Below, in pieces: positions 1 to 34,189 of a stretch of 34,189 nt of DNA. Both the position numbers and the translations under genes were made by a program. How positions within the stretch are numbered: position 1 is the stretch's first letter; each line of letters starts with the position of its first letter. The notes under the pieces were generated by a model, which worked only from the letters and a program-made list of their open reading frames with translations, was not told the origin of the DNA and made no database searches. Location of the stretch: the NCBI GenBank assembly GCA_964527375.1, contig CAZGPL010000001.1:1-34189 (forward strand), given 5' to 3'. The DNA comes from an uncultured Candidatus Saccharibacteria bacterium (GTDB lineage: Bacteria; Patescibacteriota; WWE3; UBA101185; UBA10185).

Positions 1-39
1 TTTTGTTGTAATAACAATACTTACAAGAGGTTTTTCCAT
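1..39 (-). CDS. 5' end of a further GT2-like glycosyltransferase gene, truncated by the window edge
   Basis: ATG at 39 (minus) reads MEKPLVSIVITTK to the edge. A hydrophobic strand 'VSIVITT' right after the start matches the N-termini of the other GT2s here (VSVIIPAY, LSIVIPVY, YSIVIPAY, IVVVIPTY). Only 13 codons are visible. Confidence 0.35.
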   Translation of the reverse strand, partial: MEKPLVSIVITTK

Positions 40-50
40 ATTAAATTTCC

Positions 51-98
51 GGGCTGAACCTAGGGTCCGACCTAGGGCTGAGCCTAGGGCTTAGCCCT
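51..98. repeat. Four tandem 12-nt units of a GC-rich dyad repeat (GGGCTGAACCta / GGGTCCGACCta / GGGCTGAGCCta / GGGCTTAGCCCta)
   Basis: Units start at 51, 63, 75 and 87, an exact 12-nt period. Each core is a 4-1-4 or 5-1-5 palindrome. The array abuts the TAG stop (97-99) of the radical SAM gene and fills most of the gap to the next ATG at 39. Confidence 0.85.
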
Positions 99-1635
99 AC
101 TTCCTCCCCTGACTTTTATCAAAATCCTTCATATGACCAAAAAACTTTTTAGCAGACATAAAATAATACTTAACATCACTCCATTTTCTGATACTAAAAA
201 TTTTTCTTAACAAATACTGGGGTGAAAAAAAGGAAGAGTACAAAGCTTGGGTTAATTCCAACAATCTTTCTTCCGAAAAAGGAATTCTCATAACGGGATT
301 CCTCATATCAAATTTCTCATAATCTTTTGGGCCGACTTTAAACCAATCATTTTTCACACATTCGTCGTAAAGTTTAGCTCCGGGATAAGGAATAACAATT
401 GTAGCCTGCATAGTATCGACATATCCTTTTTTAAATAAATCCTTGGCCTTGTTAATTGTATTCAAAGCCATTTCTTCAGTCTCCCAAGGATAACCCAGCA
501 TTACAGTAATATGAGGTTCCAACCCAGCTTCTTTCGCGGTTTTCAAATAAGGCTCAATCTCCTCAACTTTCAAACCCTTATCTAACTTATCCAATGTTTC
601 CTGATTTGCAGACTCCAAACCATACAAAATAAACCTAAAATTAGCCTTTTTCATCAACTCGCAATCCTCTTTTTTCAAAGCATTAATTCTCATGTTGCAG
701 CTGAAAACAACTTTTTTATTGTAACCAGATTCAATCATCAATTCACAAAACTTTTTTAATCTTGGACCAATATAAAAAGTACCGGCATCATCAAAAATCT
801 CCTTAACACCGTAATTATCAACGACATGTTTAACTTCAGCAAAAAGCCTTTCAGGTGAAAAAACCCTGTAAGAACCTGTTGGATACAATGTAAAATTCCA
901 AACACAAAAGGTACATCTCCCCCACCAACAATCTCTCCCTGAATACATATACGTCCCCGGTCTGTACTTGTAATTCCCATTTTCACAAGCGTAAAGCTTC
1001 CATTTAGTTAAATCTCTATCAATAAAAGGCAAAACATCAAGATTATGTTTTATCTCCATCGGACCTGAACACCAATATTTTTTAACATGTGTAGCATTTT
1101 CACTAAGATTAACTAACATATTCTTTTCCTTTCCCCAAACTCCTCCGGGCATAACTTTTCCCGTAGTTATTGAATCTAATAGGTCGACTAAAACAAAATC
1201 ATAATCACCACCTGTAATCACATAATCAACAGGACATTTTTCCATGGTCTCAATAGGAAATGTGGTAACGTGATCACCAACTATTACCACAATAAGATCG
1301 GGAAACTTGGTCTTAATTTTTTTGACAGTCTCCCAATAAATTTTAATAACCGGAGTTTTAGCTTCTATCATTAACAAATCAGGTTTTTCTTTTCTAAGCT
1401 GAGTAAACCATTCAGATAAAGTCTTTTTTTCAGCAATACCGTCCATCCAAAAAACTTCGTAACCCCTTGATTGAGCTAAAGATGCGGCATACGCAGGAAC
1501 CATCGGGTATATGAATGTAGGAGCATTAAAATACTGAAATTGTCTATTTTGAGAAAGAAGTGGCACTCCTTTATCACTTTTTATAGGTGGGTACCCTATC
1601 GCAACTTTAAATTTTTTTGCTTTTATTTTAGTCAT
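97..1635 (-). CDS. B12-binding-domain radical SAM enzyme (class B-like)
   Basis: 512 aa. The N-terminal part looks like a Rossmann-type B12-binding domain (DLLMIEAKTPVIK...IVVIVGDHVT...VITGGDYD). It is followed by a Cys triad, SGRDCWWGRCTFCVW, and a TIM-barrel-like core (FILYGLESANQETL). ATG at 1635 lies 2 nt after the upstream stop. Confidence 0.8.
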   Translation of the reverse strand: MTKIKAKKFKVAIGYPPIKSDKGVPLLSQNRQFQYFNAPTFIYPMVPAYAASLAQSRGYEVFWMDGIAEKKTLSEWFTQLRKEKPDLLMIEAKTPVIKIYWETVKKIKTKFPDLIVVIVGDHVTTFPIETMEKCPVDYVITGGDYDFVLVDLLDSITTGKVMPGGVWGKEKNMLVNLSENATHVKKYWCSGPMEIKHNLDVLPFIDRDLTKWKLYACENGNYKYRPGTYMYSGRDCWWGRCTFCVWNFTLYPTGSYRVFSPERLFAEVKHVVDNYGVKEIFDDAGTFYIGPRLKKFCELMIESGYNKKVVFSCNMRINALKKEDCELMKKANFRFILYGLESANQETLDKLDKGLKVEEIEPYLKTAKEAGLEPHITVMLGYPWETEEMALNTINKAKDLFKKGYVDTMQATIVIPYPGAKLYDECVKNDWFKVGPKDYEKFDMRNPVMRIPFSEERLLELTQALYSSFFSPQYLLRKIFSIRKWSDVKYYFMSAKKFFGHMKDFDKSQGRK

Positions 1636-1637
1636 TT

Positions 1638-2654
1638 TTAACCTTCAACGTAATTACCCGTCTTTTTATCATATTTTTTTAGCTTTAATTCGGGTTTTTT
1701 CATTATACCAATAAGAAAATTAATTCCGTAATAAATGTGAGTTAAAAAAACTCCTTTCATAAAATCAAAATGGGCTTGCTCCTGATTTTCCTCATTTTTA
1801 GTTATTTTAAAAGAAGAAAAAAATAAAATCCCAAAATAAATTAACAAAAACAAAACGTAATAAAGAGAGAAATAAGGCCAAAAAACACTTAAAATAAATC
1901 CCCCCAGTAAACCAATTGTAAAAAGAGAAGGAGCAAAATACATAGGAATTCTTGAAGTTTGAGGGAAAATTCTTGCAAACTGACCCCTGTGCTGACCGTA
2001 TCTTGAAATCTGCTTTAAATATGGTTTAAAAACTTCTCTTCGGTGATGATAAACCAAAACATCTGGATCGTAAGGAAACTTTCCTCCATGTTTTTCAACA
2101 AGATCAAGACACAACTTGGTATCCTCACCAGGCCAAAACTCAACAGGGAATCCACCAACCTCTTCAAAAGCACTTTTCCTGACAAATAAATTAACAGAAG
2201 GATAATCATCCATTAATCTTTTTTCTTCCGGTTTGTATCTGTATGTAGTTTTCCCACTAACGATAAAAGATTCAAAAAGATACCCTGACATTCTTTCCAA
2301 ATATTCAGCACCCAAAGGTGTTACCGCAGGTCCACCCAGAGCATAAACTTCAGGATCCTCAAATACTTTAGCGGCATTTTTTAACCAACTATATTCAGGA
2401 TAAGAATCATCATCCAAAAAAGCTAAAATATCTCCGGTTGCATGTTCAGCACCCAAATTACGCTTTTTCCCGGGACCCACATTACCTGATTCCAATATTT
2501 TTATTCTTGTTCCACCAAAATCGTATTCTTCTTTTTCATCTGTAATAATAAAAACTTCAAATTCCTGATAATCTAATTTCTTTATCCTTGTAATACTCTC
2601 TTTAACATAATCATTTATTTTTCTAACCGGAATGATTATTGAAAATTTAAGCAT
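1638..2654 (-). CDS. GT2 glycosyltransferase with C-terminal transmembrane anchor
   Basis: 338 aa. FSIIIPVRK strand, AFLDDDSYP (DxD) and GEDTKLC motifs. The C-terminal ~100 aa are hydrophobic (2-3 TM helices). SD-like GGAGA lies about 9 nt upstream of ATG 2654. 8-nt overlap with the upstream gene. Confidence 0.8.
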   Translation of the reverse strand: MLKFSIIIPVRKINDYVKESITRIKKLDYQEFEVFIITDEKEEYDFGGTRIKILESGNVGPGKKRNLGAEHATGDILAFLDDDSYPEYSWLKNAAKVFEDPEVYALGGPAVTPLGAEYLERMSGYLFESFIVSGKTTYRYKPEEKRLMDDYPSVNLFVRKSAFEEVGGFPVEFWPGEDTKLCLDLVEKHGGKFPYDPDVLVYHHRREVFKPYLKQISRYGQHRGQFARIFPQTSRIPMYFAPSLFTIGLLGGFILSVFWPYFSLYYVLFLLIYFGILFFSSFKITKNEENQEQAHFDFMKGVFLTHIYYGINFLIGIMKKPELKLKKYDKKTGNYVEG

Positions 2655-3474
2655 TGATAGTTTCTCCTGTATTTATTTTCATATCTAAATCTTTATCGTA
2701 TATCCATTTTCTTTTTTTACTATCATCGTAAAATTTTAAAATTCTTAAACGATAGAAAACCGCCAAAGTATCTCTTACCATATTTCTTATATTTTTATCG
2801 AATACCATAAAAGGGGTAAAGTTGGTGTTTGATTGATCCCAATTAACGTATATCGGAGATTCATATATTTTTTTAAAGCCCAAATATCTTGAAACGGAAA
2901 GTATTTCTATATCAAAAGCAAATGCTTTTACCATTAATCTGGGAAGCACCGCTTCCAAAACTTCTCTTTTAAAAACCTTCAGGCCTGATTGAGTATCCTT
3001 AACACGAACACCTAATAATGTTTTTACAAAAATATAGTACCCCCAGCTATAAATTTTTCTAATCTTAGGATAGTTTATTTTAGATGCGGGGTGTCTTTTA
3101 CTGCCAACCATTATATCGGCGTCATACCACTCAAGATGCTCCAAGATTAGAGAAATACCGTTAGGATCAATGTCCATACCGGAGTCTATAAAGGCAATGT
3201 AATCCCCTCTAGCCCTAGCCATACCATACCTTATTGCAAAACCTTTACCTTTGTTGTTCTTGTAACCTAAAACCCTTACACTTCCTCGCTTAATAGAACT
3301 AGCATTCTCAAATGTTTTATCTAGAAAATATCCGTCAACAACAACAAGTATCTCGTAACTGAAACGTGTTTCCGACATAACATCATCAATATTTCTAATA
3401 TCTTTAAGAATGGTCTTCTCTTGTTTATAGGCAGGAATTATTACTGATACCATTTTCTTTGGTTTTCTCTTCAC
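2647..3474 (-). CDS. GT2 glycosyltransferase, polyprenol-phosphate-sugar-synthase-like
   Basis: VSVIIPAYKQE, VVVDG, AFIDSGMDIDP, and VKDTQSGLKVFKRE (the DTQxGxK motif of DPM1/Alg5-like enzymes). The longest ORF starts at GTG 3474. ATG 3453 (MVSVIIPAYK) is an equally plausible true start. Confidence 0.8.
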   Translation of the reverse strand: MKRKPKKMVSVIIPAYKQEKTILKDIRNIDDVMSETRFSYEILVVVDGYFLDKTFENASSIKRGSVRVLGYKNNKGKGFAIRYGMARARGDYIAFIDSGMDIDPNGISLILEHLEWYDADIMVGSKRHPASKINYPKIRKIYSWGYYIFVKTLLGVRVKDTQSGLKVFKREVLEAVLPRLMVKAFAFDIEILSVSRYLGFKKIYESPIYVNWDQSNTNFTPFMVFDKNIRNMVRDTLAVFYRLRILKFYDDSKKRKWIYDKDLDMKINTGETINA

Positions 3475-3502
3475 ACCCTTATTTTACTACATTTTTTGAT
3501 GA

Positions 3503-3549
3503 GGGCTGAGCCCTGTGCAGGGCTCAGCCTAGCTCCGGGCTCAGCCCGG
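3503..3549. repeat. GC-rich palindromic element: 26-nt perfect palindrome plus a 15-nt palindrome
   Basis: 3504-3529, GGCTGAGCCCTG-TG-CAGGGCTCAGCC, is self-complementary except for the central dinucleotide. 3535-3549, CCGGGCT-C-AGCCCGG, is a 7-1-7 palindrome. It is built from three GGGCTSAGCC(C) units. Confidence 0.9.
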
Positions 3550-3603
3550 GAAAACCCCGAAGGCATAGGAAAAAACTAAGCTTAAAATGGGAAAATTATA
3601 GGA

Positions 3604-3631
3604 GGGCTCAGCCCTGTGCAGGGCTGAGCCC
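3604..3631. repeat. GC-rich 28-nt perfect palindrome, second copy; possible 3' hairpin of the upstream flippase gene
   Basis: GGGCTCAGCCCTG-TG-CAGGGCTGAGCCC. It starts 8 nt beyond the flippase stop (3639-3641). On the minus strand it is followed by the moderately U-rich TCCTATAATTTTCCCATTTT. It is the same as the 3504-3529 copy except for a G:C to C:G swap in both arms. Confidence 0.9.
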
Positions 3632-3638
3632 GGAAAAC

Positions 3639-4961
3639 TTAGTCCGGCAAAACTTCCAACAACTCGTTAACTTCAGAAAAACTACTAAAATCCTTTTCTC
3701 CTATTCTACTAGGAACATTAAAATAAAAATAAACAGAAAGTGAAATTAAAATAAAAACACTGACTGCAATATTAACATTTATCACATCCCACAAAGTCTC
3801 ATGAAAAATATTCAAAAGTATGTATTGAATTAAAACCCCGGGCAACAGTAATAATCCCACTTTCTTTTTGTCTATAGCCAAGAAAAACATGACTAGAAAA
3901 TTTATCAAAACATAAAACGCTACAAAAACTGAAAACAAAGGTAAATACTTCACGGAATTTTCAAATGCTTTTCCGAAAAATAAATTCGTAATAATTCCAG
4001 GGAAAATCTGATAGCAAAGTACCCCTACAACTAGAATTAAGATCAAAAGCATGAGAAGCCTTTTCAAACTTTTCATAAAACTCTTACCTCCGGCGTAAAG
4101 TGCGGTAATTTTAGGAAACATTACAACGGAAACAGCTCCGGAACCAAACAATAGTATCTTTCCAAGAGTCATGGTTCCTGCATAGTATCCCGCATCAGTT
4201 GAGTCAAAATATTTCTTCACCATTATGAGATCAACATTATTCAAAGCCATCAGAGAAAAATTTACTAAAACAACGGTAGCCCCAAAGGAAAATATTTTTT
4301 TGAAACTATCTGTCACATCTACTTTTTTAAGATTTTTTAAGTTTAAGCCCAAGATTAAAAATCCCGAAGAGAAAACCAAAAAAGAAACAATTGGAGCGGC
4401 GCTATAAACTCCTCTTAAACCAAATCCCATAAAAACAAAAATCGTAGGTATTAAAAACCTAACAAAAAGGCTGAAAATATGAAATACGGAGTATTTTTTA
4501 AACTTCTGAGTTCCCTGAAGATAGGAATTAGGAATAACTATCAAAAAACCCATCCCGACAGATATTCCAAACAAAGTTATTAAAAAACTATCCTGAATAT
4601 TAATATAACCTGAGATAAATTCCCGTAAAGAGAAAATGATAAAAAATAAAACAGACCCTACTAAAAGTGAGAGCTTAAAAGATTTAAAAAATAAAACCAT
4701 CAGTTTATTATCATCTTTTTTTGAATATATTTCGGCATTAATTTTTATCAATGCTGTTCCAAAGACTCCTGCAAAAACCCCTACCATTGAGGATAAAGAT
4801 AGAAGCGCGTTGAAAGTTCCGTAATCTTCAACTGACAACTTTCTTCCCAAAACAAACTGTAATAAATAACTAAAAACGGAACCAACTATGGTTGCGGTTC
4901 CAACCAAAGCAGTCTCCATGATATCTTTTCTCGCTCTCAAGCTTTTCAACTTATTTAGCAT
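3639..4961 (-). CDS. MOP-superfamily (Wzx-like) polysaccharide/oligosaccharide flippase
   Basis: Polytopic, roughly 12-14 hydrophobic segments. The N-terminus, MLNKLKSLRARKD...LLQFVLGRKLSVEDYGTFNAL, is typical of polysaccharide-biosynthesis (Polysacc_synt) proteins. Start is placed at ATG 4961 because GGAGG (4968-4972) sits 6 nt upstream. The longest ORF extends to 4991. Confidence 0.7.
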   Translation of the reverse strand: MLNKLKSLRARKDIMETALVGTATIVGSVFSYLLQFVLGRKLSVEDYGTFNALLSLSSMVGVFAGVFGTALIKINAEIYSKKDDNKLMVLFFKSFKLSLLVGSVLFFIIFSLREFISGYINIQDSFLITLFGISVGMGFLIVIPNSYLQGTQKFKKYSVFHIFSLFVRFLIPTIFVFMGFGLRGVYSAAPIVSFLVFSSGFLILGLNLKNLKKVDVTDSFKKIFSFGATVVLVNFSLMALNNVDLIMVKKYFDSTDAGYYAGTMTLGKILLFGSGAVSVVMFPKITALYAGGKSFMKSLKRLLMLLILILVVGVLCYQIFPGIITNLFFGKAFENSVKYLPLFSVFVAFYVLINFLVMFFLAIDKKKVGLLLLPGVLIQYILLNIFHETLWDVINVNIAVSVFILISLSVYFYFNVPSRIGEKDFSSFSEVNELLEVLPD

Positions 4962-6681
4962 AGACACCCTCCATTTCATTTTTATAAACATTGTATAAAG
5001 TAATACCTCTTAAACTAATTGAATCAAAATAACTTAACTCCATACCGCTTTCACTATTTGAAGTATCGTCCCAAACCGGATAGACGAAGTATTTTGTTCT
5101 GTCAGCAAAAGGTTTGAGTTCTTTAATGACTGCCCAAGCTCCAAATTCCCTAAAAAATGGCCATATCTGCGTATAATATTTCTCTTTAAAACCTACTGTC
5201 ATGGTGGTTTTCAAATCTTTACCAAACTTTTTATAAACTAACTCTTCAAAAGATACCCCACTTGAAAAAGCTGAACCCTGTTCTTCGGAAAGTTTTTTAA
5301 AATAATTAACTATTTCCTCCATTCCGATCAACCACTTGGGCTCTAAAACCTTAACACCCGTCTTCAAACCACCAAACATTGGATTAAAATATGAAAGATA
5401 ATCAGGATGTACATAAATATTGGTATAAAAAGCTGGAATCAGGAACAAAAGTACGGCTATAAATTTATTCCATGCCTTTTTAAGATTAATTCTATCTAAA
5501 ATCCAAATGAAAAATAGAGATGAAATTAATGAAATTACACTAAAAGCCGGCAAAATATATCTATCAAGTTTTTTTGTGGGTAAAGTTAACTGAATAAAAT
5601 AGAAAAAGATGAAAATGAAAAGAAAATCGAAAAAACTTCTCTCGTTGTCTGACATTTTTCTTCTTGTAATTAAAGCTCCGATGAACCCAATCAAAAGGTA
5701 TATGGATGATCTTAGACCCAAAACAACAAAATAAAAGCTAGGACCCGGATCTTCTATCAACTCACCAAAATAAAATTGAATATGGTCGCCCTCTACCCCT
5801 ATATCGGCTATGCCTGCGTACAATGTTTGAATTACTTTAAAGGGAATTACCCACATTGCCGGCCAAAATACAAAAAAGACTGAAATTGAAACCAATAACC
5901 ATGGGAAAAAGACTACACTAAAATCTTTTACCAATCTAAAAAAATGGCTGAAGTTAATTACAGGCCTCTCCTTAAGTAAAAGTTTATATTTCCCGTTACG
6001 GAAAAGGTACATAAACGAGGAAAGTCCGTAAAAAGGTACTAAAAATAAAGCTGAGGTTTTGGTTAGTAAGGCAAAACCTGCAAAAACACCCGAAATAATA
6101 AGCCTTTTTTTATTCTTAATATCAAGAAAATAGTAGTGCATCCAAACAACACTGGCTAGCATGAACGTGGATACCATTCCTTCGAGATGAAACATCCTAG
6201 TCAATCCTAAATAAAAAGGCTCTAAAGAAAGCAGAAGAACAGCTAAAACGGCATATCTTAAATTTAAAGCTTTTTTTAAAGCATAAAATAGAAAGGAAGT
6301 GGTTAAAGATATTGTCAGAACAACTAGAAACTTTTGAACAAAATCTAAATGAAATATCACACCAACGTCATCCCCGGCTGTTAACGAAATCCCTTTATGA
6401 GAAGCCCATAAATTGGTTATTTTCGCCCCCGCGCTTCCTGCCCACATCAGAGTCACTCCCGGATGATATTTTTGCAGAGTCGCCTCGAAATTTCCACTAA
6501 AGACACCACTTCCAAAATCATAAGATCTAGCTTTCCACCTCCAAACATCAGTATTAAAATTATCATGACCTAAGGATGGAATCCTTATCAAAACAGAAAA
6601 CACAAAAACTAATATTTCCAGGCTGAGCCCGGGGCTGAGCCCTAAAATTCCTTTTTTTTCTATTCCTGCATTCTTTTTCAT
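4951..6681 (-). CDS. GT-C-fold membrane glycosyltransferase (ArnT/PMT-like), paralog of 8370-10016
   Basis: 576 aa. About 11-13 TM segments followed by a soluble ~130-aa C-terminal domain. Acidic first-loop motif GHDNFNTDVWRW after TM1. Shares YHPGVTLMW, EPFYLG..R..HLE, LLTKTS and KKLDRYILP motifs with the 8370-10016 product. Codons 11-22 (GILGLSPGLSLE) are encoded by a copy of the GC-rich repeat. Confidence 0.7.
   Translation of the reverse strand: MKKNAGIEKKGILGLSPGLSLEILVFVFSVLIRIPSLGHDNFNTDVWRWKARSYDFGSGVFSGNFEATLQKYHPGVTLMWAGSAGAKITNLWASHKGISLTAGDDVGVIFHLDFVQKFLVVLTISLTTSFLFYALKKALNLRYAVLAVLLLSLEPFYLGLTRMFHLEGMVSTFMLASVVWMHYYFLDIKNKKRLIISGVFAGFALLTKTSALFLVPFYGLSSFMYLFRNGKYKLLLKERPVINFSHFFRLVKDFSVVFFPWLLVSISVFFVFWPAMWVIPFKVIQTLYAGIADIGVEGDHIQFYFGELIEDPGPSFYFVVLGLRSSIYLLIGFIGALITRRKMSDNERSFFDFLFIFIFFYFIQLTLPTKKLDRYILPAFSVISLISSLFFIWILDRINLKKAWNKFIAVLLFLIPAFYTNIYVHPDYLSYFNPMFGGLKTGVKVLEPKWLIGMEEIVNYFKKLSEEQGSAFSSGVSFEELVYKKFGKDLKTTMTVGFKEKYYTQIWPFFREFGAWAVIKELKPFADRTKYFVYPVWDDTSNSESGMELSYFDSISLRGITLYNVYKNEMEGVYAK
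4968..4972 (-). promoter_or_regulatory. Shine-Dalgarno GGAGG for the flippase start at 4961
   Basis: The minus strand reads GGAGGgtgtctATG. The site lies inside the last codons of the upstream GT-C gene, which suggests translational coupling. Confidence 0.6.
6616..6640. repeat. GC-rich repeat copy A (TTCCAGGCTGAGCCCGGGGCTGAGC), intragenic
   Basis: Matches 6693-6717 at 23 of 25 positions. It lies 39 nt downstream (minus sense) of the ATG at 6681, in frame within the GT-C gene. Confidence 0.85.
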
Positions 6682-6692
6682 AATATTTTTAC

Positions 6693-6717
6693 TTCCGGGC
6701 TGAGCCCGGGGCTGAAC
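6693..6717. repeat. GC-rich repeat copy B (TTCCGGGCTGAGCCCGGGGCTGAAC), intergenic
   Basis: Lies in the 40-nt gap between the stop of 6722-8383 and the ATG at 6681. Direct repeat of copy A, offset by 77 nt. Confidence 0.85.
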
Positions 6718-6721
6718 TCAA

Positions 6722-8383
6722 CTATCTTCCGCAACCACAACCCCCCGAAGATTTTTCAGGCGCAGTGTATTTATAAACCTCAATATCATCACCAAGTCTT
6801 AGTTTACTATCGAATTTTACTAATTTCTCAATAAGAGCACTATTTTCTTCTAAAAACGCCCTCTCGTCAAAATTAGGATCGTTAACCACTATCAAAGATT
6901 CAGAAAAATCATCAAATTTTTCTAGACCTTTATTAGATCTAATTCCCATGTGAACAAAAATATCTTTCAAAGCGTTATCATTGTAGATTAATGTTTCCCC
7001 ATAATTGTAATTACTTACCAACCATTGATACAATACATTTTTTGTGTCTCCTCTGTAATACATATAGGAATTTATGAAAGATTTAAAAAATAAAGGAGAT
7101 AAAAATATTCCTAAATACAGATACATTAATAAATTTAGAAACTTTTTGGTTTTTAGATTAACGACGTTATCTTGCAGATATCCCCCAAGAACTTTTAAAA
7201 ACGAGACAACATTAAAACCAAAAATTATTGCCAAATAAGGATAAATAACAAAATAATAATGCGACCTTGTATTCTCAAACCCTGACATATACCATAATAA
7301 AAACAAAGAAACTACATACAGAAAAGTCAAAAATACGTCCTTCTCCTCTATTTTATTTTTAACTATTTTGTAAATAAGATAAAGCAACCCAATAAAAAAT
7401 ACCGGGATTACAACATATCCGGTATCTGCAAGCAATCTCCCGAAACTTTCGGTAAAAAACTTTGCAACATGTTCTGAAAAATTTACGGAACCAACGTTCT
7501 CAAATTGCCAAAAAGCACCCTTACCATACTCCCTACTAGAAAAAGTTTTAAAATCTAACAGAGCGTACGGGGTCCCTACTAAAAATCCCAAAAAGGCAGA
7601 TAAACCTGATAAAAAAAGGGATAATATTCCCTCACGATTCAATAAATTCACCTCTCCCCGAGCTTTTTTTTTATTTCTCAGTTTTTTCTTTTGCCAAAAT
7701 ATTTTTAAAAAATGAGCTGTAGGAACCATCAAAGCAGACAAACCTCCGTTGTATTTAATTGAAGCCGCAAAACCAATAAAAAGTCCGGAAAGAACGTAGT
7801 TTTTCAAATCGTCTTCTTTCAATATCCGAGCCGCAAAATATAATGCCCACGAAAGAAGAAAAGCGGTAGGGATGTCACCAAGAGCATAGTGGGAATGCCA
7901 CATATGGTAGGGCATTATCGCAATAGCAAGAGCCGCCAAAATCCCGGCTTTCCTGCCAAAAAGATTCTTTCCTGCAAGATACACAGGTATTGCAGTTAAA
8001 GCCCCTAGAATGGCAGAAAAACACCTAGTAAGGTAATAGTAGATTAAGTTATCATTCCAAATTAGCGGCATTAATATTTCAAATTTATCTTTTAAACCCG
8101 CTGTTTCAACAAGAGTCCTAAGTCTCGCGAAAATCATATACAAAAAGTAATTAAGGTAGATATAAAGGTGGGGCCAATCAAAATGTCCGGGGTTTGGATC
8201 AAATCTGATTCCAAGGGCAGATCTTATTATAGTAGGCTCATCAGGATGAAAAATGAAAGGAAACCCATGTTTTATTCCAACTAACCTAAGAACCAGACCA
8301 AGAAAAACTATGGAAACCAAACCAACGATGACTGGGAAATCTTCTCGCCACTTTTTATTTTTAGACTTTTTACTCTTTAACAT
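6722..8383 (-). CDS. GT-C-fold membrane glycosyltransferase (PMT_2/ArnT-like, GT39/83-type)
   Basis: 553 aa. Basic N-terminus, TM1, then GFPFIFHPDEPTIIRSA (acidic first-loop motif) and HFDWPHLYIYLNYF. Many TM segments, then a soluble ~100-aa C-terminal domain. Unusual GC-rich tail encoding SSGGCGCGR. ATG at 8383 overlaps the upstream stop by 14 nt. Confidence 0.75.
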   Translation of the reverse strand: MLKSKKSKNKKWREDFPVIVGLVSIVFLGLVLRLVGIKHGFPFIFHPDEPTIIRSALGIRFDPNPGHFDWPHLYIYLNYFLYMIFARLRTLVETAGLKDKFEILMPLIWNDNLIYYYLTRCFSAILGALTAIPVYLAGKNLFGRKAGILAALAIAIMPYHMWHSHYALGDIPTAFLLSWALYFAARILKEDDLKNYVLSGLFIGFAASIKYNGGLSALMVPTAHFLKIFWQKKKLRNKKKARGEVNLLNREGILSLFLSGLSAFLGFLVGTPYALLDFKTFSSREYGKGAFWQFENVGSVNFSEHVAKFFTESFGRLLADTGYVVIPVFFIGLLYLIYKIVKNKIEEKDVFLTFLYVVSLFLLWYMSGFENTRSHYYFVIYPYLAIIFGFNVVSFLKVLGGYLQDNVVNLKTKKFLNLLMYLYLGIFLSPLFFKSFINSYMYYRGDTKNVLYQWLVSNYNYGETLIYNDNALKDIFVHMGIRSNKGLEKFDDFSESLIVVNDPNFDERAFLEENSALIEKLVKFDSKLRLGDDIEVYKYTAPEKSSGGCGCGR

Positions 8384-10016
8384 CTTTTGTTTCTTTCAAA
8401 TCAACTTTGGTATAAATTCTCCAATACTCCAAACCATTTATCCATACAGAGTAATCTTTTTCAAATTTATAATCATTATTTTTTAAAACCTTTTCCGGCA
8501 TCTCTTCGTTCATAGTAAGAACTAAAAGATCATAGCTACTCGGACCATATACTCTAACGTCAAATATTTTGGAATTTGGATATATTGCTCTTATAGGTTG
8601 GGTGTCATAAAAACCCAATTTAGGCTCATCTTCGCCACTATCTCTGTACTTTTCTAAAATGACATTTTTAAGCTCTATCACACCCACTCCGAATGATTTC
8701 TGACCAATAATTCCGTTAGCCGTAACAGTACTTCCGAATACCGGGCTTGTGTAGGTAAAATACCATGGAAAAATCTTAAAAATTGGTAAAATTACAAAAA
8801 GCAAAAAGGTTAAAACCAAAATAAATGAGTACAATCTTTTATTTTTTATATAATCCCAAGCCATTTTAAATCCCGAATGCGATAAATAGGCAAAAAGAGG
8901 ATACATAAATATTATGTACCTATCAATTTTCTTAGAGGCTACAGTCATAAATAAGATGTAACCTAAATAAAAAACAACTAAATATAGGCCCAATCCCTGA
9001 AAGCTCTGTTTTATATTTTTTAGTATTTTTATAAAACATACTCTTGATTTTATTTTGAAAAAAATGAACGAAATTATTCCGATGATTGTGAAGGGGGACA
9101 TTTTTAATAGCGTGACCAAAGGATAAAACAGCAAACCTCCGTCCATCTTTTTTTCTCCTAGAAAAACCTGCCTGTGTCCCTCTCTCATACCAACACGCTC
9201 ACCCTCACCAAATATCATCTCAAACAAGTAATACATGGGGTCTTTCCACAGAGCAGGGAAAAATAGGAATGTGAAAAATATAAACGAGACTAAGATAAAA
9301 ATTGACATACGCAGAATTTCTTTTTTGTTATTCTTTTCCTCAATTAAGTGAAAGAAATAGTAAAAAATTACGTAAAAAAGCGCGCCTATACATATACTTT
9401 TGGTAAGAAAAGATAAAGCAAGAAGCAATCCTGTAATTATTGATTTAGAAAACTTCCTATCTCTTAAATTATCAAATGCAAAAATCAATCCTAAAAAAAC
9501 CAATAACGTTGAAAGAACATCCAAATGTAAGATTCTTGAATTTCCAAGAAAAAACGGTTCAAATGAAATAAGTGAAACCACTAGAAAACTTTTATAAAAA
9601 CCGGTAAGTTTGGAAAGGAAATATATCACTAAAATTGAAAGGGCTAGTTGTACAAAAACAAGTGTGCCTTTTGCTACCAAGTCAAAGGTCTGATACGTAT
9701 CGGAATTATAGACAGTGATACCTGAAAGCTGTTTAAAAATTTCAACGGAAGAACCTACAATCCACATTAGAGTTACTCCCGGGTGATAATGTTGATAAGT
9801 CTTTTCAAATTGACCGTATTTTATACCTACAACGAATTGTTCCGATCTACTGTGCCACAAAACTGCGTCAGGGTTTATTACATCATCGGCTAAACGGGGG
9901 AGTCTGGTGGCAATAAATAAAAGGGGGAAAATCACCACCAAAAGAACAGGAAAATATTTCTTTTCCTTTATCTTTCTTAATTTAGATATCAATTTATGAA
10001 TCTTTTCCGAAAGCAT
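8370..10016 (-). CDS. GT-C-fold membrane glycosyltransferase (ArnT/PMT-like), paralog of 4951-6681
   Basis: First-loop RLADDVINPDAVLWHSRS, YHPGVTLMW, EPFFLG..R..HLD, FLTKS, KKIDRYIIF. Polytopic with a soluble C-terminal domain. The longest ORF begins at TTG 10031. ATG 10016 (MLSEKIHKL), preceded by GGGGGT, is preferred. Confidence 0.7.
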   Translation of the reverse strand: MLSEKIHKLISKLRKIKEKKYFPVLLVVIFPLLFIATRLPRLADDVINPDAVLWHSRSEQFVVGIKYGQFEKTYQHYHPGVTLMWIVGSSVEIFKQLSGITVYNSDTYQTFDLVAKGTLVFVQLALSILVIYFLSKLTGFYKSFLVVSLISFEPFFLGNSRILHLDVLSTLLVFLGLIFAFDNLRDRKFSKSIITGLLLALSFLTKSICIGALFYVIFYYFFHLIEEKNNKKEILRMSIFILVSFIFFTFLFFPALWKDPMYYLFEMIFGEGERVGMREGHRQVFLGEKKMDGGLLFYPLVTLLKMSPFTIIGIISFIFFKIKSRVCFIKILKNIKQSFQGLGLYLVVFYLGYILFMTVASKKIDRYIIFMYPLFAYLSHSGFKMAWDYIKNKRLYSFILVLTFLLFVILPIFKIFPWYFTYTSPVFGSTVTANGIIGQKSFGVGVIELKNVILEKYRDSGEDEPKLGFYDTQPIRAIYPNSKIFDVRVYGPSSYDLLVLTMNEEMPEKVLKNNDYKFEKDYSVWINGLEYWRIYTKVDLKETKDVKE

Positions 10017-10899
10017 AAAAAACACCCCCAATCAAACTTATCGCCATCCTTATCATATGATAAATTATTGAAACAGATATTGCGGTTGTTTCCGAAACAC
10101 CTACAAATGAAAACATACTGGCATACAAAGCATCCTGCACTCCTAAACCATTTATAGACGGGATAAAAAATCCTGCTAGAGTAATCACAGGAAAGGCCAT
10201 CAAACAATAAAAAATCGGAAGCTTTATACCAACTGACATAAAAACCAAATATTGAGTGGTGATAGATAAGAACTGTATCAAAAGAGAAGTTACCATAGCA
10301 AATATCAAAACTTTCGGATGATCTTTATAGACGAGCAACGCGTCATATATTTTCTTTAAAAATTTTATTCTTCCACTTAACAATTCCAAAACTTTCATTC
10401 CAATAAAAAATCCTGAGATTACCCATATTAATAAAATAAAAACACCTAAACCTAAATTCTTGCTTAAACTAAATAAACCTATGAAAAAAAGCATTAAAAT
10501 ACCGGAAAATCTCTCAGTAAAAACAGATGAAAAACCTGTTGCCTGATCATCTATCTTTTTTCCCAATCTGTACATTTTATAAACATCACCGCCTATGCTT
10601 GTAGGCATAAAATTATTGAAGAAAGCACCTATAAAATAGAGCTTAAAAAGATAAAATCTAGATACTTTGTGAGAATTTTCATGGATAAGGAGTGATTTCC
10701 ATCTAAAAGAACTGATAATGTAGTGAACAATGATTGTCAAAAAGATAAGAGGAATAAATCTCCAATCCAATATTTTGAAATTATTAACTAGTTCTTCTTT
10801 ATCTACTTTTTTAGCAAATAGGTAGATTATTAAACCTAAACTGACTGCTATTTTTAAGAGTGTTTTTAACAATTCTTTTGTTTTTGATTTTTCTTTCAT
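9994..10899 (-). CDS. UPF0104 / lysyl-PG-synthase-TM-region-like 'flippase-like' membrane protein
   Basis: 301 aa, about 8 TM segments. The N-terminus, LLKIAVSLGLIIYLFAKKVDKEELVNNFKILDWRFIPL...SSFRWKSLL, has the characteristic layout of this family, which is commonly found next to GT2 genes. Confidence 0.65.
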   Translation of the reverse strand: MKEKSKTKELLKTLLKIAVSLGLIIYLFAKKVDKEELVNNFKILDWRFIPLIFLTIIVHYIISSFRWKSLLIHENSHKVSRFYLFKLYFIGAFFNNFMPTSIGGDVYKMYRLGKKIDDQATGFSSVFTERFSGILMLFFIGLFSLSKNLGLGVFILLIWVISGFFIGMKVLELLSGRIKFLKKIYDALLVYKDHPKVLIFAMVTSLLIQFLSITTQYLVFMSVGIKLPIFYCLMAFPVITLAGFFIPSINGLGVQDALYASMFSFVGVSETTAISVSIIYHMIRMAISLIGGVFYAFGKDS

Positions 10900-10900
10900 C

Positions 10901-12370
10901 TTAAGATTTCTTTTTTGTTAAAAGTTTAAATTTGCTAAAGACAGACATGATATCATTTTTTGAGAAGAATCCGGCTATGTTAAGAGACCACCACAAAAGC
11001 CCGGCAAAAGGTAGAAATCCCAAAATTTGAACCCAAATATTATCAACATTAGAGAGCCATGCTATAGAAATTCCTTGTACCAAGATAACAACATGGTCGA
11101 TATTCAAAAAAGTAAAATCCATTCTCTTTTTAATCCAGTAATACATGAAATAAAGACAAAGACCGCTACCAAAGACCATAGACCAAGAAACAGCCGGGAG
11201 TAATTCCAAAAAATTGTTTAATACAAAAAAGGATGCGACAGTGCCAATAATTAGAAACAAGTAGCTTCCGACCATACTTTTAGCAAGTTTAGCCGGAATC
11301 ATAACACTCGAGCTTATGATGTTTATAAATGAGTAAATTACAAAGGCAAAAACTATTGGGGCTATTAAGGGAATTGAGCTATCGTATTTATCACCGCCAA
11401 CCAAAATTCTTATCAACAACGGAGCAAGATATGCGGAAAAAGTCCCGATAAAAATAATCAAAGAAAATAATTTATCAAAATTTTTGGTAAATGAGCTTTT
11501 AAATTCTTTAAAATCATTCACGTACTTTTCAGAAAAGACAGGAATATTCACGGTAGTAACGGAGTCGGAAACACTCATAAGTTTTTTTGCGTATAAAATT
11601 GCAAAAGCATAGACAGCCACCACCTCAGCCGAGTTAAAAATTCCAAGAGCGTTGGCCCCCAGCTTCTCCCAATTAGTGTAGAGAATCTTAACTATGTAGA
11701 TTGCAATGCTGATCGAAAAAATTTCCTTGAACAAACGTACAAAGTCTTTTTTACTAGGAAAAGATAATTTTCCTCTCAAGGGTTTGAAAGCTATAACAGC
11801 CAGGGATACTGATGATATGATGTTAAATATCAAAAAGGCATAAAAATATCCTGCGACCTTAAAAAAATACACAAAAGGAATAAATATCAAAATGTTCACA
11901 ACCGAAATGACTACTTGGTAAATAAAAAGGTGCTTAAATCTTTTAGTCCCGGAAATTACTGAATTTAATATTCCCTGAACACCCTGAAACAAAAGGGTTA
12001 TCGCATAAATTTTTAAAGGTAAAATCAAACCCTCGTTGTTGTAAAACCCAACTGCAATTCTTTCAGCCATGAAAAAGAGTCCGATAGAAATAGGTAAAGT
12101 GACACAATACCTAACTACAGTTGAAGTAAAAAAAATCTTAAAAATATCTTCTTCTTTTTTTGCTGAAGATATTTCACGAGTGCTGGCTGAAACAAGACCT
12201 AAATGTTGATATATTCCTAAAGCACCACCGATTGATATGGCAAGCTGAACCAAACCCCATTCTCCGACACTTAATATTCTTATTACAACAAATGTTTCAA
12301 CGATACCAAGCAACATAGCCGCTAACTGAGAAAACATGCTTATTATTTGCCATTTTCCAAGATCTTTCAT
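10901..12370 (-). CDS. MOP-superfamily (Wzx/MurJ-like) flippase
   Basis: 489 aa, about 14 TM segments. ILSVGEWGLVQLAISIGG...ASTREIS is typical of oligosaccharide flippase / polysaccharide biosynthesis proteins. AGGAAG SD lies 9 nt upstream of ATG 12370. Confidence 0.7.
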   Translation of the reverse strand: MKDLGKWQIISMFSQLAAMLLGIVETFVVIRILSVGEWGLVQLAISIGGALGIYQHLGLVSASTREISSAKKEEDIFKIFFTSTVVRYCVTLPISIGLFFMAERIAVGFYNNEGLILPLKIYAITLLFQGVQGILNSVISGTKRFKHLFIYQVVISVVNILIFIPFVYFFKVAGYFYAFLIFNIISSVSLAVIAFKPLRGKLSFPSKKDFVRLFKEIFSISIAIYIVKILYTNWEKLGANALGIFNSAEVVAVYAFAILYAKKLMSVSDSVTTVNIPVFSEKYVNDFKEFKSSFTKNFDKLFSLIIFIGTFSAYLAPLLIRILVGGDKYDSSIPLIAPIVFAFVIYSFINIISSSVMIPAKLAKSMVGSYLFLIIGTVASFFVLNNFLELLPAVSWSMVFGSGLCLYFMYYWIKKRMDFTFLNIDHVVILVQGISIAWLSNVDNIWVQILGFLPFAGLLWWSLNIAGFFSKNDIMSVFSKFKLLTKKKS

Positions 12371-12382
12371 TTTAATATCTTC

Positions 12383-14524
12383 CTAACGAACAACCATGTC
12401 TTTTAAATACATACTTCTCATTTTTATTTTGTTTGAGAGACTTAGGAATAAATGATAATCACCGGGCTCAACATAAGAAGGAAGGGCAATATCAATCTCT
12501 TCTACGTAATAAAGGTTCTTTGTCCAATCCATGGGTCTCAAAACCGCAAAAGAAGGCAAATTTGCCACCTGAAAAATATCTCCGGTCTTTTTGTTTACAT
12601 ACGTCATGTAGATAATAAAACTATCCATCCCATCATTTGTACTTTTTTTATAAACAATCTTTCCCTTGTATAAATTCTCTCGCTCAACATCTCCGGGAAT
12701 TTCAAAATCCACAATTTCCAACAAATCCAAAATACCGAAATCATATTTTTCCTGATATTGATATCTTTCCTGTATAGGAAGAAGACTAGACCTTTCTCGA
12801 GGCTCCCCCTGCTTAAATAAATAAAGGTTACCGCAAGCCATCATAAGATCATACTGCTCAGTAGAAATCAATTTTTCGGTTAAATCTTTTATTATGTTAG
12901 TGTTCAAACCTAAAATAGTAAGGAGTTTTCTGGATTGTACATCTACAATTACATACTCTGCCTCATTCCACAAAGCTGGGAAAATCCCATATGTTTCTCT
13001 CATGCTCATATGGTCACCCAAATTATCCGGACCTGATACCACAGCATCATTCGGAATATTTGAAATAATTGCATCCGCACATTTAGTGTCTTTGATGTCA
13101 AGATCGGGAAGACGTACTATTTCTCCGACTTCAAGTTTAGATAAATCCTTACCGCCTTTATCGTAAACTGCGGATACTCTTCTCATCACAGCCTGGGTAA
13201 ACCAAAGATACATAGGGTTGTTGTATTTAACTGAAGTATCAAAACATGAAAAAAGAACCAAAACCGAAAGAGATATAATGGGTACCTTATTGTATTTTTC
13301 TAATTTTGGAAGCAAGTTTACAAATATTCCTGTCAACAAATTTATGGCGTAAATAGTCGAAACAAAAAGCACGGGTATTATCATTGAGATTCTATGATTT
13401 TCAATATCCTCCACTCCCAAACCACCTTCCGTCACAAGATAATTTATCAAAAAATCAGGGGCAGAAATCAAGAGCATTGCCGGATTTGCTAACGGAAGGA
13501 AGAAAACAGGTCTAAATGTTCTTTCTAAACTTTCCAATCTATCCCCACCGAAAAATACCCTTATTAAGGAATCAGGGTTTTTAATCATGTTAAGCATTAT
13601 CTCTCCGTAAGAACTTCCAAAATCTTCGTACCTACCTAGAAAGTAATTTTCCCTAGTCACGTCGCTCCCGGGCGCTATCTCAACCCCTATAGAATCGAGA
13701 AATCTCTCATAACTTTCAACACGGTAATGGGCATTTCTTGGAATGATAATAAAAAAGGCAGTGATAAACCAGGCAAGACCAAACACAGACATAGCAACAC
13801 CAATTTTTGCGGTTTTTATTTTTATAAAATTTGTAAACCACTCCTTTTTAAACTTAAGACTACCTCCACCGGCAGTTCTGAAAAATAGGATGAAGACTCC
13901 CCACATAAAGATATAGAGAGAAACTTGCTCCTTGCCGGCCATCGTGAGAACCACTAAGACCCAAAAAATAATAAGATTTGTCTTTGTAAATTTTTGCTCT
14001 TTATACATTTTCTCAAAAAGGTAAAACGCTCCAAGGAAAAATGGTATTGCCGCTGTGACGGCGTGAAAACCCATTGTCCCGTTTATAAATCCCATGGAAG
14101 GATAAAGAAGATATGCAAAACTTATCAGACAGGCGGAAAATTTAGACTTTAATTCCAACTCCGCAATCAAATAAATTAAAAAGGAAGAAAATACAACAAT
14201 AAAAAGCTGGGAGATAACTAAAGTCAAAGGGTGGGGAAATATAGCAAAAATAGGGGTAAATAAAGCCAAAAGTGGATCAACATGGCTCATAGACCATCTA
14301 GGAACATTGGAGCCAAAATAATCTGTGAGATACATAAATTTACCGTGGAGGGTGTACCAAACCATTTGAGTCATATTTCCCAAATCAAATTTTCCGAAAT
14401 CGTAGTTGTTATATCTAAAGATATTTAACTTGAGAGCAACTAAGAAATTTATTACGGAAAAAAAGAAAATAGCTAACAAATAAAATTTTTCCTTTATGAA
14501 TTTTTTTATTGATGAATAATTCAT
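12383..14524 (-). CDS. DUF2079-like polytopic membrane protein (putative GT-C-type glycosyltransferase) with a large C-terminal extracytoplasmic domain
   Basis: 713 aa. YDFGKFDLGNMTQMVWYTL...SHVDPLLALFTPIFAIFPHPLTLVISQ resembles the DLGxxxQ / HxxP signature I recall for DUF2079. Membrane domain of about 440 aa, then a soluble domain of about 270 aa. AAGGAAA SD precedes ATG 14524. Confidence 0.65.
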   Translation of the reverse strand: MNYSSIKKFIKEKFYLLAIFFFSVINFLVALKLNIFRYNNYDFGKFDLGNMTQMVWYTLHGKFMYLTDYFGSNVPRWSMSHVDPLLALFTPIFAIFPHPLTLVISQLFIVVFSSFLIYLIAELELKSKFSACLISFAYLLYPSMGFINGTMGFHAVTAAIPFFLGAFYLFEKMYKEQKFTKTNLIIFWVLVVLTMAGKEQVSLYIFMWGVFILFFRTAGGGSLKFKKEWFTNFIKIKTAKIGVAMSVFGLAWFITAFFIIIPRNAHYRVESYERFLDSIGVEIAPGSDVTRENYFLGRYEDFGSSYGEIMLNMIKNPDSLIRVFFGGDRLESLERTFRPVFFLPLANPAMLLISAPDFLINYLVTEGGLGVEDIENHRISMIIPVLFVSTIYAINLLTGIFVNLLPKLEKYNKVPIISLSVLVLFSCFDTSVKYNNPMYLWFTQAVMRRVSAVYDKGGKDLSKLEVGEIVRLPDLDIKDTKCADAIISNIPNDAVVSGPDNLGDHMSMRETYGIFPALWNEAEYVIVDVQSRKLLTILGLNTNIIKDLTEKLISTEQYDLMMACGNLYLFKQGEPRERSSLLPIQERYQYQEKYDFGILDLLEIVDFEIPGDVERENLYKGKIVYKKSTNDGMDSFIIYMTYVNKKTGDIFQVANLPSFAVLRPMDWTKNLYYVEEIDIALPSYVEPGDYHLFLSLSNKIKMRSMYLKDMVVR

Positions 14525-14531
14525 ACTTTCC

Positions 14532-15218
14532 TTAATCGAAAAATCTAAATTTGATGAGTGTGTAAACGGCGTTAAAACCGTCTCGCCAAGTTATCTTCTT
14601 GCCTTCGCTAAAAGCACGGCCTTTATACGATATTGGAACTTCTTTTATTTTAAGCCCGGACTTTAGTATTTTTGCCGTAATTTCAGGCTCAAAATCAAAT
14701 CTTTCTGATTTAATATCCATATTTCTAATAAAATCTCCGGGGACCAGTTTGTAGCAGGTTTCCATATCGGTTAACATAACACCGAAGAAAATATTTGTTA
14801 TTAAAGTTAATATCTTATTACCAAAGTAATGGAGAGTAGACATTTTCTCATAACTCCCGGAAAATCTAGAACCGTAAATTACATCAACCTTTTCTTCTCC
14901 TAAAGCTCTTAACAATTTTTTGTAATCCTGAGGATCGTATTCAAGATCAGCATCCTGAATAATAACGTAATCACCTGTGGTTTCCTTAAAACCAACTTTT
15001 AAAGTGTGACCCTTACCTCTATTTTCACCTTTTATTACTATTTTTATGTCCTGATATTTTTCGCCAATTTTTTTTAGAATATCAACTGTACCGTCAGTGG
15101 AACCGTCGTCAACAACAACAATTTCCTTATCTACACCCTCAACACCGAGCACAAGGTCAACAATCCTTTCGATAGTATTTTTTTCATTATAAACAGGTAT
15201 TACTATTGATAACTTCAT
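14532..15218 (-). CDS. Small GT2 glycosyltransferase, polyprenol-phosphate-sugar-synthase-like (ArnC/GtrB/DPM1 class)
   Basis: 228 aa. LSIVIPVYNEKNTI, VVVDDGSTDGT, IIQDADLEYDP, GSRF, TDMETCYK. ATGA overlap with the upstream GT-C gene. Confidence 0.85.
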   Translation of the reverse strand: MKLSIVIPVYNEKNTIERIVDLVLGVEGVDKEIVVVDDGSTDGTVDILKKIGEKYQDIKIVIKGENRGKGHTLKVGFKETTGDYVIIQDADLEYDPQDYKKLLRALGEEKVDVIYGSRFSGSYEKMSTLHYFGNKILTLITNIFFGVMLTDMETCYKLVPGDFIRNMDIKSERFDFEPEITAKILKSGLKIKEVPISYKGRAFSEGKKITWRDGFNAVYTLIKFRFFD

Positions 15219-16822
15219 TCTTTATATTCCGAATCAAACCTAATTACTTTAGCAAAAAATTCCGAACCATTCACATTATAGCTAAATTCCTTCATAAGTT
15301 GCAGGTATTTTCTTTTTTCCAGATTTATAGAAATATTTGTGTTATGTTCATTAGAAATAATTAGATAATCGATATCTTTACTTTTTAGCTTTTTAAATTC
15401 AAGAAATTCCTTTTTGTCAAAGAACATATAGGTACCTGTATTGGAAACTTTACTTTCGGAAACGTTTAAGTACCAATCAGGGATAGCACTTGTATCATTG
15501 TAGGCAATTTTCCCTTCCAGATTTTTAGAAGAATACTCGGAAGCTTCTTTTATTGATCTAAAGATACTTCTGTGCATATTTATAGTGTAGGAACACCAAA
15601 TAATTGTCGACAGGACTGTAAAAAATAAAAATAATCGGGTTTTTTTAAAAAATAAAAAGATTATTGAAATAATCTGAGCTAAAACAATTATGGCTAGCAT
15701 CTTATAACCAAGAATGAGGAATTGCAGTTTAAGAACATACTGACTGAAAATATAAAAAAGGAGAAGAATAAAATTTATGGCCAGGAAAATAAGACTTCTA
15801 TTTGCATTTTTTTCGGTTTTTAATAGAAACTTCTCCAAACAAATAGTTAGAATAACAATGAAAAAAGGTATCAATGGAACGAAAAGTCGCGGTATGGCAG
15901 CAGGCCAGAGTAGTATTAAAATGAGCTCTAGGACGATAAAAGCCGTTATACCAACATTTTCAGCTAGAAAACCATGAGCAATTTTCAAATTCTTAAAAAT
16001 AAAGTAGAAAGCCGAAGTAAATCCTAAAATATAGAGAATAGAGACGAAATAAGACCAAACCATTTTAAAATCGTAAACTCTTCGCTCAGGTTCTTCAAAA
16101 TATTTTGACTCCAAAGGATTTCGATATACCAACCAAGGACTTATCACAAGTAACGTCGTTAATCCTAAGATTGCTGCCTTAGGCATTTTCCTCCAAATTT
16201 TTTTTATTAAATCCTTAATTTTTATTTTCCCACTAAATATATTCTCCTTATGGAAAATTACCGCAACCAATCCTGAAAATAATAGTAAATAACCTTCAAA
16301 TCTGGTTAATATAGCTAAACCGCAAATCAAACCCAGAAGAGCTATTTTAGATAAATTAAGCTTATCCCATTTTGAAATTAAATAGAAAAATAGAAGAACA
16401 AAAAACGAAAAAGGAACGTCCGCCATTATTCTTATTGACCAATAAAGGTAAACAGGGTTAAAAATAAAAAATACCAATGATAAAAACTTGTACCTTTGAT
16501 CCTTAATATAAATTTTGGAGAATTTTTCAAAGACGTAAAAAGAAAGAAATGAAAAAACCAACATCACTATTCTACCCCATAAGACAGCATCAACACCATC
16601 GGGTCTGGTTGCTGTGAAAATGGAGAATAATGGCGATCTCTTTTCATCTTTAGGATAAGTCCCCTGTCTGATATATTCCGAAGCCCTGAGTATTCTATAA
16701 GAATCTCCCCACTCAGCCACATTAATGTTAAAAAGAGCAACGTGCAATATCAAAAATATTGCATAAGCATAAAAATGAACAGGAATTTTCCTAAAGAAGG
16801 TAATTTTGTTTCGCAAAATCAT
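15215..16822 (-). CDS. GT-C-fold membrane glycosyltransferase (PMT_2/ArnT-like)
   Basis: About 535 aa. TM1, then NVAEWGDSYRILRASEYIRQGTYP (acidic loop), NPVYLYWSIRIMADVPF, GLAILTRFEGYLLL. Polytopic with a C-terminal soluble ~120 aa. The longest ORF starts at TTG 16834. ATG 16822 is preferred. Either start overlaps the 3' end of the upstream GT4 gene. Confidence 0.65.
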   Translation of the reverse strand: MILRNKITFFRKIPVHFYAYAIFLILHVALFNINVAEWGDSYRILRASEYIRQGTYPKDEKRSPLFSIFTATRPDGVDAVLWGRIVMLVFSFLSFYVFEKFSKIYIKDQRYKFLSLVFFIFNPVYLYWSIRIMADVPFSFFVLLFFYLISKWDKLNLSKIALLGLICGLAILTRFEGYLLLFSGLVAVIFHKENIFSGKIKIKDLIKKIWRKMPKAAILGLTTLLVISPWLVYRNPLESKYFEEPERRVYDFKMVWSYFVSILYILGFTSAFYFIFKNLKIAHGFLAENVGITAFIVLELILILLWPAAIPRLFVPLIPFFIVILTICLEKFLLKTEKNANRSLIFLAINFILLLFYIFSQYVLKLQFLILGYKMLAIIVLAQIISIIFLFFKKTRLFLFFTVLSTIIWCSYTINMHRSIFRSIKEASEYSSKNLEGKIAYNDTSAIPDWYLNVSESKVSNTGTYMFFDKKEFLEFKKLKSKDIDYLIISNEHNTNISINLEKRKYLQLMKEFSYNVNGSEFFAKVIRFDSEYKE

Positions 16823-17990
16823 AAACTTTTTCAATTTCTTTAATTCTGGAATCCCATGAATACATCAATGCCACTTTATCAGAATCCACCGGAACTGGGC
16901 CTTTTTCTACCAATGTATATATAAATCTTGCAATATTATCAGGTTCTAAATTGTCTAAATAAAACAAACCTTCAACATCTTCAGAAAGCTTAAAACCTGA
17001 AACCAGGCATGGGGTACCTGCACAGAGCCCCTGCATAACAACCTTAGGCAAACCCTCCCAAGAAGAGGGGAGAACAAAAATATCAGATATTTGATATGCA
17101 ATGGGGGTTTCAGGATATGGAGTATAACCTACATTAACTACTCTACTCTCTAAGCCGCTCATTCTTATTGTTTCATTAATTTTGCCCATATAAGTGGGGT
17201 CACCTGATCCCACTAAAAAGAGTTTGTATTCCTTAGGAAGATACTTCAGAGCCTCTACCAAAAGATGGACGTTTTTTCTTTCTGACATAACACCGTGATT
17301 TAGTATTATCCTATCATCTATGTCAAAACCAATGTCTCTTCTGGATTTCTCCCACTCCTCACTTGATATTTTCTTAAACAAGTCGGGATTAACACCGGAT
17401 TCAACAAAAAAACATCTCCTATCGTCAGCACCGTAATATTCAACTGCTTTTTTCAAATTTCCCTCACTTACAAAGATACACGCGGCGGCTGATTTAACTG
17501 CGTACCTATCAGAAAAAATCGAAAGGGGCCAAATTAAATATCTTGCTAATGGAGATATTGGTTTATCTTGTTTTTCCATCTGAACCCATCTATCTTTTGC
17601 TACATTATGAAAATGTACCACTAAAGGTACTTTTAATTCTTTAGCCCAGGGGAAATATTTCTGTAGAATTGCCCTATAAAAATAAATCCATATTCCAAAG
17701 TGCCCGTGAGAATGAACAACATCAGGCTTGTTTTTTCTTCTCCATAAAAGATATTTGAAAAAAAGAACTACCGAACTCGTGAAAAATATCGTTCCGGCAA
17801 GAGGTTCTCTCATTATTGGATTTACCTTAATATTTCCAGGACGTTCTATTTTACCCGCATTGGGCCACCTCCCGCAAAATATCTCTACCTCATGTCCTGC
17901 TTGAACTTGGCTAACAGTAAGCTCATATGGATGTGGTGCCAACCCCTGCCAGGGAGGTGGCCAATCATATATTATCCTCAGTATTTTCAC
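16791..17990 (-). CDS. GT4 (GT-B fold) glycosyltransferase
   Basis: 399 aa. The N-terminal half is Glyco_trans_4-like (HSHGHFG). The C-terminal half has VGSGDP...LPSSWEGLPKVVMQGLCAGTPCLVS. GTG start at 17990 is supported by GGAGG 7 nt upstream and a GTGA overlap with the upstream stop. Confidence 0.8.
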   Translation of the reverse strand: MKILRIIYDWPPPWQGLAPHPYELTVSQVQAGHEVEIFCGRWPNAGKIERPGNIKVNPIMREPLAGTIFFTSSVVLFFKYLLWRRKNKPDVVHSHGHFGIWIYFYRAILQKYFPWAKELKVPLVVHFHNVAKDRWVQMEKQDKPISPLARYLIWPLSIFSDRYAVKSAAACIFVSEGNLKKAVEYYGADDRRCFFVESGVNPDLFKKISSEEWEKSRRDIGFDIDDRIILNHGVMSERKNVHLLVEALKYLPKEYKLFLVGSGDPTYMGKINETIRMSGLESRVVNVGYTPYPETPIAYQISDIFVLPSSWEGLPKVVMQGLCAGTPCLVSGFKLSEDVEGLFYLDNLEPDNIARFIYTLVEKGPVPVDSDKVALMYSWDSRIKEIEKVYDFAKQNYLL

Positions 17991-19171
17991 TTAAGTACCT
18001 CCATAAAAACTTTTTCGTATCTATCTATCATTTTACCAATTGTAAATTCTTTTTCAGCCTTTTCTTTGGAATTATCCCCTAGTTTAAACCTTAGTTCTCT
18101 ATCGTCTATCAATTGTATCATCTTCTCACTAAAGTTCTCTTTCTCCCCGGCGTTGACTAAAAACCCGGTGATACCGTCATCTACAGCATCGGAGACACCA
18201 CCGTAGTCAAAAGCTATAGTGGGAATACCTGCAAACATTGACTCCACCAAAACCATAGGAAATCCCTCCACTCTTTGGGTTGGAAAAACAAAAATATCAG
18301 GTTGGATTTTTTTTATAAATTCATAATGAGGCATACGACCGTGAAAAATCACCTTCTCTTGAATATTTAGCTTTCCCACCTTATTTTTAGCTTCTTCTAA
18401 ACAAGGACCTTCCCCTACTACATGAAAAATAATATCTCTATTGATATTTTTCACCATGTCCAAAATTGTTAAGATACCTTTTGATTTCTCCACCCTACCT
18501 ATAAAATAGATATTTACTATGCCCCCAACGTTTCTTTTTTCTTTTTCACTTTTAAATAAATTAGGATCAATTCCATTATGAATCACCTCAACTTTATCAG
18601 GGCTTACGAAAGTTTCGGAAATGAGAGATTTTTTCACGAATTCTGAAACAGCCACCACTTTATCTGAGTGTAAGACAAATCTCCTCTGTCTTCCAAAATA
18701 TTGTCTAAAAAAATATTGCGTATTTCTTATGAGCCAGTAAATATCTTTGAAATTGGATATATTTTTTAAAAAGGTTATGTACTCTCCGGAAGTTGTTCCA
18801 TGAGAAATAGAAACAGCTTTAATTCCTAATTTAAATTTATTCTCGATAATACTTTCCGCGGAGGCGCTTTGTCCTAAAACCAAATCAAAATTTTCTTTTT
18901 CGTGGATATTTGAGAAAACTTCCAAAGACTTTCTTGTCCAACTATCTTTATCAAAACTGGCAAAAATATATTTTTTATACTCTGCATCAACAAAAACGTA
19001 TTTAACACCATTTTGCTCGAAAGTTTCCATTTCTAACTCCCTTTTCGGAGAAAAAATTGTTATCTGGTGACCTCTTTTTGCAAGACCTTCACATAAAGCT
19101 AAATTCTGTGTCTCCAAACCTCCGTGGTGTTTGTGTAAAGTGGTCGATTTTGTAAATACAGCAATTTTCAT
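17987..19171 (-). CDS. GT4 (GT-B fold) glycosyltransferase
   Basis: 394 aa. MKIAVFT...HHGGLETQNLALCEGLAKRGHQITIF at the N-terminus. Canonical EX7E motif (RVEGFPMVLVESMFAGIPTIA) and GITGFLV. Confidence 0.85.
   Translation of the reverse strand: MKIAVFTKSTTLHKHHGGLETQNLALCEGLAKRGHQITIFSPKRELEMETFEQNGVKYVFVDAEYKKYIFASFDKDSWTRKSLEVFSNIHEKENFDLVLGQSASAESIIENKFKLGIKAVSISHGTTSGEYITFLKNISNFKDIYWLIRNTQYFFRQYFGRQRRFVLHSDKVVAVSEFVKKSLISETFVSPDKVEVIHNGIDPNLFKSEKEKRNVGGIVNIYFIGRVEKSKGILTILDMVKNINRDIIFHVVGEGPCLEEAKNKVGKLNIQEKVIFHGRMPHYEFIKKIQPDIFVFPTQRVEGFPMVLVESMFAGIPTIAFDYGGVSDAVDDGITGFLVNAGEKENFSEKMIQLIDDRELRFKLGDNSKEKAEKEFTIGKMIDRYEKVFMEVLK
17998..18002 (-). promoter_or_regulatory. Shine-Dalgarno GGAGG for the GTG start at 17990
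   Basis: The minus strand reads GGAGGtacttaaGTG, embedded in the last codons (MEVLK) of the upstream GT4. Confidence 0.6.
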
Positions 19172-19186
19172 TGTTTAAATAATAAT

Positions 19187-20437
19187 TTAATAATTCCTCA
19201 AAAGCATATTTTCCAGTTGAACAATATTTTTATCAAGAGAAAATTTTTCTGAAACCTTATTATAAAGATTATTTCCTAGTTTTTGCGAGAGATCCTTATC
19301 ATTTAAAATCAGTTCCAATTTATCTGCCATGATGTTGGAATCTTTTTGGGGTACAACCAATCCGGTTTGATTATGAATTATAAGCTCTCCGGTACTACCG
19401 GCGTCAGTTGCTACAACAGGAATTTTAAATATTCCTGCTTCAAACAATACGTTAGCAACTCCGTCAACGTCACCTTCTTTCGTCTCTATACTTGGGAACG
19501 AAAGCACACTTGCCGATTTAAGATGTAGTAACGTATCTTCGTTGGAAAGACCTTTGTTTTCACCTAATATTACTACATCATCTTGTAAATCAAGTTCATT
19601 TATTAAATTTAAAAGCTCGGGATAAAGCGGTCCGGAACCAATTATTTTAATCTCAAAATTAACTTCCCGTTCCTTAAGATTCCTAGCTGATTTGATTAAA
19701 TACTCAAGTCCCTTTTTCTCGACTAATCTTCCTATAGCTAAAATCAAAGGTTTTTCAGGCCTATAATCTCTATCTTCAACACCTTTTTTAATCTTTTCAA
19801 TATCAACACCATGATAAGCAAGATAAATGTTACTTTTATCAAGATCTCCTGCTTGCTTAAGAACGTAGTTATAGGCATTTTCATTACAGATACTGATGAA
19901 TTTTGCTGTTTGTACTTTTTCTTTTGGATATTGTGCCTCAACTAAAATATCTTTTGCATGTGCTGAAATTCCATAAGGAACATTCAATATTTTTGAAATG
20001 TACATAACCATAGTTGAGGGTTCTGAAAAAAAATGCGCTAATATAAAATCGGGTTTGAACTTGGAAAATTTCTCTGCGTATGCACAAGATTTTAAAAATA
20101 CGTAGAGAACTTTCATAAATCCGGGGTTCTTAACTTTCCCATGATTTTTTTTGTTCTCTTTTATTGATTTTAAAATCTCTGAAAAAGCTTTTTTAATATA
20201 TGATAATTTGGAAACAAAAAAAAGAAAAAATTTGAAAGTATCTTTTAGAGAAATTCTCTCATATGTAACCTTATCTAATAAAACTTCAGAAAGATACCCC
20301 CTTCCTTTTTTTAATGAAAAAACATGCAAATCAACATTCCCGCGCTCGACCAATTTTGCTATCTCGCGCTCAATAAAAGTTTCGGTTAAAACCGGAAACT
20401 CGGGAATAAATACAAGTATTCTTTTTTTAGTTTCCAT
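19187..20437 (-). CDS. GT4 (GT-B fold) glycosyltransferase
   Basis: 416 aa. ILVFIPEFPVLTETFIEREI at the N-terminus. GRLVEKKGLEYLI, IIGSGPL, EGDVDGVANVLFEAGIFKIPVVATDAGS, QTGLVVP. Confidence 0.8.
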   Translation of the reverse strand: METKKRILVFIPEFPVLTETFIEREIAKLVERGNVDLHVFSLKKGRGYLSEVLLDKVTYERISLKDTFKFFLFFVSKLSYIKKAFSEILKSIKENKKNHGKVKNPGFMKVLYVFLKSCAYAEKFSKFKPDFILAHFFSEPSTMVMYISKILNVPYGISAHAKDILVEAQYPKEKVQTAKFISICNENAYNYVLKQAGDLDKSNIYLAYHGVDIEKIKKGVEDRDYRPEKPLILAIGRLVEKKGLEYLIKSARNLKEREVNFEIKIIGSGPLYPELLNLINELDLQDDVVILGENKGLSNEDTLLHLKSASVLSFPSIETKEGDVDGVANVLFEAGIFKIPVVATDAGSTGELIIHNQTGLVVPQKDSNIMADKLELILNDKDLSQKLGNNLYNKVSEKFSLDKNIVQLENMLLRNY

Positions 20438-21797
20438 TCTTTAATATTACACCGGGAGTACCCGCAGGTCTCTTATCTAAAAGCTCCACACCACCGGTCC
20501 TTTTACCTACCGCAAAATATGTAAATCCCGAAGATTCAACTTTTTTTCTATCCAAAAGATTTCTCCCATCAAATATAACCGGATTCTTTAACGTGGATTT
20601 AACTTTTTCCAGGTCAATGTTTGCAAACTCCTTCCATTCGGTTAGTATTGCCAAAGCATCGGCATCTTCAATAACCTCGTATTTGTCCAAACAATACTTT
20701 ATACTTGTTTCTCCCAATACCTTTTTGGCGTTGTACATCGCTTGGGGATCATACACTTTTATAAATGCTCCTAAACCTCTAAGTATTTTCACAATTTCTA
20801 TTGCTACCGAATCTCTTATATCATCCGTGTTCTCTTTAAATGCCAAACCCAGAATCCCAAAGGTTTTTTCTGACAAATTGTTCCCAAAAAACCTTACTAT
20901 TTTAGATACAAAATAGCTTTTTTGAATCTCATTAACCTCCATTACCCCTCTTAAAAGTTTGAAGTCGTATGCCTGATCGGAAGATGTTTTATAAAGAGCT
21001 GATACGTCTTTTGGAAAACAACTACCGCCATAACCAATTCCTGCGTTTAGAAATTTGGGCCCTATTCTACTATCCAACCCCATTCCTTTTGCTACTACCG
21101 AAACATCGGCACCTGACCTCTCACATATTTGAGCCATCTCATTAATAAAGGATATTTTTGAAGCAAGAAAAGCATTAGAGGCGTATTTAACCATTTCCGC
21201 TGACTTCAAATCACACTCTACGATAGGTTTACCTAGATGTTCGTAAAGACTTCTCATAACGGTAAGGGCTCTTTCAGAATCTGATCCAATAACTGTCCTG
21301 TCGGGATTTCTCATATCCTCAACTGAGTAGCCTTCCCTTAAAAATTCTGGGTTAGAAACAATGTCAAAATCCACATGATAGGTAAGATTTTCTTTTATAA
21401 CTTTTTTAACTTTTTCGTTTGTTCCAACAGGAACCGTGCTTTTAGTTACAATAACTTTGTAACCATCCAAATTCTTACCTATGTCTTCGGCAACTTTCCA
21501 AACTGCAGATAAATCTGCATCCCCTGTCTCACTTTGAGGTGTTCCTACACAAATAAAAACTAATTCTGAATTTCTAACACCCTCAGAAAGAGAGGTGGTA
21601 AAAGAAAGCCTTTTTTCGGCAATGTTTCTCAGAACTATCTCAGACAGACCGGGTTCATAAATAGGCATCTCTCCTTTTTTTATTCTTTCAATTTTTTCCG
21701 CGTCGATGTCAACACCAATTACTTCATTCCCCCAATCAGAAAAAATAGCCGCTCCAACTAAACCAACGTATCCTGTTCCTATAACGCATATTTTCAT
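20427..21797 (-). CDS. ugd: UDP-glucose 6-dehydrogenase
   Basis: MKICVIGTGYVGLV NAD fold. Catalytic-Cys motif GYGGSCFPKD. LGLAFKENTDDIRDS in the C-terminal UDP-binding domain. The longest ORF begins at TTG 21815. ATG 21797 gives the usual MKIxVIGxGYVG N-terminus. Confidence 0.9.
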   Translation of the reverse strand: MKICVIGTGYVGLVGAAIFSDWGNEVIGVDIDAEKIERIKKGEMPIYEPGLSEIVLRNIAEKRLSFTTSLSEGVRNSELVFICVGTPQSETGDADLSAVWKVAEDIGKNLDGYKVIVTKSTVPVGTNEKVKKVIKENLTYHVDFDIVSNPEFLREGYSVEDMRNPDRTVIGSDSERALTVMRSLYEHLGKPIVECDLKSAEMVKYASNAFLASKISFINEMAQICERSGADVSVVAKGMGLDSRIGPKFLNAGIGYGGSCFPKDVSALYKTSSDQAYDFKLLRGVMEVNEIQKSYFVSKIVRFFGNNLSEKTFGILGLAFKENTDDIRDSVAIEIVKILRGLGAFIKVYDPQAMYNAKKVLGETSIKYCLDKYEVIEDADALAILTEWKEFANIDLEKVKSTLKNPVIFDGRNLLDRKKVESSGFTYFAVGKRTGGVELLDKRPAGTPGVILKNGN

Positions 21798-21823
21798 AAG
21801 ATAATTTAACTCCAATTTATTAC

Positions 21824-22603
21824 TTAGTAGATACTATTTTGCGGAGTCTTTGGCAGTTTGTACTTTCCCCCGATATAATTCAACCTGACCTTTAGAACGT
21901 CAAAAGCCATTTTAATACTATCTCTTATCGGACTCAATCTTTTAGATTTAACATAAACCCAAACAACAGGTATTTGCTTAATACTATACCCCAACTTCTT
22001 AGCCAAATACAAAACTTCAACATCCCAAGCTCCTAAATAAGGTTTATTGGATTCTTTCGCACTATCACCATATATTAATAACCTACTAAAAATATCTTTA
22101 GCCGGTTGTTTTTTAAAGATTTTAAAACCACACTGACTGTCTTGAATTCCCGGTAAAGCAACTATTTGAACCAGAAAATTAAAAACTCTACCCATCAAAT
22201 GTCGGTGAAAAGGCTCTCCGACCCTTTTAGCCCCAATACCCTCTCTGCTACCAATAACGACATCAAAATCATGTTCTAAAGCCCACACACTAAATTTTTT
22301 GAGATCTTCTATTGGAGCTGAAAGATCAGCATCAGCCATGTATATCAAATCTCCTTCAGCTCTCATCATACCGGTCCAAACAGCGTATCCTTTACCTTTA
22401 TGAGGATTATCTATCAATAAAACCTCGGGATTATCTTTTGCATATTCAGATACTTTAGAAGAAGTCGAATCAGAACTACCATCATTTACTACAATAACCT
22501 CAAAAGAACCACAGAAATTTCTCATAAAATTAACAACCTGAGTTAGTGTAGATGTAATCTTGTCTTCTTCATTATAAGCTGGAATGACTATAGAATATTC
22601 CAT
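21824..22603 (-). CDS. GT2 glycosyltransferase, dolichyl/polyprenyl-phosphate beta-glucosyltransferase-like (Alg5-type)
   Basis: 259 aa. YSIVIPAYNEEDKI, VIVVNDGSSDST, YMADADLSAPIED, GSREG, GIQDSQCGFKIFKK. TAATG overlap with the upstream gene. Confidence 0.85.
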   Translation of the reverse strand: MEYSIVIPAYNEEDKITSTLTQVVNFMRNFCGSFEVIVVNDGSSDSTSSKVSEYAKDNPEVLLIDNPHKGKGYAVWTGMMRAEGDLIYMADADLSAPIEDLKKFSVWALEHDFDVVIGSREGIGAKRVGEPFHRHLMGRVFNFLVQIVALPGIQDSQCGFKIFKKQPAKDIFSRLLIYGDSAKESNKPYLGAWDVEVLYLAKKLGYSIKQIPVVWVYVKSKRLSPIRDSIKMAFDVLKVRLNYIGGKYKLPKTPQNSIY

Positions 22604-23730
22604 TAATTTTTTCCCTTCCAGATTATTTTACTATAAACTACAAAATTCCAGAAAAGTCCAAAAACTATACCTATAAAAAAAGCTGTGTTGGAGATAAAAA
22701 AAGTATCTCCAAATTTTGTGATTGAAAATTTTATTAAATGAGAACGCAGGAATATTGGAAAATATGAAGATACGATATATATTACAAAACTTAGAACTCT
22801 GTTTTTAGTCCCTTCGATTTTATTTTTCTTAAATGACCAAAAATTATTCAACAAAAAGGTGGTTATCATAGCTATAAAACCCGAAATTAGAGAGGAAGTT
22901 CTTGAGTTTTTTATTAACAATCTTAATAAATTAAAAAGCCCGGAATCAACGAAAAGTCCAATGAAACCGACGGCACAAAATTTTAGGAATTTTTGAGTAG
23001 CCTCTTCCTTAAGACGTAAACTCAAAACCACTCTTAAAGAATCTTTCAAATTATTTTTTTCCATCTTAGAACTACCCTCATCTCTTATCCCAAACTGTAT
23101 AGGTACTTCTTTTATCTTTGCTCCCGCTTTATGCATCTTATATAAAAGGTCCATTTTATATGCAAAACCTTTTGAAAGAATATTATCCAAATCTATGGAA
23201 TCAACAAAACCTTTAACTCTGGAAACTTTATATCCTGTTGTAAAATCATTTACACCATGAATACCTAAAATGATCTTGGAAACAGTATTTCCAAGCTTAC
23301 TAAACATTTTTCTCTTAAACTCCCACTCTTTGGGGATGCTTCCCCCCTTTACAAATCTGGAACCAATGACGTAATCATAGCCGTTGTCAATTTCTTTAAT
23401 TAAATTTTTTAGTTCCTTAGGATCATGTTGGAAATCGGCGTCCATCTCTACTAAAACATCAGCTCTAAGCTCTTTCATAGCGAATCTGAAACCATAAACA
23501 TAGGCAGCACCCAAACCTGCTTTCTTCTCTTCCATCAGCAAATAAACAAAATTGTATTTCTTCATCTTCTCTCTAACAATATCCGCAGTTCCGTCAGGGG
23601 AATTTCCCTCAACAACAAGCAATTTCATACTGTGTGATGGAATTTTTTTAAACTCAATATCTAGAGCATCAATTAAACGCCCTATATTATCTGCCTCATT
23701 ATATGTAGGAATAACAACTACAATTTTCAT
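22603..23730 (-). CDS. Bifunctional GT2 (polyprenol-phosphate mannose/sugar synthase, DPM1-like) fused to a GtrA-family membrane domain
   Basis: 375 aa. IVVVIPTYNEADNI, VVEGNSPDGTADI, EMDADFQHDP, GSRFVKGGS, DFTTGYK. From about residue 245, four TM helices (FLKFCAVGFIGLFVDSGLFNLL...FWSFKKNKI...) are typical of GtrA. Confidence 0.85.
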   Translation of the reverse strand: MKIVVVIPTYNEADNIGRLIDALDIEFKKIPSHSMKLLVVEGNSPDGTADIVREKMKKYNFVYLLMEEKKAGLGAAYVYGFRFAMKELRADVLVEMDADFQHDPKELKNLIKEIDNGYDYVIGSRFVKGGSIPKEWEFKRKMFSKLGNTVSKIILGIHGVNDFTTGYKVSRVKGFVDSIDLDNILSKGFAYKMDLLYKMHKAGAKIKEVPIQFGIRDEGSSKMEKNNLKDSLRVVLSLRLKEEATQKFLKFCAVGFIGLFVDSGLFNLLRLLIKNSRTSSLISGFIAMITTFLLNNFWSFKKNKIEGTKNRVLSFVIYIVSSYFPIFLRSHLIKFSITKFGDTFFISNTAFFIGIVFGLFWNFVVYSKIIWKGKN

Positions 23731-23733
23731 ATT

Positions 23734-23994
23734 TTAAAAACCAAGAACAGTATAAAAAAGAGAAAAAGCCAACAAAGCATAAAGTATATATTCAAAAGCA
23801 ATGCTCTTCGACAATTTCCCTCTTAACCAATGGTGAATTATACCCCAAAAAATGTAAAAAAGAGAAGCCATACCCGAAAGGATTATTAGAGAGGTTTTAT
23901 TAAACCTGTTTATGTATGTAAGAACAACGAAGAGTGTAACTGCTACCATTAGAATAAAATACTCAACCCTATGTTCCTTTAAATTTTCCATCAT
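23734..23994 (-). CDS. Small membrane protein (3 predicted TM helices), function unknown
   Basis: 86 aa. Three hydrophobic stretches. Tightly packed between neighbours (3-nt and 12-nt gaps). No recognisable motif. Confidence 0.5.
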   Translation of the reverse strand: MMENLKEHRVEYFILMVAVTLFVVLTYINRFNKTSLIILSGMASLFYIFWGIIHHWLRGKLSKSIAFEYILYALLAFSLFYTVLGF

Positions 23995-24006
23995 AAATAA
24001 GACTCC

Positions 24007-25026
24007 TTAAATGACCAATCCGGGTCTAAATACAAACCAAATACTGGCCACAACAACTAAAAGTATTGTAAAGTGTGCTAAGGTTTGGCCGGTAAATTTT
24101 CTTATACCTTTTTTTCTGGAATACCAAATATCAATGGCTAAAAGGGAACCAACGAAACCCCCAAAGGCTAAACTAACACTTTTTGTCGCAGTAGTGACAT
24201 CTACAAAAGGCTCGGAGGGTGCCGGCGGAAGAATCTGCGTTTCCTCACCAAAAGTCTCTGATATACCCGCGCTTTCTGGGGGGTTTTCCGGCGTTGTGGT
24301 TTCAACTTCCGCCGGCACCTCCTCTACAGTATTATTTTGATTTCGATTAGTTGATTCTTCCTCGTAGACGCTAGCCAACATTGAAGGCTGTTTGGGTCTA
24401 CCGAACATTTGTACAACAAGAGTAGTTTCGTAGCCATCCATAACTCCATTTACAACTGCAAAACCTACTTCATCATAATTAGCTCCTATGAGATTACTTT
24501 TGTGCGATGGGGATTTAAACCAAGCTTCAACAACTTCTTTTGAAGTTGAAAAATTTTTAGCTAAATTTTCTCCTGCGTATATATAGCTATAACCCTCGGA
24601 TATAATAAAATCCCATGGCTCAGTGCCATCCGGAGCAACGTGTGCCCAATAACCATCTTGAAACATATCCTTCGCTTTTTTTTCAGCCGCCAAAGATAAC
24701 TTTGAATTTAACGTCAACTGAGAAACTCCGTTTTCCTCTCTTTTTTTATTTGTGTATTTCAAAAGATCTGAAATGTTTATGTTAGAAGCGTAGCCTAAGA
24801 CACCCGGTGCTACTTTAGGAATAAATCTAAAAGCTGCAGTGACAAGAAATATTAATATGCAGTAAATCAGAAGGGCTTTATTTTCCAAAAGGTCTGCGCG
24901 TCTTCTTTTATCTTCCTTTGGTAAAAAATGATAAACAAACTGGTATTTTTCAATAGATTTGGGATTTTTTCTCCAGTATTTAACTAGGTTTGAATTTTCT
25001 TTTTCTTTTTTTGAGAAATCAAGCAT
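24007..25026 (-). CDS. Membrane-anchored CAP/SCP (PR-1-like) domain protein with acidic Pro/Thr/Ser/Glu-rich linker and C-terminal TM hairpin
   Basis: 339 aa. Basic N-terminus, then a TM segment (ALLIYCILIFLVTAAF). CAP-like core (AAEKKAKDMFQDGYWAHVAPDG...YAGENLAKNF...VEAWFKSPSHKSNLIGANYDEVGFAVV). Linker TVEEVPAEVETTTPENPPESAGISETFGEETQILPPAPSEP, then two C-terminal TM segments. Confidence 0.7.
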   Translation of the reverse strand: MLDFSKKEKENSNLVKYWRKNPKSIEKYQFVYHFLPKEDKRRRADLLENKALLIYCILIFLVTAAFRFIPKVAPGVLGYASNINISDLLKYTNKKREENGVSQLTLNSKLSLAAEKKAKDMFQDGYWAHVAPDGTEPWDFIISEGYSYIYAGENLAKNFSTSKEVVEAWFKSPSHKSNLIGANYDEVGFAVVNGVMDGYETTLVVQMFGRPKQPSMLASVYEEESTNRNQNNTVEEVPAEVETTTPENPPESAGISETFGEETQILPPAPSEPFVDVTTATKSVSLAFGGFVGSLLAIDIWYSRKKGIRKFTGQTLAHFTILLVVVASIWFVFRPGLVI

Positions 25027-25033
25027 TATTAAA

Positions 25034-25042
25034 ATTATATCA
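25034..25042 (-). promoter_or_regulatory. Candidate extended -10 box (TGATATAAT) upstream of the CAP-domain gene
   Basis: The minus strand reads TGATATAATtttaataATG. The -10 box ends 7 nt before the ATG and there is no SD, so a leaderless or near-leaderless transcript is possible. In AT-rich DNA such matches arise by chance, and there is no convincing -35. Confidence 0.2.
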
Positions 25043-25050
25043 CTATAAAT

Positions 25051-25668
25051 TTATTTGAGTGCTTCTAGTACGAGCTGAAATACCTCTTCCGGAGTACCTT
25101 CGCCGTCTATCTCGATAATTTTTCCCTGTTTTTTAAAGTAATCTATAACCTCCATCGTCTCTGTGTTAAATATCTCAAGTCTTCTATTAACAGCTTCCTC
25201 TGTGTCATCATCTCTTTGAACAAGAGTGCCCCCACAAATATCACACACATTTTCGACTTTAGGGGGTACAGAAATTATATTAAAAATAGCTCCGCATGAA
25301 GAACAAGTCCTTCTGAAAGACAATCTCTTGATAGATGTTTCGGGCGAAATTTTTATATATATAACTTTGTCAAAATCAGGATCATAGTATTCAAGATCTA
25401 TCATAGCTCTAGCCCAACCATCAAAAATGAATCCATCTTTGCAGATATCTTTAGAAGTTTCCTCACGAAGCAAGCGAGCAACCAAATCTTGGGGAACAAG
25501 CTCTCCTCTTGCCATGTGTTTATCGACAGTGTTTTTATCCGGATGATTTTCAGGTAAATTTCTTAAGATATGGCCGGCAGAGATAAGAGGAATATTGTAA
25601 TAATCACTCATCATTTTACCAATTGTACCTTTGCCACAACCCTGGGGGCCAACCAAAAGTATTTTCAT
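25051..25668 (-). CDS. adk: Adenylate kinase (zinc-lid type)
   Basis: P-loop MKILLVGPQGCGKGT. Lid domain with CSSCG...CDICGG. DDTEEAVNRRLEIF. Confidence 0.95.
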   Translation of the reverse strand: MKILLVGPQGCGKGTIGKMMSDYYNIPLISAGHILRNLPENHPDKNTVDKHMARGELVPQDLVARLLREETSKDICKDGFIFDGWARAMIDLEYYDPDFDKVIYIKISPETSIKRLSFRRTCSSCGAIFNIISVPPKVENVCDICGGTLVQRDDDTEEAVNRRLEIFNTETMEVIDYFKKQGKIIEIDGEGTPEEVFQLVLEALK

Positions 25669-25673
25669 AATAA

Positions 25674-25940
25674 TTAAAAATCGGGAAGACCTAAATCTTT
25701 TAACTGACCTCTCATCTGTTTTTCTACCTTTTTATCTACGTCATTAAAAGTGTCGTTTATCAGATCCTTTAAATCTTTCTGATCTTCGCCATCTATTTCA
25801 ATTCTCTGGATTTTTTTGTCCCCTCTAACAACAATTTTTATACCATCTTTTTCTCTGGAGGCAGATATCTCCTCCATTTGCTTTTTTATTTTGCTTTGAG
25901 CCTGTTTAAATTTATTTAGTTCCTTTATCTTATCGAACAT
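25674..25940 (-). CDS. YbaB/EbfC-family nucleoid-associated DNA-binding protein
   Basis: 88 aa. KQAQSKIKKQMEEI...GIKIVVRGDKKIQRIEIDGE...LKDLINDTFNDVDKKVEKQMRGQL follows the YbaB pattern: helix, beta-hairpin with xIDP/G, then L.DL..AA.N.A helix. Confidence 0.75.
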   Translation of the reverse strand: MFDKIKELNKFKQAQSKIKKQMEEISASREKDGIKIVVRGDKKIQRIEIDGEDQKDLKDLINDTFNDVDKKVEKQMRGQLKDLGLPDF

Positions 25941-25966
25941 ATAAATATTCTATCAGGAATTTTCTA

Positions 25967-27223
25967 CTATCCTAAGAATTTTTCATAACTTCTTGTAACC
26001 ATTAGTGATTCTACCTGTCTTACCGTCTCGAGAACTACTGAGACTGAAATTAAAAGACTAGTTCCCCCTATAGAAAGAGAGTTTGGACCAAATATGAATT
26101 GCATAAAATAAGGCAAAATTGCTATCAAACCTAAGAAAAGTGATCCCGCTAGAGTTATTCTTGATACTATTTTCTTCAAGTATTGAGAAGTTGATAAACC
26201 TGGCCTGACGCCGGGTATAAAACCACCTCGCTTTTTTACATCATCTGCTATTTTTTCAGGATTGAACTGAATGAAGGTATAGAAAAAAGTAAAGGCTAAA
26301 ACTAAAAGAAAATATATCAAGTTATAAAGGAAAGAATTTTGCTGAAAATTTGAAGACATAAAATTACCTAAATTCATTAACCTATCCTTTCCTGATGCTA
26401 ATAAAGGTCCTGATATCATCCCTGGTATTGAAACTATAGAAACCGCAAAAATGATAGGGATAACTCCGGCTTGATTAATCTTTATTGGCAAATAATTTGT
26501 GACTTTTTGAGATCTCTCACCTCTCCTACCGTATTCCAACAATATATTTCTGGTCCCTTCATTTACCATAACAACGCCTATTATTACGAGAACTATCAAA
26601 ATAATTAAAGAAACAGAGCTAATATAATTTCCGGACATAATTCCCGTTACGGCAGTTAGTACACTTGCAGGTAATCTGCTTATAATAGAAACGAAAATTA
26701 GAAGGGAGACTCCGTTTCCCACCCCTCTTTCGGTTACCAAATCACCTAACCAAACTAAAAACATGGAACCTGCGGTAAACGTCAAAATTAGTATTACAAG
26801 GTCTATTCCCAACAGAGTGTTTATAATACCTTGTTTACTTAAAAGGAAGTAAATACCATATGACTGTACAAAAGCCATCGGAACAGCCAAAATTTTAGTA
26901 TATAAATTTATTTTTTCCTGTCCGAATTCACCTTCTTTTGACAATTCCTCTAATGATGGAATGAGCATAGTCAATAATTGGATAATAATGGAAGCGTTGA
27001 TGTAGGGACCTAAGCCCAGTGTGACCACTGAAAAATTTTGAAAACCACCTCCGCTGAAAAGATCAAAAAAACCGAAAAATACGCTCTGTTCTAAATAGGC
27101 CTTTATAGAAGAAGTATCTACCCCGGGAACCGGTATATGAGCTAACAATCTAAATATAGCGATTATCGCTAAAGTAAAAATTATTTTCTTCCTTAATTCA
27201 GGAAGTCTGAATATTTTAAGCAT
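25967..27223 (-). CDS. secY: Preprotein translocase subunit SecY
   Basis: 418 aa, 10 TM pattern. LGLGPYINASIIIQLL, GEFGQEKIN, RGGFIPGVRPG. Position directly after rplO, with an 8-nt overlap. Confidence 0.95.
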   Translation of the reverse strand: MLKIFRLPELRKKIIFTLAIIAIFRLLAHIPVPGVDTSSIKAYLEQSVFFGFFDLFSGGGFQNFSVVTLGLGPYINASIIIQLLTMLIPSLEELSKEGEFGQEKINLYTKILAVPMAFVQSYGIYFLLSKQGIINTLLGIDLVILILTFTAGSMFLVWLGDLVTERGVGNGVSLLIFVSIISRLPASVLTAVTGIMSGNYISSVSLIILIVLVIIGVVMVNEGTRNILLEYGRRGERSQKVTNYLPIKINQAGVIPIIFAVSIVSIPGMISGPLLASGKDRLMNLGNFMSSNFQQNSFLYNLIYFLLVLAFTFFYTFIQFNPEKIADDVKKRGGFIPGVRPGLSTSQYLKKIVSRITLAGSLFLGLIAILPYFMQFIFGPNSLSIGGTSLLISVSVVLETVRQVESLMVTRSYEKFLG

Positions 27224-27659
27224 TTAAAGTTGCACCGAAACTTTCGATCTTTTCTTTGGCTTTTTGAGAAAATTTAAAACCCGTTAATGTAACCTTTTTT
27301 GTTATATCACCTTTTGCTAATATTTTAACCCCACCCGATGTAATTTTTTTCAATATTTTCTTTTCAACTAATGTTTGGGGAGTAATCTCATCGCCATCTT
27401 TAAATTTATTGAAAACCTCCAAACCGACCGCTTGAACTTCCAACCCGGAAACATTCTTAAAACCGCCAATTTTAGGTAATTTTTTGTATAACGGAGATTG
27501 ACCTCCTTCAAAACCAAGGTTTGGTTTAGCACCTTTTCTGGATTTTTGACCTTTCTGTCCACGACCTACAGTATGACCTCCCTTACCGCTCCCTCTTCCA
27601 CGGCCAACTATCTTTTTATTCCTATCCATTTTAAATTTTTCTAAATTATGAAGTTCCAT
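27216..27659 (-). CDS. rplO: 50S ribosomal protein L15 (uL15)
   Basis: KIVGRGRGSGKGGHTVGRGQKGQKSR. Operon position. Confidence 0.95.
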   Translation of the reverse strand: MELHNLEKFKMDRNKKIVGRGRGSGKGGHTVGRGQKGQKSRKGAKPNLGFEGGQSPLYKKLPKIGGFKNVSGLEVQAVGLEVFNKFKDGDEITPQTLVEKKILKKITSGGVKILAKGDITKKVTLTGFKFSQKAKEKIESFGATLNA

Positions 27660-27660
27660 A

Positions 27661-28140
27661 TTATTTTTTAAGCTTTTGAAGAGCTTTTAGAGCGCATCTC
27701 ACATTTAAAAGCTTGTTGTTTGAACCAAGTACCTTAGATGAAATATCTTTTATGCCTGCTAATTCAACTACAATTCTAACCGATCCTCCGGCAATTACTC
27801 CCGTACCTTCGGGGGCGGGTTTAAGTAAGATCTTTGAAGCACCAACTTTAGCAGTGACTTCATGTGCTATAGTCTTCCCGTTGGTTTTTATAGTGTATGT
27901 CTTCTTCTTGGCTGAGGACACTGCTTTCCTAATGGCATCGGCAACATTTTTAGCTTTTCCGTAACCATAACCTACTTTACCATCCCTGTTTCCCACAACA
28001 ACTAGAACGCTAAAGCCAATGGCATTTCCACCTTTTATCTTTTTTGAGACTCTTTTGATTTCTATTATCTTTTCCTCAAATTCTGTTATTTTTGTGGCTT
28101 TATAGCCTGAATCATTACTTCTTTTTTCTTCTTTTTTCAT
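27661..28140 (-). CDS. rpsE: 30S ribosomal protein S5 (uS5)
   Basis: [53 protein letters not shown] overlap with rplR. Confidence 0.95.
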
Positions 28141-28496
28141 AATTTCAGACCTCCTTCACGAGCTCCATCTGCCAAAGCTTTAACACGGCCGTGGTACCTA
28201 TAACCACCTCTATCAAAAACTACAGTATTAATCTTACTTTCAAGTGCTTTTTTGGCAATTTCTTTCCCTACTTCAAAAGCTTCCTCAATTTTGGTTTTCC
28301 CTTTTGTGTCAGCAATTTTTTTAGATGAAAACTCAACCAAAGTAACTGCTTTAACATCATCAATAATTTGAGCATAAATAAACTTGTTTGATCTAAAAAC
28401 TGAGAGCCTTGGAATATCAGCAGTCCCATTTATCTTATTTCTGATTAATATTCTCCTTTTCTCTCTATTATTTTTTCTAACTTTTACATGATACAT
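28137..28496 (-). CDS. rplR: 50S ribosomal protein L18 (uL18)
   Basis: [18 protein letters not shown]...[27 protein letters not shown] 28496 lies 1 nt after the rplF stop. The longer ORF to 28520 would overlap rplF. Confidence 0.9.
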
Positions 28497-28497
28497 C

Positions 28498-29058
28498 TTA
28501 TGCGGCTCCTCCTGATCCAACTTTACCCGCTTTACCAGGTTTTCTTCTTACAATCTCACCTTCGTATCTTATGCCTTTACCTTTATATGGCTCAGGCTTT
28601 CTTATTTTTCTGATTTTAGCGGCTGTTAATCCTACCAATTGTTTGTCGGGTCCCGAAATTGTTATGTGAGTATTATCTTCAACTTTCAACTCAACACTAT
28701 CAGGTGAAACGTACTCTACAGGATGCGAAAAACCAACGGTTAAAGATATCTCGTTAGGGGAAACCTGTTTCGCCCTATAACCTACCCCTACTAACTCAAG
28801 TTTTTTTTCAAAATTTTCATTTGCTCCCTTTACCATGTTAGCAATCATTGCTCTTGTCATACCCCACATAGCAGGTGCTTCCTTACCTTTACCTATCATT
28901 TCTACAATAATAATATTATCTTCTTTTTTAACATTGACATCTTTTTGAAATTTAAACGTATGCTCTCCCTTAGGACCTTTAACCAAAACCTCATTACCCG
29001 TAATTTCTACGGATACTCCTTGCGGTATTTCAATAGGTGCTTTACCAATTCTACTCAT
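28498..29058 (-). CDS. rplF: 50S ribosomal protein L6 (uL6)
   Basis: [19 protein letters not shown]...GVGYRA...[13 protein letters not shown]. Confidence 0.95.
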
Positions 29059-29060
29059 AT

Positions 29061-29459
29061 CTAATAAACCTCACAAATAATCTCACCACCAAGTTTCTTT
29101 TTTCTTGCAACTCTGCCATCCATTATTCCTCTGGGGGTGGAAACTATTAAAACTCCTAGCCCTTGTAAGACCGGTCTTAATTCCTCATGTCCTTTATAGA
29201 CCCTCATACCTGGTTTGGAAACTCTTTTTGTCTGAGAAAGTTTTATCTTACCATCTTCCCTCAAAAGTTTAAGACTAAGCATCTTTGATGAGCTTTTTTC
29301 TTTTTTGAAAATCTTTATTTCTTCAATAAATTTGTTGTCTTTTAAAACCTTAGCAATATCCTCACACTCTCTGGTATAAGGAATTTCTAAAACATCCCTA
29401 TCAGCCATTGCGCTATTTTTTATTGAACTCACCATATTTGAAATTCTATCTACACTCAT
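29061..29459 (-). CDS. rpsH: 30S ribosomal protein S8 (uS8)
   Basis: DRISNMVSSIKNS...VSKPGMRVY...GLGVLIVSTPRGIMDGRVARKKKLGGEIICEV. ATG 29459 follows the rpsZ stop. The track start at 29468 is a TTG overlapping rpsZ. Confidence 0.9.
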   Translation of the reverse strand: MSVDRISNMVSSIKNSAMADRDVLEIPYTRECEDIAKVLKDNKFIEEIKIFKKEKSSSKMLSLKLLREDGKIKLSQTKRVSKPGMRVYKGHEELRPVLQGLGVLIVSTPRGIMDGRVARKKKLGGEIICEVY

Positions 29460-29461
29460 CT

Positions 29462-29647
29462 TTACCAACTAGCCTTTCTTACTCCGGGAAGTTCTCCTTT
29501 ATGAGCCATCTCCCTGAAACATTTTCTACACATCTTAAATCTCCTCATATAACCTCTAGGACTTCCACAAATAGAACATCTAGTGTATTCTCTGGTACTA
29601 AATTTCTGTACTTTTTTATGTTTTTGTTTTAACGCTTCTTTAGCCAT
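29462..29647 (-). CDS. rpsZ: 30S ribosomal protein S14, type Z (zinc-binding, 61 aa)
   Basis: Short form with CSICG...CRKCFRE (CxxC...CxxC) and a C-terminal PGVRKASW. Confidence 0.95.
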
Positions 29648-29656
29648 TTTATTTCC

Positions 29657-30217
29657 TTATTTATTCTCCAAATTTGAACTCTCAGCAAATGGAAAGTTTA
29701 ATTTCTTTAATAAAAATCTATTTTTTTCTGTGTCTTTATTATTAAAAATAATTGTGACCTGCAAACTTCTAATACCCTTTGTTGTGTTTGGATTAACTTC
29801 CGGGAATATAACGTGCTCTTTAATACCCAAAGAATAGTTTCCATTCATATCAAATGAGTTAGGATCAAAACCTCTAAAGTCTCTAATCCTGGGAAAAGCA
29901 ATATTTATTAACTTATCCAAGAACGCCCACATTTTATCACCTCTAAGAGTTACTGCAAAGCCTACAATATCATTCTGTTTAATTTTAAATCCTGCCTCTG
30001 ATTTCCTGGCCTTTCTCTCAAAAACTTTCTGACCTGCAATTTCGGACAATTCCTGCGCAAAAAAATCAACTGCTTCTTTATTTTCCATGAAAGGACCTAT
30101 ACCGGAATTAACACTGACCTTTAATATACTTGGAACTTCCATCACATTTTTAAGGTCAAAATCCTTAATCATTTCCGGAACTATTTTACTTTTATATTCT
30201 TCTTTTAATCTGTTCAT
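29657..30217 (-). CDS. rplE: 50S ribosomal protein L5 (uL5)
   Basis: LKEEYKSKIVPEM..., FPRIRDFRG, GNYSLGIKEHVIFPE. Confidence 0.95.
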   Translation of the reverse strand: MNRLKEEYKSKIVPEMIKDFDLKNVMEVPSILKVSVNSGIGPFMENKEAVDFFAQELSEIAGQKVFERKARKSEAGFKIKQNDIVGFAVTLRGDKMWAFLDKLINIAFPRIRDFRGFDPNSFDMNGNYSLGIKEHVIFPEVNPNTTKGIRSLQVTIIFNNKDTEKNRFLLKKLNFPFAESSNLENK

Positions 30218-30531
30218 ATCTTTTTATCCAAGACTTCTCCGGTCTTCCTATCAACCCGATATTTTTTACCGTCTACTAGCTTATAACCAACCCTAACTGT
30301 TTTCTTAGATTTTTCATCATAGTACATTACGTTAGAAATATCTATTGGTTTTTCTATACTTATGATTCCTCCTTCTTTGGATACAGTTCCGGGCTTAACG
30401 TGTTTCTTTACCATGTTAGTTCCCTCAACAACAACCTTTTTATCAGACTTTAAAACTTTCAAAATTTTTGCGATTTTACCACGGTCCTTACCTGATATTA
30501 CTTTTACCTTATCATCTTTTTTAAGTCTCAT
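30214..30531 (-). CDS. rplX: 50S ribosomal protein L24 (uL24)
   Basis: LKKDDKVKVISGKDRGKIAKILKV (KOW motif). Operon position. Confidence 0.95.
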   Translation of the reverse strand: MRLKKDDKVKVISGKDRGKIAKILKVLKSDKKVVVEGTNMVKKHVKPGTVSKEGGIISIEKPIDISNVMYYDEKSKKTVRVGYKLVDGKKYRVDRKTGEVLDKKI

Positions 30532-30532
30532 A

Positions 30533-30898
30533 TTACAAAACCTCCTTTGCTAAAGATACAATCTTGGTATAGCCTCTATCTCTAATTTCCCTCGCCACAG
30601 GTCCAAAAACTCTTGTACCGAGCATATTTTTATCTTTATCAACAACAATTGCGGCGTTATCATCAAATCTTATATAACTACCATCTTTTCTTCTAACTTC
30701 TTTTTTGGTTCTAACAATAATAGCCTTTGCGATGCTATGATCTTTAAGAACTCCTGTTGAAGAAGCACCTTTAACAACAACCGTCACCAAATCTCCAATT
30801 CTTGCGGATCTTTTGTTAGATCCGGGTATACCAACTATCTTCAGCATCACTGCTCCGGAATTGTCCGCAGGTTTTAGGTATGATCCAATAGGTAACAT
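30533..30898 (-). CDS. rplN: 50S ribosomal protein L14 (uL14)
   Basis: LKPADNSGAVMLKIVGIPG...IRFDDNAAIVVDK...GTRVFGPVAREIR. TAATG junction with rpsQ. Confidence 0.95.
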   Translation of the reverse strand: MLPIGSYLKPADNSGAVMLKIVGIPGSNKRSARIGDLVTVVVKGASSTGVLKDHSIAKAIIVRTKKEVRRKDGSYIRFDDNAAIVVDKDKNMLGTRVFGPVAREIRDRGYTKIVSLAKEVL

Positions 30899-31146
30899 TA
30901 CTTCGTCTCCTCCTCTGAAATTTTTCCAATTACTTTAAAGGACACTTCTTTGCTAAAAGGTCGACATTCTTCAATTATTACCTCATCTCCAACGGAAAGA
31001 CCTATATCATCTCTAGCCTTTATCCTTTTGGTATTTTTAATAGTTTTCTCATAAATAGGATGTCTTTTTGGCATTTCAACGGCAACAACAACTGTCTTTG
31101 TCATTTTATTTGATACTATTTTTCCTTTAAATGTTTTTACACTCAT
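30898..31146 (-). CDS. rpsQ: 30S ribosomal protein S17 (uS17)
   Basis: KGKIVSNKMTKTVVVAVE...HPIYEKTIKNTKRIKARD...GDEVIIEECRPFSK. Confidence 0.95.
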   Translation of the reverse strand: MSVKTFKGKIVSNKMTKTVVVAVEMPKRHPIYEKTIKNTKRIKARDDIGLSVGDEVIIEECRPFSKEVSFKVIGKISEEETK

Positions 31147-31346
31147 TTTTGCTCCTCTTTTAATTTTTCATTTATTAAAGTATTTATCCTAGCTATATCT
31201 TTTCTCAAATTATTTGCTTTTTTAATATTCTTTTCTTTTTTTTGCAAAATATCGGACACAACTTTTTGAAGATCTTTTCTTACCTTAGAAAGTTCTTCTT
31301 TCAAATCTTTTATTGATTTTTTTCTGTATTCTAAAATGTCTATCAT
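31143..31346 (-). CDS. rpmC: 50S ribosomal protein L29 (uL29)
   Basis: 67 aa. Helical, Lys/Glu-rich (LKEELSKVRKDLQK...). Position between rplP and rpsQ. ATGA overlap. Confidence 0.9.
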   Translation of the reverse strand: MIDILEYRKKSIKDLKEELSKVRKDLQKVVSDILQKKEKNIKKANNLRKDIARINTLINEKLKEEQK

Positions 31347-31347
31347 T

Positions 31348-31761
31348 TTATTGATCCCTTTTTACAAACTTAGTGCTAACAGGCAATTTAGCTGAAGCTT
31401 TTGCAAAAGCTTTTTTTGCAGTCGATTCATCGAGACCGGCAAGTTCAAATATAATCTTTCCCGGCTTTGCAACTGCAGAATAATGATCTGTGGCAGATTT
31501 GCCGCTTCCCATTCTTGACTCATTTGCCTTTTTTGCGACGGGTTTATCAGGAAATGCTCTTATCCAAAGTTTACCGCCTCTCTTTGTCTCGTGAGTTATT
31601 GCCTTTCTAGCGGCCTCTAGCTGTCTGGAGGATAAAAGACATCTATCAGTAACTTTCAATCCAAAATCACCGAAAGCTATCTCAGAACCTCTAACTGAAA
31701 TTCCCTTGTTAGAACCTCTCTGTTGTCTTCTAAATTTTACTTTTCTTGGCATTAACAACAT
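31348..31761 (-). CDS. rplP: 50S ribosomal protein L16 (uL16)
   Basis: MLLMPRKVKFRRQQRG...GDFGLK...QLEAARKAITHETKRGGKLWIRAFPDKP. GGAGA SD 6 nt upstream. Confidence 0.95.
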   Translation of the reverse strand: MLLMPRKVKFRRQQRGSNKGISVRGSEIAFGDFGLKVTDRCLLSSRQLEAARKAITHETKRGGKLWIRAFPDKPVAKKANESRMGSGKSATDHYSAVAKPGKIIFELAGLDESTAKKAFAKASAKLPVSTKFVKRDQ

Positions 31762-31773
31762 ATTGTTCTCCTA

Positions 31774-32406
31774 TTAAAGCTCCATCTCCCCTTTGTAAAT
31801 CCATACTTTTAATCCAATTGTTCCAAAAAGCATCTGACAATGAACTTGGGCATAATCAACATCAGCTCTAAGTGTCTGAGAAGGAACTGAACCTTGTTTA
31901 TAGGTTTCTGATCTAGATATTGTATTACTACCGCTAAGAACCCCGGCTAATCTTATCTTTATTCCCTTAGCTCCCTTATCTATGGCAGAACTCAAAGCAA
32001 AATTAACAACTCTTCTGTAGGGAACTCTTCTTTTTAACTGTCTACAAATATAATCAGCAACTAGTTGGGCCTCTATCTCGGAAGATTTAATTCCTTCAGC
32101 AGTTATCTTCACCTTACCTTTGGTAATCTTTTTGATCTCTTTTTCTATCTCCTCAACTCCGGTACCGCCTCTGCCTATAACTACACCGGGCTTGGATACT
32201 TTAATCAAAACACTAATTTCGTTTTCAGTTCTTTCTATTTCAACATTTTTCAAACCTGCAGTACTTAACTTATCCTCTAGCAGTTTTCTTATTTTTTTAT
32301 CTTCAATTAGTAAATCTGCATAATCCTTCTTGGAAGAAAACCATCTAGAATCCCAATTTCTGGAGATACCTAATCTATAACCTATCGGATTTATTTTATG
32401 ACCCAT
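31774..32406 (-). CDS. rpsC: 30S ribosomal protein S3 (uS3)
   Basis: MGHKINPIGYRLGISRNWDSRWF...KPGVVIGRGG (KH domain)...GAKGIKIRLAG. Confidence 0.95.
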   Translation of the reverse strand: MGHKINPIGYRLGISRNWDSRWFSSKKDYADLLIEDKKIRKLLEDKLSTAGLKNVEIERTENEISVLIKVSKPGVVIGRGGTGVEEIEKEIKKITKGKVKITAEGIKSSEIEAQLVADYICRQLKRRVPYRRVVNFALSSAIDKGAKGIKIRLAGVLSGSNTISRSETYKQGSVPSQTLRADVDYAQVHCQMLFGTIGLKVWIYKGEMEL

Positions 32407-32756
32407 TATTTTTCAGCCCTTTCATCCAAACTAATATAAATATGACTAGATCTTTTCAATATAGGATCAACTCTTCCTTTAGCTCCCGGGCTCATTCTTT
32501 TTTGCACGGGACCACCACTGACCCATATTCTATTTATAAATAATTTATCTTTTTGCATTTTTTTATTATTAACTGCGTTTGCTTCAGCAGATCTTAAAAC
32601 CTTTAATACTATTTTTGCTGATTTGGTAGTATCAAAAGCCAATATCTTTTTGGCCTCATTTACATTTTTTCCTCTTACAAGATCCAAAACTATAGCGACT
32701 TTTTTTGGCGATACTCGTGCACCCATTTGTTTTGCTGTAATACTAACGTCGTACAT
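32406..32756 (-). CDS. rplV: 50S ribosomal protein L22 (uL22)
   Basis: AKQMGARVSPKKVAIVLDLVRGKNVNEAKKILAF...GPVQKRMSPGAKGRVDPILKRSSHIYISL. ATG 32756 lies 1 nt after the rpsS stop. The longer ORF to 32819 overlaps rpsS. Confidence 0.9.
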   Translation of the reverse strand: MYDVSITAKQMGARVSPKKVAIVLDLVRGKNVNEAKKILAFDTTKSAKIVLKVLRSAEANAVNNKKMQKDKLFINRIWVSGGPVQKRMSPGAKGRVDPILKRSSHIYISLDERAEK

Positions 32757-32757
32757 A

Positions 32758-33027
32758 TTATGCAGTACCTTTCTTAGAGGAGTGAGCTCTAAATGTTCTT
32801 GTAGGAGAAAACTCTCCAAGCTTATGACCTACCATAGACTCCGTAACAAAAACAGGTATATGTTTTTTTCCGTTGTGCACTTCGAAGGTTAAACCAACCA
32901 TTTCAGGTACTATTGTAGATGCTCTGGCCCAAGTTTTTATAGGTTTTCTATCACCTGCTAAAGCTTTTTTGACTTTTTTCATTAATTTTTCGTCTGTAAA
33001 TATTCCTTTTTTTAATGATCTTGACAT
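32758..33027 (-). CDS. rpsS: 30S ribosomal protein S19 (uS19)
   Basis: [19 protein letters not shown]...[48 protein letters not shown]. Confidence 0.95.
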
Positions 33028-33045
33028 AGTTATTTTTAAAAGAAT

Positions 33046-33879
33046 TTACTTCTTTTTTCCCTTTCTTCTACTAACTATAGTATAGTCCGTTCTTACTCTT
33101 TTTCTTGTTTTAACACCTTTCGTCTTCCAACCCCATGGTGATAGAGGAGCTACTCTACCAATTCCGGTAGTGCTATATTTACCTGCGTGTGGATGATCTC
33201 TATGAGGATCTCCCATTGCAACACCTCTTACATGAGGTCTTCTCCCAAGGTGTCTCTTTCTACCTGCTTTGCCAAGTACTACATTTCTTTTATCGATATT
33301 ACCTACAACACCTATTGTTGCATAACACAAACCAAGAATTTTCTTAACTTCCCCGCTTGGAAGTTTTACATTAACATAATCGCCCTCTTTTGCAATAATT
33401 TGAGCTTGGTTACCGGCGCCTCTGCATAGAATCCCCCCGGCTTTAGGATTAATCTCAATATTATGTATTGGGGTACCTATAGATATCTTAGACATAGGTA
33501 CACTATTTCCAACAGATATCTCAACATCCTCACCCGAAACAACAGTCATACCAACCTCCAAACCCTCGGGAGCAATTATATATCTCTTCTCCCCGTCAGA
33601 ATAAGATAAAAGAGCAATGTTAGGACCTCTGTTCGGATCATCTTGAATGCTAACAACTTTTGCAGGTATATCAAATTTATTCCTTTTAAAATCAACTACT
33701 CTATTAAGTCTTTTTGCACCTCTTTGTTTGTGTCTACTAGTAACTTTACCTCGGGATCTTCCAGCAGGACCCGATTTTCCCTTAGTTAAAGATTTAAGAG
33801 GTCTTACGGTATCAACACCCTTTACCAAGGTTTTTCTTGTTCTGAGCCCCTCACTTGTAGGTTTGTACGTTTTAATCAT
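33046..33879 (-). CDS. rplB: 50S ribosomal protein L2 (uL2)
   Basis: KPTSEGLR...GRSRGKVTSRHKQRG...GNQAQIIAKEGDYVNVKLPSGE...GKAGRKRHLGRRPHVRGVAMGDPHRDHPHAG. Confidence 0.95.
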   Translation of the reverse strand: MIKTYKPTSEGLRTRKTLVKGVDTVRPLKSLTKGKSGPAGRSRGKVTSRHKQRGAKRLNRVVDFKRNKFDIPAKVVSIQDDPNRGPNIALLSYSDGEKRYIIAPEGLEVGMTVVSGEDVEISVGNSVPMSKISIGTPIHNIEINPKAGGILCRGAGNQAQIIAKEGDYVNVKLPSGEVKKILGLCYATIGVVGNIDKRNVVLGKAGRKRHLGRRPHVRGVAMGDPHRDHPHAGKYSTTGIGRVAPLSPWGWKTKGVKTRKRVRTDYTIVSRRKGKKK

Positions 33880-33888
33880 TTTTAAAAA

Positions 33889-34182
33889 TTATTTATCCTT
33901 AGGGAAAAGATCTATACTTTGCCCTTCTTTTAATTTTACAACTGCCTTTTTCCATCTGGTCGGATTAGAAAAAAGTCTTGTTCTTCCAATTCTTGAAGAC
34001 TTTCCCGGCATTATAGCAGTTTTAACTTCTAAAGCATCAACTCCGTAAATATCTTTAACATCATTTCTTATAGAACCCTTAGTAGCCTTTAATGAAACTT
34101 TGAAAACATACTTACCATCGGAAGCATGATCATATGATTTTTCGGTTATTATTGGTTTTATTATTGATTTACCTAATCTCAT
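33889..34182 (-). CDS. rplW: 50S ribosomal protein L23 (uL23)
   Basis: IIKPIITEKSYDHASDGKYVFKVSLKATKGSIRNDVKDIYGVDALEVKT. Directly upstream of rplB. A TAA at 34183-34185 is probably the rplD stop, but the rplD reading frame cannot be checked from the few bases visible before the window edge. Confidence 0.9.
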   Translation of the reverse strand: MRLGKSIIKPIITEKSYDHASDGKYVFKVSLKATKGSIRNDVKDIYGVDALEVKTAIMPGKSSRIGRTRLFSNPTRWKKAVVKLKEGQSIDLFPKDK

Positions 34183-34189
34183 TTAGAAA

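Follow-up and report, generated by a model that had tools for sequence, protein, structure and literature searches.

Glycoproteins or a glycosylated S-layer were suggested for WWE3 by Kantor et al. (2013, PMC3812714), whose only remark on the glycosyltransferases of these bacteria concerned their abundance. In the literature searched, we found no description of the locus presented here or of DUF2079. The window analysed, i.e., the whole 34,189-nt stretch of contig CAZGPL010000001.1 (positions 1 to 34,189), contains at 1-23730 a block of genes whose products very probably glycosylate the cell surface from lipid-carried sugars. We estimate at about 0.75 the probability that this block is the conserved core of a WWE3 (Katanobacteria) island and that the island is a lipid-carrier-dependent envelope-glycosylation locus.

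Gene content and organization

The block consisted of 18 complete ORFs and one 13-codon gene start, that is, 19 genes rather than the 22 originally predicted. As anticipated, all were on the same strand (minus) with almost no spacers: ORFs covered 98.7% of the bases, and the distance between them ranged from -44 to +57 nt, with the exception of one 164-nt gap (3475-3638). The window was one-stranded and tightly packed throughout, unrelated ribosomal genes included, and scans for consensus promoters and terminators performed no better than on shuffled sequence. Each component of the island is a member of a known family; specific NCBIfam equivalog cutoffs were all missed.

GT2 enzymes

Four GT2s were closest to polyprenyl-phosphate sugar synthases, as had been proposed. 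For each, the best solved relative was the Pyrococcus furiosus DPMS, with ArnC and GtrB matched as well, and their NCBIfam matches were AglJ, PgfS, ArnC, PpgS and a Dol-P-hexose transferase. The protein encoded at 22603-23730, a fusion of a GT2 with a four-TM GtrA/DPMS domain (Glycos_transf_2, 85.9 bits; GtrA_DPMS_TM, 49.5 bits), could be aligned over its full length with P. furiosus DPMS (5MLZ; residues 1-371 versus 23-372, E 2.7e-41), and is a full-length DPMS homolog, TM domain included. The expected GtrA domain was present, but as the membrane domain of this DPMS-type protein and not as a separate flippase gene.

The three other synthase-like GT2s were soluble. The first, at 21824-22603, matched Glycos_transf_2 with 103.5 bits and, in the PDB, P. 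furiosus DPMS (6e-18), ArnC (2e-13) and GtrB (6e-12). The second, at 14532-15218 (GT2_228; Glycos_transf_2, 122.5 bits), resembled AglJ (121 bits, below cutoff), P. furiosus DPMS (1e-18, query residues 1-207) and, over nearly its full length, ArnC (2e-15). The third, at 2647-3474, had 5MLZ as its best PDB match (3e-13), weaker matches to GtrB and ArnC, NCBIfam matches to PgfS, AglJ and PpgS that were all below cutoff, and 59-83% identity in relatives.

One further membrane-anchored GT2 had been predicted, and it was found at 1638-2654 (Glycos_transf_2, 67.7 bits), with C-terminal TM helices (hydrophobic segments at residues 240-280). This is an ordinary, non-synthase GT2, whose closest PDB relatives were GalT1 and TarS, not DPMS, and whose NCBIfam matches, MftF (106 bits) and AglG (60 bits), were both below cutoff.

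GT-C transferases

In five polytopic proteins, the first TM helix was closely followed by an acidic motif, and all of the motifs originally listed were present and conserved in orthologs. These proteins are GT-C transferases and not transporters, given Pfam matches (PMT_2, PMT and DUF2079), the paralogy of two of them, invariant acidic residues in the first loop and, for two others, confident AF2 models that at E <= 0.001 matched only GT-C enzymes in the PDB. The GT-C families found by Pfam scans were limited to PMT_2, PMT, DUF2079 and a sub-threshold STT3; no island GT-C matched the mycobacterial GT-C families.

The protein at 4951-6681 (576 aa) exceeded the gathering scores of both PMT_2 (34 bits) and PMT (30.4 bits), and its FNTD45 motif was invariant in 10 orthologs. 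That at 6722-8383 (GTC_553a) was the most PMT-like of the five (PMT_2, 55.6 bits), with H46-P47-D48-E49 invariant in orthologs; its ortholog profile had yeast Pmt1 as best PDB match (1.3e-7), followed by AglB, and its Pfam STT3 match reached only E 0.011. The third, at 8370-10031 (553b), scored 25.3 bits for PMT_2 versus a gathering score of 26.1; it is a paralog of the 576-aa protein (27% identity over ~470 aa, E 1e-31), and residues D50 and N53-P54-D55 were invariant in its orthologs.

The two remaining proteins gave confident AlphaFold models, for which significant PDB matches were exclusively GT-C enzymes. The DUF2079 protein (12383-14524; Pfam, 109.9 bits) gave a model with a pLDDT of 84.8 and a pTM of 0.82, whose top 14 Foldseek matches in the PDB were all GT-C (AglB at 4.6e-8, STT3, DPY19, PglB), ArnT being matched at only 1e-2. 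D42 and D47, located after TM1, were invariant in 42 homologs. The likeness of this protein to oligosaccharyltransferases is a global GT-C similarity (TM ~0.4), and the WWDYG motif was absent from it. Its extracytoplasmic C-terminal domain is lineage-restricted; full-length matches to this domain mostly formed the end of ~660-735-aa proteins, the rest being shorter and probably fragmentary.

The protein at 15215-16834 (GTC_539), a divergent ArnT-like transferase, scored only 17.9 bits for PMT_2. Its model (pLDDT 87.9, pTM 0.89) matched ArnT (5f15) at 5e-8 with a TM of 0.57, the top 28 matches all being GT-C, and many of its orthologs had PMT_2 or PMT matches and the NCBI name GT39. E41-W42-G43-D44 was invariant in orthologs; since these are 535 aa long, translation probably begins not at the TTG but a few codons further on.

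GT4 enzymes, Ugd, flippases and radical SAM enzyme

The three GT4s and the Ugd of the original prediction were recovered by Pfam. The GT4s, all putatively cytoplasmic, were encoded at 16791-17990 (GT4_399; Glycos_transf_1, 69.3 bits; Glyco_transf_4, 63.2 bits), which reached no NCBIfam equivalog; at 17987-19171 (Glycos_transf_1, 119.1 bits), with BshA as best NCBIfam match (120 bits, below cutoff); and at 19187-20437 (Glycos_transf_1, 100.2 bits), with EpsE (135 bits) and WcaL (101 bits) as best matches, both below cutoff. The sequence at 20427-21815 is firmly assigned to UDP-glucose 6-dehydrogenase, the putative source of UDP-glucuronate, with all three UDPG_MGDP_dh domains, 479.5 bits for TIGR03026 (above cutoff) and 563 bits for TuaD.

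The two MOP-superfamily (Wzx-like) flippases and the UPF0104 flippase-like protein were likewise identified with scores above curated cutoffs. The first MOP protein, at 3639-4991, was polytopic and exceeded the gathering scores of Polysacc_synt_3 (55.2 bits) and Polysacc_synt (39.9 bits); the second, at 10901-12370, scored 70.9 and 63.2 bits, respectively. The UPF0104 protein, which is MprF-flippase-like (9994-10899), matched LPG_synthase_TM (157.5 bits) and the TIGR00374 flippase-like domain (80.7 bits versus a cutoff of 43.2).

The predicted B12-type radical SAM enzyme, at 97-1635, matched Radical_SAM (64.3 bits) and came near the gathering score for B12-binding (30.7 versus 32.1 bits). This HpnJ/BchE-like, class B type enzyme had HpnJ as its best NCBIfam match, nearly full length (158 bits, the cutoff of 577.6 lying far above). 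Its WWE3- or Patescibacteria-named homologs were 64-92% identical, and the cysteine motif Cx4Cx2C (CWW[NGA][RK]C[TIV]FC) was found in 120/120 of the homologs listed.

Conservation in related loci

Related loci from GTDB genomes and metagenome contigs were compared. Gene order in the island was kept in all longer related loci of Patescibacteria/WWE3, in agreement with the predicted synteny, and the arrangement is no chance juxtaposition; synteny persisted down to ~44% protein identity (DUF2079 protein). The CPR origin that had been proposed is right: homologs of island proteins bore the names WWE3 or Patescibacteria, and in the window L30 was missing from its place between the S5 and L15 genes.

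The predicted ends at 1 and 23730 did not hold, as the island of relatives runs on past position 1. The 13-codon start at 39..1 (minus strand), MEKPLVSIVITTK, is similar to the N-terminus, MTLPFVSVVISTKNEE, of the GT2 next after the radical SAM gene of the close relative L017, as expected for the start of a sixth GT2; a GT2 also follows the radical SAM position in L011, L012 and L013. Past this edge, relatives carried variable glycosyltransferases, methyltransferases and sugar-nucleotide enzymes, in a downstream tail (GT2, GT4, methyltransferase, DegT, epimerase and acetyltransferase genes) that varied even among close relatives. Such a variable tail is typical for surface-glycan loci.

Two relatives differed within the core. 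In L018, Ugd was down to a 33-aa remnant and another gene stood in place of the UPF0104 protein, so both are dispensable in this one relative. In L005, GT2_228 and the adjoining GTC_539 were both absent; because they were lost together, they behave as a donor-synthase/transferase pair, which supports a modular design.

Proposed pathway and alternative readings

The comparisons above show which folds and families the proteins have, which motifs they carry and that they are syntenic; the substrates, order of steps and acceptor given below are inferred from family membership. On the cytoplasmic side, Ugd would supply UDP-glucuronate, and the three GT4s, the membrane-anchored GT2 and the strain-variable downstream set (glycosyltransferases, methyltransferases and sugar-nucleotide enzymes) may assemble a lipid-linked oligosaccharide. 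In parallel, the four DPMS/ArnC/GtrB-like GT2s would load single sugars onto polyprenyl monophosphate. The two Wzx-like flippases and the MprF-flippase-like protein would move lipid-linked sugars across the membrane, outside of which the five GT-Cs would transfer carrier sugars to an extracytoplasmic acceptor, with each GT-C probably responsible for a single sugar or linkage. The radical SAM enzyme might modify a sugar or the carrier. The general logic originally proposed, to build, flip and glycosylate outside from polyprenol-phosphate sugars, is well supported. Against the proposed pathway count the lack of any priming phosphoglycosyltransferase, polymerase or ligase family in the window and in ~10 kb downstream in relatives, and the dispensability of Ugd and the UPF0104 protein in L018.

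As the acceptor, we tentatively suggest a glycoprotein envelope (surface proteins with their glycans) rather than a lipoglycan of the LAM type, at somewhat less than even odds. The DUF2079 model was closest to protein glycosyltransferases (AglB, STT3, PglB, DPY19), although it differs from oligosaccharyltransferases in the missing WWDYG, and the profile of GTC_553a, with its invariant D48-E49 pair, was closest to another, yeast Pmt1. The glycoproteins or S-layer suggested by Kantor et al. (2013) point the same way. PMT_2-type enzymes also act on lipid A and polysaccharides, so the lean towards proteins is weak.

A wall-associated or capsular heteropolysaccharide is rather unlikely. It would follow a Wzx-dependent route: a phosphoglycosyltransferase from another locus would start an Und-PP-linked repeat unit, the MOP proteins would flip it, and the GT-Cs would polymerise and decorate it outside. 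The two MOP flippases above Pfam cutoffs, GT4s resembling EpsE, WcaL, PglJ and TuaC, an Ugd resembling TuaD of teichuronic acid synthesis, a downstream GT/methyltransferase tail like that of O-antigen or capsule loci, and the weak likeness of the DUF2079 C-terminal beta-sandwich to the Wzt carbohydrate-binding domain (E 4e-3) all fit it, as does the peptidoglycan pathway of WWE3, reported not to be complete (Kantor et al. 2013, PMC3812714). However, no priming phosphoglycosyltransferase, Wzy, Wzz, export family, or WaaL-type or LCP ligase was found in the window or in the flanks of relatives (~10 kb downstream), and the two GT-Cs closest to protein glycosyltransferases point elsewhere.

A lipomannan/LAM-like lipoglycan seems improbable. 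Here, the GT4s would make a glycolipid primer (e.g., GlcA-diacylglycerol or phosphatidylinositol), to be flipped and elongated outside by the GT-Cs with polyprenyl-phosphate sugars. The component logic fits (GT4, Ugd, Ppm-like GT2, several GT-Cs), the lack of a phosphoglycosyltransferase is compatible with a primer needing none, and GT4_399 weakly matched diacylglycerol glucosyltransferases and LTA-anchor glycosyltransferases (21-28 bits). The analogy originally drawn with lipomannan/LAM and a GlcA-diacylglycerol anchor is nevertheless not supported: none of the GT4s matched a specific glycolipid synthase above cutoff, and they were most similar in NCBIfam to enzymes of the EPS, Pgl, BshA or MshA type; for the GT-Cs, only PMT_2, PMT and DUF2079 were found; and L018 keeps the rest of the island with its Ugd remnant, which rules out GlcA as a universal anchor sugar. 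To our knowledge, the established LM/LAM route does not involve two Wzx-like flippases.

Independent synthase, flippase and GT-C modules with different targets, brought together only by genome compaction and without a single product, are very improbable, even though loss of the GT2_228/GTC_539 pair left the rest undisturbed, Ugd and UPF0104 are individually dispensable and the packing extends to ribosomal genes, since a ~19-gene order kept down to ~44% identity would hardly be expected if the genes were not functionally coupled, and four synthases, three flippase candidates and five GT-Cs form no clean triplets.

Upstream neighbours

A conserved 86-aa three-TM protein (23734-23994, minus strand) was observed directly upstream of the island in seven relatives (L002, L004, L005, L007, L008, L009 and L018). 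It had three predicted hydrophobic segments and no family match in Pfam or NCBIfam, and is possibly an accessory subunit. A membrane-anchored CAP-domain protein (24007-25026, minus strand; Pfam CAP, 63.6 bits) was syntenic in six (L002, L004, L005, L007, L008 and L018). It is a constant upstream neighbour whose membership of the island is uncertain; its CAP domain and its conserved C-terminal TM hairpin were joined by a hypervariable, acidic, Ser/Thr/Pro-rich linker.

Gene content and layout of the island

ORF calling placed the coding content of the entire 34-kb window on the minus strand. The same-strand packing proposed in the original prediction for positions 1-23730 (the island) was borne out: all ORFs of the island lie on the minus strand and cover 98.7% of it, with intergenic spacers of -44 to +57 nt and a single exception, a 164-nt gap at 3475-3638. 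That prediction had counted 22 genes; we found 18 complete ORFs plus a truncated one, of which only the initial 13 codons fall within the window (39..1), giving 19 genes. The bigger overlaps between ORFs are probably due in part to over-extended ORF starts, as in the polytopic protein GTC_539 (539 aa in the window, versus 535 aa for its orthologs).

According to Pfam, and starting from the first gene in transcription order, these minus-strand ORFs encode a GT2 fused to a GtrA/DPMS transmembrane (TM) domain (22603-23730), a GT2 (21824-22603), Ugd (20427-21815), three GT4 proteins (19187-20437, 17987-19171, and 16791-17990), GTC_539, with a weak PMT_2 likeness (15215-16834), a further GT2 (GT2_228, 14532-15218), a DUF2079 protein (12383-14524), a MOP flippase (10901-12370), an LPG_synthase_TM/UPF0104 protein (9994-10899), three PMT_2-type proteins (8370-10031, 6722-8383, and 4951-6681), a second MOP flippase (3639-4991), a GT2 (2647-3474), a GT2 with a C-terminal membrane anchor (1638-2654), and a B12-type radical SAM enzyme (97-1635). 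All of these families are known or catalogued.

Consensus scans for promoters and terminators yielded site numbers not above those of shuffled sequence. The spacer at 3475-3638, the sole sizeable one in the island, may divide it into two transcription units; in the terminator-pattern scan, a short GC-rich hairpin was observed at 3615-3603 on the minus strand. Searching the window for Rfam families and tRNAs gave no match.

Five polytopic proteins of the GT-C superfamily

The five polytopic proteins, previously proposed as GT-C-like, all belong to the GT-C superfamily, two on the basis of predicted structure and three on the basis of Pfam, paralogy, or profile match. Between 6 and 14 hydrophobic segments were predicted in each. 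The acidic motifs expected in the first loop were indeed located just after TM1 in all five proteins, and ortholog alignments revealed invariant acidic residues at these positions (by protein: D45; D48-E49; D50/D55; D42/D47; E41/D44).

With respect to the Pfam PMT_2 gathering threshold (PF13231, 26.1 bits; a CAZy GT39-GT83-like class), the 576-aa protein (4951-6681) scored 34.0 bits and GTC_553a (6722-8383) 55.6 bits; one of these two passed PMT as well. GTC_553b (8370-10031) scored 25.3 bits, 0.8 bit short of the threshold, and its 27% identity to the 576-aa protein across ~470 aa (E 1e-31) makes it a clear paralog of the latter. GTC_539 reached 17.9 bits; many of its orthologs carry PF13231 or PF02366, and NCBI names them GT39. 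When the ortholog profile of GTC_553a was compared with PDB sequences, yeast Pmt1 was the best match (1.3e-7) and AglB was also found; the pair D48-E49 in its first loop is invariant among orthologs. It also gave a sub-threshold STT3 Pfam match (E 0.011, 15.8 bits versus a gathering score of 24.5). A WWD or WWDYG-like motif was absent from all five GT-C proteins.

Single-sequence and profile searches against PDB sequences gave nothing useful for the two doubtful members, the DUF2079 protein and GTC_539, so we modelled their structures, using alignments of 42 homologs each, and compared the models with the PDB by Foldseek. The GTC_539 model (pLDDT 87.9, pTM 0.89) had ArnT as its best match (5e-8, TM 0.57), and each of the top 28 matches was a GT-C protein. 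For the DUF2079 model (pLDDT 84.8, pTM 0.82), all 14 significant matches were GT-C proteins, with AglB (4.6e-8) followed by STT3, DPY19, and PglB; ArnT was matched at 1e-2 only. DUF2079, an uncharacterised family, thereby gains a predicted GT-C fold and a pathway context. Its assignment as an oligosaccharyltransferase was rejected, as it has neither a WWDYG motif nor an STT3 domain and the likeness is at the fold level only.

The C-terminal 244 aa of the DUF2079 protein (12386-13117) had full-length matches that lay mostly at the end of proteins ~660-735 aa in length. A part of this domain, ~50 aa long, was repeatedly, but weakly, matched by cadherin-repeat proteins of giant size (2000-6500 aa); these matches were many and short, and were taken as generic beta-sandwich or compositional similarity. 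The beta-sandwich of the model exhibited a weak likeness to NPC2/ML domains and to the Wzt carbohydrate-binding domain.

Sugar synthases, cytoplasmic enzymes, and flippases

Four GT2s had been proposed to be polyprenyl-phosphate sugar synthases, and this class assignment held. The closest solved structure for each was the dolichol-phosphate mannose synthase (DPMS) of Pyrococcus furiosus, and ArnC and GtrB were matched too. NCBIfam matches of the GT2s included AglJ, PgfS, ArnC, PpgS, and Dol-P-hexose transferase; none of the equivalog cutoffs for ArnC, GtrB, AglJ, PpgS, or PgfS was reached (for example, 121 versus 325 for AglJ and 66 versus 529 for ArnC), and because all scores were far under these cutoffs, the sugars cannot be named. 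Homology thus read supports the synthase class of the four GT2s and no specific enzyme identity.

The 375-aa protein at 22603-23730 exhibited Glycos_transf_2 and GtrA_DPMS_TM domains and a DAD motif, and it aligned end to end, membrane domain included, with the P. furiosus structure 5MLZ (E 2.7e-41, residues 1-371 versus 23-372). With its GT2 domain, DXD motif, four-TM GtrA/DPMS domain, and full-length homology, it corresponds to a DPMS-type synthase. The GtrA domain of the original prediction does exist, fused to this GT2, but not as a separate flippase: since the protein matches DPMS over its full length, the domain is best read as the DPMS membrane module, and not necessarily as a flippase. 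The additional membrane-anchored GT2 that had been proposed (338 aa, 1638-2654) is present with its anchor at the C-terminus, and its relatives are GalT1 and TarS.

The best NCBIfam matches of the GT4 proteins were generic. The assignment of Ugd as a UDP-glucose 6-dehydrogenase is firm, with all three UDPG_MGDP_dh domains present and a TIGR03026 score of 479.5 bits versus a cutoff of 189.8; the TuaD equivalog score was below its cutoff (563 versus 700). Both MOP flippases are polytopic and scored above the gathering thresholds of Polysacc_synt or Polysacc_synt_3.

The radical SAM enzyme: strong conservation and a Cx4Cx2C motif

The radical SAM enzyme (97-1635) shared 64-92% identity with its homologs, which places it among the most conserved island proteins. 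Its Radical_SAM domain passed the threshold, the B12-binding domain scored 30.7 versus 32.1, and the HpnJ score was 157.9 bits versus a cutoff of 577.6. The cluster motif was Cx4Cx2C (CWW[NGA][RK]C[TIV]FC) and not the canonical CX3CX2C in 120 out of the 120 homologs among the matches listed. As judged from these features, the protein is HpnJ/BchE-like, with a class-B-like architecture, and is not HpnJ. The analysis thus draws attention to a radical SAM enzyme that combines high conservation with an unusual cluster motif. Weak HpnJ, HpnL, and HpnB matches were read as a resemblance at the family level, and not as a sign of hopanoid chemistry.

Conservation of the island among relatives

Exact look-up of the DUF2079 and radical SAM proteins of the window returned no contig, and that of the DPMS-like protein 3-kb contigs only; flanks were therefore read from relatives. 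The MAGs that supplied the homologs bear the names candidate division WWE3 or Patescibacteria. In a tblastn comparison with 19 related loci, synteny was confirmed: the same gene order was observed wherever the contig was long enough, down to 44% DUF2079 identity, and it takes in two genes in constant upstream positions, which encode a membrane protein with a CAP domain and a three-TM protein of 86 aa. Conservation across relatives was highest for the radical SAM enzyme, Ugd, and the GT2s of synthase type (about 50-92% identity) and lower for the faster-diverging GT-C proteins (36-69%).

Some relatives have lost individual genes. The adjacent GT2_228 and GTC_539 are both missing in one of them (L005 9927-10001), and this joint loss suggests that they form a donor-synthase/transferase pair. 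In another (L018 3261-3362 and 13655-14446), all that is left of Ugd is a 33-aa remnant, and the UPF0104 position is taken by a 263-aa protein with a weak methyltransferase-domain match only.

The start of a sixth GT2, noted earlier at the window edge, matched the GT2 that follows the radical SAM gene in relatives, and the island does extend past this edge. Beyond that GT2, relatives carry at least 7-10 kb more, with GT2 and GT4 genes, several methyltransferases (including Methyltransf_21), an epimerase/dehydratase, a DegT aminotransferase, acetyltransferases, and an asparagine-synthase-like gene (regions read: L011 11608-21605; L012 10041-17225; L014 6044-21683; L017 11554-21557). The tail of L014, a distant relative, encodes a 764-aa YfhO-like protein. 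Because this tail differs even among close relatives, the layout is that of a conserved core followed by a strain-variable tail. Such differences suggest that strains vary in their surface glycans, which would bear on host or phage recognition.

WWE3-type assemblies comprised contigs of up to ~0.9 Mb, and one Patescibacteria contig measured 1.1 Mb, which indicates that the genomes are small. The island, with at least 19 conserved genes, or ~30 with the variable tail, thus represents several percent of the genome. No paper was returned when the literature was searched for DUF2079 or for GT-C proteins in Patescibacteria, and other searches gave general remarks only; in the literature searched, we found no description of this gene arrangement, of its being conserved in a CPR class, or of a GT-C fold and pathway context for DUF2079.

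Proposed mechanism and comparison with known systems

Folds, families, motifs, and synteny together support the island as a lipid-carrier-dependent extracytoplasmic glycosylation system. In the mechanism that we propose, for which substrates, order of steps, and acceptor are those we infer, cytoplasmic assembly would be followed by polyprenyl-phosphate sugar synthesis, flipping, and transfer outside the cell by the GT-C enzymes. Neither a priming phosphoglycosyltransferase nor Wzy, Wzz, WaaL, or an LCP ligase was detected in the window or in the sampled flanks of relatives; in L011-L014 and L017-L019, the genes called likewise included no priming enzyme, Wzy, or chain-length regulator. This leads to two readings: either the primer enzyme is encoded elsewhere, or polyprenyl monophosphate is the carrier on which the glycan is built, beginning with an AglJ-like product. 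The first situation is found in many O-antigen loci, where the primer gene wecA lies outside the locus, and the second in haloarchaeal N-glycosylation, where the glycan is assembled on polyprenyl monophosphate from the AglJ product.

Among known systems, the three-component systems are GtrA/GtrB/GtrX (O-antigen modification), CsbB/GtcA/YfhO (teichoic acid), and ArnC/ArnEF/ArnT (lipid A), with PgfS/PgfM, which glycosylates Streptococcus mutans adhesins, being of the same type. In these, a GT2 charges polyprenyl phosphate with one sugar, which is moved by a small flippase and then transferred, outside, by a GT-C enzyme. The four island GT2s likewise match DPMS, ArnC, GtrB, and PgfS, and the fold of GTC_539 is nearest to ArnT. 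However, the island combines four synthases and five GT-C proteins in one array, adds three GT4s, Ugd, two Wzx-like flippases, and a radical SAM enzyme, and the window contains neither a stand-alone GtrA gene nor a YfhO-family protein.

The Agl pathway of Haloferax volcanii (AglJ, AglG, AglM, AglR, AglD, AglS, and AglB), responsible for archaeal S-layer N-glycosylation, uses a dolichyl monophosphate carrier without a phosphoglycosyltransferase; a UDP-glucose dehydrogenase feeds hexuronic acids into it, and a MOP-type protein and a Dol-P-Man-using GT-C enzyme serve its outer steps. Window proteins matched AglJ (121 and 72 bits), AglG (60 bits), and AglM (382 bits), the closest solved relative of the DPMS-like enzyme is archaeal, and the DUF2079 model is nearest to AglB. 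These matches are nevertheless far under equivalog cutoffs, there is no WWDYG-bearing STT3/AglB in the island, and the organism is a bacterium. By analogy, the island would work as a multiplied form of the Gtr/Arn/CsbB-YfhO/Pgf systems and of the Agl pathway of archaea, joined to a branch of Wzx type.

As to the acceptor, we lean weakly towards protein-linked glycans, because oligosaccharyltransferases and DPY19 are the nearest relatives in fold to the DUF2079 model, and because GTC_553a, with its invariant D48-E49, is closest to Pmt1. Protein O-mannosylation (PMT/GT39 with DPMS/Ppm1), known in fungi and Actinobacteria, shares with the island this Pmt1 match and residue pair, a full-length DPMS homolog in the array, and the GT39 naming of the GTC_539 orthologs; on the other hand, the island has no MIR domains, protein acceptors are putative only, and PMT_2 also spans lipid-acting ArnT-like enzymes. 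The leaning is a weak one since PMT_2-type enzymes act on lipids and glycans too. It is also based on the proposal of a glycosylated S-layer or glycoproteins for WWE3 by Kantor et al. 2013 (PMC3812714).

Wzx/Wzy-dependent O-antigen and capsule loci resemble the island in their MOP flippases, several GT4s and GT2s, nucleotide-sugar enzymes, and strain-variable genes. The island differs from them in being dominated by GT-C proteins; Wzy, Wzz, a priming enzyme, and a ligase were looked for in the window and in the called genes of relatives, and none was detected.

The original prediction had drawn an analogy with lipomannan/lipoarabinomannan (LM/LAM), which we downgraded. In Corynebacterineae LM/LAM and arabinogalactan synthesis (PimA/MgtA, Ppm1, PimE/Mpt/Emb/Aft), GT-C enzymes elongate the polymer outside from GT2-made polyprenyl-phosphate sugars, and the island similarly has several GT-C proteins and a GT2 synthase logic. 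Unlike that machinery, its GT4s are generic, with no specific PimA- or MgtA-like member, its GT-C proteins fall outside the mycobacterial families, matching only PMT_2, PMT, DUF2079, and a sub-threshold STT3, and it has Wzx-like flippases and one compact conserved array. No PimA/PimB/MgtA-type GT4 and no GT87/Emb/Aft-type GT-C was found among the island proteins, and Ugd is a mere remnant in L018. Membership in the LM/LAM machinery, the STT3 oligosaccharyltransferases, and the HpnJ family was rejected, the defining features of each having been looked for and not found.

A more far-reaching version of the proposed system, which we regard as improbable, is that the island makes the main WWE3 envelope structure, a coat of glycoprotein or heteroglycan of the archaeal kind. 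In that case, polyprenyl monophosphate would carry the growing structure with no phosphoglycosyltransferase involved, DUF2079 would form a new oligosaccharyltransferase class, and the Cx4Cx2C enzyme would produce an unusual (C-methylated, deoxygenated, or ring-contracted) sugar. WWE3 and other CPR cells are thought to be host-attached. We know of no experimental work on the surface chemistry of WWE3/Katanobacteria, and of very little on CPR bacteria generally; for an entire uncultured bacterial class, the island offers a concrete and testable list of the components that would make the envelope glycan. The WWE3 peptidoglycan pathway was reported to be incomplete (PMC3812714).

Upstream flank

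Directly upstream of the DPMS-like gene, we observed a conserved 86-aa protein with three hydrophobic segments (23734-23994). Family searches returned no match for it, and it could be a small synthase subunit or a flippase component. From its N-terminus, the CAP-domain protein (24007-25026), in a constant position just upstream of the island, comprises a TM helix, a domain of the CAP/YkwD type, and a linker of ~70 aa that is acidic, rich in Ser/Thr/Pro, and hypervariable; the TM hairpin at its C-terminus is, by contrast, highly conserved. It is plausible, as a speculation, that this linker is an O-glycosylation target.

The remainder of the window (25051-34189) is occupied by a ribosomal cluster on the same strand, with the island directly downstream. 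Its order is L23, L2, S19, L22, S3, L16, L29, S17, L14, L24, L5, S14, S8, L6, L18, S5, L15, SecY, YbaB-like, and Adk. The L30 gene is absent between S5 (27661-28140) and L15 (27216-27659), as are the usual infA, S13, S11, S4, rpoA, and L17 genes after Adk. Linkage of the island to SecY/Adk (or map) is kept in two relatives (L005 and L018). An 88-aa YbaB/EbfC-family DNA-binding protein (25674-25940) is wedged between SecY and Adk, and was 92% identical in L005, the highest value in that comparison.

Follow-up and report, generated by a model that had tools for sequence, protein, structure and literature searches.

What are the short GC-rich palindromes that punctuate a glycosylation gene cluster in an AT-rich patescibacterial genome, and how did they come to lie there? 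We addressed this question in a stretch of 34,189 nucleotides (the window). The initial annotation had likened the repeats to repetitive extragenic palindromes (REPs) of the BIME type, with hairpin-recognising mobilisation among the possible roles, restriction-modification as a remote alternative and an assembly artefact as a refuting outcome.

Results

GC-rich palindromes form a family of 13 units in five clusters

Allowing up to one mismatch, GGGCTNAGCC gave 21 strand-hits in the whole window versus 2.32 +/- 1.74 expected, a count reached in 0 of 100 shuffles, and the family is therefore real and not a product of chance, as first proposed. The earlier estimate of at least 13 copies in five clusters also held: we counted 13 units, including degenerate and variant ones, between 51 and 6719 (Table 1), and the window scan found the exact GGCTNAGCC core ten times, always within 76-6706. 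A motif scan of both strands detected no unit in the other 27 kb of the window, in agreement with the previous inspection by eye; the two single-mismatch GGGCTNAGCC matches outside the clusters, at 5806 and 28589, are at chance level.

Table 1. Palindromic repeat clusters of the window and associated features (positions counted from the first nucleotide of the window)
Feature	Position	Strand	Description
Repeat array 1	51..97	-	Four units (51-61, 63-73, 75-85, 87-97); TRF period 12, 3.8 copies
Repeat array 1, location		-	From the stop TAG of the radical-SAM/B12 gene (99-97, overlapping the last unit) to the ATG of the next gene (39-37)
Repeat array 1, sense strand			GGGCTAAGCCC TA GGCTCAGCCC TA GGTCGGACCC TA GGTTCAGCCC GGAAA
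Promoter-like motif TGTAGTAAAAT	3481..3491	-	Context only, not a repeat; upstream of GT2 gene
Repeat cluster 2	3503..3547	-	Three units (3503-3513, 3520-3530, 3537-3547); 17-nt spacing
AT-rich linker, 56 nt	3548..3603	-	Separates two hairpin clusters; contains TATAAT and a CCTTCGGGG mini-hairpin
Repeat doublet 3	3604..3631	-	Units 3604-3614 and 3621-3631; perfect 13-bp hairpin GGGCTCAGCCCTG/CAGGGCTGAGCCC
Repeat array 4	6620..6642	-	Units 6620-6630 and 6632-6642; 12-nt period
Repeat array 5	6697..6719	-	Units 6697-6707 and 6709-6719; second unit degenerate, GGGCTGAACTC

The unit is a GC-rich palindrome of 11-15 (up to 16) nt with the core GGGCTNAGCCC, often lengthened to (TT)CCGGGCTNAGCCCGG(AA), and a single strand of it is able to form a stem of 4-6 bp closed by a 3-nt loop. 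The arrangement is either as doublets with opposite central bases, which produce a 12-13 bp hairpin, or as 12-nt tandem arrays of the form (GGGCT-N-AGCCC-N)n. The previously noticed minus-strand tail, YTCAGCCYGGAART, is genuine and belongs to a longer palindrome, TTCCGGGCTNAGCCCGGAA, found in many related copies. Strings resembling CTTCGGGG occur at both reported places, 3555-3563 and 6741-6750; the latter lies inside the upstream PMT_2 coding sequence and is probably a coincidence. The sequence (C/G)TAG stands 5' of units in array 1, in its orthologue at the syntenic locus L100 and in some flanks of the transposase genes described below. Most doublets are bordered by CCG/CGG, which lengthens the palindrome, and the near-perfect symmetry leaves the orientation of the unit unassignable. 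A GTAG or CGTC tag, as classical REPs have at the foot of the hairpin, was not evident, which counts against reading the units as REPs. Since every gene in the window is encoded on the minus strand, the glycosylation gene cluster and the elements within it are probably transcribed together.

Four clusters are intergenic and one lies within a coding region

Folding of the clusters showed stable hairpins at 3503-3547 and 3604-3631. Units 1 and 2 of cluster 2 form a perfect 12-bp hairpin (3504-3515 paired with 3518-3529, with CTGCACAG as the sense-strand loop), and the perfect inverted arms measure 12 nt within 3504-3529 and 13 nt within 3604-3631. The RNA folds reach -37.7 kcal/mol (z -3.5) for cluster 2 and -29.0 kcal/mol (z -5.3) for doublet 3. 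Doublet 3 begins 8 nt past the stop codon of the flippase gene (3641-3639) and has no U-tract of the kind found in intrinsic terminators; a terminator scan flagged only a 5-bp sub-stem there. Cluster 2 lies directly upstream of the promoter-like motif of the GT2 gene (probable ATG at 3453-3451). This motif, TGTAGTAnAAT or a close variant, is found in the window and at L100, L103, L108, L138 and L105, that is, in relatives both close and remote, whether or not they have the repeats. Together with the linker, the two hairpin clusters make up a BIME/REPIN-like composite, and similar composites (hairpin, 45-70 nt linker, hairpin) are located at the PMT|GT39 junction of L101/L108 and upstream of RAYT (REP-associated tyrosine transposase) genes at L260, L299 and L303.

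The initial annotation placed all five clusters at gene boundaries. This is correct for the four intergenic ones; array 4 lies inside the ORF of a GT39/PMT_2 glycosyltransferase (4951-6681), where it is in frame, occupies codons 14-21 and reads GLSPGLS. It encodes the N-terminal cytoplasmic tail immediately ahead of the first transmembrane helix (EILVF...). GT39 orthologues with a GC-rich peptide at this site read LGPRLSPRLS, SRLSPGLSP, LSPGLS or LPGLSP, and others have the decayed IPGLLP or nothing (P0004); L100 has the variant AGACTGAGTCT-CGGACTGAGTCC. Array 5 fills the 40-nt spacer between the stop codon of the PMT_2 gene (6722-8383) and the GT39 ATG (6681). Between one and three units occupy this junction in every relative of the subclade with repeats; in more distant WWE3 relatives it is tight or overlapping, without a hairpin.

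Repeats occupy the same junctions in close relatives

In a narrow WWE3 subclade, the gene junctions that bear repeats in the window bear them at syntenic loci too. Of the 79 syntenic WWE3 loci compared, the six closest relatives had the motif, and elsewhere it occurred as three isolated single copies. Copy number, spacing and unit type vary between these six, and variant units stay palindromic through two-sided compensatory changes (GGACTNAGTCC, AGACTNAGTCT, GGGTCNGACCC, GGGCCNGGCCC). In L100 the orthologue of array 1 matches it unit by unit through all four, the variant third one included, and 49 of 52 nt (94%) are identical to the window, while the flanking genes are only 35-46% identical at four-fold degenerate sites, near saturation. 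This hints at constraint on array 1, as such conservation, judged from sequence comparison, would not be expected of a purely selfish, neutral element.

Identical units are dispersed beside unrelated genes

Some 24 AT-rich contigs from metagenomes have the same units beside unrelated genes, among them those for PBP1, class I and II aminoacyl-tRNA synthetases (aaRS), rpsB/tsf, AMMECR1, a DD-carboxypeptidase and UvrD; upstream of the PBP1 gene they lie in spacers between divergent genes. In a crude census of 148 units in 270 kb, 61% fell in the 7.4% of sequence outside ORFs of at least 100 aa, and another 24% were at most 90 nt from an ORF end. The repeats are thus predominantly extragenic and at gene ends, and genuine intragenic copies exist as well: relatives have in-frame copies in aaRS (LeuRS-like), UvrD and flippase genes, with coding inserts of 24-60 nt in multiples of a 12- or 16-nt unit. 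The description of the family as confined to gene boundaries is therefore mostly right and fails for these coding copies.

The repeats flank genes for a predicted RAYT-type transposase

A search for a RAYT or TnpA(IS200)-like gene, which the initial annotation had suggested, was positive both in the assembly of the relative L100 and in the sample of the window. At six loci (L299, L306, L260, L303/L213, L300 and L307) the repeats flank a Y1/HUH transposase gene. The ORFs with units on both sides match Y1_Tnp (PF01797; Pfam E about 1e-11), and JGI labels their homologues RayT. The proteins are some 190-250 aa long and are extended at the C terminus. The motifs HxH, Y-I-H-x-N(P), RVGHLFQ and YPYSS are invariant across 50 homologues and line up one by one with those of E. 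coli RayT (hhalign, E 4e-4). The best NCBIfam match, 'REP-associated tyrosine transposase', falls short of its curated cutoff (44-48 bits versus 80), and PDB searches by sequence gave weak matches, so the assignment rests on motifs and predicted fold. An AlphaFold model (pLDDT 91) of the transposase from the window's sample had 4ER8_A as its top Foldseek match in the PDB (TM 0.63/0.71, rmsd 3.0 A), the structure of E. coli RAYT bound to a REP hairpin. IS608 and ISDra2 TnpA matched less well (TM 0.43-0.47), and when the structures are aligned, 14% of residues are identical to E. coli RayT. By these criteria the predicted enzyme is of RAYT type.

No RAYT gene lies within the 34-kb window. For the relative, the RAYT gene of L299 (P0125, on JAHYJU010000028.1) and the syntenic locus L100 (JAHYJU010000012.1) belong to one assembly, GCA_019428825.1. 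For the window itself, the RAYT gene of L306 (P0123) lies on a contig from run SRR10812146, which also yields contig L099, 100% identical to window 4419-11035. The flanks of P0123 have the window's own subtypes, namely the CTGCACAG loop, the CGGAGCTAGGCT spacer and, in the 5' flank, a 29-nt exact match to cluster 2; among 311 loci, the subtype strings of cluster 2 are common only to L306 and L273. A link between this RAYT and the genome of the window is supported by the shared sample and the identical repeat subtypes, on separate contigs. The repeat type co-varies with the RAYT lineage: L300 has GGACTNAGTCC, and a RAYT of Saccharibacteria is flanked by CAAGGTCTAACCTTG doublets in the same architecture. 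RAYT neighbourhoods are conserved, as either Lcl_C-RAYT-x-UvrD-KsgA-GT2-FemAB or Lcl_C-RAYT-LepA-MurJ; domesticated single-copy RAYTs likewise sit in conserved neighbourhoods (bioRxiv 10.1101/2021.07.10.451892).

Discussion

Origin of the repeats

The repeats are probably REP elements of a WWE3-lineage Patescibacterium, linked to a RAYT-type transposase. The early REP/BIME and RAYT/IS200 reading is borne out by the units that flank RAYT-like genes and by a predicted fold nearest to 4ER8; the gene of the transposase is itself bordered by the same doublets as those found dispersed. In E. coli, single-stranded REP DNA is bound and cleaved by the RAYT (PMC3479197). By analogy with this RAYT/REP system and with IS200/IS605, both characterised, we infer that an HUH/tyrosine (Y1) transposase of RAYT type, with its gene at another place in the genome, would copy and maintain the units, binding the hairpin on single-stranded DNA and cutting and rejoining next to it. 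Such a mechanism would explain why new copies pile up beside old ones, why they lie mainly in short spacers at gene ends and why palindromy is kept by compensatory changes; with a 12-nt period, in-frame copies would be tolerated in loosely constrained parts of proteins.

The hairpins might instead be primarily cis-regulatory RNAs of the host, selected as operon-internal terminators, attenuators, 3'-end stabilisers or RBS-occluding structures, with an incidental RAYT association. The very stable folding of the doublets, the conservation of array 1 against near-saturated four-fold sites, the position of most copies right after stop codons and 6-10 nt ahead of starts, and a GGAA tail at Shine-Dalgarno distance from several ATGs all favour this explanation, which we nevertheless consider unlikely. 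Regulatory hairpins independent of each other would not have one common sequence across unrelated loci and species, U-tracts are absent, terminator-like sites are fewer than in shuffled sequence, and copies occur within coding regions and in the divergent spacers upstream of the PBP1 gene. The tight, hairpin-free junctions of distant relatives indicate that no ancestral hairpin was required there, and the explanation is also consistent with REPs having a secondary, exapted role. Intrinsic (Rho-independent) terminators as such were rejected: one weak site was flagged among the clusters, a count below the shuffle expectation, and copies also lie upstream of divergent genes and inside ORFs. That all window copies fall within 6.7 kb of one gene cluster counts against the REP reading, and the concentration of units in one glycosylation segment of about 7 kb, in the window and in syntenic relatives, would suit operators for a dyad-symmetric DNA-binding regulator of these genes, as would the perfect 11-15 bp dyads and the units just upstream of -10-like boxes. 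We regard such operators as very unlikely, given that the same units flank unrelated housekeeping genes and a transposase gene, that their distance to -10 boxes ranges from 3 to 19 nt, and that several palindromes coexist per genome, which a sequence-specific dimer would not tolerate.

Somewhat less probable again is that selection acts on translated peptide repeats, or on slippage-prone minisatellites serving as contingency loci for surface glycosylation enzymes. Copy number does vary among relatives, the 12-nt period keeps the reading frame, and GLSP/AEPR-type peptides occur in the tails of the GT39 enzyme, flippase, AMMECR1 and RAYT; a 12-nt step is, however, unable to switch the frame, and most copies are non-coding. 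The coding copies use GC-rich codons in a 34% GC genome and are identical in DNA to non-coding ones, which places the constraint on the nucleic acid. Restriction-modification or methylation, or biased repair as for HIP1, could over-represent a palindrome whose core includes GCTNAGC/CTNAG, GCTNAGC being a known type II recognition pattern (BlpI-type). This early suggestion has very little probability left: the units form tight arrays and doublets instead of dispersed singles, no restriction-modification gene adjoins the repeats in any locus examined, and variants lacking GCTNAGC, such as GGGTCNGACCC, occupy the same arrays; a single fixed palindrome of the restriction-site or HIP1 kind was rejected on the arrayed units and these compensated variants. 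Some short contigs do end at repeats (L210 stops at a REP doublet, and L306 begins only 19 nt upstream of one), as an assembly or chimera artefact at GC-rich patches would predict, but clusters 4 and 5 recur in two Logan assemblies made independently (4411-11035 at 99.9% identity, 4419-11035 at 100%) and MAGs from unrelated studies have orthologous arrays, so that an artefact is hardly credible. An autonomous IS200/IS605 element was rejected on the repeats dispersed without the gene, the conserved neighbourhoods of the gene and a fold nearer to RAYT, and a Rickettsia palindromic element (RPE) on its different size and host and on the dedicated transposase found here.

Possible host use and significance

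Under the REP reading, hairpins this strong might plausibly also affect the host, at mRNA ends, in read-through or at translation initiation, as a secondary consequence. A bolder proposal, which we put forward tentatively and would not favour at present, is that the repeats represent an undescribed compact CPR branch of the REP-RAYT system with mini-hairpin units, adopted by the host at some operon junctions. It draws on the conservation of array 1, on arrays abutting start codons with a Shine-Dalgarno-like GGAA tail, and on 12-nt modules in proteins, which form the N-terminal tail of GT39, C-terminal tails of flippase and AMMECR1, and linkers in UvrD and the LeuRS-like aaRS. If it is true, streamlined genomes would have domesticated the repeats as a resource for cis-regulation and for building proteins, beyond selfish DNA.

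A full-text literature search found nothing linking RAYT or REPIN with Patescibacteria, and 'repetitive extragenic palindrome' and 'candidate phyla radiation' co-occurred in a single paper, incidentally; the kind of system is well known, and its description in the WWE3 group was not found in the literature searched. REP-RAYT work has so far dealt almost entirely with Proteobacteria, and our findings would widen the host range to small, AT-rich, gene-dense CPR genomes. The unusually small unit offers material for studying hairpin recognition by RAYTs, and with array 1 conserved although divergence is near saturation, the usefulness of REPs to the host becomes testable in a new lineage. The repeats also account for ORFs called too long and for unusual GC-rich 'GLSPG/RAEP' peptides among predicted CPR proteins (for example P0002, P0011, P0137), and they serve as a warning that contigs in MAGs of these organisms are interrupted where such repeats occur.

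Comparison with known systems

Yeast mitochondrial GC clusters and the cyanobacterial HIP1 are GC-rich palindromes with occasional in-frame coding copies, and are similarly conspicuous in an AT-rich genome; this is an analogy, as hosts and mechanisms are unrelated, and HIP1 is a dispersed 8-mer, neither arrayed nor associated with a transposase. Rho-independent terminators share the GC-rich stem-loops directly 3' of stop codons and differ from the WWE3 repeats, which have no U-tract, occur as one sequence at many loci and extend to divergent spacers and coding DNA. Rickettsia palindromic elements measure 100-150 nt, as opposed to WWE3 coding inserts of only 24-60 nt, and have no known dedicated transposase. 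Like these elements and intragenic REPs, the WWE3 repeats have in-frame copies, in UvrD, the LeuRS-like aaRS, flippase and the GT39 enzyme; palindromic repeats are tolerated in frame in coding genes, including those for replication and repair (Di Nocera et al., 2013, PMC3733652). With IS200/IS605 elements (IS608, ISDra2) the system has in common the HUH/Y1 catalytic core and subterminal hairpins that define the element on one DNA strand without a need for terminal inverted repeats; it departs from them in that the flanking repeats are also dispersed without the gene and that the enzyme has the RAYT-specific YxxNP and (W/Y)P(F/Y)SS motifs.

Classical REPs are imperfect palindromes of 20-40 nt, and REPINs measure about 100 nt, in Enterobacteria and Pseudomonas (Bertels and Rainey, 2011, PMC3116915; Messing et al., 2012, PMC3479197). 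The WWE3 units, in contrast, are nearly perfect palindromes of 11-15 nt, their doublets, otherwise comparable to REPINs, measure about 28 nt, and the host is an AT-rich Patescibacterium; the 12-nt tandem arrays are not typical of REPs and are comparable to BIME clusters. The enzyme differs from E. coli RayT in its length and C-terminal extension, its score below the NCBIfam RayT cutoff and its low identity. In other respects the likeness to the REP/BIME/REPIN-RAYT systems is close: the repeats are short, GC-rich, hairpin-forming and mostly extragenic at gene ends, they are clustered and paired as hairpin doublets, the enzyme has RAYT motifs and a predicted fold nearest to 4ER8, and the repeats flank a Y1/HUH gene in a conserved neighbourhood and co-vary in sequence with the RAYT lineage.

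Repeat family in the glycosylation gene cluster

The window has a GC content of 34% and carries every long ORF on its minus strand. A search with GGGCTNAGCC, allowing up to one mismatch, returned 21 strand-hits against 2.3 expected, a number reached by no shuffle, and so confirmed that the GC-rich palindromic repeats described in the initial annotation form a real family. All 10 exact GGCTNAGCC cores lie at 76-6706, and the exact core is absent from the other 27 kb, in agreement with the annotation's remark that the window holds no copies elsewhere. Once degenerate units are counted, 13 units fall into five clusters. One of the CTTCGGGG strings, which occur at two loci, lies within coding sequence.

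Glycosylation genes and repeat clusters of the window
Feature	Position	Strand	Description
Three GT39/PMT_2 paralogues	10031-4951	minus	first in transcription order
Polysacc_synt flippase	4991-3639	minus	after the GT39/PMT_2 paralogues
Two GT2 genes	3474-1638	minus	after the flippase
B12/radical-SAM gene	1635-97	minus	after the GT2 genes
Cluster 1 (array 1)	51-97		four units, 12-nt period (TRF)
Cluster 2	3503-3547		three units, 17-nt spacing
Cluster 3	3604-3631		doublet
Cluster 4	6620-6642		two units
Cluster 5	6697-6719		two units

Perfect inverted repeats of 12 nt (3504-3529) and 13 nt (3604-3631) are present, and as RNA the doublets (two units forming one hairpin) have folding energies of -29 to -38 kcal/mol (z -5.3 and -3.5); folding of the tandem arrays is less distinctive. 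Rfam at gathering thresholds and a tRNA scan gave no match in the window. The clusters are not assembly artefacts, because two independent Logan assemblies reproduce the region (4411-11035 at 99.9% and 4419-11035 at 100% identity).

The proposed confinement to gene boundaries holds for four clusters, which lie in spacers 3' of stop codons or 5' of start codons, and fails for cluster 4, which forms codons 14-21 of the GT39 ORF. These codons read GLSPGLS and belong to a Lys-rich N-terminal tail directly ahead of the first transmembrane helix. At the same spot, some GT39 orthologues (62-69% identity) have the GC-rich peptides LGPRLSPRLS, SRLSPGLSP, LSPGLS, or LPGLSP, and others have a decayed version (IPGLLP) or no such peptide, which argues that the constraint on this tail acts on the DNA and not on the peptide.

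Other features of the gene cluster were also noted. The motif TGTAGTAnAAT at 3481-3491 (minus strand) is likewise positioned in five relatives (L100, L103, L108, L138, and L105). Conserved in near as well as distant relatives, with or without repeats, it precedes the GT2 start by 20-40 nt and is probably an internal promoter's -10 region; the glycosylation gene cluster may therefore consist of more than one operon. The PMT_2 paralogue upstream of GT39 ends in a conserved Gly/Cys C-terminus, GGCGC(G)x* (6722-6745), common to near and more distant PMT_2 orthologues (L101, L103, L104, and L105). An exact look-up of the radical-SAM protein returned no record.

Repeats in syntenic relatives

Judging by its GT39 homologues, the window organism is a member of candidate division WWE3 within the Patescibacteria. 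A scan of one genome per species yielded 79 loci encoding relatives of the GT39 gene, and the 11 mapped in detail share the same gene order. Across the 79 loci, the repeat motif occurs in the six closest relatives, bar three isolated single copies. The PMT-GT39 junction has one to three units in all members of this subclade. At the junction between the radical-SAM gene and the next gene, the window and its syntenic relative L100 have four units in identical order, including a variant third (49 of 52 nt identical), and L108 has none. The flippase-GT2 junction holds five units in the window, seven of the variant palindrome GGACTNAGTCC in L100, two in L102, and none in L103 or L108. The hypothesis of an ancestral hairpin at these junctions was rejected, because the junctions of more distant relatives are tight or overlapping and hairpin-free; the repeats are thus subclade-specific additions. 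The variants GGACTNAGTCC, AGACTNAGTCT, GGGTCNGACCC, and GGGCCNGGCCC keep the dyad via changes on both sides, which suggests that the constraint is on hairpin structure, as opposed to recognition of the duplex by one sequence-specific protein.

In the flippase gene of L102 (L102:12255-12290), two units replace 24-30 nt of native AT-rich coding sequence seen in L188 (L188:3498-3533), so that ...LNLSLKKVEKS... reads ...LGLSPGLSPGT... with length unchanged. Overwriting or gene conversion would fit this exchange better than a simple insertion.

Copies beyond the glycosylation genes

A metagenome scan for the doublet found window-type units, mostly CCGGGCTGAGCCCG-nnn-CGGGCTCAGCCCGG, on at least about 24 AT-rich contigs (GC 0.33-0.44) among the 120 matches listed. 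The neighbouring genes are housekeeping genes unrelated to one another (PBP1, class I and II aminoacyl-tRNA synthetases, rpsB/tsf, AMMECR1, DD-carboxypeptidase, and UvrD). A rough count over 28 non-redundant loci (270 kb) placed 61% of its 148 units in the 7.4% of sequence outside ORFs of 100 aa or more.

Doublets or triplets also occur in frame within a class I (LeuRS-like) aminoacyl-tRNA synthetase at about residue 465 (L253:4271-4296) and within the N-terminal domain of UvrD at about residue 80 (L307:7662-7702). Further in-frame copies lie in the flippase of L102 and in the C-terminal tails of the flippase (L188, L102), AMMECR1 (L199), and the transposase described below. Intragenic REPs (short hairpin-forming repeats) are known from other bacteria, many within replication and repair genes (PMC3733652). 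Entire arrays are read as C-terminal tails in P0137 (L307:6560-6756), L188:4160-4262, and L199:2700-2823, giving read-through peptides such as GLSPGRAEP... and SGLSPRRAQPRTGSARDGLSPE..., and gene callers over-extended the N-termini of predicted proteins P0002 and P0011 through upstream arrays.

Upstream of a PBP1 gene, a composite of about 53 nt, GGCTCAGCC-cggaaaaaaacgctggggttttacactgttacttcga.accggg, is tandemly repeated (L271:2100-2238), resembling a REP and linker duplicated as one unit. On viral contigs a loose dimer pattern matched 97 times, almost always in Ala-Glu-Pro-type coding repeats of GC-rich phages, and was rejected as too unspecific. On one very AT-rich 'viral' IMG/VR contig (GC 0.25), GGGCTCAGCCCAGGGCTCAGCCCAG with a 12-nt period sits in a local GC-rich island (L090:9700-9760).

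A RAYT-like transposase flanked by the units

The initial annotation had raised mobilisation by a RAYT (REP-associated Y1/HUH transposase), and Y1/HUH RAYT-like genes flanked by the units do exist in related genomes and in a sequencing run that also contains part of the window. ORFs with units on either side (L260:2241-2837 and L213:3257-3832) matched Y1_Tnp (PF01797, E about 1e-11); their best NCBIfam match was 'REP-associated tyrosine transposase', at 44-48 bits, below the cutoff of 80. Homologues are labelled RayT by JGI. Two genes tie the transposase to the window's lineage. The gene for P0125, flanked by GGGCTNAGCCC units, lies on JAHYJU010000028.1, in the same assembly as L100 (JAHYJU010000012.1). 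P0123 is encoded on a contig of 1,089 bp assembled from run SRR10812146, and another contig of that run matches window 4419-11035 at 100% identity. The repeats flanking the P0123 gene are of the window's own subtypes, with loop CTGCACAG and spacer CGGAGCTAGGCT, found elsewhere among 311 loci only in L273, and 29 nt of the flanking sequence match window 3501-3529 exactly. By tblastn, no RAYT gene was found in the window or in the 79 GT39-relative loci.

The motifs HxH, Y-I-H-x-N(P), RVGHLFQ, and YPYSS are invariant in fifty homologues and align with the matching motifs of E. coli RayT. Against PDB sequences, phmmer gave no relevant match and a profile search one weak ISDra2 match at the HUH motif, and a predicted fold was therefore needed. 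The best PDB match of the AlphaFold model (pLDDT 91, pTM 0.88) was 4ER8, a RAYT bound to a REP hairpin (TM 0.63/0.71), ahead of the IS608 and ISDra2 TnpA structures. RAYT gene neighbourhoods are conserved, like those of domesticated RAYTs (10.1101/2021.07.10.451892).

Repeat type co-varies with RAYT lineage: the L300 gene goes with GGACTNAGTCC, the L307 gene with GGGCTNAGCCC plus GGGCCNGGCCC, and a Saccharibacteria homologue (P0172, 43% identical to the L260 RAYT) with doublets of the same design and different sequence, CAAGGTCTAACCTTG-TTG-CAAGGTTAGACCTTG, a 15-nt stem/triloop (L311:9956-9997 and 10661-10697). No further copies of these doublets occur within 20 kb in L311. Compact REP-RAYT pairs therefore seem to be widespread in Patescibacteria.

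Directly upstream of the L307 RAYT lies a diversity-generating retroelement (L307:2177-5800) with an RVT_1 reverse transcriptase, a bAvd accessory gene, and two Lcl_C-type target genes. Beside the L300 RAYT (L300:40-3772), a bAvd gene and two Lcl_C genes are annotated, with no RVT_1 match.

Proposed mechanism and comparison with known systems

Our data demonstrate the anatomy and distribution of the repeats, compensated variants that keep the palindrome, and an association with a RAYT-like enzyme. By analogy with E. coli RAYT/REP and IS200/IS605 (PMC3479197, PMC3116915), the RAYT would recognise the hairpin on single-stranded DNA and copy units, preferentially beside existing ones, yielding BIME-like arrays and REPIN-like doublets. 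The (GGGCT-N-AGCCC-N)n structure has two dyad axes per 12 nt and preserves the reading frame, a property that would account for the tolerance of copies in coding sequence.

Concerning a host role, array 1 is 94% identical between the window and L100 and the four-fold degenerate sites of the flanking genes 35-46% identical, a comparison that argues for some constraint on the array. A plain terminator role is contradicted by the lack of a U-tract and by copies in divergent spacers and in coding DNA. The asymmetry of G.U wobbles, a measure of RNA- versus DNA-level constraint, was 9 sense to 4 antisense, counts that are small and noisy.

The repeats and the transposase together behave as a REP-RAYT system, showing the defining features open to testing, and the initial reading of the repeats as REPs was correct in the features tested here. 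Literature searches found neither REPs nor RAYTs described in CPR/Patescibacteria; JGI's automatic 'RayT' labels mean that the enzyme family is already known to annotation pipelines. Compared with classical REPs, a GTAG or CGTC tag is not evident, the window-type units are 11-15 nt long with near-perfect symmetry, they form 12-nt tandem arrays, and the host group, Patescibacteria, is a different one.

Follow-up and report, generated by a model that had tools for sequence, protein, structure and literature searches.

The locus considered here raises a simple question. Four short dyads stand at an exact 12-nt period at positions 51 to 98, in the space between two genes, and the initial annotation read them as phased sites selected for self-complementarity, acting either as a hairpin or as a symmetric protein-binding site. 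Are they a device of this one junction, or part of something wider? We conclude, with a probability of roughly 0.85, that the array is a REP-type (BIME-like) cluster of a dispersed repeat family, most likely spread by the RAYT encoded on contig C43 of the same assembly. It is an ordinary member of its repeat family, and the family is a further REP/RAYT case. The window, by which we mean the whole 34,189-nucleotide stretch of DNA that was analyzed (G000:C1:1-34189), comes from a source assembly (G000) of 647,574 nt in 92 contigs with 34.5% GC.

The array and its two neighboring genes

The array lies between two genes of the minus strand. The radical SAM gene (97 to 1635, minus strand; 512 amino acids, assigned from its ORF and from matches to the Radical_SAM and B12-binding domains) ends with its stop codon at 97 to 99. 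The next gene (1 to 39, minus strand), which begins MEKPLVSIVITTK... and is truncated by the contig end, has its ATG at 37 to 39. The placement of the array between this stop and this ATG in the initial annotation is confirmed. In G005 and G011, the orthologs of the truncated gene extend into a family-2-type glycosyltransferase.

Units of the family occur as types A (GGGCT-S-AGCCC), B (GGGCC-S-GGCCC), and C (GGACT-S-AGTCC), and the differences among these types are compensated pairs. On the forward strand, the array reads GGGCTGAACCTA, GGGTCCGACCTA, GGGCTGAGCCTA, and GGGCTTAGCCCT (units 1 to 4), and Tandem Repeats Finder describes it as a repeat of period 12 with 3.8 copies, a score of 55, and the consensus GGGCTGAGCCTA. 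On the sense strand, which is the minus strand, the units are joined by CTAG linkers and read GGGCTAAGCCC TAGGCTCAGCCC TAGGTCGGACCC TAGGTTCAGCCC, in the order A-A-B'-A, as in a REP/BIME-like cluster. Four palindromic units at an exact 12-nt period had been claimed. The period stands, and so do the dyads of unit 2 (GGTC-C-GACC), unit 3 (GGCT-G-AGCC), and unit 4 (GGGCT-T-AGCCC); unit 1 (GGCT-G-AACC on the forward strand) has a single broken pair.

All four units are assigned to the minus strand. Unit 4 (87 to 97), the first on the sense strand, is an A-type unit with center A (GGGCTAAGCCC) that borders on, and overlaps with, the TAG stop codon at the end of the radical SAM gene. Unit 3 (75 to 85) is likewise A-type, with the sense-strand sequence AGGCTCAGCCC. 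Unit 2 (63 to 73) reads AGGTCGGACCC in the sense direction and is classed as B', a variant with a relationship to the B-type GGGCCSGGCCC; its counterpart in G008 and at G000:C7 is AGGTCGGGCCC. Unit 1 (51 to 61) reads AGGTTCAGCCC in the sense direction and is a decayed unit of the A type; if it pairs with unit 2, the C-to-T change that it carries lies opposite the G-to-A change of unit 2.

Folding predicts a single 10- to 12-bp hairpin with a CTA loop for the units at 75 to 85 and 87 to 97, and in the predicted folds of the array, both as RNA and as DNA, unit pairs with unit. Structure prediction of the array, which the initial annotation had proposed as a check, yields the unit-on-unit pairing and no stability beyond that of shuffled sequences, since the folding energies are not clearly better than those of shuffles (z of -0.8 to -1.9 for RNA and DNA). 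An Rfam scan of window positions 1 to 7000 gave no match at 51 to 98 and, elsewhere, a chance-level snoR9 match only (E of 0.31). A scan for terminators and promoters found none at 51 to 98; a T-tail is absent, and the sense strand goes on with GGAAATTTAAT. The array is less than 100 nt from the contig end. Its counterpart in G008 is internal to a contig (G008:C8), which argues against an assembly artifact.

A repeat family dispersed through the genome

The repeats of the window belong to the GGGCTNAGCCC family. In the window there are 10 copies of the family core GGCTNAGCC, with 0.2 expected (none of 100 shuffles reached 10), and in the assembly there are 70, where about 1.8 would be expected from base composition. 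These copies form about 30 clusters of one to six units, mainly intergenic and typically at a distance of 0 to 30 nt from a stop or start codon. A crude ORF call covers 90% of the genome, leaving about 10% as noncoding, and 49 of the 70 units lie outside these ORFs, with most of the others at ORF ends. Phased sites specific to one intergenic space, as envisaged in the initial annotation, are contradicted by the roughly 70 core copies found genome-wide, as well as by the orthologous loci described below.

The family is built from an 11-nt near-palindrome, GGGCT-S-AGCCC, whose extended consensus is C[C/A]G-GGCT-S-AGCC-C[G/T]G. A GT[AG]G foot is not a feature of the family: GTAG was found in 3 of 67 flanks, and the flanks are instead CCG or CAG on the one side and CGG or CTG on the other. 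Adjacent units are spaced at 17 nt in 21 of 32 pairs, and the linkers fall into three classes. One has the 17-nt spacing with the loop CTGNNCAG and complementary unit centers in 10 of 11 pairs, which gives an uninterrupted hairpin of 11 to 13 bp (G000). Another has the same spacing with the spacer CGGAGCTA or TAGCTCCG and identical centers in 8 of 9 pairs, that is, direct repeats. The remaining class has a 12-nt spacing with a CTA or CGG linker and includes the array at 51 to 98. Two units together give a hairpin of 28 nt, as in GGGCTGAGCCC-TGTGCA-GGGCTCAGCCC.

The window holds further clusters of the same kind. The largest intergenic gap of the region (3475 to 3638) contains two A-type hairpin clusters around an AT-rich core. 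At 3503 to 3547, the hairpin GGGCTGAGCCC-TGTGCA-GGGCTCAGCC is followed by one more unit with the TAGCTCCG spacer, and at 3604 to 3631 there is a perfect REP hairpin, GGGCTCAGCCC-TGTGCA-GGGCTGAGCCC. At the orthologous position, G002 has a single A-type pair and G008 has C-type units; in G011 and G005, the gap contains no repeats. Between 6616 and 6720, units flank the annotated ATG (6681) of the gene at 4951 to 6681. Two units with 12-nt spacing (6620 to 6642) lie in the start region of this gene, and an intact unit is accompanied by a degenerate one (GGGCTGAACTC) at 6697 to 6719, just past the stop of the gene at 6722 to 8383. The units at 6620 to 6642 are inside the longest ORF, so they are translated unless the gene in fact starts further downstream.

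The order A-A-B recurs at unrelated loci (G000:C51, G000:C7, and G008:C57), which suggests that composite blocks, and not just single units, have been copied. Contigs of the source assembly break within units at the ends of C2, C56, and C74 and at the start of C43, and an N gap in C24, at about 1150, likewise falls within a unit, as would be expected of a repeat family in a short-read assembly. Because of such breaks, the true copy number is probably above the count.

The distribution of the family among related genomes is patchy. Eight of the 14 species of the genus have 12 to 46 copies of GGGCTSAGCCC and the other six have none, and 27 genomes of other genera of the same family, order, and class have zero or one. 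The C-type sequence GGACTSAGTCC occurs 20 times in G008 and in none of the 13 other genomes of the genus. Among the matches listed in a scan of a genome collection for pairs of units, most are single chance matches in high-GC genomes, and several are in Patescibacteria assemblies.

The orthologous site in related species

Among the 10 species compared, the array 3' of the radical SAM gene is present in G000 and G008 only. The G008 array (L011, G008:C8, about 1310 to 1362) reads GGGCTGAGCCC TAGGCTCAGCCC TAGGTCGGGCCC TAGGCTCAGCCC on the sense strand, and the TGA stop of its radical SAM gene lies within the first unit, so that the repeat supplies the stop codon. The array has no counterpart at 8 of the 9 orthologous loci (those of G002, G005, G006, G011, G003, G004, G007, and G012), where the order of radical SAM gene and glycosyltransferase gene is retained or the neighbor differs. 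G002, G005, G006, and G011 are repeat-bearing species, yet the site is empty in them. The initial annotation had itself named the comparison of orthologous intergenic regions as a check and a lack of the array there, with gene order or spacing unaffected, as evidence against its reading; on those terms, the eight species without an array largely refute a function specific to this locus.

At the empty sites, the radical SAM gene ends with ...CAGAAAAGGAGTGGTTAA, the next start is a few bases away, and a ribosome-binding sequence lies within the gene end. In G000 and G008, the insertion accompanies an altered gene end (CAGGGGAGGAA...), and the next ATG is without a nearby Shine-Dalgarno sequence. 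The last codons of the radical SAM gene encode QGRK* in the window and QKRSG* at the empty-site orthologs. The RBS-like sequence GGGGAGGAAG at the end of this gene (100 to 109, minus strand), which reads AAAAGGAG at the empty sites, is separated by the array from the next ATG by about 60 nt. The array may affect the coupling of the two genes, the stability of their mRNA, or the translation of both.

The radical SAM gene nearest to that of G000 is the gene of G011, with 89% nucleotide identity versus 81% for G008. G011 is nevertheless without the array, which G000 and G008 share. The sharing could reflect one origin followed by transfer of a short recombination patch, repeated loss, or parallel site-specific insertion; a recombination test along the radical SAM gene found no clear G008-like patch beyond the last 15 nt or so. 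A separate peculiarity of G011 (L018, G011:C55) is a run of N at about 120 to 220 downstream of the radical SAM stop, which lies inside the glycosyltransferase gene and has the same 60 or so bases on either side. Such a pattern suggests that the G011 assembly has a local duplication here or was joined during scaffolding.

Compensated changes, pairing, and decay

Unit 2 had been presented as a case of double compensatory substitution. Two positions of its left arm do differ from GGCT/AGCC together with their partners, but the difference did not arise as one event; it is stepwise and belongs in part to the family. The family data give the steps as the B-type GGCC-S-GGCC, then the T variant TAGGTCGGGCCC, and then a G-to-A change found in this window only. 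Among the internal units of the 12-nt arrays of the genus, about 20 are A-type (CT-S-AG) and at least 8, in G008, G011, and G000, are B-type (CC-S-GG). The T variant TCGGG (TAGGTCGGGCCC), with a T.G pair, occurs in the G008 ortholog and at G000:C7, and TCGGA, with a T:A pair, is seen in this window only. Single uncompensated variants, for example, CCGAG and CCGGGT, occur in these arrays as well.

The wider proposal of selection on self-complementarity rather than on primary sequence survives in an amended form. The compensated types A, B, and C and the hairpins found in relatives speak for it, but the complementarity is mainly between adjacent units and not within them. Variants that match only between neighbors are found in G006 (GGGTTCAGCCC-GGGAC-GGGCTGAACCC), in G002 (GGGCCGTGCCC-GGAGCC-GGGCACGGCCC, with two compensated pairs), in G011 (GGGCTCGGCCC-TGTCCG-GGGCCGAGCCC), and in G010, where a one-base insertion is compensated in both arms. 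As several variants are complementary only between neighbors, pairing between neighboring units is a better-supported model than intra-unit dyads. We considered compensation within units as the sole signal and rejected it, since the degenerate units of G000 are mostly uncompensated and several variants match only between neighbors.

Most degenerate units of G000 have lost a pair through a single GC-to-AT change with no compensating change, which looks like decay rather than maintenance. The arrays of G000 and G008 show three differences in 47 nt, all of them GC-to-AT. Two of the three (position 8 of unit 3 and position 4 of unit 4, counted on the sense strand) are partners if those units pair, a placement with a chance probability that we put roughly at 0.05 and that is suggestive only. 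The third breaks the center pair of the first hairpin.

A single-copy transposase gene flanked by the repeats

A search with the Pfam model Y1_Tnp found a Y1/HUH transposase gene in a single copy in G000 (G000:C43:16-582, 188 amino acids), the product of which scores 41.2 bits (cut-off, 23). Among NCBIfam models, REP_Tyr_transpos (NF047646) fits the protein best, at 45.8 bits; this is below the cut-off of 80, which leaves the protein outside the curated REP_Tyr_transpos equivalog, and it belongs to a divergent clade. H75-x-H77 and Y135 are invariant in 25 homologs, and from knowledge of Y1 transposases we take them to be the putative HUH motif and catalytic tyrosine, respectively. Searches against PDB sequences gave marginal matches only, with E values of 0.02 to 0.46 for single-sequence and profile searches (4ER8 at 0.46, by profile), so a comparison of folds was needed to place the RAYT. 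The top Foldseek match in the PDB of the AlphaFold model (pLDDT of 91) is 4ER8_A, the E. coli REP-associated tyrosine transposase with a bound REP hairpin (TM of 0.62/0.70, rmsd of 3.2 Å), ahead of the TnpA proteins of IS608 and ISDra2.

The surroundings of the gene tie it to the repeats. Contig C43 starts with ...AGCCC, the end of a unit, and six units lie directly 3' of the gene. Close homologs are common in Patescibacteria and Saccharibacteria metagenome bins, some of them named RayT by JGI. Within the genus, homologs with 62 to 74% identity are found in repeat-bearing genomes only (two in G008 and one each in G011 and G006), and all five RAYT genes of the genus have units within about 150 nt. 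The two G008 paralogs (L009, G008:C25:717-4241, and L006, G008:C30:10485-13123) are 66% and 74% identical to the G000 protein. The first G008 RAYT gene is adjoined by A-type units, and the second is bracketed on both sides by GGACT-S-AGTCC hairpins.

RAYT genes are present in 4 of the 8 repeat-bearing assemblies and in none of the 6 repeat-free ones. The repeat-bearing assemblies G002, G005, G009, and G010, which are 76 to 92% complete, yielded no RAYT, even by profile search; repeat-flanked genes assemble poorly. G012 and G013 encode canonical IS200-type TnpA proteins, with 96 to 117 bits to Y1_Tnp, and have no units near these genes.

Origin of the array and alternative explanations

We propose that neighboring 11-nt units pair on single-stranded DNA or RNA, where they would form hairpins of 11 to 13 bp. 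By analogy with E. coli TnpA-REP, the RAYT would recognize the folded hairpin on single-stranded DNA and then cut and rejoin, and we infer that it catalyzes the spread of the repeats. A composite four-unit block (A-A-B'-A) would have been placed at the end of the radical SAM gene, where its arrival may have rewritten the last codons and shifted the gene-end ribosome-binding sequence to about 60 nt from the next start. The resident block would now drift by GC-to-AT changes. Selection for a foldable stem would act when repeats are copied, and such selection could account for compensated differences between families together with the uncompensated decay of resident copies. There is about an even chance that a more specific reading also holds. 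In this reading, the REP/RAYT system of the genus is active and its RAYT belongs to a protein clade not yet described; the half-site is itself a dyad that tiles at 12 nt and re-pairs in several registers; paralogs and repeat families have diverged together through compensated stems (A, B, and C); and composite blocks are placed at or in gene ends, and in frame in essential genes such as that for valyl-tRNA synthetase, rewriting C termini and stops in a genome that has hardly any DNA to spare.

A locus-specific regulatory array would consist of four phased dyads for a symmetric DNA-binding protein, or of an RNA structure that controls the junction of the radical SAM and glycosyltransferase genes. 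The exact 12-nt phasing and the dyad form of the units would be natural in such an array, as would its conservation unit for unit between G000 and G008, with three changes in 47 nt. We give this explanation hardly any credence, given that some 70 units stand genome-wide at unrelated genes, that eight of the nine orthologous junctions are without the array, and that it has no Rfam match and no terminator-like tail. For E. coli REP/BIME elements, roles in mRNA stabilization, in decoupling, and in the binding of nucleoid proteins or gyrase have been proposed. The units studied here might similarly be structural elements that the host maintains (stabilizers of mRNA 3' ends, decouplers of genes, or sites for nucleoid proteins or gyrase) and that spread independently of the RAYT. 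This would be compatible with the REP-type reading and would suit the position of clusters close after stops and before starts, the complementarity retained through compensated changes, and the four repeat-bearing assemblies without a detectable RAYT. It is unlikely to be the explanation, however, as the elements are patchy among close species and missing from many orthologous sites, every RAYT gene is flanked by repeats with its own family per paralog, many units show uncompensated decay, and T-tails are absent.

It is also very unlikely that the units are the ends or MITEs of another mobile element, with a non-Y1 nuclease or transposase, and that the RAYT-like gene is merely a preferred landing place. 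REP clusters do attract further insertions, but five of five RAYT genes are flanked, and the second repeat family is limited to the one genome with a second RAYT and brackets that gene on both sides. No other gene was found to recur beside the G000 clusters on crude inspection. The REP-type cluster, mobilized by its RAYT, is for these reasons the explanation that we prefer.

Relation to known repeat systems

The closest known systems are the REP/BIME elements and TnpA-REP (RAYT) proteins of E. coli, Pseudomonas, and Stenotrophomonas, described as REPtrons (PMC6006769) and as REPIN-RAYT systems (Bertels & Rainey, PMC3116915). In a REPtron, each repeat family goes with one transposase gene, and repeats of that family flank the gene (Ton-Hoang/Quentin et al., PMC6006769). 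The testable features of a REPtron are all present here, bar the GT[AG]G foot and membership in the curated E. coli-type equivalog, and the co-occurrence of repeat and RAYT extends to only four of the eight repeat-bearing assemblies. The foot is common and not universal, as REPs of classes 2.6 and 3 are also without it (Quentin et al., PMC6006769).

As in REP/RAYT systems, the repeats are short GC-rich hairpin palindromes with many extragenic copies, gathered in mosaic clusters of several unit types; the Y1/HUH gene is single copy and flanked by its own repeats, with one family per paralog; the distribution is patchy and lineage specific; and the best structural match of the protein is 4ER8. 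In contrast to those systems, the host is one of the ultra-small Patescibacteria, with a genome of about 0.7 Mb and 34% GC; the half-site is itself a near-palindrome, so that 12-nt head-to-tail arrays are possible; and some units lie in frame within essential genes. The absence of a GT[AG]G foot and the score of the protein below the NCBIfam REP_Tyr_transpos cut-off set the system apart from typical REP/RAYT cases as well.

Two other kinds of element bear a partial resemblance. TnpA proteins of the IS200/IS605 family recognize folded single-stranded hairpins, and those of IS608 and ISDra2, which have subterminal hairpins, share the HUH/Y1 fold with the RAYT described here. However, the repeats of the present family are dispersed without the gene, which is single copy, and in G012 and G013 no such repeats are found near the canonical IS200-type TnpA genes. 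Rickettsia palindromic elements (RPE) resemble the present repeats in being palindromic and in having in-frame copies within genes for proteins, likewise in a reduced genome. They are reportedly 100 to 150 bp long, and we know of no transposase associated with them, whereas the units here are of 11 nt and have an associated RAYT.

Work on REP/RAYT systems has, to our knowledge, been almost confined to Proteobacteria. In the literature searched, neither REP nor RAYT was connected in any paper with Patescibacteria or the candidate phyla radiation, and in no paper did the motif appear together with Patescibacteria. What appeared to be a regulatory curiosity is a recognizable mobile or domesticated repeat system. 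Streamlined genomes of 0.7 Mb with dozens of GC-rich hairpins offer a natural test of whether such elements are parasites or serve their host. Specificity could be tested cleanly with the two RAYT paralogs of G008, as each has its own compensated stem variant. In practice, assemblies of genomes like these are interrupted at the repeats, and gene prediction can be misled by them where genes end.

Units within genes

Among the hairpins are some that provide stop codons, some that keep coupled genes apart, and some that lie within essential proteins. The 3' end of the RAYT frame itself crosses a repeat unit (L003/L005, G000:C43, 520 to 582), where it encodes ..ISGLSPAK.., and GLSP is conserved in close homologs. 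Outside the window, two in-frame units occur in the valyl-tRNA synthetase gene (G000:C5:17769-17789, in a 747-amino-acid ORF at 16381 to 18621) and are translated as NFRAEPGAQPGNL. The same loop of this protein is encoded with three units in G008 and with a variant hairpin that has two compensated pairs in G002; the sequence is decayed in G011 and G005, and the repeat-free G012 has no repeat there. Two further in-frame units, translated as RAQPGEGSARDGLSPE, lie in an ORF for a UvrD/AddA-like helicase (G000:C7:19623-19647).

Follow-up and report, generated by a model that had tools for sequence, protein, structure and literature searches.

The largest intergenic gap of the window, the 34,189-nt stretch of DNA that was analyzed, is very probably part of a REP/RAYT-type system in a Patescibacteria genome. 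The gap harbors two clusters of a genome-wide REP-type repeat family, for which a RAYT-like transposase encoded elsewhere in the genome would be the cognate enzyme. This assignment is based on the over-representation and extragenic bias of the repeats, on a transposase gene flanked by them, on the fold of the transposase, on the co-variation of repeat and transposase among relatives, and on presence/absence polymorphism of the repeats. A literature search on REP/RAYT systems in Patescibacteria or the candidate phyla radiation yielded incidental co-mentions only and no description of such a system.

Palindromes of the flippase/GT2 gap and their genome-wide family

At 164 nt, the gap 3475-3638 exceeds every other real intergenic gap of the window, as had been proposed from the sequence alone; the sole longer ORF-free stretch (31147-31347, at an ORF threshold of 70 aa) contains a 67-aa L29-like gene. 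All features named in the original prediction were recovered, none displaced by more than one base. The palindromes at 3504-3529 (GGCTGAGCCCTG-TG-CAGGGCTCAGCC, 12-nt arms) and 3604-3631 (GGGCTCAGCCCTG-TG-CAGGGCTGAGCCC, 13-nt arms) are perfect, with 100% complementarity of the arms. Between them lie the 7-1-7 palindrome CCGGGCT-C-AGCCCGG at 3535-3549, a minus-strand CCTTCGG motif (plus strand CCGAAGG) at 3557-3563, one base from where it had been placed, and a minus-strand TATAAT (plus strand ATTATA) at 3595-3600. The coordinates of all features are listed in the table.

The left copy has G/C at its centre and the right copy C/G, and the loop TGTGCA has an identical orientation in both. This difference had been interpreted as a compensatory swap. 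The centres do differ, and in both arms, but they do not represent a point-mutation pair within one hairpin. Both palindromes are inverted dimers of an 11-nt unit, GGGCTSAGCCC. As this 11-mer is palindromic except for its centre base, the 28-nt hairpin consists of a unit, a loop and an inverted unit, and the two hairpins of the window differ by which unit orientation stands first. Complementary centres occur in 10 of the 11 genome-wide unit pairs that are spaced by TGYRCA-type loops. The single unit at 3535-3549 is connected to dimer A by the linker TAGCTCC, which belongs to the AGCTCC/GGAGCT class, and is a direct repeat of the preceding unit at a spacing of 17 nt, with a C at the centre of both. 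For the spacer core at 3550-3603 no second match was found elsewhere in the genome or the genus, and it is regarded as what is left of the original intergenic sequence. Folded as single-stranded DNA, the window's hairpins reach -15.5 to -21.2 kcal/mol (z-scores -4.7 to -6.1), and a fold of -75.5 kcal/mol (z -4.7) was computed for the minus-strand RNA of the gap. A -10-like block (minus-strand TGTAGTAAAAT, approximately 3491-3481) just upstream of the GT2 gene is kept across the genus, as judged by eye in the junctions of G000 (the genome that contains the window), G011, G005, G009, G008 and G007. Adjoined by the left repeat cluster, this block may on sequence grounds be an internal promoter or a 5' leader element.

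Table. Features of the flippase/GT2 gap and clusters of the same repeat family in the window (position 1 is the first nucleotide of the window; a dot marks features without strand).
Feature	Position	Strand	Description
REP-type inverted dimer A	3503..3530	.	GGGCTGAGCCC + loop TGTGCA + GGGCTCAGCC(t); perfect 12-bp stem 3504-3515/3518-3529
Single REP-type unit with flanks	3535..3549	.	CCGGGCT-C-AGCCCGG; own fold -7.2 kcal/mol
AT-rich spacer, unique	3550..3603	.	CCGAAGG 3557-3563, ATTATA 3595-3600; outside the repeat family
REP-type inverted dimer B	3604..3631	.	GGGCTCAGCCC + loop TGTGCA + GGGCTGAGCCC; perfect 13-bp stem
Conserved block	3481..3493	-	(A)ATGTAGTAnAATA, TAnAAT -10-like hexamer; directly upstream of the GT2 gene
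Polysaccharide flippase (Polysacc_synt_3), upstream flank	3639..4991	-	
Family 2 glycosyltransferase (GT2), downstream flank	2647..3474	-	True start may be the ATG at 3453
Same-family cluster	51..97	.	Four units, 12-nt period, two degenerate (GGGCTGAACCT, GGGTCCGACCT); 3' end of the radical SAM gene
Same-family cluster	6620..6707	.	Units at 6620, 6632 and 6697; junction of two PMT_2 genes

In the 0.65-Mb genome with a GC content of 34%, 48 exact copies of GGGCTSAGCCC were found, whereas about 0.05 are expected from base composition. With up to one mismatch, 69 units in 27 clusters were identified genome-wide; the window alone harbors 10 of such units compared to 0.15 expected from shuffles. 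The unit is commonly lengthened to TTCC-GGGCTSAGCCC-GGAA. Some units stand alone, others form direct dimers or arrays joined by a GGAGCT-type linker, and still others form inverted dimers around a TGYRCA loop. Tandem arrays in direct orientation and inverted dimers are about equally frequent, and the starts of neighboring units are preferentially 17 nt apart. The 27-mers of both window hairpins have exact copies on other contigs: that of dimer A on C5 (C5:18627) and C7 (C7:17753), and that of dimer B on C43 (C43:639), beside the RAYT-like gene. An exact 27-mer scan of a species-representative genome collection returned only one other Patescibacteria assembly.

Crude ORF calls place 45 of the 69 units outside ORFs, with about 90% of the genome coding. 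The occupied spacers (n = 15) are co-directional in 11 cases and convergent in four; none is divergent compared to a background of 15%, a number too small for significance. The median distance of a unit is 7 nt to a stop codon versus 20.5 nt to a start codon, and dimer B starts 7 nt past the stop codon of the flippase gene on the transcribed minus strand. The density is only about one unit per 9 kb, and the units group in arrays instead of being evenly spread. In-frame copies were detected in variable loops of valS and of a gene for a PcrA/AddA-type helicase, as inserts of 23-27 nt (two units). The most common core flanks are TCCG, xCAG and CCCG, and CTAG abuts 13 of 128 core ends; a search for a tag beside 64 cores found GTAG at none of them and CGTC at one. 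All genomes are metagenome assemblies, which are broken by repeats, and several clusters are located at contig ends.

A repeat-flanked transposase and its distribution among relatives

A Y1/HUH transposase gene located outside the window (G000:C43:16-579) encodes a protein of 188 aa and is present in a single copy in G000. The protein passed the cut-off of the Pfam model Y1_Tnp (23 bits) with a score of 41 bits. Among the NCBIfam models, it was matched best by the "REP-associated tyrosine transposase" (NF047646), although the score of 36-46 bits (45.7) is below the equivalog cut-off of 80. The motifs NHxHLL, GHLFQ and YIHxNP are invariant among 25 homologues, and the protein harbors FQ where the published classes have WQ. 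A PDB search with the single sequence retrieved nothing relevant. A profile search, in which Tyr135 was aligned with the catalytic tyrosine of ISDra2 TnpA, gave weak matches only (ISDra2 TnpA, E 0.02; 4er8, E 0.67). A fold search was needed to reveal the match to TnpA-REP. With an AF2 model of the protein (pLDDT 90), the top match in the PDB was 4er8, the TnpA-REP of E. coli with a REP hairpin (E 9e-6, TM 0.61/0.69), and the transposases of IS608 and ISDra2 ranked behind it (TM approximately 0.45).

Six units are positioned directly 3' of the C43 gene, the 5' flank of which is cut by the contig end in G000. Units occupy both flanks of the gene in G011, G006 and five metagenome contigs, and both flanks of each of the two genes in G008. 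In addition, a unit within the enzyme gene encodes GLSP near the C-terminus. No tnpB-sized ORF was found next to the transposase gene. Homologues of the transposase number roughly 576. Two contexts of the gene are common to different species and metagenomes: it is either convergent with lepA or located between the genes for an Lcl_C protein and a UvrD-type helicase. The C43 transposase is very probably a chromosomally fixed enzyme of the RAYT/TnpA-REP kind that is cognate to the repeat family.

Among the 13 other genomes of the genus, seven contain 12-44 copies of the units and six contain none, and genomes of other genera harbor at most one copy of the GGGCTSAGCCC unit. A variant unit, GGACTSAGTCC, is present in 20 copies in G008 but is absent from the other 13 genomes of the genus. 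G008 is also the sole genome with a second transposase paralogue, and this paralogue is flanked by GGACTSAGTCC. The same correspondence was observed in independent metagenome contigs, where the flanks are of the GGACT type on P0013 and P0015 and of the GGGCT type on P0009 and P0011, in agreement with the transposase tree. In each of three further genera of the family, a different palindrome flanks the homologue. Each of these palindromes has dispersed copies in no genome but its own (8, 32 and 15 copies), and the 17-nt spacing was found among them as well. The close relatives were carried by anaerobic digester or biogas-type samples.

The transposase was not found in four unit-bearing genomes (G002, G005, G009 and G010; 76-92% complete). 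In all four, the slot beside lepA was recovered in the assembly and is empty. So is the slot beside the helicase gene in G005; the marker gene of this second slot was not found in the other three. The presence of units in genomes without a detected enzyme indicates that the repeats can persist without it or that the enzyme is encoded elsewhere in unassembled DNA. The search of the genome and its relatives that had been suggested along with the original prediction was carried out with the unit; it proved to be the decisive check and revealed multiple insertions as well as empty sites. At the GT2/flippase junction, one dimer is present in G002, four units in G009 and GGACT-type units in G008, and the junction is empty in the unit-bearing genomes G011 and G005. 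A similar presence/absence polymorphism was observed in the spacer after valS. The hairpins behind lepA in relatives are unrelated to the units. Classical IS200-like TnpA genes occur in two members of the genus, G012 and G013, both of which lack units.

Alternative explanations

The palindromes of the gap could be the ends of a single element at 3503-3631, either a 130-nt MITE or a gene for a small structured RNA. An AT-rich core bracketed by two palindromes, the 85% complementarity of the arms 3503-3529 and 3605-3631, and the two-cluster layout that also occurs at the junction of G008 are compatible with such an element. The earlier suggestion of a MITE-like insertion of about 130 nt was right insofar as the family is multi-copy and variably present, with empty sites in relatives, but only the palindromic parts recur. 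Internal sequence that would identify a MITE is not shared, and the core differs entirely in G008 despite the same layout. As the core is unique and not conserved in G008, the repeated entity is the 11-nt unit and the 28-nt hairpin and not a 130-nt element. A comparison of filled and empty junctions by eye revealed no target-site duplication at the borders. The proposed scan with covariance models (Rfam 15; 3300-3800, E up to 10) gave microRNA and small-RNA hits at chance level, the best with 20 bits compared to a gathering score of 93. With no match near the gathering score and no conservation of the core, the small structured RNA has no support, and a single element of either type is extremely improbable. 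Transcription terminators or mRNA-processing sites of this lineage, similar to each other by selection and with neither mobility nor a link to the transposase, would account for the median distance of 7 nt behind stop codons, for the lack of units in divergent spacers and for the very stable stems, including the fold of the minus-strand RNA of the gap. However, no T-run directly follows the 12-13-bp stems: the minus strand continues with TCCTATAATTTTCCC past dimer B and with TCATCAAAAAATG past dimer A. A consensus scan for promoters and terminators found no full sigma-70 consensus and, as the sole candidate for an intrinsic (Rho-independent) terminator, a weak 5-bp sub-stem. The TATAAT at 3595-3600 is present only in G000's copy of the junction. 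Selection for termination also leaves unexplained that units are found in tandem arrays, in frame in valS and the helicase gene and around the transposase gene, that they are absent from half of the genus, that the hairpins after lepA in relatives are unrelated, and that the unit variant follows the transposase paralogue. Termination or processing without mobility is thus a highly unlikely origin of the family, whereas a terminator or mRNA-stabilizer role of hairpins spread by a REP/RAYT-type system is plausible.

Two further explanations concern the family as a whole. The C43 gene might be an ordinary selfish transposase and not a domesticated RAYT, and the palindromes would then be the termini, or miniature (PATE/MITE-like) derivatives, of an active IS200/IS605-type insertion sequence. 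The product of the gene falls within Pfam Y1_Tnp and scores below the equivalog cut-off for RayT, two members of the genus carry classical IS200-like TnpA genes, and IS200/IS605 transposases likewise recognize subterminal hairpins (PMC8266576). In contrast to an active insertion sequence with several whole-element copies at varying sites, G000 harbors one gene copy without an accompanying tnpB gene, and the same chromosomal contexts recur across species and metagenomes. By fold, the enzyme resembles TnpA-REP more than the TnpA of IS608 or ISDra2, the dispersed copies are hairpins of 11-28 nt without common internal sequence, and the two genomes with classical IS200-type TnpA are devoid of units. 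This explanation is considered unlikely. The 11-mer might instead be the site of another protein, i.e. a DNA-uptake sequence for competence, an operator or a nucleoid-protein site. It is a short, dyad-symmetric, strongly over-represented and lineage-specific motif, and natural competence is reported for Saccharibacteria (Patescibacteria; PMC10187176). Nevertheless, the low density and the clustering of the mostly extragenic units do not fit such a site, changes of the motif in sister genomes are compensated so that the hairpin is kept, and the unit always borders the Y1 transposase gene. A site for another protein is therefore very hard to reconcile with the data.

Relation to known systems and proposed mechanism

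Systems of REP/BIME sequences and TnpA-REP (RAYT), termed REPtrons, are known from E. coli, Pseudomonas, Stenotrophomonas and Marinomonas (PMC8266576; PDB 4er8). The G000 system shares with them short palindromes with many extragenic copies, often in inverted or tandem groups, and a single-copy HUH/Tyr transposase gene that is bordered by its own repeats and co-evolves with them. In being short perfect palindromes, the units resemble Group 3 REPs. The GTAG tag (or CGTC), which is conserved in most described REPs, is however lacking in the G000 family, and the unit comprises only 11 nt (15-19 nt with flanks) with a marked spacing of 17 nt. Judged by these sequence features, the system appears to be a variant one. 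Furthermore, the C43 enzyme shares only 13% identity with 4er8 over the fold alignment, contains FQ instead of WQ and scores below the NCBIfam RayT cut-off, and the host is a 0.65-Mb Patescibacteria genome and not a proteobacterium. Based on published motif strings alone, the enzyme is similar to the TnpA-Y1 subclasses 2.4 and 2.6 of Quentin et al. 2018 (PMC6006769; Bertels groups 4 and 5). These proteins of about 180-195 aa possess NH[IFV]H and YIxNNP or YIH[QN]NP, corresponding to NHIH and YIHxNP/A here. In subclass 2.4, REP sequences are inserted within tnpA (PMC6006769), comparable to the unit that encodes GLSP in the C43 gene. Both subclasses stem from Cyanobacteria, Bacteroidetes and scattered phyla, whereas the G000 system belongs to Patescibacteria; a word search of that paper found no mention of Patescibacteria, Saccharibacteria, Parcubacteria or TM7.

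Inverted REP pairs are the apparent replicating unit of REPINs, and RAYTs are single-copy and vertically inherited, each paralogue in a genome having its own repeat family (Bertels and Rainey, PMC3116915). All of these traits are paralleled here. In contrast to REPINs, the inverted dimers measure no more than 28 nt, including a loop of 6 nt, arrays of direct units are similarly frequent, and the longer doublet at 3503-3631 has a unique, non-repeated spacer. Rickettsia palindromic elements (RPEs) are in-frame palindromic repeats of about 100-150 bp inside essential genes, and they are not known to have a dedicated transposase. The in-frame copies in valS and the PcrA/AddA-type helicase gene resemble RPEs, but the inserts are only 23-27 nt long. 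Intragenic REPs in replication and repair genes are noted by Di Nocera et al. 2013 (PMC3733652).

For catalysis, the route of mobilization and effects at the RNA level, we infer the following mechanism. The REP-type clusters would have entered what was once a short AT-rich spacer separating the flippase gene from the GT2 gene. By analogy to the E. coli TnpA-REP and to IS200/IS605 transposases, the enzyme may recognize the folded single-stranded hairpin. Cleavage and rejoining would proceed via a 5'-phosphotyrosine intermediate, with H75 and H77 of the HUH motif and Tyr135 as the putative active-site residues, and copies could be seeded or removed while the DNA is single-stranded. Once transcribed, the hairpins are probably barriers to 3'-to-5' RNA decay or partial terminators. 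This might uncouple the mRNA of the flippase gene from the genes that follow it (GT2, GT2 and radical SAM), whose own conserved upstream block is retained.

REP/RAYT systems have been studied mainly in Proteobacteria, and it is still unsolved how they propagate (PMC8266576). The G000 system follows the same logic in a 0.65-Mb episymbiont-type genome, a kind of genome in which very little repeated DNA is expected. The recognition element is very small, with 11 nt and without the GTAG guide needed by the best-studied enzymes. The genus constitutes a natural comparison set of cognate and non-cognate enzyme-repeat pairs that are one compensated base pair apart, and it includes genomes in which the repeats are kept and the enzyme is apparently lost. 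As a tentative generalization, about which we are somewhat doubtful, REP/RAYT partnerships might be widespread and vertically kept in ultra-small Patescibacteria genomes. They would form a minimal module (11-nt dyad, 17-nt spacing, no GTAG guide) the specificity of which could shift through one compensated base-pair exchange (GGGCT/AGCCC to GGACT/AGTCC) to which a diverged paralogue of the transposase corresponds. In that case, the genus would represent a natural specificity-switch series comprising enzyme and repeats, repeats only, neither, and two enzyme/repeat pairs in one genome. Persistence in reduced genomes would then argue for a benefit to the host, such as operon punctuation behind stop codons. 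The repeats break metagenome assemblies, enter essential genes such as valS and the helicase gene, and put hairpins into a surface-glycan operon, and thus they matter for annotating and binning Patescibacteria genomes.

Composition and dispersal of the repeat unit

Both perfect palindromes between the GT2 and flippase genes, members of a long same-strand glycan-assembly operon, are composed of one 11-mer, GGGCTSAGCCC, which is self-reverse-complementary except for its centre base. As originally predicted, this gap (3475-3638) is the largest true intergenic gap of the window; the sole longer stretch free of ORFs at a 70-aa threshold holds a 67-aa L29-like gene. The predicted sequence features are likewise all present. 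The gap contains five units; further ones are found at 51-97 and 6620-6707. In the genome of the window (G000; 647,574 bp in 92 contigs, 34.5% GC, 83% complete), 48 exact units were found versus about 0.05 expected from composition, and 69 units in 27 clusters when up to one mismatch was allowed. The start-to-start spacing of adjacent units is 17 nt in 21 of 32 cases. Inverted dimers, which possess a TGYRCA-type loop and constitute the 28-nt perfect hairpins, have complementary centres in 10 of 11 cases, and direct dimers, joined by a GGAGCT/AGCTCC linker, have identical centres in six of six. Thus the compensatory swap described between the two palindromes is real: a single unit can stand in either orientation, and its two orientations follow each other as G...C in one palindrome and as C...G in the other. 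The left isomer recurs on contigs C5 (18627) and C7 (17753), the right one on contig C43 (639). Further compensated unit variants, GGGTTCAACCC / GGGTTGAACCC, occur in the spacer after valS of the related genome G008 (L044). In a dimer of G006 (L035 on contig C3, about 1497-1523; GGGTTCAGCCC...GGGCTGAACCC) the compensating base lies in the partner unit of the hairpin, not in the same unit.

Coordinates of the features in the window and on other G000 contigs
Feature	Position	Strand	Remarks
GT2 gene	2647-3474	minus	
Conserved block	3481-3493	minus	(A)ATGTAGTAnAATA with TAnAAT hexamer; upstream of the GT2 gene in six genus genomes
Left perfect palindrome	3504-3529		12-nt arms, TG centre
7-1-7 palindrome	3535-3549		
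CCGAAGG	3557-3563		
ATTATA	3595-3600		TATAAT on the minus strand
Right perfect palindrome	3604-3631		13-nt arms
Flippase gene	3639-4991	minus	
In-frame insert in valS	C5:17768-17790		outside window; peptide RAEPGAQPG
In-frame insert in PcrA/AddA-type helicase gene	C7:19622-19648		outside window; RAQPGEGSARDGLSPE
RAYT-like transposase ORF	C43:16-579		188 aa

Several G000 clusters are located at contig ends (C2, 28529-28573 of 28581; C56, 3643-3670 of 3673; C74, 2576-2601 of 2601), and one at position 1140 of C24 adjoins an N run. This indicates that the repeats interrupt the assembly; the copy number of the family is probably too low as counted.

Among the other 13 genomes of the genus (G001-G013), seven harbor 12-44 units and six none, and at most one unit was found in each of 27 genomes searched from other genera. 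The proposed search of the genome and its relatives thus revealed both multiple copies and empty orthologous sites. The GT2/flippase junction of G011 and G005 is a short, empty, AT-rich spacer, though both genomes contain units elsewhere, and it is also empty in G007, G012 and G004. One inverted dimer is present at this junction in G002, four units in G009, and in G008 a two-cluster layout like that of the window, made of the variant GGACTSAGTCC. The spacer after valS shows the same kind of presence/absence variation. The original prediction had also considered the interval of about 130 nt as a single MITE-like insertion with palindromic ends. No second copy of the AT-rich core that separates the clusters exists in G000, and the sequence at the corresponding place in G008 is unrelated, so that the interval is not one element. 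In G001 the GT2 and flippase genes are separated by an additional gene (L028 on contig C3; about 0.8 kb), which by eye may be methyltransferase-like; the others have a spacer only.

The cognate transposase and its co-variation with the repeat

When the genus was searched with Pfam Y1_Tnp, G000 gave a single match (C43:193-429). The 188-aa protein encoded there scores 41 bits with this model (cut-off 23). Its best NCBIfam model is 'REP-associated tyrosine transposase', although its 45.7 bits fall short of the equivalog cut-off of 80. Six units directly follow the gene on its 3' side, the first of them encoding GLSP near the C-terminus, and orthologues in G008 (two genes), G011 and G006 have units on both sides. 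YHVYNRGV, NHxHLL, GHLFQ and YIHxNP are invariant or nearly so in an alignment of 25 homologues, and a profile search aligned Tyr135 with the catalytic tyrosine of ISDra2 TnpA. The top PDB fold match of the AlphaFold2 model (mean pLDDT 90.2) is E. coli TnpA-REP with a REP hairpin (4er8; E 9e-6, TM 0.61/0.69), followed by the IS608 and ISDra2 transposases (TM about 0.45). The family comprises about 576 members in a large protein collection. Those bearing an organism name derive from Patescibacteria or Saccharimonadales assemblies, and several are labelled 'REP element-mobilizing transposase RayT' by JGI.

The repeat and the enzyme vary together. GGACTSAGTCC occurs in 20 copies in G008 and in none of the other 13 genus genomes, and within the genus only G008 has two transposase paralogues. 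The paralogue next to lepA has GGGCT units on its flanks. The one next to the helicase gene is immediately bordered by GGACT units, and two units of the GGGCT type lie further upstream of it. The transposase tree unites G000_C43 with G008_C30 (support 100/99); the GGACT-associated G008_C25 groups with the homologue P0013 outside a larger clade of G000_C43, G008_C30, G011_C49, P0009 and P0011 (96/99). On independent metagenome contigs with the same two gene contexts, GGACT units flank P0013 and P0015, and GGGCT units flank P0009 and P0011. Homologues in other genera of this family each have a palindrome of another sequence on their flanks, namely GGAGCWGCTCC (8 copies), GGGACAGTCC (32) or AGGTCSGACCT (15), whose scattered copies are confined to the genome encoding that homologue; the 17-nt spacing is seen again.

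No enzyme was detected in four unit-bearing genomes. Their lepA-adjacent slot is assembled and empty, as is the helicase-adjacent slot of G005; either the units persist after loss of the enzyme, or its gene is missing from the assemblies. At both chromosomal slots a neighbouring gene encodes a secreted Lcl_C-domain protein with the C-terminal sequence SYAVRCVRRD (L032, L033, L066, L071); these neighbours are paralogues and may have been duplicated together with the enzyme. G012 (C3:361501-361866) and G013 (C84:885-1235), which contain no units, each carry a full-length TnpA gene of the classical IS200 type (96-117 bits against Y1_Tnp for the two genes); neither gene belongs to the RAYT-like lineage.

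By analogy with TnpA-REP and IS200/IS605 transposases, as introduced in PMC8266576, the substrates of the C43 enzyme would be hairpins folded from single strands, which it would cut and rejoin via an HUH-bound metal and Tyr135. The system resembles the REP/RAYT 'REPtron' in its way of working and in most defining features, but differs in its curated RayT score and in the GTAG tag: the units carry no GTAG or CGTC tag, and CTAG abuts 13 of 128 core ends. The published motifs of TnpA-Y1 subclasses 2.4 and 2.6 (Quentin et al., PMC6006769) suggest a similarity of the C43 enzyme to these subclasses, as a lead only. The literature searched contained no article linking RAYT, REPIN or REP elements with Patescibacteria or the candidate phyla radiation.

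Placement of the units and local RNA structure

In a genome that is about 90% coding, 45 of the 69 G000 units lie outside crude ORFs, and most 'genic' units represent over-extended ORF starts. Of the spacers that contain units, 11 separate co-directional genes and four separate convergent genes; none lies between divergent genes. Clusters sit shortly after stop codons, at a median distance of 7 nt, compared with 20.5 nt to the following start codon (p = 0.005 in a one-sided Mann-Whitney test on crude ORF calls); the right dimer of the gap begins 7 nt past the flippase stop. Two clusters of two units each are truly in frame, within valS and the helicase gene, both in loops that are variable among relatives. 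The helicase insert is common to three species (G000, G008, G011) and absent from G012 and G001. A UvrD-type helicase gene of G006 has a similar insert (L035, about 2480-2520).

The minus-strand RNA of the gap is predicted to fold at -75.5 kcal/mol (z -4.7), in a structure that includes both 28-nt hairpins. For this region a terminator combined with a restart promoter had been proposed. A terminator scan found no T-run after the hairpins, and their putative effect on the RNA is thus more likely to be that of a decay barrier or partial attenuator than that of a classical terminator. Just upstream of the GT2 gene, TGTAGTAnAAT (minus strand, about 3491-3481) is conserved across the genus with or without repeats. 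This block may serve the operon as an internal promoter or as a leader element, and it is a better candidate for the restart signal than the non-conserved TATAAT.
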